From sequence record PQ471515.1: a DNA stretch of 64,000 nucleotides. The stretch is one strand, 5' to 3'. Both the position numbers and the translations under genes were made by a program. A model generated the notes under the pieces. That model was given only the letters and a program-made list of their open reading frames with translations. It was not told where the DNA came from and searched no databases. This document shows positions 1 through 64,000 of the stretch, in pieces. Position 1 is the first letter of the stretch. Each line of letters begins with the position of its first letter.

Positions 1-412
1 ATGAAACCCGTTAGATGATGGCATAGTTTGAACCACTCACGGCAATGCGGCTGTATAAAGAACTCCAATAGGATAAAGAGAGTTCCTCGATAGACATATA
101 AGGATCGCACCTTACCAATTATCTAAGGGAGATTTCATGAGAAATTTGCGGTCGTAATTTATACAAAATAGTTGCGTCCAAAATTCGTGAAATCAAATAC
201 AAGTACTGGTCATATGGTATTTGTATTATGTGTCGGGATGTTTAAGACCGACGACCGTTGCTACAAGAACCGCGATAGAGAGAAACAGAGCAACCCGCTT
301 TCGCCTCGTAAGAGAATTCGTGATATGAACTATGTGAAGGCCACCAGCGTCAAACTTTTTTGTTCTTTCCCCTGCGGGGGGATGAAATATGCTCAAGCAA
401 ACCCCGTCAATA
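1..412 (+). ncRNA. Candidate large structured non-coding RNA, copy A (5' part lies upstream of the window)
   Basis: Block-wise homology to 49838-50310. Stems include CCCGTTAG 7-14/CTAAGGG 123-129, GAACTC 60-65/GAGTTC 80-85, GATTTCATGA 131-140/TCGTGAAATC 185-194, GTCGG 232-236/CCGAC 248-252 and 363-372/377-386. G-U wobbles occur on the + strand. Confidence 0.65.
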
Positions 413-440
413 TTAATTAAAACAAATCATAGTACTTTCG

Positions 441-469
441 TTGAATTAGACATGCGAAGCGTGTATAAT
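441..469 (+). promoter_or_regulatory. sigma70-type promoter TTGAAT-N17-TATAAT
   Basis: TTGAAT 441-446 and TATAAT 464-469, just upstream of the first gene. Confidence 0.6.
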
Positions 470-530
470 TCGACTGGTGTTGATGAAGTCAACGCCATGT
501 ACAGTCATTGATGTTTCCATAGGAATAATG

Positions 531-1073
531 ATGTCATTTATTAAAAAATCTAAAAGCGTCACTTATAAAACACTAGAATTTGTTGATTCAGACAATCAGA
601 ACCAAGACCAAGAGAATTTTACTGGTTTTGTTGTGATTAAAGAAAAGGGATGTATTTCGTACATCAAAGAGTTGCAGTGCGGTTTTGAATTAACTTCCAT
701 TAAGTTATTCCCAACCAAGAAGCCTACAATTCTTAAAGCTCGTTATGGGAACTACTACGAAGAGCGTTATAGTAATAATCTAATCAGTGCGAAAGCACAT
801 ATCGTCAATGGAGAACTAGAAGGAGAATATAGAAAATTCAACCCACAAGGAAAATGTGTTTGGGTTAAATACTTCAATTCAGGAAATGATGTAACATCAG
901 AAATTATTGAGTTTTTAGGTTTAACATGTACCCTTGAAACTCTTCATGATTACAAATTTAATACTGAAGAAGAGTTTAATCTGATGATGCGTTATGGATC
1001 ACATTTTAAATTTTTATATGAATACAACATTGACAGTAGTACTTTTGATGACATAGTACTTAACTGTCTATAA
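531..1073 (+). CDS. Hypothetical protein with a MORN-like repeat and an EEEF C-terminal motif
   Basis: ORF track 477..1073; ATG 531 follows AGGA; contains GELEGEYRKFNPQGK. Confidence 0.65.
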   Translation: MSFIKKSKSVTYKTLEFVDSDNQNQDQENFTGFVVIKEKGCISYIKELQCGFELTSIKLFPTKKPTILKARYGNYYEERYSNNLISAKAHIVNGELEGEYRKFNPQGKCVWVKYFNSGNDVTSEIIEFLGLTCTLETLHDYKFNTEEEFNLMMRYGSHFKFLYEYNIDSSTFDDIVLNCL

Positions 1074-1089
1074 TCAAAGGAAATTATGT

Positions 1090-1614
1090 ATGTCGAAGAA
1101 GGATGCTTCGAAGAAAAAACAATCAGTACATTTCAGTACTGGAAAAGATAACTGGACTACTCCAAAGGATTTCTTTGAAGATTTGGATGAACTCTGGGAA
1201 TTTACACTAGATGCAGCATGTGTTAAAGAAACAGCATTGTGTGATAATTTCTTTACACCAGAAGATAATTCACTTGAACAGGACTGGGGAAACAATATCG
1301 TGTGGCTCAACCCACCGTACAGTGATTTGAAAACGTGGTTATCTAAGGCAGTTGATGCATATAACAAAGGTGCTACAGTACTGATTCTCGTACCATCAAG
1401 AACTGATACTATTGCGTTCCAGGACTATGCGTCTAAGTTATGCGACTGTATTTGTTTTATAAAAGGTCGCTTAAAGTTCGGTATCCCTGAAGAACCAGAT
1501 AAAAAGACGGATAGTGCTCCATTCCCTAGTTGTTTAATAGTACTGGATAAGTATTTGACTCCAGCTAAAATCAACTATCTTAAATCTATTGGTCAGGTGA
1601 TGAAGAACATATGA
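1090..1614 (+). CDS. Phage DNA N6-adenine methyltransferase (phage Dam-like family)
   Basis: NWTTPKDFF, FTLDAAC and VWLNPPYS (NPPY catalytic motif IV), plus LVPSRTDT. Confidence 0.9.
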   Translation: MSKKDASKKKQSVHFSTGKDNWTTPKDFFEDLDELWEFTLDAACVKETALCDNFFTPEDNSLEQDWGNNIVWLNPPYSDLKTWLSKAVDAYNKGATVLILVPSRTDTIAFQDYASKLCDCICFIKGRLKFGIPEEPDKKTDSAPFPSCLIVLDKYLTPAKINYLKSIGQVMKNI

Positions 1615-2144
1615 AAGAAACATGCGTAGTGACATTCGGAAGAATTAACCCAGTACATCGTGGTCATGGTTTAGTATTTGAAAAAGCTCAAGCACTACAA
1701 GAACAGTACAATGCGGATTTGAAAATATTCCTTAGCACCAGTACTGATGCCGTCAAAAACCCATTACCTCCTGAACTGAAAATGTACTATACAGAAGGAT
1801 TTTACCCATCTGTACAAGAAAATATCTATACAGAAGATAATCTGTTTGATATAATGAGAGAACTGGATGGAAAGTACTTAGATGTTCTTTTCATATGTGG
1901 TTCAGACAGACTTGAACCATTCCAAAAAACGCTTGACACGTACAATGGGAAGTTATATAATTTTTGTTCAATCAAGGCAGTTCAAGCTGGAATTGATCGA
2001 AATGTAAGTCGCTACAGTTCCACACAGATGCGTGAGTTTGCCAAGAATGAAGATTTTAATAGCTTCAGTACTTTTCTACCTGGTAATGATGATGCACTGA
2101 AAATTAAACTATTTGAAGATGTAATAAAATACATGAGGAAATAA
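1611..2144 (+). CDS. HxGH-family nucleotidyltransferase (cytidylyltransferase-like)
   Basis: TFGRINPVHRGH (HxGH), CGSDR and SSTQMR motifs. Confidence 0.8.
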   Translation: MKETCVVTFGRINPVHRGHGLVFEKAQALQEQYNADLKIFLSTSTDAVKNPLPPELKMYYTEGFYPSVQENIYTEDNLFDIMRELDGKYLDVLFICGSDRLEPFQKTLDTYNGKLYNFCSIKAVQAGIDRNVSRYSSTQMREFAKNEDFNSFSTFLPGNDDALKIKLFEDVIKYMRK

Positions 2145-2146
2145 CT

Positions 2147-2440
2147 ATGTCAGTACTGTTTAAAACTAACCCAGTACTTTGGGATCAGAATGAGGATTCG
2201 GGTTTCCGTTCAATCCATGTTGAATTCAAAGGTAATACGGTGGTTGCAATCATTGCAAACAAAACTTTAGGAAACTGGACTGCACAAGTTGTTCCTATGG
2301 GATATTCTTATACATCTGATGAAGTTGCGTTTCTGGCTGAATTATATAGTCAAACACCATTCATCATCAATGTTTTAGAGCGTAGTGATAAGTTAACACA
2401 TGACGAAGTAATTGACTTCCTGGCGAACTTACATGTCTGA
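2147..2440 (+). CDS. Hypothetical protein
   Basis: Tightly packed + strand ORF; no motif recognised. Confidence 0.65.
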   Translation: MSVLFKTNPVLWDQNEDSGFRSIHVEFKGNTVVAIIANKTLGNWTAQVVPMGYSYTSDEVAFLAELYSQTPFIINVLERSDKLTHDEVIDFLANLHV

Positions 2441-2720
2441 TGATTCGAATCTAACAGGTTATTTTTTACAAGAATCAATGATCAAATTCAGTGAACATTT
2501 TCCAGTACTAGATGGTGTGGAGATGTGGCATGTAAAACCACTCTTCCACACTTTCAGCAAAGAGCACAAAATGTTATTGACTGAGGCTTGTAAATCGAAT
2601 AAAATATGCCAAATCAAGATTGGTGTAAATGTCTACAAAGGATTAGTCATCTTTTTTGACAACAACAGCAACTACTTTTATATTGTTAAGGAGCATTACG
2701 TTGACAAATACAAATACTAA
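2433..2720 (+). CDS. Hypothetical protein
   Basis: ORF track 2412..2720; ATG 2433 overlaps the upstream stop. Confidence 0.65.
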   Translation: MSDDSNLTGYFLQESMIKFSEHFPVLDGVEMWHVKPLFHTFSKEHKMLLTEACKSNKICQIKIGVNVYKGLVIFFDNNSNYFYIVKEHYVDKYKY

Positions 2721-3312
2721 TACATACTTTCGTTATCTTCGCCTAGGGCTTTCCCTACGCCCAATCCGTGGTAAGTGTGATTCACTTGCTGATTTGGATT
2801 ATGCATATGCATTACATTGTGATGGTGTTCAATATGTATTAGGTGACTATGGCACATTCGAAGAATCCAATGACAGTTCAGAAATTATTGCTGGTGTTGC
2901 TAACCTTAACAACATTGCCAATAGTTCTCGTCATGAAATCGTTCTTGAAATTCAGAACTTCATTGAGAAAAATACTGGCAAGCGTACATGGTCATATGTC
3001 GGTACTGATGCACAAATGTCAATCGCATTTGGTAACGAAGATGGTTATGTAGCACAACTTATTATGGATTTCGAATCAGAAGAGAAGTTCCTAGAATACA
3101 AGGAAAAAATCATCCAATCCTTGTTGCAAATGGGTATTCCTGAAGATCGTATGCCTGAAATTCAAAGCATTGATGAGTTTGTTCTTATCCCATCTGATGA
3201 AAAATATGATGCGATGTTTACAGCACTGAACATTCCTGGTGTAGTTGTTGAGTACTTCGATGATGGTGATGGTGACATTTACCTAGATCTCGACGACGAT
3301 GATGATGAATAA
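2701..3312 (+). CDS. Acidic hypothetical protein, probable TTG start
   Basis: In-frame TTG at 2701 preceded by AAGGAG; Asp-rich C-terminus LDLDDDDDE. Confidence 0.7.
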   Translation: MTNTNTNTYFRYLRLGLSLRPIRGKCDSLADLDYAYALHCDGVQYVLGDYGTFEESNDSSEIIAGVANLNNIANSSRHEIVLEIQNFIEKNTGKRTWSYVGTDAQMSIAFGNEDGYVAQLIMDFESEEKFLEYKEKIIQSLLQMGIPEDRMPEIQSIDEFVLIPSDEKYDAMFTALNIPGVVVEYFDDGDGDIYLDLDDDDDE

Positions 3313-3317
3313 CACAT

Positions 3318-3346
3318 ATAGCCCGACATAAGTTCGGGCTATTTTT
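3318..3346 (+). terminator. Rho-independent terminator
   Basis: ATAGCCCGA-loop-TCGGGCTAT followed by a T tract. Confidence 0.85.
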
Positions 3347-3358
3347 GTAAGGGGAAAT

Positions 3359-3628
3359 ATGAATTACAAACATATACAATTCACTTATATGGAATTATTT
3401 AAATTACACCATAATCACAGAAGTACTAACACAATTAATAAAAATGCGTTTACTCATAAATTATGGTCAAATTACCTAGAAGAATTACGTGAGTATTTTA
3501 TTGATACTGAAATTTTCATTAATGGAAAAAAACGAAAGATACTTAGAGTCGATAGTTTTGGTGGTAGATTAGTACTTTCATATAAATTTGATAACGACTT
3601 ATTCTCTGTTGATTTGGTGAATATATGA
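3359..3628 (+). CDS. Small paralog-array protein (QFTY family)
   Basis: N-terminus MNYKHIQFTY shared with neighbours. Confidence 0.75.
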   Translation: MNYKHIQFTYMELFKLHHNHRSTNTINKNAFTHKLWSNYLEELREYFIDTEIFINGKKRKILRVDSFGGRLVLSYKFDNDLFSVDLVNI

Positions 3629-3885
3629 ATTATAAAGATTTCCAATTAACATTCAAGTGCATTCGTGACCTAGCAAATAAAAATAATAGTATATTTTTAG
3701 AAGATACATGTATTGAAATGATTAATATTGTGCGTGAGAGGATTAAAGAAAAATTCAGTACTGTAATTATCAACAACGATCATGCAGAATTTTCAGATAT
3801 AATCATTAAGCTCGATGGTAAAGTAGAGGTACAGTTCTACACTGATTTTGGATTTACGAGTGTTCCTCTGGAGATATTCCCTTGA
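3625..3885 (+). CDS. Small paralog-array protein (QFTY family)
   Basis: MNYKDFQLTFK. Confidence 0.75.
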   Translation: MNYKDFQLTFKCIRDLANKNNSIFLEDTCIEMINIVRERIKEKFSTVIINNDHAEFSDIIIKLDGKVEVQFYTDFGFTSVPLEIFP

Positions 3886-4193
3886 AATTAAATTTGAATG
3901 ATGTTCAATTCACGTATAAAAATATATATGGTTTGTATGACATGTATCTTTTTAGTGGGAAGATTGGTGAACATGTCGAATCAAAAGAATCACCATTTAT
4001 TAATAATTACTATGATTACTTAGATTCTATTGCTGAATATATAAAAAAGAATTACAGTACTTACACTGATGGAGATGACATATTTGAATATTCAGGTGTA
4101 AAATCTTATCAAGGTATTATCCATGTAGAATTTCTTGAAAAAACTGATAGGGAATTTATGGAGATTAAAGTTATGAAGTTAACGGACCTATAA
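3882..4193 (+). CDS. Small paralog-array protein (QFTY family)
   Basis: LNDVQFTYKNIY. Confidence 0.75.
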   Translation: MKLNLNDVQFTYKNIYGLYDMYLFSGKIGEHVESKESPFINNYYDYLDSIAEYIKKNYSTYTDGDDIFEYSGVKSYQGIIHVEFLEKTDREFMEIKVMKLTDL

Positions 4194-4203
4194 GAGTTGA
4201 CAT

Positions 4204-4515
4204 ATGAATATTAATGATATACAATTCACATACAAATTTTTGTATATCCAATACGCTACGGTTGATGCTGGAGAATATCTCTACGGTGAAATCTATCGTT
4301 CGGTATGGATAAAGTTTTTGGATGAATTACATGAATATTACCATGATTTGTGTATAGTTCGTGATAATAAAATATACAAATTCCGCGATATTGTTAGTCA
4401 TAGCGGTAAGCTACGATTGGAATTAAGTACTGATAGTGATGTTGATTGGATTGGTGTAAATTTACTGGAGTTGGAGAATGAAAAACAACTTAAAGGAAAT
4501 ACAAGTATTTTATAA
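4204..4515 (+). CDS. Small paralog-array protein (QFTY family)
   Basis: MNINDIQFTYKFLY. Confidence 0.75.
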   Translation: MNINDIQFTYKFLYIQYATVDAGEYLYGEIYRSVWIKFLDELHEYYHDLCIVRDNKIYKFRDIVSHSGKLRLELSTDSDVDWIGVNLLELENEKQLKGNTSIL

Positions 4516-4762
4516 ATTCTTATACTTGTCATATGTAAAAGATGAGTACTATGAAAGTGTGTATTATTTTTTATGGCAACATTACCGTACTATAGTAAGA
4601 GATTTATATATAGGAAAATCTATCATATCCAATGGTGAAAAATGTATATGTACTGATGTTGTTAGTTTTAATGGTTCTTTAACACTGTGTTTCAGATGCG
4701 ATAATAATAGTGGGTCATTTTCATTAAACGTATATCAATTAGAAGGAATAAATTTTGAATAA
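4478..4762 (+). CDS. Small paralog-array protein (QFTY family)
   Basis: LKEIQVFYKFLY; DVVSFNGSL resembles DIVSHSGKL of the upstream ORF. Confidence 0.75.
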   Translation: MKNNLKEIQVFYKFLYLSYVKDEYYESVYYFLWQHYRTIVRDLYIGKSIISNGEKCICTDVVSFNGSLTLCFRCDNNSGSFSLNVYQLEGINFE

Positions 4763-4955
4763 ATGTCCATATTGCAACAGTACTCAATTAGCTCGTTTCC
4801 GTTTAGATTCAGACTGGGCCACTGGTGCTGGTGATTTCTTTCCCATCAATGATGATTCGGAATACACTGAAGAACAGCACAAAGATTTTGATAAATCATG
4901 GCGACCTGACATTGAGTGCATTTATTGCCTTAATTGTGAGCGTATCCATGACTAA
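4755..4955 (+). CDS. Small Zn-ribbon protein
   Basis: CPYC ... CLNC cysteine pairs. Confidence 0.7.
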   Translation: MNKCPYCNSTQLARFRLDSDWATGAGDFFPINDDSEYTEEQHKDFDKSWRPDIECIYCLNCERIHD

Positions 4956-5211
4956 AGCTGAACTGATCGTGCAAACACTGCGTTTATTGAGGGATTTAGA
5001 TATCCCACGCATGGATGTGAAACTTGAAGATATCTACATTGAATCTCTTAGTGAAGATTACACCGATACCGTAATGATGCTGAATGACGTGCTTTATCGT
5101 ATAGATAGCATCAGTCGTCTTGGAAGTACTTTAAAAGTGAATATGGAAAGAGTTGATAAACTTTACGTACATATATATAGTCTACCCATTTCAATATTAA
5201 ACTATAGATGA
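4948..5211 (+). CDS. Hypothetical protein
   Basis: ORF track 4825..5211; ATG 4948 overlaps the upstream stop. Confidence 0.65.
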   Translation: MTKAELIVQTLRLLRDLDIPRMDVKLEDIYIESLSEDYTDTVMMLNDVLYRIDSISRLGSTLKVNMERVDKLYVHIYSLPISILNYR

Positions 5212-5498
5212 ATATTATATTGATACAAAAAACATATGCGTTATTGATGAAAGAATATACTAATACTTATGATGAAAAGTGCAGTGCAAATCATAATATG
5301 TATAAATTCATTACTCAAGAGTACAGGGATTATATATATGCTGCGTTAGTTGGTAGATATTTCAGTACTAAAAAACGTAAAGAACTCAAAGTTGTAGATA
5401 TTACTTTTTTCTACAACGGGCATATAACAATTCATGGTGTGGAACATAATTCACAAATATATCGTAACTACTCATCCAATGAGGTAACATTTTTATGA
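5208..5498 (+). CDS. Small hypothetical protein, probable distant QFTY family member
   Basis: MNIILIQKTY; similar size and layout to the array. Confidence 0.65.
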   Translation: MNIILIQKTYALLMKEYTNTYDEKCSANHNMYKFITQEYRDYIYAALVGRYFSTKKRKELKVVDITFFYNGHITIHGVEHNSQIYRNYSSNEVTFL

Positions 5499-5668
5499 GA
5501 GCATTATTTTTTATCTGGAGTCTTTTTTCACTAGCAGTACTGACAGTAAGTGGGATTTGTTTCCTTTCGACAATGAATGTCTGGTACATTAATTTACTAT
5601 TCCCATTCGTAGGTGTAGGTTTAGGATTTACTTTACATAGTGTTTGTAAGGATTTTAATGGCAAATAA
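5495..5668 (+). CDS. Small two-TM membrane protein (57 aa, not in ORF track)
   Basis: Manual translation MRALFFIWSLFSLAVLTVSGICFL...; ATGA overlap with the upstream gene. Confidence 0.55.
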   Translation: MRALFFIWSLFSLAVLTVSGICFLSTMNVWYINLLFPFVGVGLGFTLHSVCKDFNGK

Positions 5669-5942
5669 ATCGAATGAAGTACTTGTTGCTGAAACGATGA
5701 AGATGGTTTATACCATAACAACTAGTAATGATATGTCTTACCCAATTAAGTCCAAGTTGAGGGATATAACTCTTCAGGTTATACAGCAGTACTACAAATC
5801 TAAACACAAAAGTATTATTAATGTTTATCGTGACTATGAAAGGATTCGCATTTTGTTCTGGAACAAGAATCGAGTTCGTTCGGAATGTGATATAGAAAAC
5901 TTTAAATTTGAGAATCTTTATTGTTACAAAGCGGGACAATAG
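5658..5942 (+). CDS. Hypothetical protein
   Basis: ORF track 5640..5942; ATG 5658. Confidence 0.6.
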   Translation: MANKSNEVLVAETMKMVYTITTSNDMSYPIKSKLRDITLQVIQQYYKSKHKSIINVYRDYERIRILFWNKNRVRSECDIENFKFENLYCYKAGQ

Positions 5943-5960
5943 CTCAAGTAGTGATATAAT
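5933..5960 (+). promoter_or_regulatory. Promoter GGGACA-N16-TATAAT with TG extended -10
   Basis: One of six instances with identical spacing. Confidence 0.7.
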
Positions 5961-6000
5961 ATTGGATGAGGAACAATAACTAACACAAGGAGTGTGTAAA

Positions 6001-6729
6001 GTGCTTGACCGTATCCGTTTCGCTACAGAGATGGCGAATGAATTAAACATGGCAAATTTTCAAATGTTAACATCAGTAATGGCTGAACATGCATGTGCTT
6101 ATTCTGTAAGTGGTGTTCAGTGTGGACAGGAGAATATGTTAGCAGATGTATATAGCGAAGTTCAAAGTAAACAATACAGTGTAAAGACGTACAAGGATAA
6201 GTTCGTTAGTCTTTATATGAATGAAGACATTGCAGAAGACCGCAAATATACTGATTTTATTATTGAACGAAGAGTATCAGGTGTATCCAACCCAAATGCT
6301 GACAGTACTACAGTATTTGCAGAAGTACTTCAAGATATATATGAAAATGAATTGAAAAGTAAGAATCATTACAATGTACGTGAAACTAACACAGTGCTCT
6401 TGGGATATGATGAAGACGATCAATATTATTATTTCCGTATGACTGAAGTTCCTTTTGAATATAAATCACCAAGTACTACTGCTGTAAAAGAATTTACCGA
6501 GAAAAGCAAGAACTACAAGAAACATGAAGGCAACCGTTGTAGTATAAATGGTTATAATGAAGATGGTGTTCATATATATGAATGGGTTCATCCTAATTGC
6601 CAGACATACACCCGTTGCTTAAAGAAACGTTATAATTTAGAAGATAATGAATCCTTCTACTTTAAAGTTAAGAAACAAAGTTATACTCGTCCTGAAGATT
6701 CAGAATTGATGGGTATGGTATATTTCTAA
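6001..6729 (+). CDS. Hypothetical protein
   Basis: ORF track 5992..6729; GTG 6001 lies 8 nt after AGGAG. Confidence 0.7.
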   Translation: MLDRIRFATEMANELNMANFQMLTSVMAEHACAYSVSGVQCGQENMLADVYSEVQSKQYSVKTYKDKFVSLYMNEDIAEDRKYTDFIIERRVSGVSNPNADSTTVFAEVLQDIYENELKSKNHYNVRETNTVLLGYDEDDQYYYFRMTEVPFEYKSPSTTAVKEFTEKSKNYKKHEGNRCSINGYNEDGVHIYEWVHPNCQTYTRCLKKRYNLEDNESFYFKVKKQSYTRPEDSELMGMVYF

Positions 6730-6738
6730 GGAACTGTT

Positions 6739-7023
6739 ATGGATTTTAACTCACATGCTTGGACATTCGAACAGTATATTTCTTTGTATAATGAAATTTA
6801 CAATACTGATATGTCATACTGCAATTATTTTAGCAATATGATTGATGAATATTCAAAGGAATTTAATAGTTTATACCTTTATGTGAATAAAGAAGTTACA
6901 CATAAGACTATGAATAAAACAGGTACAATTGATGAAATTTCATTTGATACCCGTGGTGTGTATTTCTATATTACATTTTCTGATGATACTCTCGGTATAT
7001 ACACTTGTAGTGAGTTAAAATAA
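6739..7023 (+). CDS. Small hypothetical protein
   Basis: ORF with AAGGA upstream. Confidence 0.65.
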   Translation: MDFNSHAWTFEQYISLYNEIYNTDMSYCNYFSNMIDEYSKEFNSLYLYVNKEVTHKTMNKTGTIDEISFDTRGVYFYITFSDDTLGIYTCSELK

Positions 7024-7067
7024 AAATATAGGCCAGCGTTTGCTGGTCTTTTTTCGCAGGTACAAAG

Positions 7068-7370
7068 ATGCTCAGTATAGATTTAATTAACAGTACTATA
7101 AAGTTGTTAGCTGATGTAGTGAGAGAATCCAATGGAACTGTATACACATCAATGTATAAAATCTTTGAACGATACATCAAGGATTGTAATATATCCTTAT
7201 ATGGACTGGCTGTTGATATAGACGACCACTATGAAATTAATACTTCATATAAAACTGGAATGTTAATTGGTATTAATATAAAGATGGGATATTTTCCTTA
7301 TTACTGTATAGGATTACCAGATAGTACTATGGTAGATTACCCAGCCAGTACTATTAAACTAAGAGGATAG
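7068..7370 (+). CDS. Small hypothetical protein
   Basis: Packed ORF after the hairpin at 7031-7054. Confidence 0.65.
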   Translation: MLSIDLINSTIKLLADVVRESNGTVYTSMYKIFERYIKDCNISLYGLAVDIDDHYEINTSYKTGMLIGINIKMGYFPYYCIGLPDSTMVDYPASTIKLRG

Positions 7371-7374
7371 AATT

Positions 7375-8064
7375 TTGATTAAAGATTTAGATAGAATTTT
7401 ATATGTACTGAGGGGTGTAATTACATTACAACCACAGGTTAATCGTATGGAGAGAGCCTTTGAATTAAAATCAAGAGAAACTCCATATTCACATATATCA
7501 AATGTAGTTGGATCATTCAGTACTGAAGACTCGCCTTATGATATTTGTGTATGTGAAGTACAGCCAAGTTCGGATCTTGGATTTGCTATTTTTGATAAAA
7601 ATCAAAATCTCATTAGTATGTTTCAGTGCAATAATCCTTTTTGGAAAACATGCCTGTATCCAGAGTGGGCTATGCTTGATCCAACAAAGAGTTCCATTAA
7701 AGTATATGACTCTAAAAATGATGAAGTCGTTATTGATTTGGATGAGTCAATGTCAGAGGAAGAACACTTTCAGCTAATGATGATGCGTGCTATGCCTGAA
7801 TACAATGCAATGATTAACACTGTGCAATACATTAAGGATACCATGCCATCGTTGCGTACACATGAGTTTTGTCATCCGGTATTGTATGAACATTTGGATT
7901 TAGATTTCAGTACTATTAAATTTAAAGATAATGTTATTAATTACATTCAAGAGAATGTTAAATTTGATTTTATTAGTACAATGACAAATAATCCAAATAC
8001 TAATTTCAGGCATCAGTACAATGAATCTTTGTCTGGTGGTCGTGATACAACTTGGTGGAAATAA
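7375..8064 (+). CDS. Hypothetical protein carrying the EE-x-FQ motif
   Basis: ESMSEEEHFQLMMM. Confidence 0.7.
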   Translation: MIKDLDRILYVLRGVITLQPQVNRMERAFELKSRETPYSHISNVVGSFSTEDSPYDICVCEVQPSSDLGFAIFDKNQNLISMFQCNNPFWKTCLYPEWAMLDPTKSSIKVYDSKNDEVVIDLDESMSEEEHFQLMMMRAMPEYNAMINTVQYIKDTMPSLRTHEFCHPVLYEHLDLDFSTIKFKDNVINYIQENVKFDFISTMTNNPNTNFRHQYNESLSGGRDTTWWK

Positions 8065-8065
8065 T

Positions 8066-8329
8066 ATGAATATCCAAGATAGATTGCAATTGTTGCACAC
8101 ACTTGAAGAAGCTGCTTTTGAACTTGTTAATAAAATTGCACAAGAACTCCCAAAAGGAACCAAAGTTCGTGTTCGTGAAATGGATTATTTAACGGGAAAA
8201 ATTGATGAAAAAGTTCTAACAGTGATCAAAGTAACATACTATGAATCAGAGTTATCAATTCAATGTAATTCAGATAATGGTTACGTTTCCTACTATGGCA
8301 CAGATGTAGATATAGAGGTAATAAAATGA
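8066..8329 (+). CDS. Small hypothetical protein
   Basis: ORF track 8021..8329; ATG 8066. Confidence 0.65.
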   Translation: MNIQDRLQLLHTLEEAAFELVNKIAQELPKGTKVRVREMDYLTGKIDEKVLTVIKVTYYESELSIQCNSDNGYVSYYGTDVDIEVIK

Positions 8330-9468
8330 CCCTTTTACAAATATATGAAGATTTAATGCACTTATGTAATACTCGTGAGGCTTTCTTTTATGTGGATCAT
8401 AAAAGTCCTGCTGGTGGAACATATCGTGTATTCAGTTATCGTCTAGCATCATATACCGATTTCATGCAACCCAATGCATTAGAAACCCGTGGTTCTATGT
8501 GGGAAATTGATGAAGACGGTGATATGATTCGTTGTGCTGCTCGTACTATGAAAAAGTTCTTCAATGCTTACGAAAATCCTGCTACAATGTTCCCTGCTGA
8601 TACCACATTCGATGACATTGCAGTAGTGATGCCTAAGTTGGATGGTTCAGTAATCAGTACTTACCGTGATAATGATGGTGTAATTCGTTGTAAATCACAT
8701 ACTGCATTGTATTCAGACCATGCGATTAACAGTACTCGTCTTCTCAATGAGAACCAAAATTTGTATCAATACATTGACGAAGCAGACCGTTTGGGCTATA
8801 CTGTTAATCTGGAGTATACAAGTCCAGAGTACCGTATTGTATTACCATACCAGGTTGAACAAATATTTGTACTAAACGTTCGCCATCGCAAGAGTGGTGA
8901 ACTATTATGTGGTTCTGCATTACGTAACAAGTTTCCATGCCTTGCACAGTACAGTACTAACATGACAGGTAAAGATATTCATTACACTTTCCCTGTTCGT
9001 GCTACATTCAAAGAAAGTGTTGAAGAAGTTAAGAAAATGCTTGACATTGAAGGTTTTGTGTGCATCCTAAATAATGGTACAATGTGCAAAATCAAAACCG
9101 ACTGGTATTGTTCTTTGCATTTAACGAAAGACAGTATTATAATCGATTCCCATTTATATGAAGCTGTATTAAATGGTTCGAGTGATGATTTAAAACAGTT
9201 GTTCAGTACTGACGAATATGCTACCCAAAAGATATTAAGAATGGAACAACTAGTCTTTTCGTGCTATAATGCTTTACAAGATGAAGTTGAAAGCTTCGTC
9301 AAGGAACACAAGCACTTGGAGCGAAAGGAATTCGCTAAGAAGGTTCAGGAGTGTTTAACTAATGAACTGAATCGTCAGGGCTTGGCCTTTGCAATGTACA
9401 ACAATAAGAAAGTCGATTACAAAGAGACTCTTATTAAGTACATGAAAATTGTACTAAAGGATTTTTAG
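8326..9468 (+). CDS. rnlA: RNA ligase 1 (T4 RnlA/gp63-like)
   Basis: Motif I PKLDGS, motif IV IEGFV, KIKTDWY; 380 aa. Confidence 0.9.
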   Translation: MTLLQIYEDLMHLCNTREAFFYVDHKSPAGGTYRVFSYRLASYTDFMQPNALETRGSMWEIDEDGDMIRCAARTMKKFFNAYENPATMFPADTTFDDIAVVMPKLDGSVISTYRDNDGVIRCKSHTALYSDHAINSTRLLNENQNLYQYIDEADRLGYTVNLEYTSPEYRIVLPYQVEQIFVLNVRHRKSGELLCGSALRNKFPCLAQYSTNMTGKDIHYTFPVRATFKESVEEVKKMLDIEGFVCILNNGTMCKIKTDWYCSLHLTKDSIIIDSHLYEAVLNGSSDDLKQLFSTDEYATQKILRMEQLVFSCYNALQDEVESFVKEHKHLERKEFAKKVQECLTNELNRQGLAFAMYNNKKVDYKETLIKYMKIVLKDF

Positions 9469-9494
9469 TACTATCTAGCCTAGCACAAGGAGAA

Positions 9495-9752
9495 GTGATG
9501 GCTAAACCTAAGTATAAAAATGACGGTTCCCTTTCTCCGACAGAATTCAGGAAAATACAAGAAGAAATCGATGAATTACAGCACAAACGCTCTAAGAAAG
9601 GTGTGAAGATTAGTAAGAAACGAATCGAGAATACTTTCGGGTGTAGTAGTACTGAATACAAGAAGAAAAGGAAACCAAAAGGTGTTAAGCCGAGAATACA
9701 TGATGTAACTCGCTATACATCGAAACGTGAAAATAAATTCGACCCACTATAA
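9495..9752 (+). CDS. Small Lys/Arg-rich protein
   Basis: AAGGAG upstream; highly basic sequence. Confidence 0.6.
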   Translation: MMAKPKYKNDGSLSPTEFRKIQEEIDELQHKRSKKGVKISKKRIENTFGCSSTEYKKKRKPKGVKPRIHDVTRYTSKRENKFDPL

Positions 9753-9761
9753 GGAGTTCAT

Positions 9762-9998
9762 ATGAAAGTTGAAGTTCAGCATAGTATTGTTCAGGATATG
9801 TCAGTAGTTAAATTTCTTTCCTTGAAAGATTATTTCAGATGTATCAAGTTCCTAGAAGAATCTCAATTACAGTGGACCCCATTAAAGTACAGTTCATCCA
9901 ATGATACTGCTAGTATTCGTTGTGATGAATCTGTACTTGTGAAAATCTCCAAGCGATTTGGGATTGGGAAATACAATGATAAACAATGCACAAAGTAA
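9762..9998 (+). CDS. Small hypothetical protein
   Basis: AAGGAG upstream. Confidence 0.65.
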   Translation: MKVEVQHSIVQDMSVVKFLSLKDYFRCIKFLEESQLQWTPLKYSSSNDTASIRCDESVLVKISKRFGIGKYNDKQCTK

Positions 9999-10287
9999 TT
10001 TACTATATATAAAGTCAGTAGAAGCTGAAATTAAAAATTCAGTACAAACTATCGTCGATGAAATGATTGACAAATACAAGAGCAATCTTATTGGAAAGAA
10101 AGTCAGATGTTGGGATTACACATTCAAACACTGGTACGATTCCGAGATTGTGAAAGTTGATGTGAATATTGATAGTAATGGTCTAATTAATGGTATTGCG
10201 TATATTGGTGTTTTAATACGCAAGGGAACACCACAGGAATGGCTCACCTATCATAATATAGAGCATGTTAAATTTTTAGAGGATTAA
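9976..10287 (+). CDS. Small hypothetical protein
   Basis: ORF track 9958..10287; ATG 9976. Confidence 0.65.
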   Translation: MINNAQSNLLYIKSVEAEIKNSVQTIVDEMIDKYKSNLIGKKVRCWDYTFKHWYDSEIVKVDVNIDSNGLINGIAYIGVLIRKGTPQEWLTYHNIEHVKFLED

Positions 10288-10290
10288 AGG

Positions 10291-11223
10291 ATGCCAACTA
10301 TCACACTAACAGTTGGATTGCCTGGGTGTGGTAAAACTACATGGGCAGTGCAAGAGATTAAAAAAGCCAAATCCAAGACTATCAACATCAACCGTGATGA
10401 TATTCGTGAATCTATGGCTGGGTCACATGATGCTTACAAATTCAACGATGCTAATGAGCAGTACGTAACTAATTTACAGTTCAGTGCAGCAAATTCAGCA
10501 GCAGAGAATGGTTGGAACATCATCATATCCGATACGAACCTTAAACAACATTTCCGTAATCTATGGAAAGTATGGGCTATAGATAATGGTTATGATTACA
10601 AAGAAAAGAACTTCTATGATGATTTTGTACCTAATGAAGACCGTGGTGCAGATGTTCATGAATTCTTTAAGATTAAAGAGTTCGTAAAACTTTGTAAGAA
10701 ATATAACCTCCAGCGTGAGCGTTCAGTACAAGATAATATCATTGACACTATGGCAGATACGTACTATTATAGTAAGGCATTACACATTGGTTACTATGGT
10801 AATTCACGAGAAGCTGCTATTATCGTTGATATCGACGGTACTCTTGCTCATAAATGGGGACGTAACCCGTTCGATGAAAGTACTGTACTCCAGGATACAC
10901 CAGACGAAGAAGTTATTTTGTCTATTATCGCAGAAGCAGTTTTTCATAAACGCAAGATTATCGTCATGAGTGGGCGTACTGAAGGGTGTCGTGCTGATAC
11001 CGAACAGTGGCTTAAGAATTGGGGTATTCCTTACGATGCATTGTTTATGCGAGACATTGATGATAAACGTCCTGATGATGTTGTCAAATTCGACCTGTAC
11101 ATGAAAAATGTGGTTGATCATTACGATGTTAAAAAGGTATATGATGACCGCAATCAAGTTGTGTTCATGTGGCGTAAGCTACTTGGGTTGAAAGTTTTCC
11201 AAGTGGCTGAAGGAAATTTCTAA
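10291..11223 (+). CDS. pseT: Polynucleotide 5'-kinase/3'-phosphatase (T4 PseT-like)
   Basis: P-loop GLPGCGKTT, INRDDIR, HAD motif DIDGT and YDDR. Confidence 0.93.
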   Translation: MPTITLTVGLPGCGKTTWAVQEIKKAKSKTININRDDIRESMAGSHDAYKFNDANEQYVTNLQFSAANSAAENGWNIIISDTNLKQHFRNLWKVWAIDNGYDYKEKNFYDDFVPNEDRGADVHEFFKIKEFVKLCKKYNLQRERSVQDNIIDTMADTYYYSKALHIGYYGNSREAAIIVDIDGTLAHKWGRNPFDESTVLQDTPDEEVILSIIAEAVFHKRKIIVMSGRTEGCRADTEQWLKNWGIPYDALFMRDIDDKRPDDVVKFDLYMKNVVDHYDVKKVYDDRNQVVFMWRKLLGLKVFQVAEGNF

Positions 11224-11226
11224 TAC

Positions 11227-11260
11227 AAAAGGGATCATATATTGGTCCCTTTTTCTTTTA
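11227..11260 (+). terminator. Rho-independent terminator
   Basis: AAAAGGGATCA/TGGTCCCTTTT followed by a T-rich tail. Confidence 0.85.
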
Positions 11261-11448
11261 AGGTACATTATAGTGAATGTAACAACACAGATGTTATTAC
11301 GAAAAGACTACTTAGAAAATATAGAACGATACTATAGATTGTCTTTGTATGAAAATAAGCATAAAAATTATAGTTTTGATAAACTACTAAATTCCAGTAC
11401 TGAAGATTATCTATTTTCATCAATGTTTTATGTGAGAGGATTATTGTA

Positions 11449-11709
11449 ATGGATAAATTTCACACAGATATATCACAGATAGGTAATCTTATCAATAGTC
11501 TAATTACTGATTTAGAAGAAAAGTACTTAGGACGAAATGTATACTTAGAAATGTATGAAACATATGGTGTTATTGATATGATTTATTACAGTGCATTAAA
11601 GTGTGAAATACGTTTAACTGTATGTTTATATGAAAAAGGTACATTTAAAAGAAGTACTGCAATTCGCCAAGTTGGAGTTGATGACATAGAATTATACGAG
11701 GAACAATGA
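11449..11709 (+). CDS. Small hypothetical protein (array)
   Basis: GAGAGG upstream; N-terminal helix plus beta-rich C-terminus like its neighbours. Confidence 0.65.
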   Translation: MDKFHTDISQIGNLINSLITDLEEKYLGRNVYLEMYETYGVIDMIYYSALKCEIRLTVCLYEKGTFKRSTAIRQVGVDDIELYEEQ

Positions 11710-11960
11710 TGTTTGAGCAGGACTTAGAGCTATTCAAAAGTTATATCGAGTACTTAGTTACATTAGAAAAAGAGCTAACTACAAAGTACAAAGGTATTCG
11801 TGTTCTGTGCTGGTATGATGATTCGGATTATAAACGTGAACTAACAATCGACCGAATCTATTTCATCGACGGTGTATTGAATGTGCATGGTGTAAATGAT
11901 TTTGGACATTCATATACTTATTCGAATAATGCTAAATTCAAGAGGATCGACCATGAATGA
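11706..11960 (+). CDS. Small hypothetical protein (array)
   Basis: ATGA overlap with the upstream gene. Confidence 0.65.
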   Translation: MMFEQDLELFKSYIEYLVTLEKELTTKYKGIRVLCWYDDSDYKRELTIDRIYFIDGVLNVHGVNDFGHSYTYSNNAKFKRIDHE

Positions 11961-12255
11961 GTACTATCAAAATTTATTCAATTACATAAAACAAATAGAT
12001 GATCTTGCTTTCGATTTTCTTAGTAATGATAAAGTTGGTGAGCCTTTATATTATGATTGTATTGGAACACTTTGTTCAGATGAAAAGAATATATTAGAAA
12101 ATAAATTACCGTCATCACAGTGCTTAATCAATGGTTCCAAAGCAGTAATAACTGATGTTAATTTTTATAAATCTCTTAATACTATTTGTTATGTATTCAA
12201 TAACACTGTGTTTAAACATGTAACAAGTAATATTAAATCTGTGAGGTTCTTATGA
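11953..12255 (+). CDS. Small hypothetical protein (array)
   Basis: ORF track 11896..12255; ATG 11953. Confidence 0.65.
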   Translation: MNEYYQNLFNYIKQIDDLAFDFLSNDKVGEPLYYDCIGTLCSDEKNILENKLPSSQCLINGSKAVITDVNFYKSLNTICYVFNNTVFKHVTSNIKSVRFL

Positions 12256-12548
12256 ATTTAAAACTTTTGTTAGAACAGGTACATTTATTGTATAGCTGTG
12301 CTGATGGTTCTGATAAGGAGTATAGTGAAGTTTATTTAGAACTGTTTAGAACGGAAATACACATAATTAGAAGATACTTAATTGATAATAAAACTGAAGT
12401 AAAAGTTAGATACCATAATGGTACTTTAAAGAATGGTATAATTATTGGATTGATAGTTACACGAATGTCTAGTAATATTAAAGTTGCAGTTAGATTAATG
12501 ACTGATGATGGTGTCTACACCATAGAAGTAAGTGAGATTATATATTAA
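12252..12548 (+). CDS. Small hypothetical protein (array)
   Basis: ATGA overlap with the upstream gene. Confidence 0.65.
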   Translation: MNLKLLLEQVHLLYSCADGSDKEYSEVYLELFRTEIHIIRRYLIDNKTEVKVRYHNGTLKNGIIIGLIVTRMSSNIKVAVRLMTDDGVYTIEVSEIIY

Positions 12549-12854
12549 ATGGATATACAAACATTCAATAAACTAAAGTACTATGACAATGGTTTTGCTA
12601 TTATCATTGATGAACTAGATGGAATACCATATGAGTATCATAATGATGTAATGAAGATAGTAAAAAGTATTTGTAATGATTTAAAAACTATTTTCGAAAA
12701 TGAATATGTATACGACTTAGGTACAAACAATAAGAAACTATACATAAAGAAATTCTGTGGAACGCATTGTGGTCTGATGGTTGATTTAGGTTTAAGTGCT
12801 GACAACAATTTCGAAGCATGTAGTTTATATCTGGATGAAATTCGAATCTCATGA
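12549..12854 (+). CDS. Small hypothetical protein (array)
   Basis: Abuts the upstream stop. Confidence 0.65.
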   Translation: MDIQTFNKLKYYDNGFAIIIDELDGIPYEYHNDVMKIVKSICNDLKTIFENEYVYDLGTNNKKLYIKKFCGTHCGLMVDLGLSADNNFEACSLYLDEIRIS

Positions 12855-12880
12855 GACATATCTTGATTCGGTGATATAAT
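12853..12880 (+). promoter_or_regulatory. Promoter GAGACA-N16-TATAAT with TG extended -10
   Basis: Same architecture as 5933, 20510, 24037, 29426 and 49705. Confidence 0.7.
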
Positions 12881-12911
12881 TTCATTACAACACTGACATG
12901 GAGTAGTTGTT

Positions 12912-13241
12912 GTGAATAACGATTTTTTAAAAATGTGGGAAAAAACAATAGTAATTCTATCTAGTTCATTAATGCACATTTTCAGTACTGATAATTCTTA
13001 TAGTTCACATACATTTGATTTAATATGTAATAACTATGTAAATGGTATATCAGATGAAATATGTCCATTCATTGCGTATTCACCGGATGGTATTGAAGAA
13101 TTTAATATATGCAACATCAGTTGTGGTTTTGGTGATTGGCTTGTGTTAAATGATCGAGGTGGAATCTGTTTATACATCGAAGATATTGGTAAATTTATAT
13201 ACAAAGGAGTAGAATATGTTAACAATCGCAGCAGTTATTAG
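12912..13241 (+). CDS. Small hypothetical protein
   Basis: GGAG upstream of a GTG start. Confidence 0.65.
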   Translation: MNNDFLKMWEKTIVILSSSLMHIFSTDNSYSSHTFDLICNNYVNGISDEICPFIAYSPDGIEEFNICNISCGFGDWLVLNDRGGICLYIEDIGKFIYKGVEYVNNRSSY

Positions 13242-13812
13242 TGTACTTGGTGTAGTTATTGCAGGTATGCTTGCATACAATTACAATCGTAGTGTTATCG
13301 GCTATGTACTACTTAGTCTAGTACTAACCCCAGTACTCACCATCGTTACTTTATTAGTTCTAGGTGAACGTAATATCAACTTCATGATTAATGATAAACG
13401 TGATCAGGTTACACCAGAACCTGAAAAAGTTATTCCTGAAGAACAAGAAGAACTTAAAGTTGAAGTTCAAATGCAAGTGAATGTTCACAATACACTTGAT
13501 GAAACTGATCCAAAAGTTAATGTTACTGTTGTTCCTGTCGTCAATGAAGTAAAGCCTAAAGCAGCACCGAAAAGTACTAAAGCACCAAAGAGCACCAAGA
13601 CTACAAAGAAAGCTCGCTATACTAAAGGGAAGAATAAAAACAAAGTCCAAGATGAACCACAACAAGGTACACACGACCATACTTCCCATATTATTACAGC
13701 AGCCACCACCGCAGCAATCGTAACGCCATATATCTCTTCTGCTGATACTGGTTCATATGATAGCTCTAGCTGTGATTCAAGCTCTAGTTCAAGTTCCGGT
13801 AGCTGTGATTAA
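13216..13812 (+). CDS. Membrane protein with a low-complexity Ser-rich tail
   Basis: Two N-terminal hydrophobic segments; SSSCDSSSSSSSGSCD end. Confidence 0.75.
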   Translation: MLTIAAVISVLGVVIAGMLAYNYNRSVIGYVLLSLVLTPVLTIVTLLVLGERNINFMINDKRDQVTPEPEKVIPEEQEELKVEVQMQVNVHNTLDETDPKVNVTVVPVVNEVKPKAAPKSTKAPKSTKTTKKARYTKGKNKNKVQDEPQQGTHDHTSHIITAATTAAIVTPYISSADTGSYDSSSCDSSSSSSSGSCD

Positions 13813-13814
13813 CA

Positions 13815-14147
13815 ATGAAACATCTTGCACAATATAATCAGTACTTGATTGCGTTGCATCAAATGAAAGATGATTTCTATAAAAGTGCAGAAACAGAACT
13901 CGTCGGTAAGATAGTAAAATTTACTGACGAGTACATCAACCGATATGCGGAAATGGACGATGATCCAGAGTATGAATCATACTACCAGTACATAAATTCC
14001 AATACAAGAATGAGAATTATTGAAATTCTAAAATACGGTATACGTTTAATTGCACAAGTAGAATACATCAATCACGATGCAATTGATGCCGCTGCCTTTG
14101 GTGATGAAATAAGTTTAGAATATCTTATTCAAGTTGATGAGGAATAA
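13815..14147 (+). CDS. Small hypothetical protein
   Basis: Packed ORF. Confidence 0.65.
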   Translation: MKHLAQYNQYLIALHQMKDDFYKSAETELVGKIVKFTDEYINRYAEMDDDPEYESYYQYINSNTRMRIIEILKYGIRLIAQVEYINHDAIDAAAFGDEISLEYLIQVDEE

Positions 14148-14149
14148 TA

Positions 14150-14365
14150 ATGACTACCTTTTTTGCAATATATGGATTTGTTGCGTTTTGCTCATTTATA
14201 TGTAACTTTCTAGTACTGAATTGGAAATGTTTCAAAGATGAAATCATAACTGCAATGAGTCTACAATCAGCAGCACTAATGGCTATAATTTGGCCTGTAA
14301 CTATGGTGTATCTTTTTATCTCAATAACAAAAGATATCATATCCCACTTCAAGAGAAAGAAATAA
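14150..14365 (+). CDS. Small membrane protein
   Basis: Two hydrophobic segments; GAGG upstream. Confidence 0.65.
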   Translation: MTTFFAIYGFVAFCSFICNFLVLNWKCFKDEIITAMSLQSAALMAIIWPVTMVYLFISITKDIISHFKRKK

Positions 14366-14616
14366 TGTTCAACACCGACTATTCACATTTGCGATATCTT
14401 ATGTCTTTGGCTGATGATTTTATTAATGATTTGAAGCCGAAGTATATTGGACAAGAAGTACGTTTGATAAACTCAAGGGGTTATGGGAAGTACATTATCG
14501 CTGATATGTATATTAGCGGTGGTGAATGGCGTTTCAAAGTTAATACGTATCTTAAAGATGGTTCTTTTGCAGGTACACAAGTTACAAAACACACTAACAT
14601 TATATGGTTGAAATAA
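14365..14616 (+). CDS. Small hypothetical protein
   Basis: ORF track 14290..14616; ATG 14365. Confidence 0.65.
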   Translation: MFNTDYSHLRYLMSLADDFINDLKPKYIGQEVRLINSRGYGKYIIADMYISGGEWRFKVNTYLKDGSFAGTQVTKHTNIIWLK

Positions 14617-14618
14617 TA

Positions 14619-15362
14619 ATGAAACATTTTTTGGAAGTTACAGTACCGGATGATAAAGATTTATATATCGTTGGTGATTTACACGGCAATGGAAAACTGT
14701 GGGATGCTACCAAGAAAGAATTTGGTATCACCAATAATGACTATGTTTTTTGTGTAGGTGATGTTATTGACCGTGGTGACCAGAATTCCAAACTACTATT
14801 TGAATTCCTTTTCGGTGAAAACCGTTTTATGATTGCTGGGAACCACGAGATGATGTGTGTGGACTCCGAAACAATGAGGGATTGGTATCATTGCTGGCAA
14901 AGTAATGGTGGTGATAAATTTCTTGATGAAGTTGGTGAGACAGGTATACAGTTCTTCCGTCAGTACTTAAAGGATCTCCCTATGATTATCCAAATCAATC
15001 ACCGAGGATTGAAGATTGGACTGGTTCATGCTGGTGTTCCTTTGGAATATACCACATGGGAACGTTTCGTTAGTGGGACAAAATCACTTAGTGCTGATAT
15101 AATTGAGAAGTGCTTGTGGGACCGTGATACATTCGACTACTGCAAGAAAAATAACACATATTACGTCCCTAGACTTGATGGCATCCATTGCGTCTTTAGT
15201 GGTCATACCGCAGTATCCGACCCACTCATCTACGGTAATCGTATCTGGATTGATAGTCAGTTCTTAACTGGTGATTTGACTCTTGCAACTCCCCAAAGTG
15301 GCGGGATGAGATACTTACGTAAAGAAAAAGATGAGTGCTCATTTAACCGCTTCAAAAGGTAA
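14619..15362 (+). CDS. Ser/Thr protein phosphatase-type metallophosphoesterase (NinI/PphA-like)
   Basis: GDLHG, GDVIDRG, GNHE, HAG and GHT motifs. Confidence 0.9.
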   Translation: MKHFLEVTVPDDKDLYIVGDLHGNGKLWDATKKEFGITNNDYVFCVGDVIDRGDQNSKLLFEFLFGENRFMIAGNHEMMCVDSETMRDWYHCWQSNGGDKFLDEVGETGIQFFRQYLKDLPMIIQINHRGLKIGLVHAGVPLEYTTWERFVSGTKSLSADIIEKCLWDRDTFDYCKKNNTYYVPRLDGIHCVFSGHTAVSDPLIYGNRIWIDSQFLTGDLTLATPQSGGMRYLRKEKDECSFNRFKR

Positions 15363-15366
15363 TAAT

Positions 15367-15636
15367 ATGCATGATGTAGTTAAAAAATACTTAAATGATA
15401 GATATGTTGTGAAAAAATCTATTAATTCTATCCTAAAAGACCATGCTAATCAAATACGTGAGATTCTATCAAAGAAACTTATTGGTTGCTCAGTTGAATT
15501 CAACTACAAAAAGAATGTGGTGAAGAGTGGAGTTATTAGTCGTGTAGTTGCTGTTTATGACCAAAATGTATATGTTGAAATTGAATATGATGGTAAATTA
15601 TTACAATTAAGTACTGAAGATTTAACATTTTTATAA
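15367..15636 (+). CDS. Small hypothetical protein
   Basis: ORF track 15331..15636; ATG 15367. Confidence 0.65.
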   Translation: MHDVVKKYLNDRYVVKKSINSILKDHANQIREILSKKLIGCSVEFNYKKNVVKSGVISRVVAVYDQNVYVEIEYDGKLLQLSTEDLTFL

Positions 15637-15646
15637 GGAAATAGAA

Positions 15647-15874
15647 ATGAAAGTAATTCAAGTTATGGTAGAAAAATACCAAACTGAAGATGGTCGTATT
15701 TTTGATTCAGCAAAACAAGCTGAACACCATGAACGTATTATTTCTGGAGCACGTAAAGTGTGCCCTACATGTAATGGTACACAACAAGTTCCATCTGAAG
15801 ACTATCGCAGTTATTATGCTTGTCCACATTGTGATGGTAAAGGGTTTGTAGAAAAACAAGAGGTATGGAAATGA
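15647..15874 (+). CDS. Small protein with a DnaJ-type Zn finger
   Basis: CPTCNGT ... CPHCDGKG. Confidence 0.75.
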   Translation: MKVIQVMVEKYQTEDGRIFDSAKQAEHHERIISGARKVCPTCNGTQQVPSEDYRSYYACPHCDGKGFVEKQEVWK

Positions 15875-16284
15875 AATTATATTGCTTAACAAACATGTAC
15901 TGTCAAGGTGTCCAAGCTGGCATTCAAGCATTTCATGCTGGCATAAAACTAATTAAAGAATATGAAGGTACTGCTTTCAGTACTATTATTGATGAATGGT
16001 ATTATGACCACGAAACTATTGTAGTACTAAATGCTGGTGGTCATGATAAGTTAAATTCTTATTATGATGACCTTTGTAAGCAGGGAAAAGTGCCATTCGC
16101 TAAATTCAATGAAGCCGGATTAAATGATGCAACTACATGTGTAGCAGTACTATGTACATCTGAAATGGTTGAAGACATGTCTGTTATGCGTATGAATCTT
16201 CCTGCTGGGGATCAACTAATGCAAGTAAAATATGGTGCATTGTTTAACACATTAAAAGCAATTAGCACAATGAGGACTGTTTGA
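15871..16284 (+). CDS. Peptidyl-tRNA hydrolase 2 (PTH2)-like protein
   Basis: AGIQAFHA, EW...TIVVL and FNEAGLNDATTCVAV resemble the PTH2 fold pattern. Confidence 0.55.
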   Translation: MKLYCLTNMYCQGVQAGIQAFHAGIKLIKEYEGTAFSTIIDEWYYDHETIVVLNAGGHDKLNSYYDDLCKQGKVPFAKFNEAGLNDATTCVAVLCTSEMVEDMSVMRMNLPAGDQLMQVKYGALFNTLKAISTMRTV

Positions 16285-17483
16285 TGGATTTTCCAGAGAA
16301 GTTATTTGTGGCTCGTTCATATGTAAATCATAACCAAGTTACTGGTTACATTATAGATGCCACAAAATCACACACAAAAGCGTTTGAGACTAAAAAAGAA
16401 AAGGCCGAGTACTGGGCTAAGAAAAACAATCTACCTTCACTATGGATTGATAATGTGCCTACAATTGGGTTTTCTGTGGTACATAAGCTCACTGTTCATG
16501 CTCGCGAAACATACTTCACCATACGTCACCCTGAAGGTTTCGAGTTCTTGGTGAGTGCTAAAAACATGAACGACCTTATCATCAACAATGATATTGTTAA
16601 GGGTGTATTTGTTGAACCTATGTTCTTTAATAATAGTTTAGAACTAATTAACGGTAAAACTAAAACCTTTGCTAAATTGGTTGAGAAGGAGAATAAGAAA
16701 GAACATCAAAAAGAAGTTGTTTCTAAATTGAAAGTGGGTGATGGTTTTAGACACAATAAGGAAGATTACTATTATTGTGGTAAAGTAAATGCTATTTGTA
16801 TCAAGAAAACTAAAGAGTTTTCATTTTCTGATAAAAGTTCCAAGTATCACTTAGTATATAATACTACTCGTGGGACATATGCTCTTAATGCTCGTCTTGA
16901 AACTTATGCGTTAGAACCAAGTGCTGCACTGAATGTAAAAACTACAGTTCAAGATGAAATTGTTAAAGCTAATGCATTTTGGCAAAATATCCAACGAAAT
17001 CGCAGTAACCCATTATGTGAAAGCAATATTCCAGTACTGATAAGTGATAAGTCGTTTAAAGCACAAGATTTGAAAGTAAAGTACGAAGAAATCAATCCTG
17101 ATGATATAATGAGTAATGGACGATTCAACGAGAACGTACCGTTCATGTCTAAAGTTGGTGACCAAGCATATCGTGTGTTCTTTGGTGTAAAGAACAATAC
17201 AACCAGAAGTTATTATGGTCGTAATGGTGATTATATTCTTCAATACACTGATGTATTTGAACGATACAGTGCGTATCCAGTTGAAATTGATGCTAATGGT
17301 ATTATGACAATGGATGTGGATTTAAACGAACATGTATCATTTGGTACATGGAACGGATACCGTTCTCCTTTCTTCCCACCGACTGAAAATAAAACATCAT
17401 CAACTCGTTACTACCAAGAAAAACCTTGTCACGTCCAGCTATCACTAAGTAATAAACTTTACATTGGAAAGTATTATCTATAA
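16284..17483 (+). CDS. Hypothetical protein (~400 aa)
   Basis: Long ORF with phage-typical codons; no motif recognised. Confidence 0.8.
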   Translation: MDFPEKLFVARSYVNHNQVTGYIIDATKSHTKAFETKKEKAEYWAKKNNLPSLWIDNVPTIGFSVVHKLTVHARETYFTIRHPEGFEFLVSAKNMNDLIINNDIVKGVFVEPMFFNNSLELINGKTKTFAKLVEKENKKEHQKEVVSKLKVGDGFRHNKEDYYYCGKVNAICIKKTKEFSFSDKSSKYHLVYNTTRGTYALNARLETYALEPSAALNVKTTVQDEIVKANAFWQNIQRNRSNPLCESNIPVLISDKSFKAQDLKVKYEEINPDDIMSNGRFNENVPFMSKVGDQAYRVFFGVKNNTTRSYYGRNGDYILQYTDVFERYSAYPVEIDANGIMTMDVDLNEHVSFGTWNGYRSPFFPPTENKTSSTRYYQEKPCHVQLSLSNKLYIGKYYL

Positions 17484-17494
17484 GGGAATATACA

Positions 17495-18913
17495 ATGAGC
17501 ATTTTAGCAATTCTTGAAAGCATTAAAAATACTAGCAGTACTCTGGGTAAAAAAGCTATCCTTGAACAAAACAAAGATAACCAAACATTACAAAAAGTAC
17601 TGAAATATACACTAGACCCTTCAATTGTAAGTGGATATAAAAAGCTACCACAAGCTGATGATGTATACCAACATATGACATTAGATGAAGCTATTGATAA
17701 GCTAGAATGCATTTACAAACGTGGTGTGACCGGAAATGCTGGACGTGACTTCATTGCTTCAGTACTGGGTTCAGTATCAGAAGATGACCAAGAAGTTCTT
17801 CGTAAAATGCTCACGAAGAACCTTGATTGTGGTATCCAAGAAAAGAACTGCAATGATGTGTTCGGGAAAGGTTTTATCAAAGACGAACCATACATGCGTT
17901 GTTCTTTGATTGACAAAAAGACTGCAAAGAACATTAACTTCAAAGATTATGGTTATGCTATATCAGAAGTGAAAATGGATGGTCAGTACTTGAACCACGT
18001 TGTCATTAATGGTTCATTAACTTCTACATCCCGTAATGGTAAACTATACGACTTCCTGGGTTGTCGTGATGGTGAAATGGCAGGTCTTGCTCACATCATC
18101 CAAAGTAAAGATGAACGTTTTAGTAGTGGTGTAGTCTTTATGGGTGAAGGTGTAGTACTGGACAATGATGGAGAAACCATTCTCCCACGCACTACTGGTA
18201 ACGGTATTATCCAGAAAGCTGGTAAAGATAGCATCAGTCAGAATGAAGCAATGCGTACTGTATTCGTTCTATGGGATGTTGTTCCATATGATGCATTTTG
18301 TGAAGGTGTATGGGATGTAAAACGTAAAGAACGCCGTGAGATCTTAGTAGATGCAATTAACGAACTCGGTAGTGATTTTGTTCGTATGGTTGGATTCCGT
18401 AAAGTTCTAAACATCAAAGAAGCATTTGAGTACAATAGTGAACTAATGAACGAAGGTGAAGAGGGTTCAGTACTGAAATGTGAAGATGGTATCTGGAAAT
18501 CTCACACTTCTCCTAAGCAATTGAAAATGAAACTCAAAATGCAACTGGACTTGCGTATTGTTGGTTTCAATGAAGGTGAAGGTAAGCGTAAAGGTAGCCT
18601 TGGTTCTTTACAACTGGAAAGTGCTTGTGGTACATTAAAAGTTAATGTAGGTACTGGAATTAAAGAGAAAGACGCAGAATGGACGTTTAAAACCATTTGG
18701 GAAAGAATGCAAGAACTCATCGGTCAAGTAGTAACAGTAGAGTGCAATGATATTGTATTCGATAAGCGTACTGGCGAGCCATCACTATTTTTACCAGTGT
18801 TTATTGAATTTAGATTTGACAAAAACACTTGTGACGACTATACTCGTATCTTAGAAATTCGTGATAGTGCGGTTGAGGTGTTCTCTAATAGTATTCTTGA
18901 ATCACTCGGTTAA
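17495..18913 (+). CDS. lig: ATP-dependent DNA ligase
   Basis: Motif I SEVKMDG, EGEEGSVLK, KMKLK and a C-terminal OB domain (GTG, SLFLPVF..FRFDK). Confidence 0.93.
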   Translation: MSILAILESIKNTSSTLGKKAILEQNKDNQTLQKVLKYTLDPSIVSGYKKLPQADDVYQHMTLDEAIDKLECIYKRGVTGNAGRDFIASVLGSVSEDDQEVLRKMLTKNLDCGIQEKNCNDVFGKGFIKDEPYMRCSLIDKKTAKNINFKDYGYAISEVKMDGQYLNHVVINGSLTSTSRNGKLYDFLGCRDGEMAGLAHIIQSKDERFSSGVVFMGEGVVLDNDGETILPRTTGNGIIQKAGKDSISQNEAMRTVFVLWDVVPYDAFCEGVWDVKRKERREILVDAINELGSDFVRMVGFRKVLNIKEAFEYNSELMNEGEEGSVLKCEDGIWKSHTSPKQLKMKLKMQLDLRIVGFNEGEGKRKGSLGSLQLESACGTLKVNVGTGIKEKDAEWTFKTIWERMQELIGQVVTVECNDIVFDKRTGEPSLFLPVFIEFRFDKNTCDDYTRILEIRDSAVEVFSNSILESLG

Positions 18914-18932
18914 TCATTTATAGGAGGTAATT

Positions 18933-19724
18933 ATGAAATTTGTTGTAACGTCAGACGTACACGGTGGCACTGATTACCTCCATAGTGGTGATTACAGTGA
19001 TACAGTGCTGATTATTGCAGGGGACTTTGATGAAGCTAAACGCAGTCGTTATCGTACTGGTATCGAATCCCTGTGCAAGCAGTTCAAGAATGTAGTACTG
19101 GTTCCTGGTAATCATGAGTACTACGGTTCAAACATTCACAAGACTAATAAAGTACTATCCGATATGCAAGATGAGATTCCAAATTTCATCTTTTTGCAAA
19201 ACAAATTTGTATGGCTGGATGGTGTACTGCTGGTTGGCAGTACACTGTGGACTGACTTTGATAAAGGCAACGCACTGGTTAAGTTTGATGCTCAACAAAA
19301 GATGAATGATTATAAACACATTCGTCATGGAACAACATCAGAACCGTGGAAACGTAAGCTCAAACCTGATGATGTTGAGTTCATGCATCATCAGGATAAA
19401 CAATTTATCAAAAATTCAGTTAACACAGTTCGTCTAATGAATGATAATGATTTCAAGGTTGTGGTGGTAACACATCATGCACCAAGTTATCAGAGTGTAT
19501 CTCCGAGATACAAGAATGACTCACTGAATGGATGTTATTGTTCTGATATGGACCAGTACATCGAAGATTTGGGTGCTGATGTTTGGATTCATGGTCACGT
19601 TCATAGTAGTTTTGACTACAACATTGGAAAAACTCGTATCATTTGTAACCCAAGAGGTTATGAATCTTACAGTGGTGCATGTGAGAACTTCGATTACGAT
19701 CCTAAATTTGTATTTGAAATCTAA
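18933..19724 (+). CDS. Calcineurin-like metallophosphoesterase
   Basis: SDVHG, AGD, PGNHE, VTHHAP, WIHGHVH and NPRGY. Confidence 0.9.
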   Translation: MKFVVTSDVHGGTDYLHSGDYSDTVLIIAGDFDEAKRSRYRTGIESLCKQFKNVVLVPGNHEYYGSNIHKTNKVLSDMQDEIPNFIFLQNKFVWLDGVLLVGSTLWTDFDKGNALVKFDAQQKMNDYKHIRHGTTSEPWKRKLKPDDVEFMHHQDKQFIKNSVNTVRLMNDNDFKVVVVTHHAPSYQSVSPRYKNDSLNGCYCSDMDQYIEDLGADVWIHGHVHSSFDYNIGKTRIICNPRGYESYSGACENFDYDPKFVFEI

Positions 19725-19733
19725 GGTGAGGTT

Positions 19734-20129
19734 ATGATACATACATTTCACATTGATGACAAAATGCTTGTTATATTGGGTAGCTGTCATATGTATCAAC
19801 GATGGGGTATGCGTATGCTATCCTCTTGTGACAAAACCCAATACTACAATCCAGATGGTACTGGTACTGTGATGAAAGATAGATATCACTTCACCCGTGA
19901 TGTAAAACAAGCAGACGATTTAGATTCATTTGTGGGAAAGGTGTATGTTCTTGTTCATGATGATAGTCGTGGTGATGTGTTGCCATTCAGTACTTTATCA
20001 ATTAATATGTTCTTTAGATACGAACAATTTTCAAATTCACTAAGAATGATTGAGATTGATTTTGATGACATTCCAGTTGGTACACGCTATGAATTTCTAT
20101 ACGCTCTTACATCAATAGGGGTGTACTGA
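19734..20129 (+). CDS. Hypothetical protein
   Basis: GAGG upstream. Confidence 0.7.
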   Translation: MIHTFHIDDKMLVILGSCHMYQRWGMRMLSSCDKTQYYNPDGTGTVMKDRYHFTRDVKQADDLDSFVGKVYVLVHDDSRGDVLPFSTLSINMFFRYEQFSNSLRMIEIDFDDIPVGTRYEFLYALTSIGVY

Positions 20130-20512
20130 TGGAAAATATCGTTGTGTATGTAATTGAGTACAATGATGAAATAAAGTACGTAATTAATGCGTATACACAT
20201 TACTCCAGTGCAGCCAGAAAGCTGGAAATATATTCAAAAGAAGCAAGAAACTACTGCTTAGATGATGATTCAGTTGAGGTTTGGATTGATGGATTTGCAG
20301 AGTACTTTGATGCTGACTTCTATGAAGATCTTGACAAATCAAATGACTTATACATTTATGTAGAAAATGAACGTTATTACACAAATTCTTTGTTTGACAT
20401 TACCGACTCTACGGTGTATGATAATGCTATGGTTAAGTTGTTAAAGATTGACCACGATATGTTTAATAAACATACAATTTGCGGTTTACTAGATTTTTTA
20501 AGAAACTTGTAG
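20129..20512 (+). CDS. Hypothetical protein
   Basis: TGATG overlap with the upstream gene. Confidence 0.7.
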   Translation: MENIVVYVIEYNDEIKYVINAYTHYSSAARKLEIYSKEARNYCLDDDSVEVWIDGFAEYFDADFYEDLDKSNDLYIYVENERYYTNSLFDITDSTVYDNAMVKLLKIDHDMFNKHTICGLLDFLRNL

Positions 20513-20537
20513 ACAAATACGAACACTGTGATATAAT
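20510..20537 (+). promoter_or_regulatory. Promoter TAGACA-N16-TATAAT with TG extended -10
   Basis: Upstream of clpP; conserved promoter family. Confidence 0.7.
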
Positions 20538-20571
20538 ACTCACATCAATGAAACAATAGAGGAAAATAACA

Positions 20572-21267
20572 ATGGTTGAACAATTCAATTTTGGTGGTTA
20601 TGCTGGTGGTGAAGTTCGCAACATTTCTATTCCTTATGTAGTTGAAAAAGTTAATGGTGCAGAACGTACTTATGACCTAGCATCTCGTATGATGCAAGAC
20701 CGTATCATTTTCCTTGATACTGACTTCAATGACCAAATGGCACATATCATCAAGCAACAATTGGTGTGGTTGGATTCTCAGGGTTCGGAACCAATTACCT
20801 TCTACATTAGTTCTCCTGGTGGTTCAGTACACGCAGGTTTGGGTATCGCTGACATTGCTAAGTCTTGTGTATCTCCTATCCGTACAGTAGTAATGGGTTA
20901 TGCAGCATCAATGGGTTGCTATACTCAATCAGTTGTTGGTACTAAAGGTTTCCGTCTAGGTGGTAAGCGTTCTTACTTCATGTGCCACCAAGTAAGTTCC
21001 GGTACTCAGGGTCTGATTACCGATCAGAAGATTTCTTTGAAACACTCTGATGCATTGAACACACTATTGACGAAAGAAATTGCTGAAGCAGTTGGTGTAT
21101 CACACGAACAACTACTGAAAGATGCGGATCGTGACCTGTGGTTGAACGCTGAAGAAGCACTCGAATACGGTGAACATGGTTTCATTGATGGTATCATCCT
21201 CGGACCACGCAACGAAGAAGGTAAGTATCTCGTCAAACGTCGCGGTGGCGTTGAAGAGTGGGTCTAA
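20572..21267 (+). CDS. clpP: ClpP-like serine protease subunit
   Basis: RMMQDRIIFL, SPGGSV, AASMG (Ser), MCHQ (His) and DRDLWLNAEEA (Asp). Confidence 0.92.
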   Translation: MVEQFNFGGYAGGEVRNISIPYVVEKVNGAERTYDLASRMMQDRIIFLDTDFNDQMAHIIKQQLVWLDSQGSEPITFYISSPGGSVHAGLGIADIAKSCVSPIRTVVMGYAASMGCYTQSVVGTKGFRLGGKRSYFMCHQVSSGTQGLITDQKISLKHSDALNTLLTKEIAEAVGVSHEQLLKDADRDLWLNAEEALEYGEHGFIDGIILGPRNEEGKYLVKRRGGVEEWV

Positions 21268-21318
21268 TTTGAATTTCATTTGATGCCTCATTTGGGGCAT
21301 CTTATTTCTGGAGATTAT

Positions 21319-21609
21319 ATGAAAGTTCTTGTACGTAATAATACTGAAGTCAATGATGTGTTAGATGATTCAGAGTTTATTAATACCGCATTAGATCAGA
21401 TTAGTGCAGTGGCTATTGAATTGAAAGGTGTTGACGAGGCAGAGCGAGTACTCAATGGTTTTTCTATTGTTCTCGAATTAATGCAAGAAGTTCTTATTAA
21501 AAAGAACATTAATCCAATTAACGCAGTTCAACACGCAGAAGCTATGCGTCAAGAACACGGCACATTCTCAGATAAAAAATTCATCAGTACTGACGAGGGG
21601 AAAGAATAA
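21319..21609 (+). CDS. Hypothetical protein
   Basis: ORF track 21280..21609; ATG 21319 after GGAG. Confidence 0.7.
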   Translation: MKVLVRNNTEVNDVLDDSEFINTALDQISAVAIELKGVDEAERVLNGFSIVLELMQEVLIKKNINPINAVQHAEAMRQEHGTFSDKKFISTDEGKE

Positions 21610-21610
21610 T

Positions 21611-22057
21611 ATGTCTAATGCACAATACAAAGAAGGTTCTGCCGCGTTTAAAAACAAAGTAGTTTTTAACAATGAACAGCTAAAATCACAGCACCCACTA
21701 TTCCGTCAAGGTTATCGTGCTGCACAAGCTGAAGCTATGAAGAAAAACAACGTAACATTCCCAACAACTCTGTATGATATTCCTAAACGTCCATCAGTGT
21801 TTAAAGCAGAATGGACTGACATTATGGCAGCAACTAAACGTCCTCGTTTTGCTAAACTTCACACTGATGAAGGTCGCTGGATGTTGATGGGTATTATGAA
21901 AGCAGTTGAGAAACAGGCACATACTATTGTTCGTTACAAAGACGTTGTAGCTATGGTTGATAAAGCATTTGATCTTATTCTCCAGTACGGTTATGATGAA
22001 GGTGTACTAACTGTTTCCGATTGTGAGCAGTACCAGTACACTCCATTCCAGAAATAA
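21611..22057 (+). CDS. Hypothetical protein
   Basis: Packed ORF followed by a hairpin at ~22065-22088. Confidence 0.75.
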   Translation: MSNAQYKEGSAAFKNKVVFNNEQLKSQHPLFRQGYRAAQAEAMKKNNVTFPTTLYDIPKRPSVFKAEWTDIMAATKRPRFAKLHTDEGRWMLMGIMKAVEKQAHTIVRYKDVVAMVDKAFDLILQYGYDEGVLTVSDCEQYQYTPFQK

Positions 22058-22176
22058 TTACTTAGGGAATCTTTCATGATTCCCATTTTATTTGCTGCAT
22101 ATCAAAAAATATTGATCAAAAATTGATCCATACAAGGTAAATACCCAAGGTGTAATTGTTAATAGGGTAGGTGGAT

Positions 22177-22695
22177 ATGCAGCAATATAAATTATCTGAA
22201 GATCAAAGTGATGTATTTTTCAATCACATGTTTTTAATTGATGAATTTGCCGAAAGTTTAAATTCAGAGGCAATAGCTATAGTTAAAAAGTGGTATTCTT
22301 GCTATAACAAGAACAAAAAATGGTATTGGTTGAATAGAAATTTAAAATCATTTCTAGGAACAATAACTAGTACTGATAGTATTGAACTAATATATAGTTC
22401 CATTGGCTATAGTTACTTAACCAAGCATAATAATACGTCAATAGAGTCTGGCTTTAAAATCAAGCGTCTAATGAAATTGACGGGATTGAGTGCAGAAACT
22501 ATACAAAACGATACAGAAAAGTTATGGAAGATTATAGAATTCATGAATAAAAATATGTCATTTATATATAGAAACTATGATATATTCACTGATGTACGAC
22601 AATTTTATAAGAGTCCATATTCACTTAATGAGAAATATTTCCGACACATGGAATTATGCTCAACTATGGTTGATGAATGGAATTTAGAGGATTAA
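22177..22695 (+). CDS. Hypothetical protein
   Basis: ORF track 22171..22695. Confidence 0.7.
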   Translation: MQQYKLSEDQSDVFFNHMFLIDEFAESLNSEAIAIVKKWYSCYNKNKKWYWLNRNLKSFLGTITSTDSIELIYSSIGYSYLTKHNNTSIESGFKIKRLMKLTGLSAETIQNDTEKLWKIIEFMNKNMSFIYRNYDIFTDVRQFYKSPYSLNEKYFRHMELCSTMVDEWNLED

Positions 22696-22696
22696 T

Positions 22697-23224
22697 ATGA
22701 AATACACTGCTCTTAGCCCAACTGATACTAAAGTATGGTTGAGTAATTTGAACAAAACTATTATTTTAACCAAAAAAGTGATATCAACAGCTAATTCATT
22801 AGATGTAAATATCAAGAAGAATGTTCTTAAATATCATCACCGAAGTAAACTTAGTACTTGGTACTCCAATATTTTTTACGGCTTATATGGGATGGATGAT
22901 ATTTTAATTGGTACATCATCTGGGTCATGCTTCAGTGCTGGTGGTATGTGCTTTATGGATTTGGGTTTTTCATTATCCGATGAAGAAATCGAGTTTAAAC
23001 AATTCCGTGACAAGTTACTGGGTTCGGGTGATATCAAGTTCTGTACAGAATTAATGGGAGCATGGGACGTTTATGCAGCGAAACCATTTGACATTGAAGA
23101 ATCAGATGTGCTAAACTACCTTCGTGTTCTTAAAATACATTCGAACTGTAAAACCAAATTACAATCCCTAGGAGTATATGATGAAACACTTGACGTGGTT
23201 GAAGATAGCCGAAGTCGTGGCTGA
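22697..23224 (+). CDS. Hypothetical protein
   Basis: GAGG upstream. Confidence 0.7.
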   Translation: MKYTALSPTDTKVWLSNLNKTIILTKKVISTANSLDVNIKKNVLKYHHRSKLSTWYSNIFYGLYGMDDILIGTSSGSCFSAGGMCFMDLGFSLSDEEIEFKQFRDKLLGSGDIKFCTELMGAWDVYAAKPFDIEESDVLNYLRVLKIHSNCKTKLQSLGVYDETLDVVEDSRSRG

Positions 23225-23660
23225 AGAGAGTAAATGCATTTCACAGAAAGTTGGTTGTGTTATTGTTAAAAATAACCGAGTATTGAGTACTGGTTATAAT
23301 GGTACTCCATCTAAGCAACCGAACTGCTGTGACGCTAATGTGCACTTAGTTAATGGTGGACGTTTCCAAGACTGGGTTAGCGATGACGCAAAGCATGAAC
23401 ACCACGAATGGAGTAATATCCATGAAATCCATGCTGAAATGAATGCATTGTTATACAGTTCACCTACCGAACGTCAGGGTGCAACACTTTACACAACGCT
23501 ACAACCATGCTATACTTGTTCTAAGTTGATCGCGGGAAGTGGTATTGCTCGCGTGATTTATCACAAAAGTTATCCTCGCACTCCACCAGAAGCTATTAAA
23601 GTACTGGAAGATGCTGGGATTATTGTAAATTGCATTTATGATAAGGGGTTGGGACTTTGA
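23178..23660 (+). CDS. cd: dCMP deaminase
   Basis: VGCVIV, TGYNGTP, HAEMNA and PCYTC zinc-deaminase motifs. Confidence 0.9.
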   Translation: MMKHLTWLKIAEVVAEESKCISQKVGCVIVKNNRVLSTGYNGTPSKQPNCCDANVHLVNGGRFQDWVSDDAKHEHHEWSNIHEIHAEMNALLYSSPTERQGATLYTTLQPCYTCSKLIAGSGIARVIYHKSYPRTPPEAIKVLEDAGIIVNCIYDKGLGL

Positions 23661-23917
23661 CTTTCTTGATTTTAGGTATTCCATTTGCAGTTGTGATCCT
23701 TGTACTTTTAGTGATGATGGTATTAAATGATAATACTACTCCACCAGTGATGCGTAATCATGAAGTACGATTTTCAGCACAAAACAACAAGTACTACATT
23801 GTAAATTGTTTAACTTGTAAAGAGTATAAAGTAACTGGTAAATTTGGTTTTACCATTTATTATAAAGACCGTGTTGAAGCTGACATGATTTGTCAGAAAC
23901 TTAATACGGTAGAATAA
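23657..23917 (+). CDS. Small membrane-anchored protein
   Basis: N-terminal hydrophobic segment. Confidence 0.65.
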   Translation: MTFLILGIPFAVVILVLLVMMVLNDNTTPPVMRNHEVRFSAQNNKYYIVNCLTCKEYKVTGKFGFTIYYKDRVEADMICQKLNTVE

Positions 23918-23919
23918 AA

Positions 23920-23949
23920 AAAAGGAGCCTTATGGCTCCTTTTTCTTTT
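23920..23949 (+). terminator. Rho-independent terminator (possibly bidirectional)
   Basis: AAAAGGAGCC/GGCTCCTTTT flanked by A and T tracts. Confidence 0.85.
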
Positions 23950-24036
23950 GTTAGTACACAACTTGTTTGAATTTCAGGAAAACTCTTAGATCCAACAACG
24001 AGTTCAGTACTACCACGTTATTTGTTGACAAAAGCA

Positions 24037-24064
24037 TAGACATTATACATTAGTGTGATATAAT
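24037..24064 (+). promoter_or_regulatory. Promoter TAGACA-N16-TATAAT with TG extended -10
   Basis: Conserved promoter family. Confidence 0.65.
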
Positions 24065-24199
24065 CATTCAAAAGAAGGTAAAAAGGTGGGATGATTCTGC
24101 GAGGGAATTTGTGAAGTGATATAAAAAACAATTTGACTTAAGTTAAATCTTCCTATAATATTATTTATGTAATCAACAATCAACTAAGAGGGTTAACCA

Positions 24200-24808
24200 G
24201 TGGTACGATTATGTAAAGAAATCATCCAATCTATTATTATTATTTTCTTAATTAACTTTCCTGCAAGTGCAGGTGTTGAAAGAAAAAGTATCATTAGATA
24301 TGATGAATCTAAACAGACAGTTCAGTTCATTTCAACTTTAACTGAAAATACTGTAAACCGTTTGATGGTTTTTAGAGAAACACACCCATTTGACACTATC
24401 ATCATTACGTCACCTGGTGGTGATTTTGATGCGGGAGTGGCACTAGGAAATTTTGTCAATGATAACAATTTAACAATTATTGTTGAAAGATATTGTAATT
24501 CTTCTTGCACTATCGCATTCTTTAGTGCTAATATAGAAAACAGATACATGATGAAGGACTCAATTCTAGGTCTACATAATGTGTCAATCGAAAGTAAAGC
24601 ACGAAATAGTGATGACACATACATAACAGTTCGCCAAATGACTATTTTTGCAGAACAGCTATCAACTAAGGTTGGTGTTCTATTTGCGTTATATGCAGCG
24701 AATGGTATTCCTCCAGAATTGTTAGTGGAGGTTAGTAAGGTTCGTGGTAATGAAGTTGTGAGACTTACACCAGAGCAGTTGCTCGAATTAGGTAGTATCA
24801 TTCATTAG
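24200..24808 (+). CDS. Exported ClpP/crotonase-fold protein
   Basis: Signal-peptide-like N-terminus; ITSPGG, CNSSCTIAF and GLH motifs. Confidence 0.7.
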   Translation: MVRLCKEIIQSIIIIFLINFPASAGVERKSIIRYDESKQTVQFISTLTENTVNRLMVFRETHPFDTIIITSPGGDFDAGVALGNFVNDNNLTIIVERYCNSSCTIAFFSANIENRYMMKDSILGLHNVSIESKARNSDDTYITVRQMTIFAEQLSTKVGVLFALYAANGIPPELLVEVSKVRGNEVVRLTPEQLLELGSIIH

Positions 24809-24900
24809 TATTAGATACAAAATAATAATATTATAATAAGAGGATGATAAAGTGGTACATCCTTTGTTATAAGTTAACATACACTAGGAGTGTATAAACT

Positions 24901-25161
24901 ATGACAAATTTACAAAACTTAACATCTCTTGTTTTTTATGCAACAACTATTGTATATTGCATTACATTAGTTTTAACATGTTTCATCTATAAAGACTACA
25001 AACGTGGTTTTATGGATTCCAGTACACACAAATTTGCATCCAAGTTAGAAGCAGGAATTTACTATGTTCTATCAATTTCTTATGGAGCATGTTTACTTAC
25101 ACTAGGGTTGCTGATATACTGGTTGTATACGGCCCTTTTTGCACAAGGAGTTATTTCATGA
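24901..25161 (+). CDS. Small membrane protein
   Basis: Two hydrophobic segments; AGGAG upstream. Confidence 0.7.
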   Translation: MTNLQNLTSLVFYATTIVYCITLVLTCFIYKDYKRGFMDSSTHKFASKLEAGIYYVLSISYGACLLTLGLLIYWLYTALFAQGVIS

Positions 25162-25754
25162 CTTGTATTATCGCTCACACAAATGGCACATCTTCCTTCA
25201 TCGCTGGTGATAAATTAGGAAGCAATGGTTTCACTAAAGCAGTTCAAACTGAGCCTAAAGTATTTGAGAAAGAATTCATTAAAATCAATGATGATGCTGG
25301 TTTGACCCGTACAAAAGAAATTATGGCGTTAGGGTATACTACATCGTTCCGTATGGGTCAGTTGTTGAATTACAACCTAACTCTACCAGAACAAGTTGAA
25401 GGGGAAACCTTTTCACAGTATCTAGTACTGAAAGTTATTCCTATCATTCGTCAAATGTTTAAAGATGAATGGGGTGCTCGTGATGCATCACAAGATGTTG
25501 GTGGTGGTCAGTTCATTATTCTTCATAATCATACGATTTATGAAGTTCAAGAAGACTTTTCAGTACTGCAACCTAAAACACAAATTACTGCTGTCGGAAG
25601 TGGGACTTATCATGCAATTGCATCCATGTCAGCGTATATTGAAGTTCAAGAAGAAACCAATGTTCAGTTACATGAACGTGTTGAGTCTATTTTCAAAATT
25701 GTCAGTGATAATGTAACAAGTGTTAGTCCAGAGTTTGATATTTTGAAATACTGA
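25158..25754 (+). CDS. HslV/proteasome-beta-like Ntn protease
   Basis: Start MTCIIA puts Thr at position 2; AGDKLGS and AVGSG motifs; AAGGAG before ATG 25158. Confidence 0.75.
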   Translation: MTCIIAHTNGTSSFIAGDKLGSNGFTKAVQTEPKVFEKEFIKINDDAGLTRTKEIMALGYTTSFRMGQLLNYNLTLPEQVEGETFSQYLVLKVIPIIRQMFKDEWGARDASQDVGGGQFIILHNHTIYEVQEDFSVLQPKTQITAVGSGTYHAIASMSAYIEVQEETNVQLHERVESIFKIVSDNVTSVSPEFDILKY

Positions 25755-25785
25755 GAATAATAATTATAAAGAGAGAGTATATCTG

Positions 25786-25977
25786 ATGGCATACATAGTT
25801 TACGAGTGGATTTTTTGTTTCATAGTTGTGTTTATTTGTGTGGTGTTATACAATCATACTAAATGTTTATACCGAGAATTCAGGAATGGTAATAAACATG
25901 GACACAATAAGTGGATGTATGTCTATCATATTGCTATCATTGTATTTTTAGTATTAAACTTGATACTTTTTATATAA
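25786..25977 (+). CDS. Small membrane protein
   Basis: Two hydrophobic segments. Confidence 0.65.
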   Translation: MAYIVYEWIFCFIVVFICVVLYNHTKCLYREFRNGNKHGHNKWMYVYHIAIIVFLVLNLILFI

Positions 25978-25986
25978 GGAGTAAAT

Positions 25987-26739
25987 GTGATATCAGATAA
26001 ATTTATACAAAATGCTGGGAACAAAAGATTACTTATAATTTCAGGGGCAGGTCTTTCAGTTGAGAGCGGGATGGAACCATTCCGCTTTGATGATGGGTTG
26101 TGGGACAATTTCAAAATTAATGATGTTTGTAACATTGCACGACTTAGTTCTAAGTATCATGTAGTTCATTCATTTTATAATACATTGCGTGTAAAATTAG
26201 GTGAATGTCATCCTAATGAAATGCATTACTTTATTAAATCATTAGAAGATTTGTATGGTGATTGTTTTTTACACATGACTTCTAATATGGATGATCTATA
26301 TACTAGAATTGGTGGAACCGAACTCAAACTACACGGCAATTTATGTGAAGTAATTGAGAACTTTTCTATTAATACTGATGATTACAATGTCATTAATTGT
26401 GGTTATGAACCATATATCCCTAAAGCTGATGTTTTTGCAAAACCAAATGTAGTGATGATTGGTGAGTATCATCGCTACGTTGATGGGGTACGTCTCCCCA
26501 TTTATGAAGAACGAAATGAAGTGTTGAAAAGTCTCACAGAAAATGATACAGTTGTAGTTATTGGAAGTAGTGATACAGTACTGGTATGGTCCAGACTAGC
26601 TGGTGCACTTCCATGCTATAGTGTAAATGTTAACATCCGAAAAAATGATAATGATTTTCTTTTTAATGAGAAGGTCATCAAACCTGCGACGAAAGCAATT
26701 CCACAGGTTGAAACTATAATTAAGGAACGAATGCGATGA
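25987..26739 (+). CDS. Sir2/CobB-family NAD-dependent deacylase
   Basis: SGAGLSVESG, TSNMDDL, LHGN, KPNVVMIGE, IGSS and VNVN. Confidence 0.88.
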   Translation: MISDKFIQNAGNKRLLIISGAGLSVESGMEPFRFDDGLWDNFKINDVCNIARLSSKYHVVHSFYNTLRVKLGECHPNEMHYFIKSLEDLYGDCFLHMTSNMDDLYTRIGGTELKLHGNLCEVIENFSINTDDYNVINCGYEPYIPKADVFAKPNVVMIGEYHRYVDGVRLPIYEERNEVLKSLTENDTVVVIGSSDTVLVWSRLAGALPCYSVNVNIRKNDNDFLFNEKVIKPATKAIPQVETIIKERMR

Positions 26740-27287
26740 GTAAAGCGGAAGTACCACTGGGGCAACTGGGGAAACGTGCAAATTTTGTATTCTGTTTCTT
26801 TTATGCAAAAGAATGTACCCCATACTCTGGTTATGAACTAAATGATATTCCAGTGGTTAACTTAGTACTCCTACAAGTGCGTTGGGATGGATTGTTGGGT
26901 GCATGTGGTGGAACAGTTGAAAGTACTGATAAGTCATTAGAAGATGCGTTACAGCGTGAAGTTCAAGAAGAAATGAACTATATCATTGACAAAAGTCGCC
27001 TGTCTCCATTAAAATCACTTGAATTGTTTCCAGAGGGTCACTCACATAGCTATAGTTATGAAATGACTTATGCTGAACTTAAAAAACTTCGTGATAATTA
27101 TGCATATGGCAAACATGCTAGTGCAGAGGTGGCTGGCGTAAATTTATGTCACATCTCTCGTTATTCGAAGGGACAAAATCGAGAAGCAGGATATAATAAT
27201 CTTATGACACAGAACTTCATCGGAACTGCGAAACAAGAATTAGAGTATCTTGTACAAAAAGAAAACTTACTAATCAGCTATCTATAG
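26736..27287 (+). CDS. Nudix hydrolase, NUDT16-like
   Basis: LLQVRWDGLLGACGG followed by the Nudix box ALQREVQEEM. Confidence 0.8.
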   Translation: MSKAEVPLGQLGKRANFVFCFFYAKECTPYSGYELNDIPVVNLVLLQVRWDGLLGACGGTVESTDKSLEDALQREVQEEMNYIIDKSRLSPLKSLELFPEGHSHSYSYEMTYAELKKLRDNYAYGKHASAEVAGVNLCHISRYSKGQNREAGYNNLMTQNFIGTAKQELEYLVQKENLLISYL

Positions 27288-27296
27288 GAGTTTAAA

Positions 27297-27617
27297 ATGT
27301 CGTACTCAATGTTCTTGGATGATATTCGTGATTATCAAAAATATTATCCTGACCAAGAGATGGTATTGTGTCGTGACTACGAAAGTGCATGTGAATACGT
27401 AATCAAAAATGGAATTCCAGCATTTGTCTCATTTGACCATGACTTGGGTGACTTGAGTACAGATGAGAAAACGGGATACACTTTTGCCAAATTTCTAATT
27501 GATTATATGTTTGAGCATAATATTAAAGAACCATTTAAATACTATGTACATAGTAGTAATCCAGTAGGGAAAGTTAATATTGAAACTTACTTAACTAATG
27601 GATTTAATGCACTATGA
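27297..27617 (+). CDS. Cyclic-phosphate-processing receiver-like domain protein
   Basis: MFLDDIR, SFDHDLG and VHSSNPVG. Confidence 0.75.
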   Translation: MSYSMFLDDIRDYQKYYPDQEMVLCRDYESACEYVIKNGIPAFVSFDHDLGDLSTDEKTGYTFAKFLIDYMFEHNIKEPFKYYVHSSNPVGKVNIETYLTNGFNAL

Positions 27618-27916
27618 TTTCAACACATATCAAGAGTCTTATTTGCACAACACTGTTAGGTATAGGTGTTCTATGGTTCAGTTCATATCATGAGAACACT
27701 AAACGTTACAATATTCATTACAATACAGCGACTGTAACAGGATTAGGTCAATGTAATGAAAATAAATGCTCATTTACTTATAAAACCAGTACTGGTGAAG
27801 TTCGTAATGGGTTATCAAGAGAACCAGTATCAATTGGTCAACTAGTTTACCAAGAATGCTGGGAGGAAAAGGCTCGTGGTTCAAGATGTTATGTTGAATA
27901 CGAACCGAGCATGTAA
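27614..27916 (+). CDS. Membrane-anchored hypothetical protein
   Basis: N-terminal hydrophobic helix. Confidence 0.65.
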   Translation: MISTHIKSLICTTLLGIGVLWFSSYHENTKRYNIHYNTATVTGLGQCNENKCSFTYKTSTGEVRNGLSREPVSIGQLVYQECWEEKARGSRCYVEYEPSM

Positions 27917-27977
27917 TATTCCGAGTCACTAACCATTAGTCGAGTACAAGGATGTACTCATAACTCAAGGATGTTTT

Positions 27978-29417
27978 ATGAAAAAATATACAATTGACAC
28001 AAACGTACTACTATCTGATCCAAATGCTACCATTGCTTTTGATGGAGCAGCTATCATTCTACCGTTCACAGTACTTGAAGAATTGGATTCAATCAAAAGT
28101 CGTAATGTGGATGTTTCCCGTGATGCTCGTGTTGCAATCCGTAACATTGAAGCTATCCTTTCTGATGCATCACATGAAGAAATTAGTAGTACTGGTGTTA
28201 ATATTGCTGATGTTCATACTAATATGAGTCCTGAAAGCAAATTGTTTGTTATTACAAGCGAAGAAGCTGAAGCACTAATTCGTACTGCTGGTAACGAAGA
28301 GAAAGTTCAAACTCTTCTAAAAAGCACAGTACCAGATGATAAAATCATTTTAGTAGCATTAGCAACTGATTCAGTACTGGTTACCCGTGATATCAATATG
28401 CGTATCAAGGCTCTAAGCTACGGGGTGGAAGTTCAAGATTACCGTCATGATATCGTGATTGGTGATAGTGATTTGATTCACATTGGTCAACATCACCTTG
28501 ACCTACATTTCTGGGATGTGTATAGTAATCTGACTGATGTATCTATTCAGTCTGAACAAGTTGGTCGTCGTTTATACCACTACATTCCAAAAAGCTTGAT
28601 TGAACATATCATGCCACAAAATATTTGCATCGGTGATTACCTATATGATAATGCTGATGTTCTATTTGTGTACGAAGGCCAATCTGCAATTGAAGAAGAT
28701 GATGGTACTTTAACACCAGAAGATATTCTTGTATTCCAAGATATTGGACAATCTGTTGCTCTACGTGCTAAAGTGTGGGATATTAAGGCTAAGAATATTC
28801 AACAAGCACTAGCAATCAACAGTATCCTAGATCCTGATGTTCATCTAACAGTACTGTTAGGTTCAGCAGGTACTGGTAAAACACTAATCACCATTGCAAC
28901 TGCACTAGAGTTAGTTCTAGAGAAGAAAAAATACGACCGTATCATCTTCTCCAAAACACAAGATTCCCAATTCGAAGACATTGGTTTCTTGCCTGGTTCT
29001 GAAGCAGAGAAAGTGATTCCTTTCTGTGGTGCGGCAATCGATGCGTTGGAATTCCTACACAAAGATGATGCTAACCCACAAGGCAGTATCGAAGAAATCA
29101 TGAAACGCAATGTTATCCAATTCAAAGCACTAAACTTCGTTCGTGGTCGTTCTTTCACAAATACTATCCTAGTAGTTGATGAATTCCAGAACATCACACC
29201 TGCTCAGGCAAAAACAATCTTGACTCGTGCAGGGATGAACTGTAAAGTGGTTATTATGGGCAACTTGAGCCAGATTGACTCTAAATTCATTAGTCCAGTA
29301 AACAGCGGCCTAACTTATGTTACCGAGAAGTTCAAGAACTGGGACGGCTGTCGTGTAATCGAACTAGAAGGTGTCGTTCGTTCACCACTAGCAGAATTTG
29401 CAGAAGAAAATATGTAA
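27978..29417 (+). CDS. phoH: PhoH-family ATPase with an N-terminal PIN domain
   Basis: IDTNVLL, LVTRDINMRIKA, GSAGTGKT, RGRSF, VDEFQN and RSPLAE. Confidence 0.93.
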   Translation: MKKYTIDTNVLLSDPNATIAFDGAAIILPFTVLEELDSIKSRNVDVSRDARVAIRNIEAILSDASHEEISSTGVNIADVHTNMSPESKLFVITSEEAEALIRTAGNEEKVQTLLKSTVPDDKIILVALATDSVLVTRDINMRIKALSYGVEVQDYRHDIVIGDSDLIHIGQHHLDLHFWDVYSNLTDVSIQSEQVGRRLYHYIPKSLIEHIMPQNICIGDYLYDNADVLFVYEGQSAIEEDDGTLTPEDILVFQDIGQSVALRAKVWDIKAKNIQQALAINSILDPDVHLTVLLGSAGTGKTLITIATALELVLEKKKYDRIIFSKTQDSQFEDIGFLPGSEAEKVIPFCGAAIDALEFLHKDDANPQGSIEEIMKRNVIQFKALNFVRGRSFTNTILVVDEFQNITPAQAKTILTRAGMNCKVVIMGNLSQIDSKFISPVNSGLTYVTEKFKNWDGCRVIELEGVVRSPLAEFAEENM

Positions 29418-29425
29418 TAATGTGT

Positions 29426-29453
29426 GGGACATTCGTCCCATACATGATATAAT
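29426..29453 (+). promoter_or_regulatory. Promoter GGGACA-N16-TATAAT with TG extended -10
   Basis: Conserved promoter family; the -35 overlaps the hairpin TGGGAC/GTCCCA. Confidence 0.65.
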
Positions 29454-29483
29454 AATATTGTTAACAACAAAGGAGAAATACTC

Positions 29484-29681
29484 ATGGCAAAGCAACCTAA
29501 GAAAAAAGAACCAGTAGCAAAAGTTAAGAAAGTTAAAGTTATTCAATCTAAAGAACAACGTAATTACGAACTACGTAAAGCAGAAACCCTATCAGGTCTT
29601 CAAGCTCTACGTAAACAAGGTGTTCTAACTCGTGCTCAATACCGTGAGATAGTAGCACAAAAAGGTTATTGGTCCATTTGA
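29484..29681 (+). CDS. Small basic protein
   Basis: AAGGAG upstream. Confidence 0.75.
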   Translation: MAKQPKKKEPVAKVKKVKVIQSKEQRNYELRKAETLSGLQALRKQGVLTRAQYREIVAQKGYWSI

Positions 29682-29775
29682 AGCAATAAACTGGAGTTCA
29701 TGATAAATACTTTCATAAGAATAATAATACTTTTTATTAATTTAAAAAGAACTCCATGTGTTATTTCAGTTTTTC

Positions 29776-29802
29776 ATCCCTGTCTTTTGGCAGGGATTTT
29801 TT
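29776..29802 (+). terminator. Rho-independent terminator
   Basis: ATCCCTGTC/GGCAGGGAT followed by a T tract. Confidence 0.8.
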
Positions 29803-29897
29803 CTTTCTAGATATTGACAAAAGGATTAAACCATGAGAACATGTAGTAAAGGAAGAATGACATTCCATTAGGTTAGTTTAACTTAAAGGAGAAATAT

Positions 29898-30455
29898 ATG
29901 TTTTTTGACCAAACATTTACGTTGTACCATGATTCAGGTAAAGTTGAGATTATTGATAATCTGTTAGAGTACATTGCGGAACATGACGGTATAGACCGTT
30001 TCCACAGTAAGATGAAATTCGATTTAGCTGAATTCAACAAAAAGAATCGTGAAACATTTTGGAAGAACCGTTTCTATTACGAAATGTATCCAGAAAAGTT
30101 CGTAGGTTATTATCTTTGTACTGAAAAAGGATTACTTGTATCTCCTGATTTACTTATGGGTGAATACATGATACTCTATAATGAGTACTGGGAACATAAG
30201 CGTAATGCTCGTGACACTGAATGGCGACACAAGCGTTCGTATATGTACAAACATAACCACTCCCGATACAAACGTCCTAAGACCCAACAAGAGCGTCGTA
30301 TGGCTTGTGCAGTACTGAAGGATGAGGGGGAACCGGATATACGTGGAAGACGTAAGATGCGTTCACTACCATCGTATTGGGATGATATCAGAACAAGACA
30401 CAGTACTGGCTGGAAATACAGTACTAAACGTAAACATCAATACAAAGGGAGCTAA
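29898..30455 (+). CDS. Hypothetical protein with a basic C-terminus
   Basis: AAGGAG upstream; LPSYWDDI...WK motif. Confidence 0.75.
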   Translation: MFFDQTFTLYHDSGKVEIIDNLLEYIAEHDGIDRFHSKMKFDLAEFNKKNRETFWKNRFYYEMYPEKFVGYYLCTEKGLLVSPDLLMGEYMILYNEYWEHKRNARDTEWRHKRSYMYKHNHSRYKRPKTQQERRMACAVLKDEGEPDIRGRRKMRSLPSYWDDIRTRHSTGWKYSTKRKHQYKGS

Positions 30456-30473
30456 TGCTCCCTATTTTTATAG

Positions 30474-30812
30474 GTGAACTTTATGAACAAAATTGAAGTT
30501 GCTGTCGTGATTGGTTATATTGAAATTGAACAGTGTGGCATTGATACCTTTATTGACACTCTTAATAAGTACCGTTCAGAGTACAAGGGATACATTAGTC
30601 TTTCACCAGACGGTGGTTACGGTGGTTTTGATGGATACAATGTAATTTGGACCAGAGAAGAAACTGACGAAGAATACCATACACGAATTGAAGCTGAATC
30701 TAAAAGATGTGAAGAAATTGAACGTCAAGAAATGAAACACTTGATGAACAAGAAATCATTAAGTACCGAAGAGAAATCTAAACTGCTAAAATACATCAAG
30801 GATTACATGTAA
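30474..30812 (+). CDS. Hypothetical protein
   Basis: Contains WTREETDEEY. Confidence 0.7.
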   Translation: MNFMNKIEVAVVIGYIEIEQCGIDTFIDTLNKYRSEYKGYISLSPDGGYGGFDGYNVIWTREETDEEYHTRIEAESKRCEEIERQEMKHLMNKKSLSTEEKSKLLKYIKDYM

Positions 30813-31459
30813 TGAAAAATGTATCACAAGAAAAGATTCTGTACCTTGCAAAGTACAATGGTGGATTTAATATTACCAGTTGTGAATATCATGGTAACAT
30901 GGCTAAAATGATTGACGAGCTACTAGAAGGTAAAATGCTCCGTTGGGAGACAAATGACCTTTGGTACGAATATGCGGGTCAACAATGGGAAAGTGACTAC
31001 GATAATGCAATTCATACGTATACAATTACTAAAAGTGGTGAAGTACGTTTGGCTATCATGCGTTGTGCTTACACTTACAAAAATTTCAAAGATGAAGAAA
31101 AGCATATTCGCCGAAATGAAGAGTTAGTACACCTAATGGGTGAAGCTGGCATTACAATGCATGACTTGTTCAATGAACCAAGATGGACTGGGAATCTGAC
31201 CAAAGCAGAATACAAAGCATTGCGATACATCCAAGTACCAGAAATCAACAAACCAAAAGAATGTATTGATGATGGTGAACTAAGCCTCAAAAATGTATTT
31301 GAAAGTACCAGTACTGAAAGTATTGCTGATCTTTCAGTTCAGATGGCTATCAAAGCTATGGAACTATTCAAAACACAATATGATGGTGTTAATTCAGATG
31401 AAGTAGAGCGTGAGTTCATTACGCGAGTACAAATTGCATTACATAAATCAAAAAAGTAG
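30812..31459 (+). CDS. Hypothetical protein
   Basis: TAATG overlap with the upstream gene. Confidence 0.75.
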   Translation: MKNVSQEKILYLAKYNGGFNITSCEYHGNMAKMIDELLEGKMLRWETNDLWYEYAGQQWESDYDNAIHTYTITKSGEVRLAIMRCAYTYKNFKDEEKHIRRNEELVHLMGEAGITMHDLFNEPRWTGNLTKAEYKALRYIQVPEINKPKECIDDGELSLKNVFESTSTESIADLSVQMAIKAMELFKTQYDGVNSDEVEREFITRVQIALHKSKK

Positions 31460-31648
31460 GTTCATATGAAAATTTTACTTGTACTAATCGCCGTTCTTAT
31501 GGTATTATCTTGTTCAGTTAGTAATGGTTCATACATTTACGTATCAGTATTTGAAGAAGCACCAACGAACTGTGTATTAACTCATACTGGTATTGTGTTA
31601 GTTAATGGTAAACCATCAATCGAGTACTTATGTATAGGTGATTAAATT

Positions 31649-31882
31649 ATGAAATTTATTTCTATTGCAATTGTTTCAGCACTCATGATGTTAGTAACAG
31701 GCTGTGCTCCTAAAGTTCAGGAGGCCGATGCAGAGTTCATTCGCCAAAATTTAACTAAACTAAACTACGATGGTACACTATATGCATGTCATGAAATGCG
31801 TCATGGTCAAGACCTCAATTTAATGTGCAGAAAGATTGTGAATCGCAAACGTCTTAATACTGTTCCGAAGGATGCACAATGA
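31649..31882 (+). CDS. Small lipoprotein
   Basis: Signal peptide with lipobox LVTGC. Confidence 0.7.
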   Translation: MKFISIAIVSALMMLVTGCAPKVQEADAEFIRQNLTKLNYDGTLYACHEMRHGQDLNLMCRKIVNRKRLNTVPKDAQ

Positions 31883-32045
31883 AAGAAGTAATTGGTTACA
31901 AATGTAAAAATTGTGGCAAAGATAAGGGTAAGCATTCAGTACAAGGGATGGCTTGTCCAAATCCAGGACGTGGTAATTTCAGAGGGTTCAGTACTGAAAA
32001 GTCTTACGAACCGGATCATACCAAACCTGTAATGGGTTATAAATT

Positions 32046-32405
32046 ATGAGTGATTATGTGGCATTTCTTCATCGCTTTGGTGAAGCTCAAGAAAAACACA
32101 TTATCCGTATGCCAGCTTATGGTGAGAAAGACTGGTACAAAAGTACTATCAGCGTAGGTGCATTTCGTGACCGTGAAGCTGAATTCTTTCTTGGTAAGCA
32201 ACACGAACGTGAAGTTCTTTGTTCACTGTGGCGTTTAGATGAATGGGATAGTGAAAATTCCAGAACGGCTGAATCAATGCTGGCAGTTGTTGGTATTGCG
32301 AACTATCAGCACCCATATGATCTGTTACCTACGTTTACCCATGCTTCTTTGTTTGACTTTTACAAAGAAGTAGGGTATGATTATAAAAAGAAACGTTACA
32401 TTTAA
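32046..32405 (+). CDS. Hypothetical protein
   Basis: Packed ORF. Confidence 0.7.
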   Translation: MSDYVAFLHRFGEAQEKHIIRMPAYGEKDWYKSTISVGAFRDREAEFFLGKQHEREVLCSLWRLDEWDSENSRTAESMLAVVGIANYQHPYDLLPTFTHASLFDFYKEVGYDYKKKRYI

Positions 32406-32438
32406 TATCAGTACTGTTATAGTGGCAGTACTTTTTAA

Positions 32439-33065
32439 TTGGAGATTACAATGACTACATCTGAAAAGTACTGGTGGATTATGGGCCATCCTAAATTCAT
32501 CAACGGAGATATGGTTCCCCCAAGGATTGATATCGAACCACATGATGTGTGTCCAATCACAAACCGCATTGAATCATTTAAAGCTCTGAATACAAAGACA
32601 CAATTTTGGGTAGAATTCATCTCACCTATGTACGTTGAGCAAGATGATGAATGGGTACAAGCACATGATTATGAGTTAGATTGCGGTGGTGATACTTATG
32701 ATGAGGCAATTGATGAACTATACAAAAATGTGCTAAACACTTATGGTGATTACACCCAACAAGAAGCAGACGATACGTTTAATAAGGTCCATGCAGTCAT
32801 TTCTACATCATCAATTTACAATTCAACAAAAACAATTTGGGAAGAACGTCACGGGTGGAGTTCATCTGTAATTGATGCTGAAGCCAAAGAAACAATTCTG
32901 GAAGACATAAAAAATATAAAAAGTACAATAGAAGCCTTGCGTGAATTTATAAAGTCTTGTACAATAGAACAACAGAAAGAGGCAAAGATGCATTTGGAGA
33001 GTGAAGAATGTAAACTTTGGGTTCTAGAGAAATCATTTGAAAAGGGTATAGACTTAGACTTATGA
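32439..33065 (+). CDS. Hypothetical acidic protein
   Basis: GGAG upstream of ATG ~32451. Confidence 0.7.
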   Translation: MEITMTTSEKYWWIMGHPKFINGDMVPPRIDIEPHDVCPITNRIESFKALNTKTQFWVEFISPMYVEQDDEWVQAHDYELDCGGDTYDEAIDELYKNVLNTYGDYTQQEADDTFNKVHAVISTSSIYNSTKTIWEERHGWSSSVIDAEAKETILEDIKNIKSTIEALREFIKSCTIEQQKEAKMHLESEECKLWVLEKSFEKGIDLDL

Positions 33066-33430
33066 ATCGTAAACTTGAGAAACTAATTGAAGAATTGCGA
33101 CGGATGCCACCAATCGAGCAAGTGGGGAGCTACAAACGTTATCGTGTGATTGCTCGTGCACTAGATAAGAAAGGTCGTGTATTGGCAACACGTACTAATT
33201 CTTACACACATACTCACCCAGTACAGAAAGGTTTTGCAATCCGTGCTGGTCGTCCACAAGGTGAATTTCTTCATGCTGAAATCTCATGTTTGCTGGCTTC
33301 TCGTGCTGAAGTTCATACTTTGTTGATTGCACGGGTAAGTAAAGATGGTATTCCAGTCCCTGCCAAGCCTTGTGAGATTTGTACGTTGGCAATTATGGAA
33401 TATGGGGTCAAAGAAATTATTCACACATGA
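33062..33430 (+). CDS. Small cytidine-deaminase-fold protein
   Basis: LHAEISC and AKPCEIC zinc motifs. Confidence 0.75.
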   Translation: MNRKLEKLIEELRRMPPIEQVGSYKRYRVIARALDKKGRVLATRTNSYTHTHPVQKGFAIRAGRPQGEFLHAEISCLLASRAEVHTLLIARVSKDGIPVPAKPCEICTLAIMEYGVKEIIHT

Positions 33431-33658
33431 AAAAAATTGAACGCTACAAAAACCATACAGTTGTGGCTGAAGATGATATATTTTATTATTATATTTTCAG
33501 ACCCACACACTGTTTACAAATAACGACATTTGAGAATGATAATTTCAAAGATGTCTACTTCCATATAACAGATTTAGCAAAATATTCCAGTACTGAACAC
33601 TTTTCCAATTTAGTATTTGTGTACTGTATACCAAATCATAACATGTAAGGAGTCAACA

Positions 33659-34018
33659 ATGGCTAAAACTATTTCTTTAAAAAATGAAAATGTAGGACAA
33701 CGCAAAGATGGGTTCTTTGGATTCTCATGGACAACATTGTTCTTTGGTCCGTTCCCTGCATTGTTTCGTGGTGACTTTATTACGTTCATCGGTGCATTTG
33801 TAATTTACTTCATCCTCAACGCAGTGTCTTTTTGGATTGTGGGTACAATTGCAATGGTCGTGTGGGCATTTCTTTATAATAAGTACTACACTGTGAATCT
33901 CATCAAGAATGGGTATAAATTCAATGGTACACATGAAGAAAATGCTGAAGCTGCAATGGCGTTACAAATTGATCTAAACAAAAACAATACTGTAGATAAA
34001 AACAAAGAACCAGAATAA
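33659..34018 (+). CDS. Membrane protein
   Basis: GFSWTTLFFGPFPALFRGDF plus two TM segments; AAGGAG before ATG 33659. Confidence 0.75.
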   Translation: MAKTISLKNENVGQRKDGFFGFSWTTLFFGPFPALFRGDFITFIGAFVIYFILNAVSFWIVGTIAMVVWAFLYNKYYTVNLIKNGYKFNGTHEENAEAAMALQIDLNKNNTVDKNKEPE

Positions 34019-34237
34019 ATGGATCAATATGAGATAACTTACGATTATTATGGTAAGGCTTATATGAAGTGTGGTCGTTTTGTTGAACTATCGAATAGAG
34101 AAGCAATCGACCCACAAACCATTATATCCATCCATAACTCGTACTATAAAAAAATTACCATAGCTAATTTTGCAACATACGTAGATAATCCTATATTTCC
34201 GTATATTATTCATTTCTATTGTAGAGCTATAAAATAA
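34019..34237 (+). CDS. Small hypothetical protein
   Basis: Abuts the upstream stop. Confidence 0.55.
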   Translation: MDQYEITYDYYGKAYMKCGRFVELSNREAIDPQTIISIHNSYYKKITIANFATYVDNPIFPYIIHFYCRAIK

Positions 34238-34247
34238 GGTAAAAAAA

Positions 34248-34658
34248 ATGTTAGCCGATGATTTTATGTCTCTAAGTATCAAGATATTTGATATATTAGG
34301 TGATGAAATAGATTTCCATCTAAATGATAAAACTATACCACACGAAGATGGTGGGTATTTTTTCGCATTTGGTAATAAGTTCAATGTTGATTTTTCAATT
34401 CCGGTTCCTGATGGAAGTGATTATGCAGCATCAACATATTTTGAATTTCAGTTCAGTGGTCATACCGAGCGTTTACTAACATATAGACGTAAAGGAAATT
34501 TCAGTAGGCCAGAGATTATATTAATGGATTTTGAAAAACGCATAGAACTTGCCAAGAATAATCCATTCATCAGTACTTATGCGTTAAACCAATTCATTGA
34601 TCTATTTGATGGATATCCAGACAGAATACGAGGGTCGTTACGTATAAATGCAGAATGA
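34248..34658 (+). CDS. Hypothetical protein
   Basis: AAGG upstream. Confidence 0.65.
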   Translation: MLADDFMSLSIKIFDILGDEIDFHLNDKTIPHEDGGYFFAFGNKFNVDFSIPVPDGSDYAASTYFEFQFSGHTERLLTYRRKGNFSRPEIILMDFEKRIELAKNNPFISTYALNQFIDLFDGYPDRIRGSLRINAE

Positions 34659-34833
34659 AATCTTTAAAAAAGAATACGATGGTGAAAGTCTCTATGATAT
34701 TCAGCGAGACGTACATGAAGCATTCGATTCAAGATTTAACCCATTAGCTGGACAAATCCCACAAGATGAGTTTGGTTTCCAAGAAGGCACATTTACTGTG
34801 ACTATTACATGGAGTCCAGATGAGACTAGCTAA
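34648..34833 (+). CDS. Small hypothetical protein
   Basis: Overlaps the upstream gene. Confidence 0.65.
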   Translation: MQNEIFKKEYDGESLYDIQRDVHEAFDSRFNPLAGQIPQDEFGFQEGTFTVTITWSPDETS

Positions 34834-34934
34834 ACTTGTAATCGGATGCAGTGCAATTGCTGCATATATGTTTTTTGCCGCTCCAACCAATGTAGTACTG
34901 CTAATTTGGGCAGTTTTTATATTAGCAGTACTTT

Positions 34935-34960
34935 AAAAGCACCCTAGAGGTGCTTTTTCT
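34935..34960 (+). terminator. Rho-independent terminator
   Basis: AAAAGCACC/GGTGCTTTT. Confidence 0.8.
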
Positions 34961-34993
34961 ATTTGTGCAAATAAAAAGCAATGTGACCTTTCC

Positions 34994-35035
34994 TTGATAT
35001 AGATCAAGAGAAATACCCTGTTCTGACGCTATAAT
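34994..35035 (+). promoter_or_regulatory. FNR box (TTGAT-N4-ATCAA) and -10 TATAAT: class II FNR-dependent promoter of nrdD
   Basis: TTGAT 34994-98, ATAG, ATCAA 35003-07 and TATAAT 35030-35; the box centre falls at -41.5 if the -10 spans -12..-7. Confidence 0.8.
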
Positions 35036-35096
35036 GGTGTCTGGTGATGTTAAATAACTTCACCCCCAGATGATTTCAAAATACAAGGAAAGTAAA

Positions 35097-36902
35097 ATGC
35101 AATTAGATAAATTATATACTGACGTAACAAATTTCCTAAATCAGAGCAATACTGATCTTACAAATGAAAATGCAAACAAAGATGCGAAATGCGTCAATAC
35201 ACACAGGGATTTACTTGCTGGTATCCTATCTAAGCATTATTCACAAGATGTTATTCCAAAGGAGCTAATGCAGTGGCATAATGATGGTTATGGTCATATT
35301 CATGATTTAGACTACTATATCAGCCCATTAACTAACTGTTGCTTGGTTAACTACCCAGATATGCTAAAAAATGGATTTACCATTGGTTGTGCCAAAATTG
35401 AAGAACCAAAGAGTTTTAGTGTAGCATGTACAGTACTGACACAAATTGTACAAGCTGTTGCTAGTTCCCAGTACGGTGGTCAATCGTTGGCTCATATCGA
35501 CGTTGGTCTTGAACCTTACGTCCAAAAGTCGTGGGATAAGCTATTAGCGAAGCAAAAGGCATATAATCTCAGTACTGAATACATTGAGGAAGAATTACGA
35601 AAAGAAGTCTATGATGGGTGTCAAACCTTACTTTACCAGACAAATTCAATGATTAGTACAAATGGTCAAGCAGCATTCATTTCTCTTAGTTTAGGACTGA
35701 ATACTTCAAAATTTGGTAAATTAATCACTGAACAGTACTTAAAAGTACATGAGAATGGTTTAGGTAAAGATAAGATTACTCCTGTGTTTCCTAAAGTAAT
35801 TTTCTTTTTACAGGACGGAATCAACATGAATAGCGATGATTGCAACTATGACATGAAACAGTTGGCAATGCGTTGTGCATCGAAGAGAATCTACCCAGAC
35901 TTCGTTTCTGTGCCGTTAAATCACAAAGTTACAGGAAGTAGCAATACAGCAGTAACTCCGATGGGCTGTCGTTCATTTTTAGGAAAATGGGAAGATGCCA
36001 ATGGAAATGAGCAATATAACGGTCGTTTCAACTTAGGCGTAGTTTCTATCAATTTACCTCTAATTGCTCTTGAAAGTGCCTCAGATGGAGAGTTTTTTGA
36101 TAAAATAGACGAGCATATGAATATTGCATATCGTGCTCAGATGAACCGCGTAGAGCGTTTAAAAGGCACAAAAGCGAAGCAGAATCCGATTTTGTTCATG
36201 GAAGGTGCACTTTCACGTTTAGGGGCAGAAGAAACGATTGACAATCTATTTTATAACGGATATGCTAGTATTAGTATTGGTTACGTTGGTTTAGTTGAAT
36301 GTTCAGAAATTCTGACTGGTTCTATTAGTAAGGAGTTCTGTATGTCAGTACTGAATTATATGAAAGTAAAATGCGATGAGTTCAAAAAAGAGAGTAATAT
36401 AGCTTTTAGTCTATATGGAACCCCAGCAGAGTCACTTTGCTACAAATTTGCACGTTGCATCGAATCTAAATACCCTTCAGTACTAAAACGTGATTACATC
36501 ACAAATTCCTTCCATCAACCAGTATGGGTAGAAAGTTCACCATTTGATAAGTGGAGTTACGAAGAGGGCTTTGCTTACCTCAGTAATGGAGGAAACATCA
36601 GTTATGTGGAATCACCCAACCTAAGTAACAATATTCAAGCACTTGAGACTTTAGTCAATTACGCTTACACAAAGATTCCATATTTTGGCATCAACCAGCC
36701 AATTGACCAGTGTTACGAGTGTGGGTATAAAGGTGAGTTCAGTGTAGATAAACACGGTTTTCATTGTCCAGTATGTGATAATCGCAATGAGAAAACAATC
36801 TCAGTGATTCGTCGTGTTTCTGGATATTTGGGGAACCCATCGTCTCGTGGATTCAACAAAGGCAAACAACAAGAATGTTGTGAGCGTATACAACACAAAT
36901 AA
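35097..36902 (+). CDS. nrdD: Anaerobic (class III) ribonucleotide reductase large subunit, no ATP cone
   Basis: HIHDLDY, TNCCL, SSQYGGQS, TPMGCRSFL, YGTPAESLC, CYECG...CPVC and the glycyl-radical loop RRVSGYLG. Confidence 0.97.
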   Translation: MQLDKLYTDVTNFLNQSNTDLTNENANKDAKCVNTHRDLLAGILSKHYSQDVIPKELMQWHNDGYGHIHDLDYYISPLTNCCLVNYPDMLKNGFTIGCAKIEEPKSFSVACTVLTQIVQAVASSQYGGQSLAHIDVGLEPYVQKSWDKLLAKQKAYNLSTEYIEEELRKEVYDGCQTLLYQTNSMISTNGQAAFISLSLGLNTSKFGKLITEQYLKVHENGLGKDKITPVFPKVIFFLQDGINMNSDDCNYDMKQLAMRCASKRIYPDFVSVPLNHKVTGSSNTAVTPMGCRSFLGKWEDANGNEQYNGRFNLGVVSINLPLIALESASDGEFFDKIDEHMNIAYRAQMNRVERLKGTKAKQNPILFMEGALSRLGAEETIDNLFYNGYASISIGYVGLVECSEILTGSISKEFCMSVLNYMKVKCDEFKKESNIAFSLYGTPAESLCYKFARCIESKYPSVLKRDYITNSFHQPVWVESSPFDKWSYEEGFAYLSNGGNISYVESPNLSNNIQALETLVNYAYTKIPYFGINQPIDQCYECGYKGEFSVDKHGFHCPVCDNRNEKTISVIRRVSGYLGNPSSRGFNKGKQQECCERIQHK

Positions 36903-36910
36903 GGTACATT

Positions 36911-37237
36911 ATGGATTTAAAGCCAATTGTGGTTAACAAATATAAAGAACCGTATGATGTGTATATCGGTCGTGGGTCTAAATGGGGCAACCCATTTACC
37001 CATATCAGTGATAAACAGACCAAAGCCGAGTTCATTGTTGCTACAAGGGAAGAATCAATCGAAAAGTTCAGAGAATACATTATTGAGCGTATTTCTAACG
37101 GTGAAGTTCAGATTGATGATTTACTTGAGTTAGCAGGGAAACGTCTTGGTTGTTTCTGTAAACCGAAATCATGTCATGGTGATGTTCTCGTTGAGATAGT
37201 GAGTGCAATATTAGATGAATTACCAGACGATAATTAA
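36911..37237 (+). CDS. DUF4326-family protein
   Basis: VYIGRGSKWGNPF and LGCFCKPKSCHGDVL. Confidence 0.85.
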   Translation: MDLKPIVVNKYKEPYDVYIGRGSKWGNPFTHISDKQTKAEFIVATREESIEKFREYIIERISNGEVQIDDLLELAGKRLGCFCKPKSCHGDVLVEIVSAILDELPDDN

Positions 37238-37685
37238 AGACGACCTTATTAATGGGGAGGGAGTAAGATGCTCCCTTTTTGTTAGTGGATGCAGTCATGG
37301 GTGTGCCGGATGCTTCAACGAAGAAGCATGGGATTATAGAAGTGGACAAGAGTTCAGTACTGATACAATTGATATAATTTTAGCTGAACTCAGTAAGCCT
37401 TACGTTAGTGGATTATCCCTCCTTGGTGGAGATCCTCTAATGAAAAAGAACATAGAAACAATTTTAGAACTATGTAAGATTGTAAAAGAGACGTATCCCA
37501 ATAAAACTATTTGGTGCTGGAGTGGATATACTTTAGAAGAGATTATGAATAATCATGCTAAAGACATTCTTCAGTACTTAGATGTATTAGTTGATGGTAA
37601 ATTTGTTTCAGAAGAAAAGAATTTAACATTACCATTTCGTGGTTCAAATAACCAACGAATTTTATATAAAAATAAAGACTTTTAA
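37215..37685 (+). CDS. nrdG: Anaerobic RNR activating radical-SAM enzyme
   Basis: GCSHGCAGCFN (CxxxCxxC), LGGDPL, DVLVDGKF and FRGSNNQR. Confidence 0.95.
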   Translation: MNYQTIIKDDLINGEGVRCSLFVSGCSHGCAGCFNEEAWDYRSGQEFSTDTIDIILAELSKPYVSGLSLLGGDPLMKKNIETILELCKIVKETYPNKTIWCWSGYTLEEIMNNHAKDILQYLDVLVDGKFVSEEKNLTLPFRGSNNQRILYKNKDF

Positions 37686-37689
37686 ACAC

Positions 37690-37712
37690 AAGCACCCAAT
37701 GGGTGCTTTTTT
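37690..37712 (+). terminator. Rho-independent terminator
   Basis: AAGCACCC/GGGTGCTT followed by a T tract. Confidence 0.8.
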
Positions 37713-37761
37713 ATTACATTCATAAATACAGTAACTAATATCTAAATTACAAGGGATATGT

Positions 37762-40458
37762 ATGTCAAAGAAAATATATGGTGGCTTAGACGTCACTCAT
37801 AATGTGACAGTTAAAGGGAAAAGAACAGTACAGGGCATCAATGATCAAGTATTTGATGCTAATGGTAATATGGAAATTGATACATATTCCAAAGAAGAAT
37901 TACTTGATGTAATTAGTTTACTTCCAATCTCGCATTATGGTACACATAACTATCTACCTGCTGGGGTATCTGGTGATTTTAATGGTGCATCAGAAAACCA
38001 ATCCCAACGTAGAAACAAAATACTTTTAGAAAACGATGGCACATTAGTACTATTACGTAGTGGTACAAACGGTAGTGTTGAAGGTTTATTTTATTCTTAC
38101 CTAGCGAACGCATTATCCGTTACCGATATGAGCCGTACTGTTAATACAAGCCGTCAGTATAAGCCTGGCTATTTTGGGGCAAACCGTGTTGCTATTGGTT
38201 TATACAATACCGATTCAAAAATACTGTTAGGTCGTTACAATGACACATCTACCAATACTAATGGGTTGTTTATATCAGTAACGAATGGTACATTGGATGA
38301 TACACAACATAGTGGTCTTTTTGTGAACCAAGCTGATATTTCACCTGAAGGTGGGATTGAGTATGCTATGATGGCAGAAGACGGTTCAGTTTATGTATTC
38401 AACGTCCTTAATGAAAATAACAAACTACAGATTGTTGTTGTTCGTGTTGTATTGAATATTGCAAACGGTACTTATACTGCTACCCGAATCACGGGATGGA
38501 CAACAAAAACTTTTTACAATACTACATATACTGCTCAGAATAATATAATCATTACTGACCATGTTAACTCAACTAATATTGCTGATAAGCCCTATGTCTA
38601 TGTACCACAAAATTTGGCTGGTATGGGGATTTATATGACATCTATCGATTTATATGTTGCTCAGGAGCCAGGAACGCAGAACTTCCGATTCAGAATGAAT
38701 GGTGACGCATGGTTCACTATGGCAAACTACAATACCCGACCACAGCATAGTTATAGTTTCAATTTTAACATGAGTACTAAACAATGTAACTTGGATAATG
38801 GGAACGATATTGGTACATTTGCTGCACCATTTGTTGTTACAAACACAGGTTCGGCATTGGTTGCTACTGGTAATGTTCTCAACAACGATCCGTTATATGA
38901 TCATAGCGGTGCAAGAAACATTTACAGTTCATATTATTATCTGAATACAGGTGAAGTATTCTGTACTGCATGTCCAAACTTAGCAGAACCATTACTTATG
39001 CAGAAAGCTAAATTTACTGCACAATCAATATATAGCATGATTAATGTACGTGCGAACATTTCAACTGATTTCAGAAATGGCATAGTTCGTCCTTCATTTG
39101 GTTCAGCAGTTGGTTCTTTTATTAACGGCGTAGAATTGCTTCCAGGGAACAGTACTAAACAGTATTCTCGTTCATCTGGTTCTGGTGCATTCCGTCCATC
39201 TTATGCAGTTCATAAAAGTACTCCTAACTTTACGTTTAATTCTTTATCACGTGGAACCATACAAGGTTATGAGCCAACAACAGAACGTGCTAATGTGACA
39301 GATAACACGAACAACAGAGTTTTTATTAGTTCCATTAGTGGTAATAATGTTACTACTAATGGTGGGATATTCATGGTAGGTCAAAGATATTCCCAATCAC
39401 TATCATATGATAAAAATATGAACGGAACTGGTATCATTAGTGTTACTCAATCTGTACTTGATAATTTCAGAAATGCTGAATACGCCAAAGTACTAAGCGA
39501 CTGGAACTTATCTTCTGCTGCTTATAAAGATATGACATTGTTTGTTCCACAACAAACTGATATACCTGCATTCGTAATGCTAAGTACAGTTACAAATACA
39601 TATCAGAACTATATTAGAATTGCTGAAGTGAATGTGAATACACGTTCAGGTAATATCACTACAATTACCTTCAAGCGTTTAGTACTAGAAAACGTTTACG
39701 GAAGTAACTTTACACCAAATGGTAATGGTAGTTTTGCTTCGTCTTCTGTTGGTTTAACAATATATGATGGTGGTTCTTTCTACTTCATAGGTGGTTCTGA
39801 CCCATTATCTCACCCAACTATTGGTAATACAAACACACACCAATTCAGAGCATATGTAACAAAAGCAACTGCACAATTTGATAGTTTTATTATCAGTGGT
39901 TCACATGCAAGTTATGAGCAAGGTATTCAACCAGCAGCTTTACCTGGTATTGGTTTTGGTTATTTCCAAGCAATAGACTATGTAAACAAAATGACTTTCC
40001 AAAAATGCGGTACTACAATTGCTGATTATAATAACTGGACTGCTCAAGGTGCACCGATTAACGTAGTTTCACAAGACGTTGCTCAAGGTTTTATTGTGTA
40101 CTTCACAGAAGAAACTCCAGTAATTCTTTCTGGTAAAGCATTTACATTACCGATTACTAGTATAAACTTAACTACAGTTAAGGCTAATCCAGCAAACACA
40201 TTATTTCATGTATATGTTAAAATGGAACAAGGTAATGCAAAATATGTAATAACAACTGATGTTATTTCAGAAACTGGTACTACAGCATATAATATTTTCT
40301 GGATAGGTACTATACAAACAAACTCACTACAAATATCAAATGTTAACATACAAAAACGTTCAAGATTGGATATTTTCGGTGCGTCTCTTGAAGCTGCTGG
40401 TTCTTCATTCCCAGTTAGTTATGGCCTACCGTCACAAACAGGAACAATCAATTGGTAA
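37762..40458 (+). CDS. Large virion structural / tail-fibre-like protein (paralog 1)
   Basis: 898 aa, T/S/N/G-rich and beta-rich; N- and C-terminal modules shared with the two downstream ORFs. Confidence 0.65.
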   Translation: MSKKIYGGLDVTHNVTVKGKRTVQGINDQVFDANGNMEIDTYSKEELLDVISLLPISHYGTHNYLPAGVSGDFNGASENQSQRRNKILLENDGTLVLLRSGTNGSVEGLFYSYLANALSVTDMSRTVNTSRQYKPGYFGANRVAIGLYNTDSKILLGRYNDTSTNTNGLFISVTNGTLDDTQHSGLFVNQADISPEGGIEYAMMAEDGSVYVFNVLNENNKLQIVVVRVVLNIANGTYTATRITGWTTKTFYNTTYTAQNNIIITDHVNSTNIADKPYVYVPQNLAGMGIYMTSIDLYVAQEPGTQNFRFRMNGDAWFTMANYNTRPQHSYSFNFNMSTKQCNLDNGNDIGTFAAPFVVTNTGSALVATGNVLNNDPLYDHSGARNIYSSYYYLNTGEVFCTACPNLAEPLLMQKAKFTAQSIYSMINVRANISTDFRNGIVRPSFGSAVGSFINGVELLPGNSTKQYSRSSGSGAFRPSYAVHKSTPNFTFNSLSRGTIQGYEPTTERANVTDNTNNRVFISSISGNNVTTNGGIFMVGQRYSQSLSYDKNMNGTGIISVTQSVLDNFRNAEYAKVLSDWNLSSAAYKDMTLFVPQQTDIPAFVMLSTVTNTYQNYIRIAEVNVNTRSGNITTITFKRLVLENVYGSNFTPNGNGSFASSSVGLTIYDGGSFYFIGGSDPLSHPTIGNTNTHQFRAYVTKATAQFDSFIISGSHASYEQGIQPAALPGIGFGYFQAIDYVNKMTFQKCGTTIADYNNWTAQGAPINVVSQDVAQGFIVYFTEETPVILSGKAFTLPITSINLTTVKANPANTLFHVYVKMEQGNAKYVITTDVISETGTTAYNIFWIGTIQTNSLQISNVNIQKRSRLDIFGASLEAAGSSFPVSYGLPSQTGTINW

Positions 40459-40470
40459 AGGATTAATCTT

Positions 40471-41058
40471 ATGGCATATATTATAAGATCCGATATCGAA
40501 GCTATGTCACAAATCGTAGTCCAGAATAAAAACACTGGACTATCTATTAGTGATATTAATGACGTATCGTATCGAACAGACGCAAATGGGGAATGTACAT
40601 TCCCCCTCTTAACAAAAGATGAAGTTGATTCTATTGTTAACGGTTTACCATTATCACAATATGGTGAACTTTATGATGTATCTAGTTTGTCAATTACATC
40701 AAGCGGTTATTCATTACGTTTTAACCGAGAGATACCTGCATTCATCGGTGGCTATCTTTATAATTACCCTGTTGTTGCAGTGACAGCACCAACAGTGGCA
40801 TCAGGCACACAAACACAATATGTATACGCTACTTTAGTACTGGGTGAGCCAATTTATAGAATCTCAACTTCACAATTACAAGAATCACAGATTATAATGT
40901 TCATCGGGACTATTACCGTTGGAACTTCTGGTATTACTGCTATCAACATTGAACGCGTATCACGATTCAATACATACAGACCAAGTACAACACAAAAAGG
41001 TTCATCTTTCCCAGTCAGTACTGGAAATCCAACACAAACTGGTACATTAGGCTGGTAA
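40471..41058 (+). CDS. Short paralog of the tail-fibre-like proteins (terminal modules only)
   Basis: LPLSQYG N-module and GSSFPVSTGNPTQTGTLGW C-module. Confidence 0.65.
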   Translation: MAYIIRSDIEAMSQIVVQNKNTGLSISDINDVSYRTDANGECTFPLLTKDEVDSIVNGLPLSQYGELYDVSSLSITSSGYSLRFNREIPAFIGGYLYNYPVVAVTAPTVASGTQTQYVYATLVLGEPIYRISTSQLQESQIIMFIGTITVGTSGITAINIERVSRFNTYRPSTTQKGSSFPVSTGNPTQTGTLGW

Positions 41059-41074
41059 TTAAAGGAAAAAGAAT

Positions 41075-43804
41075 ATGTCATCCAAACGCATCATTGGTAG
41101 TGCTGCTATACTTGGAAATTTGGCAATTGGTGGAAAGTACGCTATGCGTACTTTTAATGGTACAGCACCAGACGCAAATACAGGTATTGTTGACTATCCA
41201 ATTTATAAAAGATCAGAAGTTCAAAAAATACTTGATATGTTACCAATCTCCCGTATAGGGGAGATGGATTATCTACCATTAAACGTTAATGGTTCATACG
41301 AAGGGGCAACGTCGCTTTCAGATGTATACCGTATGCAGCCAACAATAGTCGAAGATGATGGTACTGGTGTGGTATTACGTGCTGGTACAAATGGTAGTAC
41401 TGAAGGATATTACTATGCATTCATTCGTGATTTGCGTAATATTGATGCACTAACACAAAGTAGTGTTATCAGTACTACATCAAAATATCATCCGAGAATT
41501 CTTCCAAGTACTGAAAATGTTAAACAGTTCATCGGAACGAATGGTTATGAATTGCTAGTTAGCCTATCTAGTGCAAGTAATTATATTTTCACTTTAACAA
41601 ATGGTACATTTAACGAAGTTGCACATATTCACGCTTCTATCGCTGCTACAGCATTTGGTACAGATAAACCATTATATGCACATATCGTCAATGATAAAGT
41701 ATTTGTGTGGTGCAAAGACACTACTATAGCAAACTATGGTTTGGCTTTAACATTATATACTGTTAATACAAGTAGTATTAAAGATGGTACTATGAGTACT
41801 TTTGCTAAGGTTACTGGTTTTTCTGGTCAAACCTTAAGAAGTGTTAACTACACAAGTGCTAATAATTTGAAAATTTATGAAAGATTATATTCAGTTGGAA
41901 CTAGTAGTGATTCATTATTTGAATGCACTTCACCAGTTACACGAGTTGAATATTCAGATTATACAGATTATAATATACAAGCAAACGTAAGTCCCGATTT
42001 ATCAAAGATTAGAATTACATTATTCCCAACTAACCGTTTAGTATCAAATCTATATATTAGTACTGTTTATGCTAGTGGTTTTAGTTTTGTTTACACGATC
42101 AACTCTAAATCATTATCAATTGATGGAAGTAGTAGAGCACCAATAGCAGCGGAATATAATGATGTTGATGGATTCACATTAACAAACCCATTTGCCATTG
42201 AGATGAATAACTTCATGGGTACACAGTTAGGTGTTCCGCAATTAGGCAACGTTGGTTCTATATGCCAAACCTATGACGGTTTGGTATTCAGTACTCGTGC
42301 TCGTTGGAGTTCTTCTGAAACCTATGGTATTCAGGTTTATAACGTAACAGGAACACCATATGATAGTTGGGTTGCCAGTACTCGCAAAGCGAACAATTCT
42401 AAATTTGTAAACGTTGCCCCAACATATGGTAGTGCAGTAGGTGAAAACCTTTTAGGAACACGTTTTATTGATAAACGTAAAGTACTGTTAGCATGTTCTG
42501 GAACATATGAAGATGAGTCATATGGTTATAACAATACAGTATTTTCTGAAATTGGTACTGATCCAACCTTCCAGTTCAATTCAGTACAAAACAATACAAC
42601 ACTTAATGGTTTTGCACCACAAGCCAACCGAACTCGCCTCGGCGACAACTACAAATATACAGGTATGATTTCATTAATTGATACTGACGGTTCAGTTAAA
42701 TGTTATGGGACATCATTCATTGAAGGTGTATACAAAACAAGTGGTGGTTTGTTTAACCCAGATACTTTAGAATTTGATGGTTCTTATACAATTGGTGATA
42801 ATGTTCTGGAAACATTAAAACAAGAAATACTTGCTAATATTGGAATAGTAGGAGCATTTACTGGTAAAATTGCTTTATATTATGTACCAGATAGTTCTTT
42901 CTCAAAATCTATTGCGGTGGTTTCTGCATATAACTTAGGCAATAACCAAGGTTATGCAATATATTCTGAAGTTGATGTTACAATTTCAGGAACCAATATT
43001 AGTTCTGCGACTATGGTGAGTTCTAGATACGAAACACTTAATTCTGTAACAGGTATTGTAACTGAAGCCTATATGAAACGCTGTACTGGTCTAACTGTTG
43101 CAAAGTATTCTGGCTTTGGTTATATTGGGGTTGATGCAGTTCATCAGTTTTCACAACCAGGTAATGCTCAATTCAAATTGATGATTGCTAAAACAGTGAA
43201 TGGTTTGATTACATCTAACCGTTTTATGTCATCCAGCTACATAGATAATGGCAATGCATTCCAGCACGGAGTTATACCAGGTGTTGGATTTGGATACTAT
43301 CATCTACAAGATTCAGATTATCAAACCAAAGCAGTGTTTAGTCTCTTCGGGACAACATCAGCACAGATGGATGGGTTGATTGATGGTTCAGGAACTGTAC
43401 AAGATAAAATCGTAGTAGTTTCACAAGATGTTGCTGAAGGTTTCACTGTGTACTTCACCCGTGAAGTTCCGGTATTCCTTGGTGGTATGTTTGATAGATT
43501 AGCGATTCAAACCATAGAATTAAGTACTATTAAAACTAACCCAGCTAACAGTACTTTTTATCTTTACATTCAAATGAACCGTAACACAAGAAAAGCGGCA
43601 TACGTTATCAGTACAACTCTTCTTGATGAGACATTGACAAACGTATACGTTGGTGATATTGTTACTGGAAGTACGAGTATCACGTCAATTGATACGGAAA
43701 AGGTAACACGATTCTTGACATACAGACCTAGTACAACCAAGCGTGGTTCTGCTATCCCTGCAAGTACTGGTGTTCCTTCAAGCTCTGGTACACGTTGGCA
43801 TTAA
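41075..43804 (+). CDS. Large virion structural / tail-fibre-like protein (paralog 3)
   Basis: 909 aa; LPISRIG, LRAGTNGSTEGYYY, VSQDVAEGF and GSAIPASTGVP shared with paralog 1. Confidence 0.65.
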   Translation: MSSKRIIGSAAILGNLAIGGKYAMRTFNGTAPDANTGIVDYPIYKRSEVQKILDMLPISRIGEMDYLPLNVNGSYEGATSLSDVYRMQPTIVEDDGTGVVLRAGTNGSTEGYYYAFIRDLRNIDALTQSSVISTTSKYHPRILPSTENVKQFIGTNGYELLVSLSSASNYIFTLTNGTFNEVAHIHASIAATAFGTDKPLYAHIVNDKVFVWCKDTTIANYGLALTLYTVNTSSIKDGTMSTFAKVTGFSGQTLRSVNYTSANNLKIYERLYSVGTSSDSLFECTSPVTRVEYSDYTDYNIQANVSPDLSKIRITLFPTNRLVSNLYISTVYASGFSFVYTINSKSLSIDGSSRAPIAAEYNDVDGFTLTNPFAIEMNNFMGTQLGVPQLGNVGSICQTYDGLVFSTRARWSSSETYGIQVYNVTGTPYDSWVASTRKANNSKFVNVAPTYGSAVGENLLGTRFIDKRKVLLACSGTYEDESYGYNNTVFSEIGTDPTFQFNSVQNNTTLNGFAPQANRTRLGDNYKYTGMISLIDTDGSVKCYGTSFIEGVYKTSGGLFNPDTLEFDGSYTIGDNVLETLKQEILANIGIVGAFTGKIALYYVPDSSFSKSIAVVSAYNLGNNQGYAIYSEVDVTISGTNISSATMVSSRYETLNSVTGIVTEAYMKRCTGLTVAKYSGFGYIGVDAVHQFSQPGNAQFKLMIAKTVNGLITSNRFMSSSYIDNGNAFQHGVIPGVGFGYYHLQDSDYQTKAVFSLFGTTSAQMDGLIDGSGTVQDKIVVVSQDVAEGFTVYFTREVPVFLGGMFDRLAIQTIELSTIKTNPANSTFYLYIQMNRNTRKAAYVISTTLLDETLTNVYVGDIVTGSTSITSIDTEKVTRFLTYRPSTTKRGSAIPASTGVPSSSGTRWH

Positions 43805-43811
43805 AAATTTT

Positions 43812-43851
43812 AAGCTCGTCTATTGACGGGCTTTTCTTTTATGTGTATAAT
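43812..43851 (+). terminator. Terminator overlapping a TTGACG-N17-TATAAT promoter
   Basis: AAGCTCGTC/GACGGGCTT plus T tract; TTGACG 43823-28 and TATAAT 43846-51. Confidence 0.7.
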
Positions 43852-43874
43852 GCTAGAAAATACAGGAGGAAATT

Positions 43875-44441
43875 ATGGTCAAATCTTTACTACCACCACC
43901 AAAGCGTCACAAAATCCAAGAAATGAAAGACCAACGTACATTAAAGATGTACAACAATTTAGTTAAGTTACTGTGTAAAAGTCCATCGCTCAAAGCAGAG
44001 TTTAAAACTGATGATGACCGCAAAGCACTAATTGAGATGAAGTATATGCTCAGTAAAATGTCCTTTTACAAATTTGTCAAAGAATACGCATCTGACCCAT
44101 TTAGTCCTCGTTGGAGAGCCAAACCAAGAGAGTATTTTTTCGGTGGTTCATATACTGATATCATTCAAGATACTGTGATAGGCGTAGAGTTCGAGATTGA
44201 TTATGAGCCGAATGGTGTGGAAAACTTGCTGATTGAGAAACGTTTACCAAGTGAAGAAGAAATTTATGTTTATGCAAGAAAACTTTCAACTTACAGTTCA
44301 AGAATTACTCTAGGCAAGTTAGATTCATTTATTATTTTCTATATACGTGTTGGCGTAGATAAAATGGTAACTAAACTCAATGAACTTTCATTACAACAAA
44401 AACAGATTAATGCATACAAAGACATTACTGATTTATACTAA
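43875..44441 (+). CDS. Hypothetical protein (tandem paralog trio 1)
   Basis: DRKALIEMKYMLSK. Confidence 0.75.
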   Translation: MVKSLLPPPKRHKIQEMKDQRTLKMYNNLVKLLCKSPSLKAEFKTDDDRKALIEMKYMLSKMSFYKFVKEYASDPFSPRWRAKPREYFFGGSYTDIIQDTVIGVEFEIDYEPNGVENLLIEKRLPSEEEIYVYARKLSTYSSRITLGKLDSFIIFYIRVGVDKMVTKLNELSLQQKQINAYKDITDLY

Positions 44442-44447
44442 TGAGGA

Positions 44448-44969
44448 ATGAATATGTTTTTTGGCCCAGTTGGAAAACAAAACAGTACTTTAATTTGGCA
44501 TGAAATTATCTTTAAAATTATATCAAAAAGTTTCACACTTAAAGATATCATCAATACAGATCAAGATCGTCGTGTTCTGTTAGAAGCAAAATATAAATTG
44601 AGCAAACACCCTTTGCTACCATTAATCATTGATTACGTTAATGATTATGAATCCAGTCGTTGGAAGTTTGAAGAAGGCGGTTTATTTCGTGGAAAAACAT
44701 TCTACGGTGCGGAACGATATGTATTCAGTGATGCAACAAATGGCGTTAAGTTTGCTATTAGAAACTTTAACTCCAAAGAAAATGATTATCTTGAAAGTGG
44801 AGTGAAAGTATATATCGATAACAATAGCAATGTTCTAACATATGACGAATCACTAATTATGTTACAAATAATGCGTGGCGTTGAAGGTGTAAGACACAAT
44901 CTTACTAATTTGAAAATTCAGCAAAATGATATACATAATAGACAGAAAATTAAGGGTTTATATAAATGA
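44448..44969 (+). CDS. Hypothetical protein (tandem paralog trio 2)
   Basis: DRRVLLEAKYKLSK. Confidence 0.75.
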   Translation: MNMFFGPVGKQNSTLIWHEIIFKIISKSFTLKDIINTDQDRRVLLEAKYKLSKHPLLPLIIDYVNDYESSRWKFEEGGLFRGKTFYGAERYVFSDATNGVKFAIRNFNSKENDYLESGVKVYIDNNSNVLTYDESLIMLQIMRGVEGVRHNLTNLKIQQNDIHNRQKIKGLYK

Positions 44970-45475
44970 TTTCATTTTTCAAAAAGAAAGAAAAAGTTGA
45001 TGAAACTGGATTAGAATCGTTTCTATGGACTCTTATCATCAAAAAAAGTCCATTGATAAAAGAATATGCCATCAATGATACTAATAGAAAAACTATCATT
45101 GAATACAAATACGAATTATCAAAATGTGATCCGATTGTTTACCACTTCGTAAAGTACTGTTCTGAAAATTTATCGGATATCACTATTGAACACGAGTCAG
45201 TACCAATGAGTTTTCCTTATGGAGATTGGGTATATACTTATGATATTTTTGATGGGTCTAACGGATTCAGTTTTTATTTCACATCAAATAAAGCATATGT
45301 TCGAATCAAAACAGATATAGGTTGGGTATTGCATAGCTCAAATAAAGAAGATTATAATTTATTAGCTGATGTATACAGAAGTGTTAAGAACTCAAAGGAT
45401 ATTGATGAAAGAATTAAAAAGCAAAATCGCATTTCTTTATCATTAGAAACATACAAGTCAAAGTACGGTGGTTAA
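44966..45475 (+). CDS. Hypothetical protein (tandem paralog trio 3)
   Basis: NRKTIIEYKYELSK. Confidence 0.75.
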   Translation: MISFFKKKEKVDETGLESFLWTLIIKKSPLIKEYAINDTNRKTIIEYKYELSKCDPIVYHFVKYCSENLSDITIEHESVPMSFPYGDWVYTYDIFDGSNGFSFYFTSNKAYVRIKTDIGWVLHSSNKEDYNLLADVYRSVKNSKDIDERIKKQNRISLSLETYKSKYGG

Positions 45476-45477
45476 TT

Positions 45478-45879
45478 ATGACTACAATCGATGATATCTA
45501 CAGTACTATACGCAATATGAGTACAGATAGAAAAGTCTTTGGCGACAAAGAAAAGTCCAAATGTTATGGTATCGATTCTTTTGATATTATTTCATACGAA
45601 TATAATAACAACGGGACAAGTTCACTAAACATTGTGTGTCCACGAGATCCAGAAAATAATTTCATGTACGTTGAAATTAACAATGATGGTATGTTCTTTA
45701 CTAAAGTATATAAAGGTGGGAAAGAATACGAACCAATCGAAGTAATGAATGAAGAGAAATTCTTCCAAGAAGATACCATCATCAATCTTGGATTTAGTTA
45801 CAATGACTATCAAGTACTGGATCATGATTTTAAACGATACTATAATGGTTTTCTAAAGGAGTTAACGATTTACTTATGA
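45478..45879 (+). CDS. Hypothetical protein with the EE-x-FFQ C-terminal motif
   Basis: VMNEEKFFQEDTIINLG. Confidence 0.7.
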   Translation: MTTIDDIYSTIRNMSTDRKVFGDKEKSKCYGIDSFDIISYEYNNNGTSSLNIVCPRDPENNFMYVEINNDGMFFTKVYKGGKEYEPIEVMNEEKFFQEDTIINLGFSYNDYQVLDHDFKRYYNGFLKELTIYL

Positions 45880-47114
45880 AAAACAATTTTCTAGAACAAA
45901 CTATTGTGAAACACTTAGCTGGTTCACAGGCGTATGGCACAAGCACACCAGAAAGTGATACAGATTATCGTGGTATCTTCCTTGCAAACAAAGAATATAT
46001 CCTAACTCCTTTTTTTAATGTTAAGGAAGTTTCAGATACTTCTGAAGAAGATACTAAATTTTATGAAATCAATCAGTACTTAAGTCTGTATACTGAAGCT
46101 AACCCAAACATTCTTGAATCACTATGGGTTAAACCGGAACACATCGTAGAAAGTACTGAAATCTATGACTATCTACGCTCATTCAATCAGCAATTATTGA
46201 GTTCAAAGATTGCACACTCATACAGTGGATATGCATACAATCAGGTTAAGCGTATGTCTAATCACCACGGCTGGCTCGATAAGGAACGAATTGCTGAACG
46301 TAAACTAAATGAAATTTTAGAAGAACATCCAGTTGACGAAGTACTTTCATGGATGTATGATACATTCCCGCAGTATTTGGTTGACCGTTTGAATAAATCC
46401 AATCTTCACCCATTCAATGCTACAAAAATTGATTTTGAAAAATACATGCGTGATACTTCATTACAATTAGTTTCAACACAAGCATTGAAACAATATCATT
46501 TTGTACGTTTAGTACATAATTATAGTACTGATAAAGTATTAGATCGTGATTTCAATTTATTGAATTACATTTCTGGCTATGAACTAATCCATTACGGTGA
46601 AAACATCTTTGGGGTAATTATCAACCCGAATGAAAGTACAGTGAATGATGATGGTTCACTACGTTATTTCAACAAAGAACGTACTTCGGAAGAATTGAAA
46701 GTTCGTCCTGAACTCATTGTAAAATTCAATGAAAAAGAATACAAAGAAAATAGTGAGAACCGTAAGAGTTATCACAAATGGAAGCAGAATCGTAATGCCA
46801 AACGTGCTATTCTTGAATCACACCACGGTTATGACTGCAAACACGCAATGCATACAGTCAGGCTACTGAATACAGCACAGGAAGCACTTGAAACTGGTAT
46901 CATCCAAGTTCATCGCCCTGATGCTGCTATGTTGATGGACATTCGTAACGGGAAGTGGTTGTATCAAGAAGTTATGGATTATTTCAACGAAAAGGTTGAC
47001 TACATCCGAAATGTGGCGTATCATAAGACCCATCTACCGAAGAAACCAAACATAAAGTTGGCTGCGAAGGTACTATTAGATATCCGTGAAATGCAATGGT
47101 ACAGTAAAAAATAA
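45876..47114 (+). CDS. DNA polymerase-beta-superfamily nucleotidyltransferase (RlaP/YcgL-like)
   Basis: GSQAYGTSTPESDTDYRG, ANPNILESLW and KHAMHTVRLL. Confidence 0.85.
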   Translation: MKNNFLEQTIVKHLAGSQAYGTSTPESDTDYRGIFLANKEYILTPFFNVKEVSDTSEEDTKFYEINQYLSLYTEANPNILESLWVKPEHIVESTEIYDYLRSFNQQLLSSKIAHSYSGYAYNQVKRMSNHHGWLDKERIAERKLNEILEEHPVDEVLSWMYDTFPQYLVDRLNKSNLHPFNATKIDFEKYMRDTSLQLVSTQALKQYHFVRLVHNYSTDKVLDRDFNLLNYISGYELIHYGENIFGVIINPNESTVNDDGSLRYFNKERTSEELKVRPELIVKFNEKEYKENSENRKSYHKWKQNRNAKRAILESHHGYDCKHAMHTVRLLNTAQEALETGIIQVHRPDAAMLMDIRNGKWLYQEVMDYFNEKVDYIRNVAYHKTHLPKKPNIKLAAKVLLDIREMQWYSKK

Positions 47115-47124
47115 GAGGATTGTT

Positions 47125-47541
47125 ATGCTAAACGAACAAATCAAAGACGCACTACGTGTACTGAATCGCGAAGTTAACCGCATCCATAAAAGTACTGATC
47201 GTTATAAACTAATGCATGAACTTAGACTTTCGTTGGAAGCTATCAATAATGGCGAATGGTATCTTGAACCAGAATATCGCACACGTGAACTAACTGATGT
47301 TGAAAAAGCAATTGTCAAATTCATTACAAGTCGCGACAAAAATGCATCCGAAAAAGATGTATCAATGAACTTCCATCTTACTAAATGTGAAGTCGTTGAA
47401 AAATTTAAATTCGATTGGCTTGACTGGATTGAAATGATCATGGAACTTGAAGAAGAATTCAAAGTTGAAGTTGATTTAGAATACGAGAATGAAAACACTA
47501 AACTGTATAAACTCGTAGATCATATTCAAAAAATGTTGTAA
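47125..47541 (+). CDS. Protein with a C-terminal acyl-carrier-protein-like domain lacking the acceptor Ser
   Basis: FDWLDWIEMIMELEEEFKVEV compared with ACP [22 protein letters not shown]. Confidence 0.7.
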   Translation: MLNEQIKDALRVLNREVNRIHKSTDRYKLMHELRLSLEAINNGEWYLEPEYRTRELTDVEKAIVKFITSRDKNASEKDVSMNFHLTKCEVVEKFKFDWLDWIEMIMELEEEFKVEVDLEYENENTKLYKLVDHIQKML

Positions 47542-47594
47542 ACATATAATATAGTACACTCTAAATAATATTACCAACTATAGGAGATGTTATT

Positions 47595-47969
47595 ATGAGT
47601 GTACTAGAAATTATTGTTTCAAAAGTTTTAATACCATATTGGAAACCAATTTTGGTAGTAGGAGTAATGGCAGGTTGTGTTTACGGTGGATGGTCAGCAA
47701 ATACTTATTATACTGGTTATAAAGAAAGTATTGACCAAAAAATAGAAAAGAAAGTTGATTCTGCACTCGCTAAGATGCAGCAAGAAAATGCAAAAAACTA
47801 TATAGAAACCAAAAAGATAATGCAAGATAATGCTAAAGTTATCGAGACACAAGTGCCTATTATAGTAGAAAGAGAAGTTTACAAAAACGTATGTCTAGAT
47901 GAAGATGGCGTTAAACTTCTGAATGAACTTAAACAGAATTCCCTTGCAGCGAGGAATAAATTCAAATGA
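47595..47969 (+). CDS. Inner-membrane spanin (Rz-like)
   Basis: N-terminal TM plus coiled coil; overlaps a downstream lipoprotein gene. Confidence 0.7.
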   Translation: MSVLEIIVSKVLIPYWKPILVVGVMAGCVYGGWSANTYYTGYKESIDQKIEKKVDSALAKMQQENAKNYIETKKIMQDNAKVIETQVPIIVEREVYKNVCLDEDGVKLLNELKQNSLAARNKFK

Positions 47970-48280
47970 AATACGCTTTAGTATTTGCAATTTCTTTTCT
48001 ATTAATTAGTGGTTGTGCTGAAGAAATTAAGTATCAACCTAAACCAATTGTAGAACAAGAAATCTTACTTGAACGTTGTGACGAAAATACACCACTACCA
48101 AGTAAAATCATGGTCGATAAAAACGGGTTCAGAGGATATGATGGTGCTGAAATTCTTGCAGTACTCGTAAAATGGGATGCAATGTACAATGACTGTGCAC
48201 TAAAACATGATGCATTAATTAAAACTATTCGTGATTTACAAAATCAAGATGTTAAGGTTAAAATTAAATCCGAGGATTAA
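47966..48280 (+). CDS. Outer-membrane spanin lipoprotein (Rz1-like)
   Basis: Lipobox LISGC; Pro-containing linker; YNDCALKHDAL. Confidence 0.7.
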   Translation: MKYALVFAISFLLISGCAEEIKYQPKPIVEQEILLERCDENTPLPSKIMVDKNGFRGYDGAEILAVLVKWDAMYNDCALKHDALIKTIRDLQNQDVKVKIKSED

Positions 48281-48282
48281 AA

Positions 48283-48894
48283 ATGTCAAAATATCAGGTC
48301 TACTATGTTGCCAAACTATCACTTCTTGATGAGTTAAATCAAAGAAGTACACAGATGAAACGCTATACATATAACGGTGTTACTTTCCGATACTTCCCAC
48401 AAAAAGTACTTACATTCGTTAAGAATTGTAAATGCGTTGCGTGTGGTATTGAAGCCACTGAAGTTCGCATTGAGCGTTCACATAGCACAGATCCGGTATA
48501 TGGTAAACCTCACTTAAATGTCTATGCAGTTTGTGGTCTATATGAAGTACTGATGACAGTAGATCATAACCAACTAGCATCTAAGGGTGGACCTGATTTA
48601 GAGTCAAATTACAACACCATGTGTTCACGTTGTAACAGTCTTCGTTCTAATAAAACTGAATCAGTAGATGAATTCCTGGAAAAAGTTAAGGGTAGAAATC
48701 TACTGGAAGAGCATATGAATGATTTTTTCAATAAAGATAAGAAGAAATCTAAAATTCCTACTCCAGAAGAATTGGAAGAACGCCGTTTACGTACAGAACT
48801 ATGGGAAACCGACCATATATGGCATGTTCGTGATTTTGGACGACATATGAAAGCTCTAAAAAAAGAACAAAAGAAATTGAATAATCACAATTAA
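48283..48894 (+). CDS. HNH endonuclease
   Basis: CVACG, TVDH...SKGG...NYNTMCSRCNSLRSNK. Confidence 0.85.
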   Translation: MSKYQVYYVAKLSLLDELNQRSTQMKRYTYNGVTFRYFPQKVLTFVKNCKCVACGIEATEVRIERSHSTDPVYGKPHLNVYAVCGLYEVLMTVDHNQLASKGGPDLESNYNTMCSRCNSLRSNKTESVDEFLEKVKGRNLLEEHMNDFFNKDKKKSKIPTPEELEERRLRTELWETDHIWHVRDFGRHMKALKKEQKKLNNHN

Positions 48895-48903
48895 TATGTT
48901 ATG

Positions 48904-48937
48904 ATAGGGACTTGAGAAATCGAGTCCCTATTTTTTT
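48904..48937 (+). terminator. Rho-independent terminator
   Basis: ATAGGGACTTG/CGAGTCCCTAT followed by a T tract. Confidence 0.85.
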
Positions 48938-48948
48938 GGAGAAAATAA

Positions 48949-49305
48949 ATGAAATCTAAAATCTTTTTACCACAGTTAATGTGGCATCTGGCAGAGTTAG
49001 ATGAAGATGATGAATATACTGACTATGGTACATGGGATGACAGTACTGAATCATTCAATCCAGATGTTAAGTACAAAATCATTAGTAATGAAAGTAAAGG
49101 GCATAGACGATGGACAGAAGAATTTGATCTAGTTTTTCTTGACATGAACACGAACAAATATTATCATTGTACGTATGAACGAGGTTTAACAGAAGATAGA
49201 CCAGCAGAACCATTCAGAAATGAAACTGATGGTGTTAAGTGCTATGAAGTTTCTGTTACCAGAGAAGAAATTATCACTTATCGAACTTTGTGGAAATATT
49301 TGTAA
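48949..49305 (+). CDS. Acidic hypothetical protein
   Basis: GGAG upstream. Confidence 0.7.
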   Translation: MKSKIFLPQLMWHLAELDEDDEYTDYGTWDDSTESFNPDVKYKIISNESKGHRRWTEEFDLVFLDMNTNKYYHCTYERGLTEDRPAEPFRNETDGVKCYEVSVTREEIITYRTLWKYL

Positions 49306-49703
49306 TGCTAAAAGAATTAGATTTTTCAAACTTAGAAATCATCAGTGCTGTTAAAAATATCTCTGACTTTGGAGATGAGAAGTCAGTACTGGTAACTGTT
49401 ACATTCGTCAAAGAACAGGATAGCTATAGCCATTTAGATGGTATTGAAGAACTAATTCACAAGACTAATCTACAAAACGATGGTAAACTCATTAAGCTTC
49501 AGGCTTCCTATACGCAAAAATCGTCATTTTTTGTAGACCTAAATAATGTAGTCAAGGTGGTATACAATCACCCTGAACACAAATACAGGAACACGACAAG
49601 AAACGAGAATGATGCTATAGACTCCAATATCAAAGAGGATGTCGAATTCATCAACACAATTTTTGACCGTTGTTCCAAGGATTTGAAAAAGGTATACATG
49701 TAA
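49305..49703 (+). CDS. Hypothetical protein
   Basis: TAATG overlap with the upstream gene. Confidence 0.7.
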   Translation: MLKELDFSNLEIISAVKNISDFGDEKSVLVTVTFVKEQDSYSHLDGIEELIHKTNLQNDGKLIKLQASYTQKSSFFVDLNNVVKVVYNHPEHKYRNTTRNENDAIDSNIKEDVEFINTIFDRCSKDLKKVYM

Positions 49704-49704
49704 C

Positions 49705-49732
49705 GGGACATAATACATCCTAGTGATATAAT
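49705..49732 (+). promoter_or_regulatory. Promoter GGGACA-N16-TATAAT with TG extended -10, firing into the non-coding element
   Basis: Conserved promoter family; no credible CDS for ~660 nt downstream. Confidence 0.7.
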
Positions 49733-49737
49733 GTATA

Positions 49738-50390
49738 TTGTAAAATGACAACGGACATTGAAAAATGGATAATGAGAACCTACTTCTCTTGAAAATGTAA
49801 AGGATAGATGAGCTTTACCGTTGTAGCGAACAGCAAAAGAAACCTGTTAGAGTACTGGCAATCAAACAAACACGAGATAAGACCACGAATCACGGCGACA
49901 CGGCTGTATAAAGAACTCCAATAAGCACACAGAGAGTTCCTAGATAGATGTATAAGGTTCGCACCTTACGAATTTGCTAAGGGAGTTCAAGGATTGTGGA
50001 CGCGATTTTACAAGAAAGTTGCGTCCAAAATTTGAGAACAGGTACTACTTTGATCGAATAGAGTTTAGTACTGAGTGCTGTTGATGAAAAGACCAGCGAC
50101 CGTTGCATATGACTGCGATAGAGAGAAACCGAGCAACCCGCTTTCGCTCTCTAAATTTTGGTACAGGAAAGATCCGTCCAAAATTTGAGAAATTCGCAAT
50201 TCGATAATATCCGATGCCATCATCGTCAAGAGAGACTTAATTGTCTCTTTTTTATTACCTTCATTCCCCTGCGGGGGGATGAAATAGTCCTCAACAAATC
50301 CCGTCAAGCTTTTAAAGTACATTATCATTTTCAGAAGGAACTAGTTTACGAAGTAAACGTAGTGACTTCTTGAGTTACGAGAGAACGAAG
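49738..50390 (+). ncRNA. Candidate large structured non-coding RNA, copy B (homology to copy A over ~49838-50310)
   Basis: ~690 nt CDS-free gap, upstream promoter, conserved blocks and compensatory stems relative to 1-412; 5' and 3' ends are inferred. Confidence 0.65.
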
Positions 50391-50393
50391 TGA

Positions 50394-50822
50394 ATGAGTA
50401 ACACAACGAAAATATCCAATACATCTGAATTAACACAAATGTTATTCAAAGAATATTTTGAGTATCAAATCAAAAGCGATCATAATTTGGTTCAGACCTA
50501 TTTGAAGAGAATCAAAGATCCATTAAGTTTAAACAAAGGAACTGAATTTTATAACAGTATTTTAGACTTTATTAATTTAGTTCATACAAACAGACCTATT
50601 GTAGTTTTCTTCTTTGATAAATCAATTCCTGTAGAAGTTCCTGATAATGTATTTTTTGTTACTGAAACTGATTTAAGTAATCAAAGTACTGTAAGTAGAT
50701 TAAGGAATTGCTTACTTATAATTTGTGATTCTTCATTATATAACAATAGAGTACTATGGAATAGAAGTAAGAGAAATGCAGTTTCAGAAATGAATCCTGA
50801 AGTTACCTTTATTATTAACTAA
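50394..50822 (+). CDS. Hypothetical protein
   Basis: ORF directly downstream of the candidate RNA. Confidence 0.7.
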   Translation: MSNTTKISNTSELTQMLFKEYFEYQIKSDHNLVQTYLKRIKDPLSLNKGTEFYNSILDFINLVHTNRPIVVFFFDKSIPVEVPDNVFFVTETDLSNQSTVSRLRNCLLIICDSSLYNNRVLWNRSKRNAVSEMNPEVTFIIN

Positions 50823-50852
50823 ATACCATAGAATAACTCTAAGGAGAGATTT

Positions 50853-51293
50853 ATGGAAAATATTAATGATTTGCGACATGTAATGGACTTTATTGGAGAT
50901 ACTGAAGAAGATAGTTCTTATGATGAAGTACTACTTACATTTATTGAGAATAGTTTATTTTTAAGTGCTGCTGCTCACAACTGGCATTTACAGAGCCATT
51001 TCTACACTAAGCACCTACAATTGGATGAACTATACAAAGAGTTACCTGAGTACGTTGATGCATTTGTAGAGGGTATTATGAACACTCGCGGTGCATTGCA
51101 GGTAGGTACTGGTAACAGTTATCGTTTTACCCCTATCGAGGATTGTGTACCAATTCTTGAAGAATATGTTAGTCAATGTAAAGCCATTCATGCTATGCTT
51201 GAAGAGGCTGAAGACTATGGCAGTACTAACACACTAGAAGACATTATGAGTTTTTGTGAAGGAATGCTTTACAAACTCAAAGTTTTACAATAA
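50853..51293 (+). CDS. Dps/ferritin-like protein
   Basis: HNWHLQ...HLQLDELYKELPEYVDAFVE ferroxidase-type pattern. Confidence 0.8.
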   Translation: MENINDLRHVMDFIGDTEEDSSYDEVLLTFIENSLFLSAAAHNWHLQSHFYTKHLQLDELYKELPEYVDAFVEGIMNTRGALQVGTGNSYRFTPIEDCVPILEEYVSQCKAIHAMLEEAEDYGSTNTLEDIMSFCEGMLYKLKVLQ

Positions 51294-51300
51294 AATATAT

Positions 51301-51330
51301 GGAGAGTCATTGTGACTCTCCTTTTCTTTT
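51301..51330 (+). terminator. Rho-independent terminator
   Basis: GGAGAGTCA/TGACTCTCC followed by a T tract. Confidence 0.85.
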
Positions 51331-51341
51331 GGAGAATATAT

Positions 51342-51695
51342 ATGAGTGATTACCGCGTAACATCTGGACTAATGGCCCGTCTTATTGAAGCAGTTCCTGA
51401 AGATGATTATGAAGCTATTTCAGATCGTCTTTTTGACGCAGATTCTAAACTCCATATTACATATGATGGTGCATTGATTTACAGTACTGATATTGATATG
51501 TCTAGTTATGAATTTGAGATTTCTTTTGGTAACAAACTAACTACTGAAGAATTCGCTCAAAAATGTGAGCGTGAAGGGTTGTGTATTGATATTAGTTCAG
51601 TTCAGCCATATACATCACTGTGGTATGATGGTGCTGATAGTCCAATGTCTACTACATCTTTACGGGATTTTCTAAATGCAAATCAAAAAGATTAA
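51342..51695 (+). CDS. Acidic hypothetical protein
   Basis: GGAG before ATG 51342. Confidence 0.7.
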   Translation: MSDYRVTSGLMARLIEAVPEDDYEAISDRLFDADSKLHITYDGALIYSTDIDMSSYEFEISFGNKLTTEEFAQKCEREGLCIDISSVQPYTSLWYDGADSPMSTTSLRDFLNANQKD

Positions 51696-52068
51696 ATTCC
51701 ACCAGCATTGTTCTATACATGAATGTGATGATTGTGGTATGAACATGAGTGACATTTATACAGTTTCCTGTAAAGGATTCAAATTCACTCACGGTGAACC
51801 TGCATATTGTTATGGCACAGAAGAAGGTGATATCGAAGTAGTACTGAAAGAATTGTTCCAGTACTTGCAAAGTGCAGGTCATGATGTTACAATGCCCACA
51901 TATTACGAAGATGATTATGACTCACATGTAGAAGAAAATACATATTATAATCAATTCGTTCATGGTAATGGTTTTATCACATACCTACATGAGAATGGTA
52001 TTGAGGTAAAAACTAAGTACACTAGTGATGATTACGAAAGCGATGACTCTATGGAGATTGAAGATTGA
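51676..52068 (+). CDS. Acidic hypothetical protein with Cys/His clusters
   Basis: HECDDCG and HGEPAYCYG. Confidence 0.7.
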   Translation: MQIKKIKFHQHCSIHECDDCGMNMSDIYTVSCKGFKFTHGEPAYCYGTEEGDIEVVLKELFQYLQSAGHDVTMPTYYEDDYDSHVEENTYYNQFVHGNGFITYLHENGIEVKTKYTSDDYESDDSMEIED

Positions 52069-52652
52069 AAGCAAAAGACCTAGCAGCACTGTTGATGCAG
52101 AACCCTGAAATGGAAGTGTATCATGAGCACATGCATATTGATGATATGTGTGAATCGTACTATTCACCAGAAAATGTGTCTGGGATTGAAATTACACCAA
52201 GTGGTGTATTCATCAGTACTGAACGTATGGATTACAATTCCCAGCAAGAAATCAAAACTCCACATAATAAACCTCGCATTGGTGCTATTGACCTAGTATT
52301 TCATCAGGACCGTTTGGTTGAATATGATGAAGACGATGGTACTACCCGAACTGATGTTGAGAATGTTGTTTTTCCTTTTTATAATGCATACGAAGACCCA
52401 ACAACTGGGGAAGACTTATTTCGTGAGCTATTAGAGGATGGACAAGTTTATGGTCAGAATGGAACAGTTTTCACACTAGACCCTAATTATGAACCAGATC
52501 ATAACACATGGCAATTCTACACACCTGAAGATGTAATGGAAGTTAAAGTACTTACAGATCTTGACGATAATTGGAACCCAGTATATACTTCAATGACATT
52601 TGAAGAAGCAAAAAACCATTTCGTTTCTAAACTAAACATTACAAAAGAATAA
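52065..52652 (+). CDS. Acidic hypothetical protein
   Basis: TTGA overlap with the upstream gene. Confidence 0.7.
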   Translation: MKAKDLAALLMQNPEMEVYHEHMHIDDMCESYYSPENVSGIEITPSGVFISTERMDYNSQQEIKTPHNKPRIGAIDLVFHQDRLVEYDEDDGTTRTDVENVVFPFYNAYEDPTTGEDLFRELLEDGQVYGQNGTVFTLDPNYEPDHNTWQFYTPEDVMEVKVLTDLDDNWNPVYTSMTFEEAKNHFVSKLNITKE

Positions 52653-52656
52653 GGAT

Positions 52657-52947
52657 TTGAAATTTATGAAAATTGTCGCAAGTGCATGGATGAAACTTAC
52701 TGATGGTACTACTGCTTTTGAAGAGTATGGTTTTGTTGAAAGTGTAGAAGAATTAAAGCGTTTCAAAAGTGAAAATGATGATGATGTATTTGACATTGTA
52801 TTCACCTATCACCATATTCCAAATGATACAGATTATGAACATTATTATTACAATCCAGACCTATTGGAAAATCTAGTGTGCGACAATCAACATGAAATTG
52901 ATGAAAACACTGCTCTACTAATGCTGAGTACCGTATCTCCGGTATAA
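52657..52947 (+). CDS. Acidic hypothetical protein
   Basis: Packed ORF. Confidence 0.65.
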   Translation: MKFMKIVASAWMKLTDGTTAFEEYGFVESVEELKRFKSENDDDVFDIVFTYHHIPNDTDYEHYYYNPDLLENLVCDNQHEIDENTALLMLSTVSPV

Positions 52948-52955
52948 GGAGTTAT

Positions 52956-53435
52956 ATGTATAACCTTACAATTATCCGCGAACCAAATGATTATGAAGGT
53001 AATACAATCTATGGTGAAGTTTTGGTATTTCAAAGTACTGAACAAAGTGGTATTGAACATAAATTAAAAGATTATTTACGTGATCATTTATATCTGTACC
53101 GTACTGATGCAAATTGTAATTATGGTGATATAATGTTTATTGTAACGCACAATGGTGCGGTAATTGAACATGTGAACATGACAAATGTAATGGATTTTTA
53201 TAATTACACTGATACTTCTTTTCCATTGGATAACTATTTCAGTACTGTTTTTGATGCGTTACGTAAGAACGTTGCTAAAAATGATAGATTCTGTACTAAT
53301 TTTAGATTATTAGAAACAAATACAAGAAAGAATCTTTCTAAGAAGTATGATGAAGAACATAAGAAAAATCAGGAAATTCAACGTTTACATGAGTTAATGA
53401 AGAAATATCCCAACGAGGTCAAATATGGCTCTTAG
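52956..53435 (+). CDS. Hypothetical protein
   Basis: AAGGAG upstream. Confidence 0.7.
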   Translation: MYNLTIIREPNDYEGNTIYGEVLVFQSTEQSGIEHKLKDYLRDHLYLYRTDANCNYGDIMFIVTHNGAVIEHVNMTNVMDFYNYTDTSFPLDNYFSTVFDALRKNVAKNDRFCTNFRLLETNTRKNLSKKYDEEHKKNQEIQRLHELMKKYPNEVKYGS

Positions 53436-53763
53436 AGGACAAACTCAATATAAGTGTATTGAAGAAATCAGAAAGAAAGATGGAACACTTTTTGACAGGA
53501 AATTAAAACAAGAATATAAAGACCTAAGAGATGTTATCCGAAATGAAAGTTTCGGTGGGAAGCGTAGACAGAAGATTTATGAATTTCTGAAGAATGGTGT
53601 AGAAATTCAAGTCAATGGTCTTCATTGTGTACAAACCAAAAACGATCCAGATATTTTACGTCTTTTAAAAGAGGGTAAAATAGAAATGTTCAATATCCCA
53701 ATTTCATCCTATGGTAATAGATTAAAATGTAAGCACACGTACTTAAGGATTAAAAATGGGTAA
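53425..53763 (+). CDS. Basic hypothetical protein
   Basis: GAGG upstream. Confidence 0.7.
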   Translation: MALRGQTQYKCIEEIRKKDGTLFDRKLKQEYKDLRDVIRNESFGGKRRQKIYEFLKNGVEIQVNGLHCVQTKNDPDILRLLKEGKIEMFNIPISSYGNRLKCKHTYLRIKNG

Positions 53764-54340
53764 ATTAGTATATTACTATGGTAGTATGTCTAGTGGTAAA
53801 AGTACTCATCTTTTACAAAAAGCATATAACCATAAGAAAAATGGAATGAAGGTAATTTACTTAACCAGTGCACTTGATGATCGTTATGGAACAGGAAAGA
53901 TTACTTCAAGAATTGGCATCGAAGCTGTGGCTGAAGTAATTCCAAAAAATGACATTAGTGTTCTTCTTAAAGTTAAAGAAACACTCAAAAATGACGTTGA
54001 CATTAACAGTATCTATGTTGATGAATGTCAATTTTTAAACAGAGAACAGATTGACCATTTAGCTGATATAGCAGATAATTATGGTGTTGATGTTTCCTGT
54101 TATGGAATCCGAACAGATTTTGAATCCAATCTATTTGAAGGTTCACAAAGACTGTTCGAAATAGCTGATGACATACATGAACTTAAGAACGTGTGTGAGA
54201 ATCAGAAGTGTGGCAAAGAAGCCACTATGAATGCCCGTATAGTTGAAAGTACTGATAAAGTCTTTATTGGTGGTGATGAATCATACAAGAGTCTATGCAG
54301 AACTTGCTATATGGATTATATGAGGAATAAAAATGGTTGA
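53756..54340 (+). CDS. tk: Thymidine kinase
   Basis: GSMSSGKS, YVDECQF, YGIRTDF, GSQRLFEIAD and Zn-site Cys residues. Confidence 0.95.
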   Translation: MGKLVYYYGSMSSGKSTHLLQKAYNHKKNGMKVIYLTSALDDRYGTGKITSRIGIEAVAEVIPKNDISVLLKVKETLKNDVDINSIYVDECQFLNREQIDHLADIADNYGVDVSCYGIRTDFESNLFEGSQRLFEIADDIHELKNVCENQKCGKEATMNARIVESTDKVFIGGDESYKSLCRTCYMDYMRNKNG

Positions 54341-54557
54341 TTCATTTATGAAACGCGTTTTGAATGATGTACTATCTGGATTTAAAAAAGCGACTAGTCT
54401 TATTTTTAGTTCAGTAGTGATGGTTATTACCGTAATGGCATTTGCACTTGTACTGCATTTTGTACCATTCTGGTTAGTCTTCATTGTACTCATTGTTCTT
54501 CTAGGTACGCATGTTTATTATGTTTACCGTGAAGCTTTGGATGATGATAACGTTTAA
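54333..54557 (+). CDS. Small membrane protein
   Basis: Two TM segments. Confidence 0.7.
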   Translation: MVDSFMKRVLNDVLSGFKKATSLIFSSVVMVITVMAFALVLHFVPFWLVFIVLIVLLGTHVYYVYREALDDDNV

Positions 54558-54600
54558 AAGTGTTTGACCTCACTATGTGGGGTCTTTTTAAGGTATCTAT

Positions 54601-55044
54601 ATGCATAACGAAACTGAAGTCTTCAAACGTTTCATTGATATTTGTTTACACACGAATTTGGTATATTTGGGTCCAGGAGCAAACTTCAGAACTTTATCTT
54701 CAATTTTAGGATACACTGAACCATCATGCTTATATTGCGATGGGAACATGATCCATCTAACTGATGGTGATTTTAATGTTCAGTACATTTCACAATGTGA
54801 TATGTATGTGTTTAATACACCAGAATATAATATTATTATTGAAGAACGTACTAAAGATAATTACCCAACCCAATATGTAAGTTGGGATAGAACAGATTGC
54901 GTATATGCCACTGGCCCAGTACAGAAACCTATGAACTATCCTACTATTCATTTGAATGTTATCCATGATGAATTGAAAGATTACTGTAACAGTATTTCAG
55001 ATTCGGAAACAAAATACTTTCCTATTATATTTTTTAAGGTTTGA
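54601..55044 (+). CDS. Hypothetical protein
   Basis: Follows the terminator-like hairpin at 54566-54590. Confidence 0.7.
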   Translation: MHNETEVFKRFIDICLHTNLVYLGPGANFRTLSSILGYTEPSCLYCDGNMIHLTDGDFNVQYISQCDMYVFNTPEYNIIIEERTKDNYPTQYVSWDRTDCVYATGPVQKPMNYPTIHLNVIHDELKDYCNSISDSETKYFPIIFFKV

Positions 55045-55436
55045 TTATGAGATGGCGTAAACGACATGTAACAAGATTTAATAAAATAATCAAAAAGTAT
55101 TTCTCGCATAAGTTAGATCCAATCATACTTCAACTAAGAAGTAGTATGTTTGATAGACGTTTCCCACAGTGTTTAGAATCGTACAGTCGTAAACGTTACA
55201 AGAATGAATACCTGGTATATCGTTATGATTTATCAGAATTCTTTTTGAATACTCGCGTATCTGTACCCATCAGACTGTACTCAAGGGTAAAACGAAGTAG
55301 GGTTCAAGATATCACTTATGGTTATCTTATGCTTGAGATTAATGAACTCAATGAAAAAACAGGTAGAAATTTCAGTACTTTATGTCTGGAAAACAATGAT
55401 ACCATAAAAAGAATTATAGAAGATTTGGGCAAGTAG
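55041..55436 (+). CDS. Basic hypothetical protein
   Basis: Packed ORF. Confidence 0.65.
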   Translation: MIMRWRKRHVTRFNKIIKKYFSHKLDPIILQLRSSMFDRRFPQCLESYSRKRYKNEYLVYRYDLSEFFLNTRVSVPIRLYSRVKRSRVQDITYGYLMLEINELNEKTGRNFSTLCLENNDTIKRIIEDLGK

Positions 55437-55465
55437 GATTTTTTATGCTATAATTGGAGATGAGT

Positions 55466-55810
55466 ATGCAATACATCGACAAAGGTACAGTTGAAACACA
55501 GTACTGGAATATTCATATTGCTGGTGATATCCAAACAGCAAGAGAGTACACACGAAAGTTTGCATTCAAGCTTGGATTTTGTGTACAATTGATTCCGTGT
55601 GAATACATCTACACGGGTGGTCTTGAAAGTGGAATGTGTGCTCGTATTATTCAGTACCCACGCTTCCCAAAAGAAGAAATATATCTCAACCGAGATGTAT
55701 TAAACTATGCTAAGGGTTTAGCTGAAGAGTTGTGTCAAAAGAGTTTTACTATTGAACGAAATAATGATACAATCTATTATGAAAGTACCGACCCTTTACA
55801 CAAGAAATGA
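55466..55810 (+). CDS. Hypothetical protein
   Basis: GGAG upstream; YIYTGGLESG...IQYPRFP. Confidence 0.75.
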   Translation: MQYIDKGTVETQYWNIHIAGDIQTAREYTRKFAFKLGFCVQLIPCEYIYTGGLESGMCARIIQYPRFPKEEIYLNRDVLNYAKGLAEELCQKSFTIERNNDTIYYESTDPLHKK

Positions 55811-55956
55811 AAGGAAAATATATGAATGGACTAAAAAAGTTTGGTAAAGATTTTCTAAAGTGCATCCGTTATACATACGATGCTAACCCTGAAATGACCG
55901 CCATTGTGGGTGTGTTTATTACACTCGTTGTATTAAGCTTTATTGTGGTGTAAAAT

Positions 55957-56160
55957 ATGATTGAAATTAATGCTGATGTTTATTGTAGTGCATCACCAAA
56001 CTACTTCATTTATGCACTAAGTACATTTGGTGAAACTGAAGGTGAAACTTTTGTTTTAGTAGATAATACTACATGGTACAAAACAAGTAATAAAATTCCG
56101 AAAGATGTTTTGGAAACTTATGTTCGTATTGAAAATAAAAACATATATGTAAATTTATAG
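55957..56160 (+). CDS. Small hypothetical protein
   Basis: Packed ORF. Confidence 0.55.
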   Translation: MIEINADVYCSASPNYFIYALSTFGETEGETFVLVDNTTWYKTSNKIPKDVLETYVRIENKNIYVNL

Positions 56161-56167
56161 GTAAAAT

Positions 56168-56578
56168 ATGATTGAAATGGAAGGAACTCTGGTGTATGAT
56201 CCAGATCGTGGCACTATGAAAAAGAAGAAGGACTTCTGGTTAGTACTGCAACTTCCATTACAGTTGGTTCGATACTACCAGTACTTCATCAGAACTGACT
56301 TACATATTGATATTAAAGACCCACAATGGGGAGCACATGTCAGTATCGTTCGTGGTGAAGTGCCACCAAATCCAGAGTACTGGAAAAAGTACGATGGTAT
56401 GAAAGTTAAGATTAAGTTCGAACCTTTCATCGAAGAAGTAAAAGACAATAAGAAACCTGGGTCATTCTTTATCATAGAGTTTGAAGATGATTTCATTGCA
56501 CAAATTCGTGATGAACTTGGTTTAGCATCTAAATATTTCAAATATCACATCACCATTGGTAGAACATACTACGATTAA
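56168..56578 (+). CDS. 2H phosphoesterase (2'-5' RNA ligase / cyclic phosphodiesterase-like)
   Basis: Two Hx[S/T] motifs: AHVSIV and YHITIG. Confidence 0.75.
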   Translation: MIEMEGTLVYDPDRGTMKKKKDFWLVLQLPLQLVRYYQYFIRTDLHIDIKDPQWGAHVSIVRGEVPPNPEYWKKYDGMKVKIKFEPFIEEVKDNKKPGSFFIIEFEDDFIAQIRDELGLASKYFKYHITIGRTYYD

Positions 56579-56745
56579 TGTGGTTATTTGGTAAATAGGT
56601 CTTGATATAACTAAAAAGTATGCTATACTACTTAAATGTTCCAAAGAACAACTGAGTACTGTAGAAAGTCCAATGAGGCTTTTGCAAATGGCCTCTTTGC
56701 CCTCTTTGTGATTGCTCATTGTTAACAACCAACAAAGGAGGCGTT

Positions 56746-57672
56746 TTGAAAAAAGCGAAAAAAGCACTGAAAACTAAAATTGCCGTAGGCGTATTAGTTT
56801 CATCAGCCCTATTCGCTGCGATTGGATTTTATGGTTTTTCTCAAAGTGATCGTGCATCATCATTAGACGAAAGTCAGGTGCATAATTTAAAACCACAAGT
56901 TACGCAAATTCAAAAGCAGGAACTACCACAGGTGTCAGTACCAAAAGCAGTTCCAAGCAGCGAGAAACATTATACGGTTCAACCTGGTGATAGTTATTAT
57001 TCTATTGCACAGAAATTTAAACCTAAAAATGTACAGATTGAAGATTATGTCATTTTGTTGAAGAACATCAACTTAAATGCAACTCTTCATACTTCTCAGG
57101 GTATCTTTATCCCAACAAAAGAGGATTTGAAGAACGTATTGTTACCAGATGTGACTGTACTGTTTGATTATAAAGATCCAGAAATTGTCAATCACATCAA
57201 AGAAGCTGAAGGTTCTATTGAATTTCAGTCCAAGAACAAACGACGTTTACTTGGTGGGAAAGTTGGAGTTCCTTTCCACAATTCTAAATTTCATCCCTAT
57301 AAGGACATGAAAGGTAATTATACAATTGGTTATGGGCATTATTTGGGTAAGAAAGATTCTGATGCAATGAAGTACAGAAACGGGATTACCAAAGCACAGG
57401 CCAACAAACTTTTAATGCAAGATATGAAAAGGACTTACGAGGACTTTACACTATTGATGCAGAAGAAAGATGCAGTTAATCTGACAAAAGAACAGCAGCG
57501 TATCCTGTTTGAAATGTCATACACAATGGGCGTTGATAAATTGGCAACATTTGACAAACTTTGGAAAAGTGTTAAAATGGATAACCCTAAGAAGTTCAAG
57601 AAAGAAATCATGAATTCCTTGTGGTATCGCCAAGTTACAAACAGAGCGGATTTGCTGTTAAGCTCACTCTAA
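56746..57672 (+). CDS. TM-anchored LysM + lysozyme-family (GH24-like) peptidoglycan hydrolase
   Basis: N-terminal TM; YTVQPGDSYYSIAQKF (LysM); IKEAEG...YKDMKGNYTIGYGH; TTG start after AAGGAGG. Confidence 0.85.
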   Translation: MKKAKKALKTKIAVGVLVSSALFAAIGFYGFSQSDRASSLDESQVHNLKPQVTQIQKQELPQVSVPKAVPSSEKHYTVQPGDSYYSIAQKFKPKNVQIEDYVILLKNINLNATLHTSQGIFIPTKEDLKNVLLPDVTVLFDYKDPEIVNHIKEAEGSIEFQSKNKRRLLGGKVGVPFHNSKFHPYKDMKGNYTIGYGHYLGKKDSDAMKYRNGITKAQANKLLMQDMKRTYEDFTLLMQKKDAVNLTKEQQRILFEMSYTMGVDKLATFDKLWKSVKMDNPKKFKKEIMNSLWYRQVTNRADLLLSSL

Positions 57673-57687
57673 AAAGGTAGGTAAATT

Positions 57688-58020
57688 ATGCTAGATTTAG
57701 TTATTCAAGGTAATGTTGATATTACTCCAGCAATCAATGACGCGATTCATGCAGAAGCAAATGTACTAACGAAATTTAGTGATTCTTCAGTACTGTATAT
57801 CGGTGTTCATGTGAAGAAAGAGCATAAGAATCAATATTCCGTAACTTTAACATCAGGTGGTAAGATTGTCACCGCCGATGATGCAGATTTATATAAAGCA
57901 ATTGGTGATTCATTTGAAAAAATGGAAACTGTCTTAGGTAAAGACAAAAGCATTAAATTGCATCGCCGTAACCACCCCGAACATCCAGTTCAAGAAGACT
58001 TGACTGAAGACGAAGAGTAA
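57688..58020 (+). CDS. Ribosome hibernation factor HPF/RaiA (S30AE)-like protein
   Basis: IQGNVDITPAINDAI...ADDADLYKAIGDSFEKMETVL matches the HPF pattern. Confidence 0.7.
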   Translation: MLDLVIQGNVDITPAINDAIHAEANVLTKFSDSSVLYIGVHVKKEHKNQYSVTLTSGGKIVTADDADLYKAIGDSFEKMETVLGKDKSIKLHRRNHPEHPVQEDLTEDEE

Positions 58021-58029
58021 GATATAATA

Positions 58030-58059
58030 AAGGGACAGAGATTATTCTGTCCCTTTTCT
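58030..58059 (+). terminator. Rho-independent terminator
   Basis: AAGGGACAGA/TCTGTCCCTT followed by a T tract. Confidence 0.85.
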
Positions 58060-58074
58060 TATGGAGTTTTAATT

Positions 58075-58455
58075 ATGAATTATTCCTGGATGGGAATTGT
58101 AAAATCTTTAATATCAACACATGATATGGACTTACCTGAACACCTAGTTATTAATAGATGGTACTATCCATATCCAGATAACCGTTGTGTTGGGATTGGA
58201 TTTTTTATTAATCAAAAATCTCAATTTGTCGGATTAATTGAAGATGATACAAAATACAACCTTGTGTTGAATGCTGATCACATAAAATACTACACCCATA
58301 AAATTGACGAAGACTATGATGTTATAATCCCAGTAGAGATAGACGAAGCATCATTTTTCCAGTTATCATTAATTCATGATGTATCTGATATTACTTATGA
58401 TAATGTTAAAGACCTTTTTATATTGTACAATAAAATGTATAATTACTTTATATGA
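58075..58455 (+). CDS. Hypothetical protein with the DE-x-FFQ C-terminal motif
   Basis: IDEASFFQLSLIHD. Confidence 0.7.
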   Translation: MNYSWMGIVKSLISTHDMDLPEHLVINRWYYPYPDNRCVGIGFFINQKSQFVGLIEDDTKYNLVLNADHIKYYTHKIDEDYDVIIPVEIDEASFFQLSLIHDVSDITYDNVKDLFILYNKMYNYFI

Positions 58456-58839
58456 TTGAGGTGTAAGTTGAGAAATACATTAATTAAAGTTAATTTATCA
58501 CATTTCGACCCATATCAGAAATATGAAGAAAGTCGAAGATATAATATTAATGAAGATTTCACAATATATTTCAATAGAACATATAGCATAATCATCATTA
58601 CTATTTGTAATCATATAAAAATTTGTATAACAAAAGACACAATAACTTTACACATCCAAGACAAAGAAACTGATATTCCAACAGATTTGGATGAAGATGG
58701 ATATGCTCAAGACGAATTCTTGAGAGATCACTTGTTGATTGAGTACAGCACTTATGCATTGATTAATTTCTACAAAGTAAATTACATTAAGTGGTTGTCT
58801 GGTGAATGTGATGATGGTATAATAGAGTATAATATATAA
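58456..58839 (+). CDS. Hypothetical protein, related C-terminal motif
   Basis: LDEDGYAQDEFLRD. Confidence 0.65.
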   Translation: MRCKLRNTLIKVNLSHFDPYQKYEESRRYNINEDFTIYFNRTYSIIIITICNHIKICITKDTITLHIQDKETDIPTDLDEDGYAQDEFLRDHLLIEYSTYALINFYKVNYIKWLSGECDDGIIEYNI

Positions 58840-58964
58840 TGAATACAATTATACTTGAAGAAGATTTGGGTGTTTATGAACAAGAAACCGACGTGAACAA
58901 AGAACCAGAATACAAGCCTAATGGCTTCTTGGAGCGTCTCTTTGATTGGCTGATGGGGGAGTGA
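58839..58964 (+). CDS. 41-aa acidic/amphipathic microprotein, copy 1 (not in ORF track)
   Basis: MNTIILEEDLGVYEQETDVNKEPEYKPNGFLERLFDWLMGE; paralog at 59974. Confidence 0.7.
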   Translation: MNTIILEEDLGVYEQETDVNKEPEYKPNGFLERLFDWLMGE

Positions 58965-59149
58965 TGGAATATACAATATGTGCTATTATTTGTATCTTAG
59001 CTTTAATCTGTGGCGTTGGTGTGATGATTTATTGTGATGCAGAACCCAGTACTGAAGTAGGAACAACAATAACACTTAAACCTGGTGTTAAAATTAATGA
59101 TACCTATTGCTACAATCCAAACACAAACCGCTATGAGATTTGTTTATGA
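58964..59149 (+). CDS. Small membrane-anchored protein
   Basis: TGATG overlap; N-terminal TM. Confidence 0.6.
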   Translation: MEYTICAIICILALICGVGVMIYCDAEPSTEVGTTITLKPGVKINDTYCYNPNTNRYEICL

Positions 59150-59553
59150 GAACATTCAACATTGATTATATAATTGATTCGATTGCAGAACATATGAAAA
59201 ACATAAGTAAAAACGAGCCTGGTTTTTACTTCAACTTAGATAAACTCCATCGCAATACCAATGTATCTAGTTTTAATCGTGCTAAGAAACTTTACATCCG
59301 TATACATAACCTTTGGTACAGTGACGATACGTTGATGATAGATATCACTGTTGATGAAGAAATAACATTAAGATATATTGACGATTTTAAATCAGATGAT
59401 ATTCGTTCTGGCTCATTACCAATTGATGCTTCATATGAAGAGTATCTACAATATCAGTTCATTGATGACACATTTGGATTTGACTTTGAACTATATAATA
59501 GTATAATGAACGTATATCATGTATATGAGGATTACATTGGTGGACGCAAGTAA
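59146..59553 (+). CDS. Hypothetical protein (QY-x-FIDDTF paralog 1)
   Basis: EEYLQYQFIDDTFGFDF. Confidence 0.7.
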   Translation: MRTFNIDYIIDSIAEHMKNISKNEPGFYFNLDKLHRNTNVSSFNRAKKLYIRIHNLWYSDDTLMIDITVDEEITLRYIDDFKSDDIRSGSLPIDASYEEYLQYQFIDDTFGFDFELYNSIMNVYHVYEDYIGGRK

Positions 59554-59962
59554 AATTCCAAAATTTAATGAAACGTTAAAGTACTTTGCTGAACATGAAA
59601 TCAGTACTGAAAGACGTGGTTTAATTTCATACAATCATCATCGTGTTATGTACACTAATAATTTCCAGGGTACAGTTCGTATTAAATTTCGTAATGCACT
59701 CGATGACAATGATGAATTGTTAATTTTACTACGAAAAAGTAAGATTGAATTGACATACGCAACTCACCATATTGAAAGTGAGTTGATGTGGCACACCCTA
59801 TCAAAAAAAGAAGGGACATTACCAGTTGTTGATAATGGACCAGAAACACTTCTTCAGTACATGTTCATTGATGATACATTTAGTATTGACTATCCATCAT
59901 TTCAGTGTATACTAGATATACATGCAAAATATTACGACCGTCTACGTGATAGATTAATTTAA
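59519..59962 (+). CDS. Hypothetical protein (QY-x-FIDDTF paralog 2); true start probably ~59537-59540
   Basis: ETLLQYMFIDDTFSIDY. Confidence 0.7.
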   Translation: MYMRITLVDASKIPKFNETLKYFAEHEISTERRGLISYNHHRVMYTNNFQGTVRIKFRNALDDNDELLILLRKSKIELTYATHHIESELMWHTLSKKEGTLPVVDNGPETLLQYMFIDDTFSIDYPSFQCILDIHAKYYDRLRDRLI

Positions 59963-59973
59963 TTGGAGGCATT

Positions 59974-60096
59974 GTGATTACAGTATTAGAAGAAGATTGG
60001 GGTGTTTCCGAGCAAGGAACAGATGAATATGAATATCCAGAATATCAGCCAAAAGGCTTCTGGGAACGTCTACGTGATTGGTTGATGGGGGAATGA
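59974..60096 (+). CDS. 40-aa microprotein, copy 2 (not in ORF track)
   Basis: GGAGG plus GTG start; MITVLEEDWGVSEQGTDEYEYPEYQPKGFWERLRDWLMGE. Confidence 0.7.
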   Translation: MITVLEEDWGVSEQGTDEYEYPEYQPKGFWERLRDWLMGE

Positions 60097-60097
60097 T

Positions 60098-61213
60098 ATG
60101 AAAAAGTATTTGGTTGGTGGCTACGTTCGTGACCGTTTAATGGGCATCCGTGCAAAAGACAAAGATTATGTTATTGTCGGTGCTACCGAATCCGATATTA
60201 AATACTTGCAAAGTATTGGATACAAGCAAGTAGGTAAGGATTTCCCTGTATATCTAAGTCCAGAAGGTAATGAACACGCATTAGCCCGTACTGAGCGTAA
60301 AACTGGTACTGGATATGGTGGCTTCGAAGTGAATACAAAAGGTGTGACACTAGAACAAGATCTATATCGTCGTGATCTCACAATCAATAGTATTGCATAT
60401 GATCCAGTACTCCAGATTCACATCGACCCTTATGGCGGGAAAGCTGATATCAAGAACAAAGTACTTCGTCATGTATCAGAACACTTTAAAGAAGATCCAT
60501 TGCGTGTTCTACGTTTGGCCCGTTTCGCTACGCGTTACTCCGACTTTACAATCCATGATGATACTATGACAATGTGTAAAGATATGGTTAGTACTGGTGA
60601 ACTAGACCATCTAGTTCCAGATCGTGTTTTTGTTGAATTCGAAAAAGCACTTTCTGAAGAAAACCCTTCCAAGTTTATCAAAACTCTGGTACAATTTGGT
60701 TATTACGAAAAGGCATTTACTACAGTTCCAGTTACCAAGAAACGTCTGGAATTAATTGATTCTATCGCTGCAAATTGTACAGAAGAATATAAACCATATT
60801 TCTTATGGACAGTACTTCTTGAAAATGAAGAAGTAAATAATGATTCAGTACTTAACGGTTCCATTAAGGTTCCAGTTAAGTACGTGAAGTTTAGTAATTA
60901 CATCAAGCGTTTCCGTGAAGATATTAAAACCTTCCGTAAGAAGACCCCAGTTGAAATGGGGCAAATCTTACTGGATATGAATATCAAAAACAATGGTGGT
61001 GAAGATTTCCTTTACAAAGTACTGGAAAACTTCATTTTGAACAAAGAAATTGATTCTGAACTTGAAGATTTGATTATTAAAGTTTATGATCGTTATACTG
61101 ATGTTGAATTACCTGATATTCAGCAGTTAGTGAAAGATGGTGAACTCCAAACATCGGAGATTCGTGATTTTGTTGCTGAATTGCGTATTGAAGCAATCAA
61201 GCAAATGTTCTAA
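60098..61213 (+). CDS. cca: tRNA nucleotidyltransferase (CCA-adding enzyme, class II)
   Basis: YLVGGYVRD, DKDYV, EHALARTERK, DLYRRDLTINSIA and EDPLRVLRLARF. Confidence 0.93.
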   Translation: MKKYLVGGYVRDRLMGIRAKDKDYVIVGATESDIKYLQSIGYKQVGKDFPVYLSPEGNEHALARTERKTGTGYGGFEVNTKGVTLEQDLYRRDLTINSIAYDPVLQIHIDPYGGKADIKNKVLRHVSEHFKEDPLRVLRLARFATRYSDFTIHDDTMTMCKDMVSTGELDHLVPDRVFVEFEKALSEENPSKFIKTLVQFGYYEKAFTTVPVTKKRLELIDSIAANCTEEYKPYFLWTVLLENEEVNNDSVLNGSIKVPVKYVKFSNYIKRFREDIKTFRKKTPVEMGQILLDMNIKNNGGEDFLYKVLENFILNKEIDSELEDLIIKVYDRYTDVELPDIQQLVKDGELQTSEIRDFVAELRIEAIKQMF

Positions 61214-61288
61214 AAGCTGGGACAAGTTAACATCTTCTGATATAATTACTAGTATCTGAACATCACTTGATGATAAAGAGATAAGATT

Positions 61289-61733
61289 ATGCGTTATAGC
61301 TGTGGTATAATATTTTATCGTGATGGTCAGATACTTATCGGGCATACAACACGGACAGAATCACTGGGACTTACCTAAAGGTAAAACTGAAGGTACAGAA
61401 ACATTTAAAGAGGCTGCTGTACGTGAATGCTACGAAGAGACAGGATATGAAATCGATGAAGATGATCTTCTGTTTCTTGGTGATGTATCGTATAGAAAGG
61501 GGAAACGTTTAGTTTTATTTTTCTATACAGCCAAAGATAAGCCTATACCAGAAGAGTTGGTGTGTAAAAGTACTTACACAAACAGATATGGTAGAAGTCA
61601 CCCAGAATTGGATAAGTTCATGTACATTGATGTACTAGATTGTCAAAAGTATTTGACTGAACGAATGTGTAACAGTATAATAAAGGCTGTTACGATGTTT
61701 CAACGAAATAAAGGGAAAAGAAATGAAAGTTAA
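61289..61733 (+). pseudogene. nudE: NudE-like Nudix hydrolase interrupted by a single-base frameshift near 61352
   Basis: Frame 1 from ATG 61289 reads MRYSCGIIFYRDGQILIGHTT and stops at 61376-78; the +1 frame continues GQNHWDLPKG...AAVRECYEETG. Confidence 0.7.
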
Positions 61734-61971
61734 AATTTATGGTCGCACTACTGGTTGTAAATTCTGCGACACTGCTAAAGCAGTATGTGAAAATAACAAA
61801 TTTGATATGGAGTTTATCGATATTGTTACCGCTGGTATTGATGGTGCTAAACTATCTGAACTATGTGGTGAGCCAGTACGACAGGTTCCACAAATTTTCG
61901 TAAACGATGTTTACGTTCCAGGTGGCTGTACTGGTTTCGTTGAAGGTCTTAAAGAAGGTCGCTGGAATTAA
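61723..61971 (+). CDS. Glutaredoxin (NrdC/NrdH-like)
   Basis: CKFC active site; VPQIF..D.YVPGG. Confidence 0.88.
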   Translation: MKVKIYGRTTGCKFCDTAKAVCENNKFDMEFIDIVTAGIDGAKLSELCGEPVRQVPQIFVNDVYVPGGCTGFVEGLKEGRWN

Positions 61972-62213
61972 TGAATATTGATAAAGTATCATCTCGTGCA
62001 AAACATTTAGCTGACACATTGGGTGTTGAATTTAAAATGCCTGATATGGAAGCTGCAAAAGTTAAAGCACAACGTAAAATTCACAAAATGAAAGAATACA
62101 CTACTAAGAAAGAACAGTACGATAAAGCGGTTGCTTATATTATTGAAGCTTTCAGTAAAGATGATATTTTGGCATTCATCGCTTCAGTAGAGGTTTCGAG
62201 CAACCCTAAATAA
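61971..62213 (+). CDS. Small hypothetical protein
   Basis: TAATG overlap with the upstream gene. Confidence 0.7.
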   Translation: MNIDKVSSRAKHLADTLGVEFKMPDMEAAKVKAQRKIHKMKEYTTKKEQYDKAVAYIIEAFSKDDILAFIASVEVSSNPK

Positions 62214-62258
62214 TAATGAAGAACACAAGTTCTTCGTAACAATTTGGGAGATACTATT

Positions 62259-62501
62259 ATGCTCAGTTTTCGTGAACAATTAGCAAAAGGCCAATTCGCT
62301 GCTAAAGCTCAAACATCCATTCCTAAAAAGTCTGCTTTCTTAGGGACGATTACAGAAGATGGTTATTGTGATTATGATGCACCAGAAGATTCATGGTACA
62401 TTACGAAAGACACAAAACGTGGTAATAGACTTCACAAAAGTACCATTGCTCGCAAACAACGAAAAGAATTGAAAAAAATTCGATTCGGTGAAGAAGAATA
62501 A
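62259..62501 (+). CDS. Small basic hypothetical protein
   Basis: GGAG before ATG 62259. Confidence 0.7.
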   Translation: MLSFREQLAKGQFAAKAQTSIPKKSAFLGTITEDGYCDYDAPEDSWYITKDTKRGNRLHKSTIARKQRKELKKIRFGEEE

Positions 62502-62511
62502 AATATAAATT

Positions 62512-62541
62512 AAGGACTCTGATTACAGAGTCCTTTCTTTT
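62512..62541 (+). terminator. Rho-independent terminator
   Basis: AAGGACTCTG/CAGAGTCCTT followed by a T tract. Confidence 0.85.
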
Positions 62542-62552
62542 CGGAGAATATA

Positions 62553-63032
62553 ATGATACATGAACATTGTGGTAATCTGTTTGATTTATTCAGTACTGTT
62601 ACTACTGATCAAACTGCATTACATATTATCGCTCATGGTTGTAACGCTCAGGGTAAGATGGGTTCTGGTTTTGCAAAAGAATTAAGAAAGCGTCACCAAT
62701 TGGCATATGATGTGTATCATACACGTTATACCAATCAGAATGGTTTGAAATTGGGTGAAGTTGTCTATGCAGCACCAAATAATAACTTAATTATTGCAAA
62801 CTGCATTACACAAGAGTATTATGGTAATGATGGTAAGAAGTATGTAAGTTATGATGCGATTGACCTTGCATTTAACTCGATGAATGAATTCATTAAAAAT
62901 GAACCACAAGAGATCCATGTACACTTCCCGAAAATTGGAGCCGATTTAGGCGGTGGTAACTGGAACGTTATCAAAGAAATCATTGACCACAGACTGGTTA
63001 ATGCAGAAAAACACTTATACATTCTAAAATAA
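62553..63032 (+). CDS. Macro-domain (ADP-ribose-processing) protein, T4 Tk.4-like
   Basis: IAHGCNAQGKMGSGFA and FPKIGADLGGGNW. Confidence 0.88.
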   Translation: MIHEHCGNLFDLFSTVTTDQTALHIIAHGCNAQGKMGSGFAKELRKRHQLAYDVYHTRYTNQNGLKLGEVVYAAPNNNLIIANCITQEYYGNDGKKYVSYDAIDLAFNSMNEFIKNEPQEIHVHFPKIGADLGGGNWNVIKEIIDHRLVNAEKHLYILK

Positions 63033-63051
63033 ACAAAAGGACTTGACAAAA

Positions 63052-63360
63052 ATGACTATGACCGTTAAACTACTAAACATCAACAGCGTTGGCCCAGTAC
63101 TAGCAATTCTACAAAATGATGCACCAGAAGCAGTAGTAGTTAACTACCCAGCACAGCTAGGTACTGACGAACAAGGTGAAATCATTCTACGTGATTACCT
63201 AGAATTCATTAGTTCTGAAAAAGGCGTTATTTTTTATAAATCCAACATCATTAGCATCAGCGATGCAAACCCTGCACTAGTTGAAGCTTATGTTGAAGCA
63301 ATCAAGGCTATCGAAGAAAAACCAGCACTGATTGTTCCTGATAACAAAATCATTCTATAA
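63052..63360 (+). CDS. Hypothetical protein
   Basis: AAGGA upstream; high-expression-type codons. Confidence 0.7.
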   Translation: MTMTVKLLNINSVGPVLAILQNDAPEAVVVNYPAQLGTDEQGEIILRDYLEFISSEKGVIFYKSNIISISDANPALVEAYVEAIKAIEEKPALIVPDNKIIL

Positions 63361-63372
63361 TAGAGGTATCTA

Positions 63373-63750
63373 ATGGCTGCTCAAAACGTTAAAGTTAAAA
63401 CTATCCAAGCTATCGTAGTACTGAAAGATTCTACTCCATCACCAAAAGAACTGGTCATGGCTGGTATGACAATGCTACATCAGTACAATCCAGAATCACC
63501 TAACTATGTACTGGAATACGAAGCGAAGCAGTTTAAAGAACATTGGCAGTCATGGATTAAAGATAATGAAATGGAACAGGTTGTTTATGCTGCTGATGAC
63601 ATTTTCGAATTAGAAAAAATCGAATATCTAGCAGGACAACAATCTGTACCATTGAGTATCTTCGGTAATGGAGAAGAAGTTTTAGTACTGGGACCATTTA
63701 CCGCTGATGCCATCATGCATTTACTAAGTAATTGTAAAAAAGTTGGCTAA
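63373..63750 (+). CDS. Degenerate PTH2-fold protein
   Basis: QAIVVLKD...WQSW...QVVYAA...VLVLGPFTADAIMHLL follows the PTH2 secondary-structure pattern. Confidence 0.5.
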   Translation: MAAQNVKVKTIQAIVVLKDSTPSPKELVMAGMTMLHQYNPESPNYVLEYEAKQFKEHWQSWIKDNEMEQVVYAADDIFELEKIEYLAGQQSVPLSIFGNGEEVLVLGPFTADAIMHLLSNCKKVG

Positions 63751-63961
63751 AAAACAAATATTATCAGGTTACCGTAATAACACGTTGCACTACAATGACT
63801 TAAAGTACTGGGTTGACCCACACAACAATAAGTCATTGTTGCTGTACAGAGATAAATTTCGAGATTTGTACGGTATATATGACACACAGTTAATATACTT
63901 AGTTGATACCGAACATTTTGCTCCTATGGTATACTTGTATTGCTTGTATAATTCCAAATAA
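63743..63961 (+). CDS. Small hypothetical protein
   Basis: TTG start overlapping the upstream gene. Confidence 0.5.
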   Translation: MAKKQILSGYRNNTLHYNDLKYWVDPHNNKSLLLYRDKFRDLYGIYDTQLIYLVDTEHFAPMVYLYCLYNSK

Positions 63962-64000
63962 CTATTAGCACCTCTAAATAATGTATATAAACATTAATGA

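What the first reader, a model, noticed from the sequence alone, without database searches (positions are those of the whole stretch)
1..412. Copy A of the structured element, followed by its own downstream promoter
Seen: homology to copy B runs right to base 1, so the element starts upstream of the window. The predicted layout is a multiloop closed by 7-14/123-129 holding three hairpins (39-43/50-54, 60-65/80-85, 99-103/110-114). It is followed by a long stem 131-140/185-194, hairpins 196-227 and 232-252, a 257-304 region where GTTGC/GCAAC and GCGA/TCGC pairings interleave (possible pseudoknot), and the GC-rich hairpin 363-386. The next gene has a separate TTGAAT-N17-TATAAT promoter (441-469), and the genes flanking the two copies are unrelated. 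Inference: the element is a stand-alone trans-acting RNA or a mobile structured element, not a riboswitch tied to one gene.
Basis: partly seen in the sequence, partly recalled or inferred. Interest (0 to 1): 0.85.

Follow-up and report, generated by a model that had tools for sequence, protein, structure and literature searches.

The report
New large structured jumbo-phage RNA family
Bases 1-412 are most of one of four copies of a previously undescribed, roughly 500-base, intricately folded non-coding RNA gene that giant "Rak2-like" phages carry at regular intervals around their genomes and that small bacterial defence islands have captured, so it is probably a new functional RNA whose job is still unknown.

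Summary
The element is real. The window is Escherichia phage Turkey3 (62001-126000). Copy A lies in a 683-nt gene-free gap that starts 153 nt upstream of the window. Turkey3 has exactly four copies, all on the + strand.

Related phages (Asterius-, Mimas-, Eneladusvirus and uncultivated relatives) have 4-5 co-oriented copies spaced 63-86 kb apart. No Rfam family, tRNA or tmRNA matches.

On 44 distinct sequences, a 15-helix fold with three pseudoknots is 96.4% paired, and 53 of 79 pairs show compensatory changes. Three do not: 7-14/123-129, 39-43/50-54 and GCGA/TCGC.

It is a stand-alone RNA gene with its own sigma-70-type promoter. It is not a riboswitch, not a UTR and not coding.

Two new findings:
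- Intact, structure-preserving copies sit in about 10-kb integrative islands of Serratia, Silvania and E. coli that carry defence cargo and no recognised replication or packaging genes. There were at least two independent captures.
- Two 11-12-nt direct repeats flank a conserved 3' hairpin module and co-vary by identity.

Function is unproven. I favour a cis-acting, origin-like role of the transcript (about 0.3) over a trans-acting RNA particle (about 0.3). Interest is high.

The parts
1..353 (+). Copy A, core of the structured RNA. The window edge cuts its 5' end: about 55 nt of the core and about 65 nt of leader lie upstream, at record 61881-62000.
   Evidence: nhmmer hit, alignment, covariation.
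8..42 (+). Helix H4, CCGU 8-11 / ACGG 39-42. It encloses a variable hairpin.
Evidence: 100% paired in 44 sequences.
45..97 (+). Pseudoknot PK3, AUG 45-47 / CAU 95-97.
   Evidence: AUG/CAU, ACA/UGU and AUA/UAU variants; 2 of 3 pairs compensatory.
60..85 (+). Hairpin H5, GAACUC 60-65 / GAGUUC 80-85.
   Evidence: 6 of 6 pairs show changes on both sides.
99..114 (+). Hairpin H6, UAAGG 99-103 / CCUUA 110-114.
   Evidence: GAGU/ACUC variants.
131..194 (+). Long stem 131-139/186-194. It encloses an optional recurrent module (161-178, AUACAAAAUAGUUGCGUC).
   Evidence: Compensatory variants read. The module is found only inside element copies and occurs 0-2 times per copy.
196..227 (+). Hairpin 196-202/221-227 plus 204-207/216-219. 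Its loop 209-215 pairs with 323-329 (pseudoknot PK2, or an intermolecular kissing contact).
   Evidence: 10 of 11 stem pairs and 5 of 7 PK2 pairs are compensatory. Each paralog has its own 6-7-nt pair.
232..252 (+). Hairpin GUCGG 232-236 / CCGAC 248-252.
   Evidence: GUAGU/ACUAC variants.
257..329 (+). 3' domain, the part kept in the most distant relatives. It contains PK1 (GUUGC 257-261 / GCAAC 290-294), Pa (271-275/318-322), Pb (278-282/298-302), Pc (305-308/311-314) and the PK2 3' strand (323-329).
   Evidence: These helices are 96.4-100% paired, and 19 of their 25 pairs are compensatory. The domain is conserved in the distant subfamily.
343..353 (+). Direct repeat R1 (ACCAGCGUCAA).
   Evidence: Co-varies by identity with R2.
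363..386 (+). GC-rich extended hairpin of the 3' module (363-365/384-386 and 367-372/377-382).
   Evidence: Fold at -13.9 kcal/mol. Conserved in all copies. Found only in the four copies in the genome.
401..410 (+). Direct repeat R2 (ACCCCGUCAA). This is the end of conservation.
441..469 (+). Separate sigma-70-type promoter (TTGAAT-N17-TATAAT) for the next gene (CDS 531-1073). It is not part of the element.
   Evidence: annotation; PHROG 16210.
49705..49732 (+). Copy B promoter, GGGACA-N16-TGATATAAT.
   Evidence: aligned with the copy A promoter.
49777..50229 (+). Copy B core RNA. It has two optional modules (50008-50025 and 50161-50178) and ends in R1 (50219-50229).
50228..50255 (+). Copy B inserted hairpin plus U-run. 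It looks like an intrinsic terminator and is absent from copy A.
   Evidence: Fold at -10.8 kcal/mol, z = -3.7. The stem covaries across copies. Present in 37 of 78 family members. The simple scan did not call it.
50260..50307 (+). Copy B 3' module: extended GC hairpin 50260-50269/50274-50283, then R2 at 50298-50307.

Best explanation
SHOWN. Window 1-412 is the larger part of copy A of a four-member gene family in phage Turkey3. The copies lie at record positions about 61.9, 111.8, 196.3 and 309.6 kb, all on the + strand. The family encodes a previously undescribed non-coding RNA.
- Each copy is a separate transcription unit.
- Each has a sigma-70-type promoter with an extended -10 (TGnTAtAAT).
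- A variable leader follows, then a core of about 410-450 nt. The core folds into at least 15 helices, including three pseudoknots.
- The core ends in an 11-nt repeat (R1).
- In about half of all family members an intrinsic-terminator-like hairpin comes next.
- A conserved GC-rich hairpin module follows.
- The copy ends with a second copy of the repeat (R2).

G-U pairs at conserved positions show that the + strand is the folded strand.

The family is kept in 4-5 co-oriented, regularly spaced copies in Rak2-like jumbo phages. It is also kept, with its fold intact, as a single copy in small integrative islands of Enterobacterales.

INFERRED (mechanism). The RNA acts as a folded molecule that is made early by host RNA polymerase and is recognised by jumbo-phage machinery. 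My favoured reading (about 0.3) is that each copy is a cis-acting, origin-like chromosomal element. In that reading the structured transcript, together with the 3' hairpin module and the R1/R2 repeats, promotes RNA-primed or R-loop-type initiation by the phage's T4-like replisome. This is analogous in logic to ColE1 RNA II or T4 oriF/oriG. The islands would carry one copy so that an infecting jumbo phage replicates and spreads them. About 0.9 of my confidence attaches to 'stand-alone structured ncRNA gene family', and far less to the mechanism.
For: Identity:
- Four copies found by nhmmer over the whole genome.
- Homologs with 4-5 places per genome in 62-70 phage records.
- No Rfam, tRNA or tmRNA match.
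- RNAalifold predicts 55 pairs, 34 with compensatory changes.
- My 79-pair structure is 96.4% paired, and 53 pairs change on both sides. 0 of 500 shuffles reach this. Slid controls give 38-43%.
- G-U predominates at columns 397/418 and 320/331.
- No protein family matches the internal ORFs.
- Promoters are found for copies A and B. Copy C lies between two minus-strand genes and has its own TGcTATAAT.

Cis or origin-like reading:
- All copies are co-oriented in every genome.
- Gaps are 63-81 kb in a 366-kb genome (P of such evenness about 0.0004) and 44-86 kb in Yen9-04.
- Positional ortholog clades are kept across genera.
- R1 and R2 co-vary by identity within each copy: UU 52, CC 26, 0 discordant, with 5 concordant changes on the tree. 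In addition CGUCA becomes CGACA, UGUCA, CUUCA or CGAAG in both repeats together. This points to a same-locus constraint.
- The 3' module occurs nowhere else in the genome.
- The islands carry intact copies with 96-99% of pairs kept and 15-19 compensatory differences from copy A. They have no recognised replication or packaging genes.
- There were at least two independent captures.
- The phage encodes a T4-type replisome, RNase H and UvsW.
Against: - There are no expression, end-mapping or replication data.
- The fold is far more elaborate than needed for known primer or R-loop origins. That is more typical of ribozymes, RNP scaffolds or self-assembling RNAs.
- In 37 of 78 members a terminator-like hairpin sits between the core and the conserved 3' module. 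So it is unclear whether the module is transcribed with the core.
- A sigma-70 promoter in integrated islands would fire an origin constitutively unless phage factors are required.
- The spacing statistics rest on syntenic, non-independent genomes.
- The identity coupling of R1 and R2 has no demonstrated mechanism.
- In A-type copies the promoter is followed at once by a hairpin plus U-run, which is hard to reconcile with efficient transcription from that promoter.
Confidence: 0.55

Rival explanations
1. Trans-acting folded RNA: an RNP scaffold, a ribozyme or a self-assembling RNA particle like ROOL, GOLLD or OLE. It would be made in quantity from several gene copies and act on host or phage components. 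Islands would express their copy as a decoy or competitor against jumbo phages, or for their own benefit.
For: - The fold is elaborate, pseudoknotted and covariation-supported.
- Each copy has its own promoter and often a terminator.
- The paralog-specific 6-7-bp loop-to-distal pairing PK2 could be an intermolecular kissing contact. A ROOL contact was first read as a tertiary contact from covariation in the same way (PMC12286853).
- In the islands the element sits in a moron-like position beside defence cargo.
- The island copies keep the fold.
Against: - It does not explain the regular spacing, strict co-orientation and long-term positional stability.
- It does not explain the within-copy identity coupling of R1 and R2.
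- No partner protein is shared between islands and phage.
Confidence: 0.3
2. Cis-acting transcription element: the nascent RNA modifies RNA polymerase (processive antitermination, like HK022 put or EAR) or insulates long transcription units. Each copy would head a block of about 70 kb.
For: - The copies are co-oriented with most genes and regularly spaced.
- A terminator-like hairpin lies directly downstream in half the members.
- A conserved sigma-70 promoter block follows many copies.
Against: - Copy C is followed by minus-strand genes.
- In the islands the element runs convergently into the 3' end of the CI-like gene.
- Downstream genes have their own promoters.
- Known elements of this kind are about 70-120 nt.
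Confidence: 0.07
3. A mobile non-autonomous element (MITE-like, intron-like or homing) that has spread within and between genomes. R1 and R2 would be a target-site duplication around an inserted 3' module.
For: - Direct repeats flank the 3' module.
- The element was transferred into bacterial islands at least twice.
- The four Asteriusvirus copies cluster together.
- An HNH endonuclease gene lies 0.8 kb upstream of copy B.
Against: - Paralogs form positional clades across genera, which means old and stable sites.
- No empty site and no copy lacking the module appears among more than 100 members.
- A single ancient insertion would not give parallel later changes in R1 and R2.
- No transposase or reverse transcriptase is associated.
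- Strong purifying selection acts on the RNA fold.
Confidence: 0.05
4. An ordinary cis-regulatory leader or riboswitch of the downstream gene, the 3' end of the upstream CDS, or a small protein-coding region.
For: - Some GenBank records annotate small hypothetical ORFs across the region.
- Turkey3 itself annotates a 52-aa minus-strand ORF inside copy B.
Against: - The upstream CDS ends 153 nt before the window and is followed by a promoter.
- Downstream genes differ between copies and have their own promoters.
- Frame-breaking indels separate the copies, and no protein family is hit.
- Compensatory base-pair changes run throughout.
Confidence: 0.03

Closest known systems
ROOL and GOLLD RNAs (large ornate phage and prophage RNAs; Rfam families; cryo-EM nanocages, PMC12286853)
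   Same: - 500-800-nt, multi-pseudoknotted RNAs.
- Strong covariation.
- Encoded by phages and prophage-like elements.
- Function unknown.
- Loop-loop contacts seen as covariation.
   Different: - No sequence or structure match at Rfam E <= 10.
- Hosts are Enterobacterales jumbo phages rather than Firmicutes or rumen phages.
- Not next to tRNA arrays.
- 4-5 regularly spaced co-oriented copies per genome.
- The identity-coupled repeats R1 and R2.
ColE1 RNA II, and T4 oriF/oriG origin transcripts (my own knowledge; not tested here)
   Same: - A promoter-driven transcript of about 500 nt whose folding would govern formation of a primer or R-loop at its 3' end.
- G- and C-runs near the 3' end.
- Several origins per T4-type genome.
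- The phage encodes RNase H and UvsW.
   Different: - No homology.
- The fold is much more complex and phylogenetically conserved.
- A terminator-like hairpin often precedes the 3' module.
- No replication evidence at all.
Cis elements shared by phage satellites and their helpers (P4 cos, PICI pac or ori; PICMI; the jumbo-phage satellite I55, PMC12595487, PMC10803314)
   Same: Small integrative islands with an integrase, a repressor switch and defence cargo, and without recognised structural or replication genes, carry a sequence otherwise specific to one virulent phage group.
   Different: - The shared element is a structured RNA gene, not a pac or cos site.
- No mobilisation has been shown.
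- The islands are unrelated to I55 and PICMI.
OLE RNA ribonucleoprotein
   Same: A large structured RNA. In the islands the RNA gene is linked to a gene for a 233-286-aa predicted membrane protein.
   Different: - No Rfam match.
- No homolog of the island membrane protein in the phage.
- The association is circumstantial.

Membership tests
Any Rfam 15 family (including ROOL, GOLLD, OLE, HEARO, RNase P, tmRNA, group I and II introns, hammerhead, 6S) | A covariance-model match at the gathering score, or at least at E <= 10. | tested here: not met
   There were 0 matches at gathering score in 64 kb. Only chance-level hits (E 2-9, 10-20 bits) appeared in the two intergenic regions.
tRNA / tmRNA | ARAGORN detection. 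| tested here: not met
   0 genes in the window.
Structured non-coding RNA (generic) | Helices kept through compensatory changes beyond shuffled and slid controls. | tested here: met
   96.4% paired; 53 of 79 pairs changed on both sides; 0 of 500 shuffles reach this; slid controls 38-43%.
Structured non-coding RNA (generic) | Own promoter, independence from neighbouring genes, and no coding signal. | tested here: met
   Promoters. Copy C lies between minus-strand genes. Flanking genes are unrelated and no protein family matches the internal ORFs.
Structured non-coding RNA (generic) | A discrete transcript observed. | not testable with these tools
   No transcriptome data were accessible.
Riboswitch / cis-regulatory leader | A constant position upstream of one functional class of genes. 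| tested here: not met
   Downstream genes differ (PHROG 16210 vs 35272). Minus-strand genes lie downstream of copy C. In the islands the element is convergent with cI.
Hammerhead ribozyme (considered because of CAGAUGAG-stem-CGA) | An invariant CUGANGA ... GAAA core. | tested here: not met
   U4 is A in all copies. The position equivalent to A14 is a covarying base pair (column 72: AU 34, UA 9). There is no Rfam hit.
RNA-primed / R-loop replication origin (ColE1 RNA II-like, T4 oriF/G-like) | Origin activity; an RNA-DNA hybrid at the 3' end; a primer 3' end. | not testable with these tools
   Only indirect support: spacing and co-orientation, the 3' module and R1/R2, and islands lacking recognised replication genes.
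Transposable / MITE-like element | Empty sites, variable positions, and a target duplication created at insertion. | tested here: not met
   Positional clades are conserved across genera. No member lacks the module and none has a single repeat. Direct repeats exist but evolve in parallel.
Phage satellite (for the bacterial islands) | An integrase plus regulatory switch, no structural genes, and a helper-specific cis element. | tested here: inconclusive
   The gene content fits. The element is the only link to the phages. Helper-dependent induction, replication and transfer were not testable.

The most novel reading that the evidence does not exclude
The element is a new kind of chromosomal replication or organisation signal. 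It would be a set of 4-5 evenly spaced, co-oriented 'RNA origins' in which a large pseudoknotted transcript, a hairpin module and two identity-coupled direct repeats cooperate to start DNA synthesis. The about 10-kb defence islands that carry one intact copy would be the first satellites of Rak2-like jumbo phages. They would get replicated and spread simply by owning this RNA gene.
Probability: 0.25. Interest if true: 0.92.

Novelty: categorically new. Interest (0 to 1): 0.82.

Why it matters
Large, conserved, pseudoknotted RNAs of unknown function are rare, and each new class has led to new biochemistry.

This one sits in well-studied, culturable coliphages. 121Q, PBECO4 and Sharanji grow on laboratory E. 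coli, so the RNA is immediately testable.

Three features tie an RNA fold to chromosome-scale behaviour and to phage-satellite-defence conflicts in a way not described before:
- The regular spacing.
- The repeats that co-vary by identity rather than by complementarity.
- The repeated capture by integrative defence islands.

If the islands are satellites, it would explain how minimal islands exploit virulent jumbo phages.

It also corrects annotation. Several GenBank records place spurious small ORFs on these loci.

Tried and rejected
1. Rfam at gathering and at permissive thresholds, and ARAGORN: nothing.
3. Pairing of the 5' GAUGAG motif with R1 or R2, and a search for any third strand complementary to R1/R2 by mutual information and by eye: no covarying partner. 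RNAalifold of the 3' region gives only local hairpins.
4. A hammerhead-like reading of CAGAUGAG-stem-CGA: the core positions are not conserved.
5. A small ORF starting at GGGGGGAUGAAA...: the frames differ between copies.
6. att site or target duplication at island borders: the element is internal to the islands.
7. Homologs of island proteins in the phage, as a possible RNP partner: none by tblastn.
8. Replication initiators in the islands: none recognised by Pfam.
9. Two exact-protein look-ups failed.
10. The distant subfamily was not found in any isolated phage.
11. Literature searches found no description of this RNA. A 2023 catalogue of viral structured-RNA candidates holds only motifs of 29-151 nt and may contain fragments. 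I did not check its supplements.
12. Five loci that matched a short DNA pattern (L047, L048, L056, L063, L067) are not family members by nhmmer.

Full report
**Where the window is.**
- Bases 1-3000 match Escherichia phage Turkey3 (PQ471515.1) positions 62001-65000 at 100%. Turkey3 is a 361-kb Rak2/121Q-like jumbo myovirus.
- In that record the finding lies in a 683-nt gene-free gap, record 61848-62530. The preceding CDS ends 153 nt before window base 1, and the next CDS starts at window 531.
- Copy B lies in a 690-nt gap, window 49704-50393.

**The observation.**
- Copies A and B are homologous. Once the upstream sequence is read, the homology runs from a shared promoter to about window 412.
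- The promoter is GAGACA or GGGACA-N16-TGATATAAT.
- The flanking genes belong to different PHROG families.
- So the 'would refute' condition, that the region is the 3' end of a CDS, is not met.

**Copy number.**
- I fetched the rest of the Turkey3 record in pieces and scanned it with a profile of six copies.
- There are exactly four copies, all on the + strand:

| Copy | Record position |
|---|---|
| A | 61849-62528 |
| B | 111708-112395 |
| C | 196225-196717 |
| D | 309534-310004 |

- Copy C lies between two minus-strand genes and has its own TGcTATAAT promoter and a hairpin plus U-run.
- Copy D follows the sigma-factor gene's terminator and a GACA-N16-GATACAAT promoter.
- The copies are therefore independent transcription units, not leaders of their neighbours.

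**Distribution.**
- blastn finds the element in 62-70 phage records, with 4-5 places per genome. The hosts are Escherichia, Salmonella, Erwinia, Yersinia, Serratia, Cronobacter, Pectobacterium, Xanthomonas and Klebsiella.
- Pattern scans added IMG/VR and metagenome loci. All 68 metagenome hits were confirmed by nhmmer.
- A distant subfamily in about 42%-GC contigs of uncultivated phages shares only the 3' domain and the 3' module. Its neighbours include a T4 baseplate protein, DHFR and DUF6267. It is absent from isolated phages.

**It is a folded RNA.**
- No Rfam family, tRNA or tmRNA matches.
- On 44 distinct members (alignment A3), RNAalifold predicts 55 pairs, 34 of them with compensatory changes.
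- A helix scan plus inspection gave a 15-helix, 79-pair model with three pseudoknots.
- The model is 96.4% paired, and 53 pairs change on both sides. None of 500 shuffles reaches this, and slid controls give 38-43%.
- G-U predominates at some conserved pairs, which fixes the + strand as the folded one.
- In window coordinates for copy A the supported helices are:

| Helix | Window coordinates |
|---|---|
| H3 | 5' strand just upstream of the window, with 50-54 |
| H4 | 8-11 / 39-42 |
| PK3 | 45-47 / 95-97 |
| H5 | 60-65 / 80-85 |
| H6 | 99-103 / 110-114 |
| Long stem | 131-139 / 186-194 |
| Hairpin | 196-227 |
| PK2 (loop 209-215) | 209-215 / 323-329 |
| Hairpin | 232-252 |
| PK1 | 257-261 / 290-294 |
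| Pa | 271-275 / 318-322 |
| Pb | 278-282 / 298-302 |
| Pc | 305-308 / 311-314 |
| GC hairpin | 363-386 |

- ORFs inside the element hit no protein family, and their frames are broken between copies.

**Architecture of a copy.** The parts, in order, are:
- A promoter and a variable leader.
- A 5' domain.
- One or two optional copies of a recurrent module, UUUGUACAAUAUAGAUCCGUCCAAAAUUUGA. It occurs 0, 1 or 2 times per copy and is found only inside element copies in the genome.
- The 3' domain, a three-way junction locked by PK1.
- Repeat R1.
- In 37 of 78 members, an inserted hairpin plus U-run whose stem covaries.
- A strong extended hairpin, CUUCAUUCCCC-UGC-GGGGGGAUGAAG.
- About 20 single-stranded nucleotides.
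- Repeat R2.

Conservation stops after R2. An AT-rich stretch follows, and often a conserved hairpin plus sigma-70 promoter for the next genes.

**An unexplained feature.**
- R1 is A-Y-C-A-N-CGUCA-R and R2 is A-Y-C-N-CGUCA-R. They are direct repeats 45-125 nt apart that change together.
- The Y position is U/U in 52 sequences and C/C in 26, never mixed. There are five concordant changes on a tree built without these columns.
- CGUCA has become CGACA, UGUCA, CUUCA or CGAAG in both repeats of the same copy.
- Paralogs within one genome differ, so the constraint acts within a locus.
- I found no third, complementary partner.
- Identity coupling rather than complementarity is not what RNA helices produce. 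It suggests one of these: a DNA-level requirement, an RNA-DNA requirement (the same RNA segment able to pair at two template sites), two isoforms that need the same 3' end, or repeated homogenisation.

**Genome-scale pattern.**
- In every genome all copies share one orientation.
- Where all five were captured, the gaps are 67, 80, 81, 63 and 75 kb in a 366-kb genome. The chance of so large a minimum gap is about 0.0004.
- In Yen9-04 the gaps are 69, 81, 86, 74 and 44 kb (about 0.02).
- These genomes are syntenic, so this is one ancestral arrangement, not many observations.
- In the tree, the Mimas- and Eneladusvirus copies group by genomic position across genera, which means old and stable paralogs.
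- The four Asteriusvirus copies group with each other, although A and C are syntenic with the 30-kb and 174-kb copies of other genera. This suggests homogenisation within that lineage.

**Bacterial copies.** Four hits in bacterial assemblies, and 2 of 5,426 complete E. coli genomes, are full-length members. Their contexts are:

| Host | Island context |
|---|---|
| Serratia fonticola | rof \| RNA \| ParB/RepB-like x2 \| large serine recombinase |
| Silvania | serine recombinase \| RNA \| CI-like (S24) \| HTH_35 \| membrane protein \| LprI-like \| resolvase \| DarT-DarG-UvrD |
| Three further genomes | tyrosine integrase \| TIR plus STAND NTPase \| resolvase \| LprI-like \| membrane protein \| HTH_35 \| CI-like \| RNA \| thiM |
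| E. coli LR-29-1 | an island next to ffs (one search covers its proteins) |

- These are integrative islands of about 10 kb with variable defence cargo and no recognised replication, packaging or structural genes.
- Their proteins have no homolog in Turkey3.
- Their RNA copies keep 96-99% of the pairs, with 15-19 compensatory differences from copy A. They also have promoters. So they are functional RNA genes, not debris.
- Most island copies form their own clade with one phage copy. The E. coli copy is instead 80.6% identical to the 174-kb copy of Serratia phage BF. That makes at least two captures.

**Interpretation.**
- Firmly supported: this is a new family of stand-alone, independently transcribed, highly structured RNA genes.
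- The function is not shown.
- The regular spacing, co-orientation, positional stability, locus-internal identity coupling and capture by minimal islands make me favour a cis-acting, origin-like role of the transcript for the phage's T4-type replisome. Under this reading the islands would be satellites that borrow it. I give this about 0.3.
- A trans-acting RNA particle or RNP, in the manner of ROOL, GOLLD or OLE (PMC12286853), is about equally likely. It fits the ornate fold and the paralog-specific kissing-type pairing PK2.
- Processive antitermination, a mobile element, a riboswitch and coding are much less likely, for the reasons listed under the rivals.
- I found no publication describing this RNA. 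Satellites of jumbo phages have a recent, unrelated precedent in Pseudomonas (PMC12595487).

Noticed in passing
window 343-353 and 401-410 (copy A); 50219-50229 and 50298-50307 (copy B): Direct repeats R1 and R2 flank the 3' hairpin module. They co-vary by identity, never discordantly, across 78 sequences and a distant subfamily. No complementary partner was found.
   Followed up: partly
L001 2847-2912 (record 61846-61911, just upstream of the window): In A-type copies the promoter is followed at once by a 12-bp hairpin plus U7. The hairpin covaries in GAP32, BF and XbC2. It may be the upstream gene's terminator overlapping the promoter, or a 5' attenuator. In copy D the order is terminator, then promoter.
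   Followed up: partly
window 50065-50223 (-): The annotated 52-aa hypothetical CDS XMR01158 lies inside copy B on the opposite strand. It hits no protein family and overlaps covarying helices, so it is probably a spurious call. Several related GenBank records carry 4-5 such ORFs on these loci.
   Followed up: partly
window 161-178, 50008-50025, 50161-50178: A recurrent optional module of about 30 nt (GUACA..AUAG.UCCGUC within an AAAUUU/AAAUUU stem) is inserted at two alternative places. It occurs 0-2 times per copy. Its GAUCC and GUUGC variants have no evident partner.
   Followed up: partly
L022 20225-20717, L024 33534-34004 and tree: The four Asteriusvirus paralogs cluster together rather than with their syntenic counterparts in other genera. 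This suggests gene conversion among copies 50-113 kb apart.
   Followed up: no
L088, L093, L098, L115, L117, L118, L126, L127, L138: A distant subfamily in about 42%-GC uncultivated phage contigs has an unrelated 5' domain. It keeps the same 3' domain, hairpin module and R1/R2, with the repeats as ACCAACGAAG and ACCACGAAG.
   Followed up: partly
L140, L144-L146, L141, L147: A family of integrative islands of about 10 kb in Enterobacterales. Their content is an integrase, a CI-like/HTH_35 switch, a membrane protein, an LprI-like protein, a small resolvase, DUF2188, and variable cargo such as DarTG, TIR-STAND and DUF4326/DUF488/dual-OB. They insert at thiM, ffs, rof/tilS and a miaB-like gene.
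   Followed up: partly
window 48283-48894 (+): An HNH endonuclease gene lies 0.8 kb upstream of copy B. No link to the element was established.
   Followed up: no
downstream of many copies, e.g. L005 about 2100-2160 and L010: A conserved block, AACGAAAATTCTTTGACATTCGAAGAATGGCAA (a hairpin around a TTGACA -35), follows the element in many genomes. It is probably an early promoter with a regulatory hairpin.
   Followed up: no
L147 9960-10030: Three TATCGATCGTT-type repeats lie 400 nt downstream of the RNA in the E. coli island. They look like operators or iterons.
   Followed up: no

What the first reader, a model, noticed from the sequence alone, without database searches (positions are those of the whole stretch)
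1..64000. Strong enrichment of the palindrome AGTACT across the whole window
Seen, by approximate manual count: ~35 copies in 1-10 kb, ~30 in 10-20 kb, ~18 in 20-30 kb, ~29 in 30-40 kb and ~19 in the 6 kb tail-fibre-like block. Only ~3-4 per 10 kb are expected from base composition at ~33% GC (my estimate). The site occurs in all three reading frames (Ser-Thr, Val-Leu, xx-Tyr) and between genes, often as CAGTACT(G/A), so protein sequence does not explain it. Established: lytic phages usually deplete 6-bp palindromes because of restriction, and AGTACT is the ScaI site. Inference: a positively selected DNA motif, for example a binding site for a genome-organising or packaging protein, a Chi/KOPS-like recombination or translocation signal, or a modification target.
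Basis: partly seen in the sequence, partly recalled or inferred. Interest (0 to 1): 0.78.

Follow-up and report, generated by a model that had tools for sequence, protein, structure and literature searches.

The report
Tenfold-enriched AGTACT word in jumbo phage
The six-letter palindrome AGTACT occurs about ten times more often than chance throughout this giant E. coli virus and its close relatives, most likely because a still unidentified protein reads it on the DNA, which would make it an unusual genome-wide signal in a virus that otherwise avoids such palindromes.

Summary
The window is Escherichia phage Turkey3 (361 kb, PBECO4/121Q-like), record 62,001-126,000. AGTACT occurs 182 times against about 19 expected and is the most frequent of all hexamers. 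It stays enriched under Markov, synonymous-codon, codon and codon-pair nulls, in all three frames and in non-coding DNA. Genome-wide there are 981 copies against about 111 expected, roughly 17 times the density in a host sample. Flanks are two-fold symmetric (C before, G after) whatever the gene orientation.

The enrichment is shared by the Rak2-like phages of Enterobacterales (EJP2, Munch, RaK2, GAP32, two metagenomic contigs). It is absent from more distant relatives and from unrelated E. coli phages that share early genes. Sites are conserved in position twice as often as matched hexamers, yet most turn over. In the early regions of Turkey3 and GAP32 the word sits at two fixed offsets in sigma70-type promoters.

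Best reading (about 0.45): a selected binding site for a lineage-specific, symmetric DNA-binding protein, not yet identified. SlmA sites, the two phage methyltransferases, a repair drive and codon effects were tested and are disfavoured.

Outside the window, an 8.8-kb gene block has no ACT at all on its sense strand, and this is conserved across Asteriusvirus.

The parts
1..64000 (.). 182 dispersed AGTACT sites (extended form YAGTACTR, optimum TTCAGTACTGAA), about 2.8 per kb. 169 lie inside genes in all three frames, and 12-13 are intergenic or at ORF edges.
37762..43804 (+). Two large ORFs (898 and 909 aa, no Pfam match) carrying 19 sites. The density (3.1 per kb) is ordinary for this genome.
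   Evidence: Site list; annotation; Pfam
32410..32432 (.). Two AGTACT sites 17 bp apart in the 45-bp intergenic gap upstream of the gene starting at 32,451. This is an example of intergenic sites.
19094..19156 (.). Cluster of three sites within 63 bp inside the metallophosphatase gene. This is an example of the mild excess of short spacings (12-23 bp).
1090..1614 (+). T1-type Dam N6-adenine methyltransferase (PF05869). It was considered as a possible reader or writer of the word and judged unlikely.
   Evidence: RaK2 methylation data in PMC3622015
27978..29417 (+). PhoH2-type protein (N-terminal PIN_4 endoribonuclease domain plus PhoH ATPase). It is not part of the AGTACT signal. It is an untested candidate for the enzyme avoided by the ACT-free gene block found outside the window.
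   Evidence: PMC7390352; PMC5499597

Best explanation
AGTACT (wider form C-AGTACT-G, at best TTCAGTACTGAA) is a positively selected word on duplex DNA. It is read by a two-fold symmetric, probably dimeric, sequence-specific DNA-binding protein that belongs to the Rak2-like phages of Enterobacterales and has not been identified. About 1,000 copies, one per roughly 370 bp, mark the whole phage chromosome at about 17 times the density of host DNA. In the early region two copies bracket the -35 element and spacer of host-type promoters. The same reader therefore most likely also controls early transcription, with shut-off the most probable effect, while its dispersed sites serve a genome-wide role such as coating, organising or distinguishing phage DNA.

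Shown: the enrichment, its DNA-level symmetry, its lineage restriction, weak purifying selection per site with turnover, and the conserved promoter placement.

Inferred: that a protein reads it, that the protein is phage-encoded, and what binding achieves.
For: The enrichment is ten-fold and survives all nulls. Flank preferences are palindromic and identical in + and - strand gene blocks, as expected for a symmetric dimer on duplex DNA. Non-coding DNA is enriched 6.7-fold. There is a cost to proteins: Ser-Thr is the most over-represented dipeptide (1.65x, 62% encoded AGT-ACT), Val-Leu is at 1.5x, and the reversed dipeptides sit at 1.0. Positional conservation is 35% against 17.6% for same-composition hexamers at about 74% nucleotide identity (odds ratio 2.55, p=1e-9). 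The word is the top over-represented hexamer in four further Rak2-like genomes spanning several genera and the most enriched palindromic hexamer in two metagenomic contigs. It is not enriched in Vibrio phage 2.275.O or Atu_ph07, is depleted in PA5oct and XacN1, and is not enriched in 42 metagenomic relatives. It is also not enriched in E. coli phages phi92 (0 against 13 expected) and Murica, which share early genes with Turkey3. So it tracks the phage lineage, not the host. In the early regions, 21 of 25 (Turkey3) and 9 of 11 (GAP32) stringent sigma70-like promoters carry the word at the same offsets: starting 5-6 nt before the -35 hexamer and 7 nt before the -10 hexamer, usually both, 20-22 bp apart. 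In the block where ACT is forbidden, the 5-of-6 form AGTACA is kept at about 5 per kb with the usual C/G flanks, so the pressure persists on DNA even when the exact word cannot exist.
Against: No reader protein was identified, and there are no binding data. Most individual sites are not conserved (only 3 of 108 are shared by five genera). Spacing outside the early region is close to random. Both fit a diffuse pressure that could also be an enzyme preference or a drive. The promoter placement could be sites filling the only tolerated positions in a region under pressure for high density. Phage lineage and host order coincide, so a host reader is not strictly excluded.
Confidence: 0.45

Rival explanations
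1. The word is the preferred action site of a phage DNA enzyme rather than a passive binding site. Candidates are the phage type II topoisomerase (a 4-base stagger would give A/GTAC/T), a nicking or recombination-initiating endonuclease, or a primase-helicase loading preference. Selection would then keep many sites so the reaction is available everywhere on a 361-kb chromosome.
For: The symmetry, the dispersed near-random spacing and the uniform density of about 2.3-2.8 per kb in both gene orientations suit an enzyme needed genome-wide. The phage encodes its own topoisomerase II subunits, primase, helicase, endonuclease VII, HNH and TnsA-like nucleases.
Against: Nothing links any of these enzymes to AGTACT. 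The fixed two-site placement in early promoters across genera is not expected for a topoisomerase or primase site. Relatives with the same enzyme set (PA5oct, Vibrio phage 2.275.O) lack the enrichment.
Confidence: 0.15
2. A neutral molecular drive: a biased mutation, mismatch-repair or gene-conversion process in this lineage converts near-matches into AGTACT, as very-short-patch repair inflates CCWGG in E. coli, without the word having a function.
For: Site turnover is high at constant density and spacing is nearly random. Enrichment appears in every frame and in non-coding DNA.
Against: None of the 18 one-mismatch neighbours is depleted (0.66-2.9 times expectation; AGTATT and AATACT are normal). 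Sites are conserved twice as often as matched hexamers. A 5.7-kb stretch of the same genome has no site although AGT and ACT are allowed there. Placement in promoters is fixed across genera. A ten-fold effect far exceeds the E. coli precedent as I recall it.
Confidence: 0.12
3. A host protein of Enterobacterales reads the word. The obvious candidate is the nucleoid-occlusion factor SlmA, whose site GTGAGTACTCAC has AGTACT at its centre. The phage would then recruit or titrate it, for example to block cell division.
For: The core is identical to the centre of the SlmA site (PMC3020112). All hosts of the enriched clade sampled or listed are Enterobacterales, apart from one Xanthomonas-labelled record.
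Against: SlmA strongly prefers G1, T2, A4 and G5 and accepts a purine at position 3. The phage has no match to GTRAGYRCTYAC in 361 kb. Only 12.5% of sites have purine/pyrimidine flanks against 48% with the opposite, and G at -1 and C at +1 are the rarest flanks. E. coli phages phi92 and Murica do not enrich the word, and phi92 lacks it entirely. No other host protein with this site is known to me.
Confidence: 0.1
4. The word is the target of a DNA modification (methylation or another base change) that serves as an epigenetic self-mark.
For: The phage encodes two DNA methyltransferases.
Against: One enzyme is a T1-type Dam. The other aligns end to end with the DNMT3 catalytic domain. RaK2 DNA is reported as CpG-methylated and cut only by enzymes insensitive to Dam, Dcm, CpG and EcoKI methylation (PMC3622015). 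Neither GATC nor CpG occurs in AGTACT. Being a modification target does not by itself explain a ten-fold excess.
Confidence: 0.06
5. The signal acts on RNA: AGUACU in transcripts is a target or decoy for a sequence-specific ribonuclease such as the phage PhoH2-type protein.
For: The genome shows a strong RNA-like, strand-specific constraint on ACT elsewhere. A PIN+PhoH protein is encoded in the window.
Against: A palindromic core with palindromic flanks, equal behaviour in both gene orientations, sites upstream of transcription starts in promoters, and retention of AGTACA in the ACT-free block all point to DNA rather than RNA.
Confidence: 0.04
6. A by-product of codon, codon-pair or amino-acid usage.
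For: AGT, ACT, GTA and TAC are common codons here.
Against: 169 sites against 42 with protein and codon usage fixed. Two-fold excess in frames 1 and 2 over a codon-pair-preserving expectation. 12 against 1.8 in non-coding DNA. AGT-ACT 80 against ACT-AGT 6.
Confidence: 0.01

Closest known systems
SlmA-binding sites (E. coli) and Noc-binding sites (B. subtilis)
   Same: Palindromic words scattered over a chromosome and read by a dimeric DNA-binding protein. The SlmA consensus GTGAGTACTCAC even contains AGTACT (PMC3020112).
   Different: About 50 sites per 4.6-Mb chromosome (ChIP-seq) against about 1,000 per 0.36 Mb here. The phage flanks oppose the SlmA requirements, with no full match. SlmA sites are reported to avoid promoters, whereas here the word is built into early promoters.
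Over-represented genomic words read by DNA machines: Chi, KOPS/FtsK sites, DNA uptake sequences (my knowledge)
   Same: Short words kept at high copy number by selection or drive. Individual copies turn over while density is maintained.
   Different: Those words are asymmetric and polar with respect to replication or uptake. This one is a perfect palindrome with palindromic flanks, sits in a lytic phage, and its reader is unknown.
Operators of phage repressors and of phage DNA-binding proteins that prefer sites in early promoters, for example TF1 of Bacillus phage SPO1 (my knowledge)
   Same: Two sites on the same DNA face bracket the -35 element and spacer of host-type early promoters, conserved between genera.
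   Different: Operators number a few per genome. Here more than 90% of copies are intragenic and far from promoters.
Restriction-site avoidance in phages
   Same: The same genome shows it clearly: 26 of 64 palindromic hexamers are absent from the window, with about 100 occurrences expected in total.
   Different: AGTACT goes the opposite way, ten-fold up, while relatives outside the clade (PA5oct 1 against 15, XacN1 0 against 8) and the unrelated E. coli phage phi92 (0 against 13) have fewer sites than expected.
Genes that lack the cleavage triplet of an mRNA interferase, for example ACA and MazF (this concerns the side observation, the ACT-free block)
   Same: Strand-specific absence of one triplet from a set of transcripts.
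   Different: The triplet is ACU alone, whereas ACA and ACG are abundant. The known E. coli toxin ChpB, which cleaves ACD (PMC12151602), therefore does not fit. The void spans an 8.8-kb multigene block including intergenic DNA.

Membership tests
SlmA-binding site (SBS) | 12-bp palindrome with G1, T2, purine 3, A4, G5 in each half (PMC3020112) | tested here: not met
   No match to GTRAGYRCTYAC in 361 kb. Position 3 is C (a pyrimidine) in 45% of sites and G in 9%. G at -3 is at or below its background frequency.
Polar chromosome words (Chi, KOPS) | Asymmetric sequence whose orientation is skewed with replication or strand | tested here: not met
   Core and flanks are palindromic, so no orientation can exist.
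Restriction-modification target with cognate methyltransferase | A methyltransferase in the genome whose specificity is the enriched word | tested here: inconclusive
   Only a T1-type Dam and a DNMT3-like C5 enzyme were found. RaK2 DNA is reported as CpG-methylated and resistant to enzymes blocked by Dam, Dcm, CpG or EcoKI methylation. No direct modification map exists for AGTACT.
Repair-driven word inflation (very-short-patch type) | Depletion of the one-step neighbour words that the repair converts | tested here: not met
   All 18 one-mismatch neighbours are at 0.66-2.9 times expectation. AGTATT is at 45 against 34-50 expected and AATACT at 42 against 35-43.
Operator of a dimeric transcription regulator | Palindromic site at fixed positions relative to -35 and -10, conserved in relatives | tested here: met
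   Met in the early regions: Turkey3 21 of 25 and GAP32 9 of 11 promoters, with the same offsets. This applies outside the window only; the window has no such promoter.
Operator of a dimeric transcription regulator | An identified regulator that binds the site | not testable with these tools
   No candidate protein could be singled out. Binding data are needed.
Repeat or mobile-element copies | Sites embedded in longer repeated sequence | tested here: not met
   No two window sites have 24 flanking bases differing at 6 or fewer positions.
mRNA-interferase avoidance (side observation, ACT-free block) | Strand-specific absence of the cleavage triplet over whole transcripts | tested here: met
   No ACT in 8,790 nt of the sense strand, with AGT at 237 copies (normal). 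The void is 179 times the mean spacing, against at most 30 times for any triplet in 12 other loci. It is conserved in fEgEco12, EC.P1, 121Q and Turkey5.
mRNA-interferase avoidance (side observation, ACT-free block) | A ribonuclease with matching specificity | tested here: inconclusive
   ChpB cleaves ACD and does not fit. The phage PhoH2-type protein is a candidate by analogy with mycobacterial PhoH2, which prefers AC[A/U][A/U][G/C], but ACA is abundant in the block.

The most novel reading that the evidence does not exclude
Rak2-like jumbo phages label their whole chromosome with a private palindromic word, read by a lineage-specific dimeric protein. That protein both times the host-type early promoters and lets the phage machinery tell its unmodified DNA from host DNA, which has 17-fold fewer sites. 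In Asteriusvirus this is layered with a second, RNA-level code: a block of about 25 genes whose transcripts contain no ACU and so escape an ACU-directed ribonuclease, possibly the phage's own PhoH2.
Probability: 0.2. Interest if true: 0.88.

Novelty: new variant of a known kind. Interest (0 to 1): 0.72.

Why it matters
Lytic phages with ordinary bases are expected to shed short palindromes, and this genome does so for 26 of 64 of them. One palindrome raised ten-fold across several genera, at a measurable cost to protein sequence, implies a strong and unrecognised DNA-level function in a group of phages whose genes are mostly of unknown function (83% for phAPEC6, by that paper's abstract).

If a reader protein exists, it gives a handle on how non-nucleus-forming jumbo phages organise, time or protect a 360-kb chromosome. 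It would also be the first phage example, to my knowledge, of a genome-wide palindromic recognition word.

In practice the word is a sharp signature for this clade in metagenomes: every sampled genome or contig with portal identity of about 72% or more is enriched, and no more distant sample is.

The ACT-free block adds a second, directly testable puzzle about sequence-specific RNA cleavage during infection.

Tried and rejected
- **Codon or codon-pair artefact:** rejected by synonymous, codon and dicodon nulls and by non-coding DNA.
- **Repeat copies:** rejected.
- **SlmA sites:** the lead came from memory and the site was confirmed in PMC3020112. It was then rejected on flanks and on the absence of any full site.
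- **Methyltransferase target:** the two enzymes point to GATC and CpG.
- **Very-short-patch-like drive:** no neighbour word is depleted.
- **General property of E. coli phages or of the host:** phi92, Murica and E. coli DNA are not enriched.
- **Different palindromes in sister lineages**, which would suggest co-evolving protein-site pairs: none comparable in 42 metagenomic relatives.
- **Helical periodicity of spacing outside the early region:** only a mild excess at 12-23 bp.
- **Position within genes or upstream of starts:** flat.
- **Is the ACT-free block an assembly artefact?** No; four independent genomes show it.
- **Transcription signals at its borders:** inconclusive.
- **Pfam on ten of its proteins:** no informative match; one weak sub-threshold RING-variant hit.
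- **Literature:** no paper in the library pairs AGTACT with these phages. Absence from that library is not proof of novelty.

Full report
**Identity and observation.** The window is 100% identical to Escherichia phage Turkey3 (PQ471515.1), record positions 62,001-126,000. Turkey3 is a 361,208-bp PBECO4/121Q-like jumbo myovirus. Almost all genes in the window are on the + strand. AGTACT occurs 182 times against 18.8 +/- 4.1 in dinucleotide-preserving shuffles. AGTACT is the most frequent of all hexamers in the window.

**Null models.** Markov expectations are 18 (order 1), 35 (order 2) and 64 (order 3). Only the order-4 model, which is built from the motif's own pentamers, comes near (153).
- Inside genes there are 169 sites. 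Shuffling synonymous codons with the proteins fixed gives 42 +/- 5.7, and shuffling codons gives 23.5 +/- 4.9.
- Frames 0, 1 and 2 hold 80, 28 and 61 sites.
- For frames 1 and 2 the site spans three codons, so a codon-pair-preserving expectation can be computed. It gives 14.6 and 31.5 against 28 and 61 observed (p=1e-3 and 2e-6).
- In frame 0, AGT-ACT occurs 80 times against 6 for the same two codons in reverse order.
- Non-coding DNA holds 12 sites against 1.8 expected.
- No other palindrome of the same G+C content exceeds 1.4 times expectation, and 26 of 64 palindromic hexamers are absent although about 100 occurrences are expected in sum.

**Anatomy of the word.** The base before the site is C in 48% of cases and the base after is G in 48%. 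G before and C after are the rarest flanks. Weaker T-rich and A-rich preferences extend the palindrome to TTCAGTACTGAA. CAGTACTG occurs 40 times against 0.86 expected. The flank preferences are mirror-symmetric and the same in blocks of + and - strand genes. No two sites share similar flanks, so these are not repeat copies. Sites show no preference for a position within genes or upstream of starts.

**Whole genome and early region.** Turkey3 holds 981 sites against about 111 expected. Most of the genome has 2-3 per kb, rising to about 7 per kb in record 1-20 kb, a region of small genes with regular intergenic gaps. There the word sits in host-type promoters at two fixed places: fused to the -35 element and just upstream of the -10 element, often both, 20-22 bp apart. 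21 of 25 stringent sigma70-like promoters carry it.

GAP32, a different genus on a different host, has 181 sites in its first 30 kb. Nine of its 11 such promoters have the word at the same offsets: starting 5-6 nt before the -35 hexamer and 7 nt before the -10 hexamer. The sigma70-like promoters found in phi92's early region, which shares sequence with Turkey3's, lack it. The window itself has no promoter of this kind; its sites are the dispersed, mostly intragenic class.

**Who has it.**
- AGTACT is the top over-represented hexamer in EJP2, Munch, RaK2 and GAP32 (5.5- to 7.4-fold). It is the most enriched palindromic hexamer in two metagenomic contigs with 73% portal identity.
- It is not enriched in Vibrio phage 2.275.O or Atu_ph07, is depleted in PA5oct (1 against 15 expected) and XacN1 (0 against 8), and is not enriched in 42 metagenomic relatives of about 45-49% portal identity. 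None of those shows any comparably enriched palindrome.
- E. coli phages phi92 (0 against 13) and Murica (7 against 10.7), which share early genes with Turkey3, are not enriched.
- A 100-kb sample of E. coli DNA has 0.16 sites per kb, close to expectation.

The feature therefore belongs to the Rak2-like lineage infecting Enterobacterales and not to the host or to E. coli phages in general.

**Evolutionary behaviour.** At about 74% nucleotide identity, 35% of Turkey3 sites in the portal region are AGTACT at the aligned position in another genus, against 17.6% for hexamers of the same composition (odds ratio 2.55, p=1e-9). Only 3 of 108 sites are shared by all five genera. Density is thus maintained by many weakly selected sites that turn over.

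The word distorts proteins. Ser-Thr is the most enriched dipeptide (129 against 78 expected; 62% encoded AGT-ACT). Val-Leu is at 1.5 times and Gln-Tyr is also raised, while Thr-Ser and Leu-Val sit at 1.0. The phage carries tRNA-Ser genes with anticodons GCU and ACU and two tRNA-Thr(UGU) genes. This may help decode the favoured codons, but that link is inference.

**Explanations tested and set aside.**
- *Methylation target.* The genome encodes a T1-type Dam (window 1,090-1,614) and a C5 enzyme that aligns end to end with the DNMT3 catalytic domain. The RaK2 paper reports CpG methylation, and digestion only by enzymes insensitive to Dam, Dcm, CpG and EcoKI methylation (PMC3622015). Neither GATC nor CpG is part of AGTACT.
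- *SlmA.* Its site GTGAGTACTCAC contains the word but strongly prefers G1, T2, A4 and G5 and takes a purine at position 3 (PMC3020112). The phage has no full match in 361 kb, and its flanks favour the opposite bases.
- *Repair drive.* None of the 18 one-step neighbours is depleted.
- *RNA-level signal.* The symmetry, the independence from gene orientation and the promoter sites upstream of transcription starts argue against it.

**Deserts and a side discovery.** Two stretches of Turkey3 outside the window lack the word: record 22,227-27,942 and 30,000-39,128. The second is remarkable. From 30,004 to 38,792 the + (sense) strand has no ACT at all, while ACA occurs 264 times and AGT 237 times. 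AGTAC is still enriched (54 against 8 expected) but is followed by A in 49 of 54 cases, with the usual C and G flanks. The void is 179 times the mean ACT spacing. The next-largest void for any triplet in this genome is 23 times, and in twelve other loci at most 30 times.

It is not an assembly artefact. fEgEco12 and EC.P1 show it. 121Q shows a 7.5-kb void although one block protein that was compared is only 56% identical. Turkey5 shows a 4.4-kb void. The tested block protein has homologues only in Asteriusvirus-type phages of Escherichia and Salmonella, and ten block proteins have no informative Pfam match.

The natural reading is escape from a ribonuclease that needs ACU. The known E. coli toxin ChpB cuts ACG, ACA and ACU and so does not fit (PMC12151602). 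The window encodes a PIN+PhoH (PhoH2-type) protein at 27,978-29,417, and mycobacterial PhoH2 is reported to prefer AC[A/U][A/U][G/C] (PMC7390352). This is a candidate by analogy only.

For the main finding the block is informative. Where the exact word is forbidden, its nearest permitted form is kept at about 5 per kb, so the pressure for the word acts on DNA and persists.

**Most likely mechanism.** I commit to a binding site for a lineage-specific, two-fold symmetric DNA-binding protein (confidence about 0.45). It would have two layers of use: paired sites that bracket the -35 element and spacer of early promoters, most simply to repress them after the early phase, and about a thousand dispersed sites that mark the chromosome. 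What the dispersed sites achieve (coating, compaction, protection, or discrimination of unmodified phage DNA from host DNA) is inference. The rivals, in order, are:
- an enzyme action site (0.15);
- a neutral drive (0.12);
- a host reader (0.10);
- a modification target (0.06);
- an RNA signal (0.04);
- a coding artefact (0.01).

**Comparison and novelty.** The closest known systems are the palindromic nucleoid-occlusion sites (SlmA, Noc), the over-represented polar words (Chi, KOPS, uptake sequences) and phage operators. This case differs from each in symmetry, copy number, location or carrier. I found no description of it in the searchable literature, which does not prove that none exists. 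I rate it a new variant of a known kind. The ACT-free block may be further from anything known.

**Limits and disclosure.** Relatives were sampled as 15-50-kb pieces, not whole genomes. The gene model used for the codon nulls is my own ORF call, checked by eye against the annotation. No reader protein was identified.

The 12-base SlmA consensus was used as a literature search term and was then confirmed by the paper. The 8-base Chi sequence was used in a script, so the Chi count rests on my recollection. Statements about T4, SPO1 TF1, very-short-patch repair and primase or topoisomerase preferences rest on my own knowledge, not on tool results.

Noticed in passing
Outside the window: Turkey3 record 30,004-38,792 (L003, same coordinates); also L018, L019, L020:3660-11169, L025:6754-11155: An 8.8-kb block of about 25 small + strand genes with no ACT on the sense strand (ACA 264, AGT 237). 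AGTACA replaces AGTACT there. The block is conserved in four other Asteriusvirus genomes although a block protein tested is down to 56% and 23% identity. The void is 179 times the mean spacing. This suggests escape from an ACU-requiring ribonuclease; no known E. coli toxin fits.
   Followed up: yes
window 27978-29417 (+): The annotated 'PhoH-like protein' has the PhoH2 architecture (PIN_4 endoribonuclease domain at residues 4-156, PhoH ATPase at 269-473). Mycobacterial PhoH2 is reported as a sequence-preferring RNase/helicase (AC[A/U][A/U][G/C]). It is a candidate, untested, for the enzyme behind the ACT-free block.
   Followed up: partly
Outside the window: Turkey3 record 22,227-27,942 (L003): A 5.7-kb array of about 27 small tandem genes without any AGTACT, although AGT and ACT are present. 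10 of 11 GTACT there are TGTACT, the mirror image of the AGTACA seen in the ACT-free block. 121Q and Turkey5 show similar stretches (a few TGTACT; AGT as low as 3 per kb in Turkey5).
   Followed up: partly
Outside the window: Turkey3 record 281,036-281,896 (L007:5036-5896): The 286-aa C5 cytosine methyltransferase aligns over its full length with the catalytic domain of animal DNMT3A/3B (E about 1e-23), better than with bacterial M.HhaI or M.HaeIII. This fits the CpG methylation reported for RaK2.
   Followed up: partly
Outside the window: L007:16716-21180: The tRNA cluster includes tRNA-Ser with anticodons GCU and the unusual ACU, plus two tRNA-Thr(UGU). These are the decoders of the AGU and ACN codons that the DNA word forces into genes.
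   Followed up: no
Outside the window: Turkey3 record 3,000-10,900 against phi92, rV5-like and phAPEC8-like phages: The early region shares 67-78% identical stretches with unrelated 135-150-kb E. coli myoviruses, so early genes appear to be exchanged between phage families. Several records labelled as Campylobacter phages also match and may be mislabelled.
   Followed up: partly
window 1-64000: Strong avoidance of other short palindromes: 26 of 64 palindromic hexamers are absent, GATC is at 96 against 202 expected and TGATCA at 11 against 34. This suggests exposure to restriction despite the two methyltransferases.
   Followed up: partly
Whole Turkey3 genome; L005, L010, L013: CTGGTG is among the most over-represented hexamers in the portal regions. 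No expectation was computed.
   Followed up: no
Outside the window: Turkey3 record 337,098-357,400: An array of about 17 paralogous - strand genes annotated as RCC1/HERC1-like repeats, next to the densest AGTACT region. GAP32 begins with an RCC1-like gene too.
   Followed up: no
L082, L079 (IMG/VR contigs, about 49% portal identity): TGGCCA is moderately enriched (18 against 4.0 and 17 against 4.9 expected) in two environmental relatives. This is the only hint of another enriched palindrome in the wider group, and it is far weaker than AGTACT.
   Followed up: no
window 50065-50223 (-): The only annotated - strand gene in the window (52 aa) lies in a 690-bp gap between + strand genes. An AGTACT site sits at its 3' end (50067).
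   Followed up: no

What the first reader, a model, noticed from the sequence alone, without database searches (positions are those of the whole stretch)
34994..35042. Host oxygen-sensor (FNR) class II promoter driving the phage nrdD-DUF4326-nrdG operon
Seen: a perfect TTGAT-ATAG-ATCAA at 34994-35007 and TATAAT at 35030-35035, with no recognisable -35, insulated from upstream genes by a terminator at 34935-34960. With standard -10 numbering the box centre is exactly -41.5. Established: this is the geometry of class II FNR-activated promoters, and enterobacterial nrdDG is FNR-controlled. Inference: this lytic phage lets the host O2 sensor decide when to express its oxygen-sensitive glycyl-radical RNR, which implies an anaerobic (gut-like) niche and an FNR/ANR-bearing host.
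Basis: partly seen in the sequence, partly recalled or inferred. Interest (0 to 1): 0.72.

Follow-up and report, generated by a model that had tools for sequence, protein, structure and literature searches.

The report
FNR box before phage nrdD
A giant E. coli phage carries a perfect binding site for the host's oxygen sensor FNR in front of its oxygen-sensitive DNA-precursor enzyme genes. The site is kept in every relative examined, so the phage very probably lets the host report whether oxygen is absent.

Summary
The window is Escherichia phage Turkey3, a 361-kb relative of 121Q and RaK2.

One perfect box is not significant on its own: 2 occur in the window against 0.42 expected. Comparison makes it significant. 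In 18 non-identical jumbo-phage loci from at least five lineages, the flanks have drifted to about 47% identity. Even so, TTGAT-N4-(A/G)TCAA is kept 83-97 nt before nrdD.

FNR-type boxes with a -10-like hexamer 21-23 nt downstream also precede nrdD in unrelated phages. The NrdD tree requires at least two independent gains. No phage encodes an FNR homologue, and this is the only perfect intergenic box in 97% of the genome.

An invariant TAAATA, this phage's T4-type late-promoter core, lies exactly 43 nt after the box in all 18 loci. That puts the box at -61.5 relative to it. The sigma-70 -10 shifts by 1 nt or decays in some clades.

FNR control is therefore well supported in silico. Whether it acts as class II, class I, or both is open. 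No expression data exist.

The parts
34935..34963 (+). Intrinsic terminator (AAAAGCACCC-TAGA-GGTGCTTTT plus T tail) that ends the upstream transcription unit and insulates the nrdD promoter
   Evidence: 9-bp stem, 4 GC pairs, T tail. The hairpin is conserved in Asteriusvirus, Alcyoneusvirus and Munch-like relatives. G17 annotates a terminator here.
34961..34972 (.). Conserved near-palindrome ATTTGTGCAAAT (TTTGTACAAA in several relatives), centred about 34 bp upstream of the box centre; function unknown
   Evidence: Alignment A1 and the anchored stack. TTGT.CA is conserved in most jumbo relatives. Not followed up.
34994..35007 (.). FNR-type box TTGATATAGATCAA, a perfect consensus
   Evidence: Half-sites are invariant in 18 jumbo loci while N4 varies. 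It is the only perfect intergenic box in 349 kb of the genome.
35030..35035 (+). Sigma-70-type -10 hexamer TATAAT with no TG and no -35; the box is centred at -41.5 relative to its predicted start
   Evidence: A perfect TATAAT is kept 22 nt after the box in Asteriusvirus and Alcyoneusvirus and 23 nt after it in Munch-like phages. It is degenerate in GAP32-like phages.
35041..35044 (+). Predicted start of the FNR class II transcript (inferred only)
   Evidence: Arithmetic from the -10 hexamer. No experimental mapping is available.
35051..35056 (+). TAAATA, the T4-type late-promoter core, exactly 43 nt after the box; predicted start 35062, which puts the box at -61.5
   Evidence: Invariant, and at invariant spacing, in 18 loci. 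TAAATA is 2.5-3.5 times depleted genome-wide and sits 31-44 nt before many genes, including tail sheath, baseplate and spanin genes. The genome encodes a gp55-type late sigma. T4 numbering is from PMC2988020. An ATAAATA late motif is reported in CBB and GAP32 (PMC5259590).
35086..35093 (+). Shine-Dalgarno region AAGGAAAG for nrdD
   Evidence: The ATG at 35097 is the start annotated in Turkey3, G17 and others.
35097..36902 (+). nrdD, the class III (glycyl-radical) ribonucleotide reductase; 601 aa with no ATP cone
   Evidence: Pfam NRDD E=5.5e-167 and Gly_radical E=3.6e-23.
36911..37237 (+). DUF4326 gene (108 aa) lying between nrdD and nrdG
   Evidence: Pfam DUF4326 E=2.9e-24; PHROG 464.
37215..37685 (+). 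nrdG, the radical-SAM activase of NrdD; its start overlaps the end of DUF4326
   Evidence: Pfam Fer4_12 E=2.6e-53 and Radical_SAM.
37690..37714 (+). Terminator closing the operon, with nearly the same hairpin as the upstream one (AAGCACCC-AATG-GGTGCTTTTT)
   Evidence: the pattern occurs only at 34937 and 37690 in the window, against 0.02 expected. G17 annotates a terminator after nrdG.

Best explanation
The 14-bp palindrome is a working binding site for the host's oxygen sensor FNR. It makes transcription of the phage nrdD-DUF4326-nrdG cassette conditional on anaerobiosis of the infected cell.

Proposed mechanism in this phage: dimeric [4Fe-4S]-FNR, present only without O2, binds at 34994-35007. 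It recruits host RNA polymerase to the otherwise incompetent promoter, which has a perfect TATAAT but no -35 and no TG. This would be class II activation at -41.5, starting near 35042.

The same dimer lies exactly two helical turns further (-61.5) from an invariant T4-type late promoter core (TAAATA, start near 35062). It could therefore also assist, or be required by, late transcription through the alpha C-terminal domain.

Twin terminators isolate the cassette, so FNR rather than read-through would set its level. The phage also has an aerobic class I RNR elsewhere, so the class III enzyme is needed only without oxygen.

Shown: the sequence elements, their geometry, conservation and specificity. 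Inferred: FNR binding, activation, the start sites, and which RNA polymerase holoenzyme responds.
For: 1. There is a perfect consensus box with a -10 hexamer 22 nt downstream, no -35 and no TG. Many of the phage's other putative promoters are GTGATATAAT extended -10 types.

2. Phylogenetic footprint. In 18 non-identical loci (Asteriusvirus, Alcyoneusvirus, Munch-like, Mimasvirus/GAP32-like, Eneladusvirus) the half-sites are invariant apart from A/G at position 10, N4 varies, and the flanks share only 47% identity.

3. The base that separates FNR sites from CRP sites (TTGA, not GTGA) is FNR-type in every perfect box and on the intact half of every one-mismatch box.

4. The arrangement recurs in other lineages:
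- ukendt: terminator, TTGATTTTCCTCAA, 22 nt, TAGAAT.
- phiWec179-like L033: terminator, TTGATCCTGAACAA, 21 nt, TGgTAAAAT.
- ALITA: box, 22 nt, TAAAAT.
- Aeromonas phage PAc: box, 21 nt, TGaTAAAAT.
- GC-rich contigs L063 and L071: terminator, perfect box, 22 nt, TA(A/C)CCT.
The NrdD tree places box-bearing genes in two distant starred clades, so there were at least 2 gains.

5. Boxes with at most 1 mismatch are 10 times denser upstream of nrdD than in the coding and downstream sequence of 80 loci.

6. It is the only perfect intergenic box in 349 kb of this genome.

7. No FNR homologue was found in 50,697 phage records, apart from one weak hit in a 7.7-kb Listeria record. The E. coli host has fnr.

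8. Most FNR-activated E. coli promoters have the site at -41.5 +/- 4, and host nrdD is FNR-activated (PMC3688515; PMC2892513).

9. The phage has a separate class I RNR.
Against: - No TSS, binding or expression data exist for this phage or any relative; no paper on it was found.
- Counting boxes alone gives no significance.
- In RaK2 and Munch-like phages the -10 is a TGATATAAT extended -10. That type should not need an activator.
- In Yersinia phage fHe-Yen9-04 and in L037 the -10 at the class II position has decayed (TTGAAT, TTTTTT), yet the box stays perfect. Class II activation therefore cannot be the whole story.
- The invariant TAAATA could give FNR-independent late expression.
- The phage encodes its own RpoD-like and gp55-like sigmas. 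Their compatibility with FNR is unknown.
- In ALITA a terminator-like hairpin lies between the putative promoter and nrdD. In T5-like phages the box is poorly conserved and lies about 70 nt upstream of a strong constitutive promoter.
Confidence: 0.72

Rival explanations
1. FNR acts mainly or only on the TAAATA late-type promoter as a class I-like activator at -61.5, through the alpha C-terminal domain of RNA polymerase carrying the phage gp55-type sigma. On this view the TATAAT at 35030 is secondary or lineage-specific.
For: - The distance from box end to TAAATA is exactly 43 nt in all 18 jumbo loci, although the spacer has drifted to 47% identity (30-47% between clades).
- The box-to-TATAAT and TATAAT-to-TAAATA distances change in a compensating way: 22+15 against 23+14.
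- The -10 decays in two lineages that keep a perfect box.
- With T4 numbering (PMC2988020) the box centre falls at -61.5, the canonical class I position (PMC3688515).
- TAAATA behaves as the late promoter core in this genome, and a gp55-type sigma is encoded.
Against: - I know of no precedent for a host class I activator working on a gp55-type holoenzyme, and none turned up in the T4 late-transcription review I read (PMC2988020). That review describes T4 late promoters as having no upstream element.
- The TSS offset of TAAATA promoters in these phages is unmeasured.
- Natural class I FNR promoters are rare (PMC3688515).
- Non-jumbo lineages with boxes show class II spacing and no TAAATA at 43 nt. 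L033's TAAATA overlaps its Shine-Dalgarno sequence and is AAAATA in ukendt.
Confidence: 0.3
2. The palindrome is the operator of some other protein, either a phage-encoded regulator or another host factor. Its resemblance to the FNR consensus would then be coincidental.
For: - Binding was not tested.
- The phage has hundreds of unannotated small proteins.
- Extra conserved flanking elements (TTTGTACAAA, AAATACCC) are unexplained.
Against: - The conserved positions are exactly the ten consensus FNR positions, including the FNR/CRP discriminator base.
- Boxes arose at least twice, in unrelated phages of different hosts, always before nrdD.
- A phage operator would be expected at several promoters, but this is the only perfect intergenic copy in 349 kb.
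- No CRP/FNR-family gene was found in any phage of this group.
Confidence: 0.07
3. The promoter is constitutive, driven by the perfect TATAAT and/or the late promoter. The box is a neutral or weakly modulating relic, or acts negatively, for example by hindering the late promoter or upstream read-through.
For: - A perfect -10 can give some activator-independent activity.
- RaK2 and Munch-like versions have a TG extended -10.
- A late promoter is present.
Against: - A relic would not stay invariant while its flanks drift to 47% identity, nor would it keep a fixed 43-nt spacing.
- Sites at -41.5 and -61.5 are activating positions (PMC3688515).
- Activation fits the oxygen sensitivity of a glycyl-radical enzyme.
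Confidence: 0.08

Closest known systems
Class II FNR-activated promoters of E. coli (narG, dmsA, nirB, nrfA, yfiD/grcA, pflB)
   Same: A consensus TTGAT-N4-ATCAA site is centred at about -41.5 from the start predicted from the -10 hexamer, with a poor or absent -35 (PMC3688515: 19 of 23 directly activated promoters at -41.5 +/- 4). The target is an oxygen-sensitive anaerobic enzyme.
   Different: It lies on a lytic phage genome. The box is perfect, whereas most host sites are imperfect. A second, late-type promoter core follows at a fixed 43 nt. Activation, TSS and binding are untested.
E. coli / Salmonella nrdDG promoter
   Same: The same gene pair (nrdD, nrdG) is under FNR control (PMC2892513; PMC3688515).
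   Different: The host promoter has two FNR sites 31 bp apart (TTGAGctacATCAA and TTGATgcaaAGCAC) and AT-rich palindromes that I read as its NrdR boxes (their existence is from PMC2892513). The phage has one site, no NrdR-like box, and no detectable DNA homology to any of 5,426 E. coli genomes. Phage NrdD lacks the ATP cone. The phage promoter was therefore not copied from the host.
T4-type late promoters (TATAAATA read by gp55)
   Same: A TAAATA core lies about 46 nt before the ATG. It is strongly counter-selected elsewhere in the genome and precedes structural and lysis genes. A gp55-type sigma and a sliding clamp are encoded.
   Different: T4 late promoters have no upstream element and are activated by the DNA-loaded clamp (PMC2988020). 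Here an invariant host-activator site sits at a fixed class I distance. nrdD is not a typical late gene.
Host-regulator boxes in front of phage auxiliary metabolic genes (PhoB boxes before cyanophage pstS/phoA, NtcA sites in cyanophages; from my own knowledge, not checked here)
   Same: A lytic phage places a metabolic gene under a host environmental sensor, so the gene is expressed only when it is useful.
   Different: The sensor (FNR, oxygen), the hosts (enterobacteria, Aeromonas) and the gene (class III RNR) all differ.

Membership tests
Class II FNR-dependent promoter | DNA site matching TTGAT-N4-ATCAA | tested here: met
   10 of 10 consensus positions match at 34994-35007.
Class II FNR-dependent promoter | Site centred near -41.5 relative to the transcription start | tested here: inconclusive
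   It is met by arithmetic from the TATAAT (22-nt gap), and 21-23 nt in ten other lineages. The TSS has not been mapped.
Class II FNR-dependent promoter | Core promoter too weak to work alone (poor -35) | tested here: met
   The sigma-70 scan finds no -35 and there is no TG. However, the -10 is perfect, and RaK2 and Munch-like versions do have a TG.
Class II FNR-dependent promoter | FNR binding, and anaerobic fnr-dependent activation | not testable with these tools
   This needs a gel shift or footprint and expression assays.
Class II FNR-dependent promoter | Site under selection (conserved in relatives) | tested here: met
Class I (FNR/CRP-type) activation | Site centred at -61.5 (or -71.5, -82.5 and so on) from a start site | tested here: inconclusive
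   The value is -61.5 if TAAATA follows T4 numbering. The start is unmeasured, and the holoenzyme would carry a gp55-type sigma rather than sigma-70.
T4-type late promoter | TATAAATA-like core at -10, with a gp55 homologue encoded | tested here: met
   TAAATA lies at 35051-35056. Genome-wide depletion and placement before late genes are shown. The late sigma matches PHROG 12791/234. The two bases preceding TAAATA deviate (GT TAAATA against TA TAAATA).
T4-type late promoter | Late, replication-coupled transcription from this site | not testable with these tools
   No transcriptome was found for this phage group.
Enterobacterial nrdDG promoter (homologue) | Two FNR sites 31 bp apart plus NrdR boxes; sequence homology | tested here: not met
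   host architecture; no NrdR-like box; no blastn match.
Structured RNA leader or riboswitch | Conserved secondary structure or an Rfam match in the 5' UTR | tested here: not met
   RNAalifold predicts 0 pairs. There is no Rfam hit above noise. The fold z-score is -0.74.

The most novel reading that the evidence does not exclude
One host FNR dimer is phased to serve two promoters read by different holoenzymes: a sigma-70-type -10 at class II distance (-41.5) and, exactly 20 bp further on, a phage gp55-type late promoter at class I distance (-61.5). In that case oxygen status would gate both early and late transcription of the phage's anaerobic RNR. The invariant 43-nt box-to-TAAATA spacing across at least five jumbo-phage lineages would then be the first sign of a cellular class I activator working on a T4-type late promoter.
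Probability: 0.3. Interest if true: 0.8.

Novelty: new member of a known kind. Interest (0 to 1): 0.62.

Why it matters
If true, large lytic coliphages and several unrelated phages read the host's oxygen sensor directly. They would make their oxygen-labile class III ribonucleotide reductase only in anaerobic cells, and rely on class I enzymes otherwise. That would be a clean example of a phage auxiliary metabolic gene wired into a host global regulon, and it would be relevant to phage replication in the gut and to phage therapy under low oxygen.

The association is easy to test, because the host is E. coli K-12 and the site is 14 bp. It appears to be unreported: four literature searches for FNR together with phage nrdD or with this phage group found nothing. 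The fixed spacing to a T4-type late promoter raises a further mechanistic question: whether host activators can act on phage-sigma holoenzymes.

Tried and rejected
1. RNA element in the leader: RNAalifold on 17 relatives predicts no pairs, the single-sequence fold has z=-0.74, and Rfam gives only noise. Rejected.

2. Promoter captured from the host: there is no blastn match in 5,426 E. coli genomes, and the host nrdDG promoter has a different architecture. Rejected.

3. NrdR co-regulation: no NrdR-like box lies in 34937-35096 at up to 3 mismatches. This test is weak, because host boxes are themselves degenerate.

4. Phage-encoded FNR: tblastn of E. coli FNR against 50,697 phage records gave only one weak hit, in a 7.7-kb Listeria record. 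Rejected for this phage group.

5. Half-site TTGATA acting as a -35: no -10 lies at 16-18 nt, and the TATAAT is 30 nt away. Rejected.

Uninformative.

7. The perfect box at 7592 is intragenic and is treated as chance.

8. T5-like phages: the box has 1 mismatch only in the EPS7 subgroup and 2-3 mismatches elsewhere. It lies about 70 nt upstream of a strong TTGACA-17-TATAAT promoter. Not counted as support.

9. L033's TAAATA 42 nt after its box overlaps the Shine-Dalgarno sequence and reads AAAATA in ukendt. Not counted.

10. T4, KVP40-like, rV5-like, FelixO1-like and Aeromonas phage LA93P2 have no box; nrdD there is operonic or has an ATP cone.

11. The first 12 kb of the Turkey3 record were not fetched, so the genome-wide scan covers 97% of the genome.

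Full report
**What the window is.** Window 34600-37800 is 100% identical to Escherichia phage Turkey3 (PQ471515.1, 361 kb; window position = record position minus 62000). It is 88-99% identical to 121Q, PBECO4, G17 and other Asteriusvirus jumbo phages. All genes around the finding are on the + strand.

**The observation.**
- One search shows TTGATATAGATCAA at 34994-35007 and TATAAT at 35030-35035.
- A 9-bp terminator hairpin with a T tail lies at 34935-34957.
- The nrdD start is the ATG at 35097, behind AAGGAAAG.
- Pfam confirms NrdD, DUF4326 and NrdG.
- If the -10 hexamer is at -12 to -7, +1 is 35042 and the box centre is -41.5.
- The consensus scan lists no sigma-70 promoter here, because there is no -35, and there is no TG extended -10.
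- By contrast, many other intergenic regions of this phage carry GTGATATAAT-type extended -10 elements.
- The described features are all real.

**Is it more than chance?** Not by counting. Two perfect boxes occur in the window against 0.42 expected, and 5 of 100 shuffles do as well. With one mismatch there are 9 against 8.65 expected. The second perfect box (7592) is inside a CDS. In 349 kb of the genome (97%) there are three perfect boxes. Two are inside long ORFs, and the nrdD one is the only perfect intergenic copy. The case therefore rests on position and conservation.

**Conservation in jumbo relatives.**
- I collected the region upstream of nrdD from GenBank relatives and from IMG/VR contigs.
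- This gave 18 non-identical loci: Asteriusvirus, Alcyoneusvirus (RaK2, KP13-7), Salmonella phage Munch and its relatives, Mimasvirus GAP32 and its relatives, and Yersinia phage fHe-Yen9-04.
- In every one, a box with 0-1 mismatch lies 83-97 nt before the nrdD ATG.
- In an ungapped stack anchored on the box, only three blocks are invariant: TTGAT, TCAA (preceded by A or G) and a downstream TAAATA.
- N4 varies (ATAG, TCAG, TTAG, TTAA, CTAG, CCAG, TTAT).
- Mean pairwise identity is 0.47 in the 43 nt upstream, 0.89 in the box, 0.47 in the 43 nt downstream and 1.00 in TAAATA.
- The outer base of each half-site is T (TTGA...TCAA) in all 18 boxes. That base distinguishes FNR sites from CRP sites (GTGA...TCAC). 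The discrimination rule is from my own knowledge.

**Other phage lineages.** An FNR-type box followed 21-23 nt later by a TAnnnT hexamer also precedes nrdD in several unrelated phages:
- Phapecoctavirus ukendt: terminator, TTGATTTTCCTCAA, 22 nt, TAGAAT.
- E. coli phages phiWec179/181/186, which match L033 at 98%: terminator, TTGATCCTGAACAA, 21 nt, TGgTAAAAT.
- Justusliebigvirus ALITA: TTGACTAAGATCAA, 22 nt, TAAAAT. A terminator-like hairpin follows, so this case is doubtful.
- Aeromonas phage PAc: TTGATATGGGTCAA, 21 nt, TGaTAAAAT.
- Two 56%-GC IMG/VR contigs, L063 and L071: terminator, perfect box, 22 nt, TA(A/C)CCT.

T4, KVP40-like, rV5-like, FelixO1-like and Aeromonas LA93P2 phages have no box. 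In them nrdD follows another gene directly or has an N-terminal ATP cone. T5-like phages have a good box only in the EPS7 subgroup, about 70 nt upstream of a strong constitutive promoter, so I do not count them.

Across 80 IMG/VR loci, boxes with at most 1 mismatch are ten times denser upstream of nrdD than in coding and downstream sequence. Some of the upstream hits are ATP-cone coding sequence. A maximum-likelihood NrdD tree puts box-bearing genes in two distant, well-supported clades, so at least two gains are needed (truncated, split and host-like rows were left out).

**Who binds it?**
- tblastn of E. coli FNR against 50,697 phage records finds no homologue, apart from one weak hit in a 7.7-kb Listeria record. 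A CRP/FNR-family reader must therefore come from the host.
- The site is unique to nrdD in this genome, which does not fit a general phage operator.
- E. coli FNR recognises TTGATnnnnATCAA. In that study 19 of 23 directly activated promoters have it at -41.5 +/- 4, class I sites near -61 are rare, and host nrdD is FNR-activated (PMC3688515; PMC2892513).
- The phage promoter is not a copy of the host one. The host has two sites 31 bp apart and NrdR boxes. There is no blastn match in 5,426 E. coli genomes and no NrdR-like box in the phage region.

- TAAATA at 35051-35056 is invariant, and it lies exactly 43 nt after the box in all 18 jumbo loci.
- In contrast, the TAAATA-to-ATG distance varies from 33 to 47 nt.
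- The box-to-(-10) distance is 22 nt in Asteriusvirus and Alcyoneusvirus and 23 nt in the other clades. The gap from the -10 to TAAATA changes in the opposite direction (15 against 14 nt).
- The -10 has decayed to TTGAAT in fHe-Yen9-04 and to TTTTTT in L037, yet both keep perfect boxes.
- TAAATA behaves as this phage's late-promoter core. It is the rarest of the 15 same-composition hexamers: 19 on the + strand and 5 on the - strand in the window against 36-72 for the others, and 191 genome-wide against 480-667.
- Genome-wide, 55 copies are intergenic, most often 31-44 nt before an ORF.
- It precedes the tail sheath, baseplate and large structural genes and a spanin gene.
- The genome encodes a gp55-type late sigma and an RpoD-like sigma.
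- Related phages CBB and GAP32 were reported to use ATAAATA before structural genes (PMC5259590).
- In T4 the first T of TATAAATA is at -13 (PMC2988020). By that numbering TAAATA here occupies -11 to -6, the start is 35062, and the box centre is -61.5, the class I position. The two putative starts are 20 bp apart, so one FNR dimer is in phase with both.
- In GAP32-like phages a CCCC-N7-GGGG hairpin with a T run lies between the box and TAAATA.

**Interpretation.** The best-supported reading is that host FNR activates the nrdD cassette under anaerobiosis.
- For this phage, class II activation at the TATAAT is the simplest mechanism. It is the arrangement that recurs in independent lineages.
- The invariant 43-nt spacing argues that in the jumbo clade the box is also, or mainly, coupled to the late promoter.
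- Twin, nearly identical terminators occur only at 34937 and 37690 in the window and bracket the cassette.
- The phage has a class I RNR elsewhere.
- No RNA structure or Rfam family explains the leader.

**Literature.** Searches combining FNR with nrdD and phage, FNR with binding sites and the anaerobic reductase, and the names of the phage group with promoters or RNA-seq found no report of this site. The library is limited to open-access papers.

**Verdict.** FNR control of the phage nrdD operon is strongly supported by comparative evidence but untested experimentally. The class II label is plausible for this phage but incomplete. Novelty: a new member of a known kind, that is, an FNR-dependent promoter and a host regulator co-opted for a phage metabolic gene. 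A more novel possibility remains open: class I-type coupling to a T4-type late promoter.

Noticed in passing
window 34937-34958 and 37690-37711: The nrdD-DUF4326-nrdG cassette is bracketed by two nearly identical terminator hairpins (AAGCACCC-N4-GGTGCTTTTT). They occur nowhere else in the 64-kb window, against 0.02 expected. This could mean a duplicated terminator or a once-mobile cassette.
   Followed up: partly
window, both strands; e.g. 22138, 35051, 37723, 47562, 50820, 62207: TAAATA is 2.5-3.5 times depleted relative to same-composition hexamers on both strands. It is concentrated 31-46 nt before gene starts, so it is the likely gp55-type late promoter core of this phage.
   Followed up: yes
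window about 5953, 12873, 20529, 24056, 29444: Several intergenic regions carry GTGATATAAT extended -10 elements without a -35. In the phage's RpoD-like sigma (record 308471-309436), Pfam detects only regions 2 and 3. This hints at a phage sigma that reads extended -10 promoters.
   Followed up: partly
window 22058-22176: An intergenic region with repeated TTGATC / ATCAA motifs (ATATCAAAAAATATTGATCAAAAATTGATCC) lies just upstream of a TAAATA at 22138. It contains a 1-mismatch FNR-like box at 22092, but with 32-nt rather than 43-nt spacing.
   Followed up: no
L007 (A4) 2783-3145; L004 (Munch) 4968-5330; L003 (RaK2) 5042-5404; L009 (fHe-Yen9-04) 2668-3030: Many relatives carry a small gene between nrdD and nrdG, about 120 aa, annotated as 'glycyl radical cofactor' or 'pyruvate formate-lyase' (T4 vs.6-like; by name it resembles the host GrcA/YfiD protein). 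Turkey3 lacks it. The host yfiD/grcA promoter is itself FNR class II (PMC3688515).
   Followed up: no
L023 (GAP32), L024, L025, L029, L035, L036, L037: about 8-35 nt after the box: In the GAP32 / fHe-Yen9-04 clade a CCCC-N7-GGGG hairpin with a T run, which looks like a terminator, lies between the FNR box and TAAATA. In Asteriusvirus the terminator is instead upstream of the box.
   Followed up: partly
window 34961-34972: A conserved near-palindrome TTTGT(A/G)CAAA lies about 34 bp upstream of the box centre, which is -75.5 from the class II start. It is unexplained; it could be an UP-like region or a second factor's site.
   Followed up: no
window 37762-40458, 40471-41058, 41075-43804: Two paralogous proteins of about 900 aa (PHROG 3573) are separated by a 195-aa protein that matches their C-terminal part (PHROG 26864). 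They are annotated as minor tail proteins in fHe-Yen9-04. The first is preceded by CATAAATAC.
   Followed up: partly
Turkey3 record 319619-319632 (outside the window; L222 43619): ATGATCTAGATCAA, a 1-mismatch box, lies in an intergenic region 18 nt before a TAAATA and upstream of the CDS at record 319693. This is a different geometry from the nrdD site.
   Followed up: no
window 34019-34247: A 229-nt stretch left unannotated in Turkey3 and G17 contains a 72-aa ATG ORF (34019-34237) with no Pfam hit.
   Followed up: no
L063 624-637 and L071 622-635 (IMG/VR contigs, 56% GC): Perfect FNR/ANR-type boxes lie directly after a terminator, 22 nt before TA(A/C)CCT, and 66-72 nt before nrdD in GC-rich contigs of 45-53 kb. 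The nearest cultured nrdD genes belong to Aeromonas phages.
   Followed up: partly
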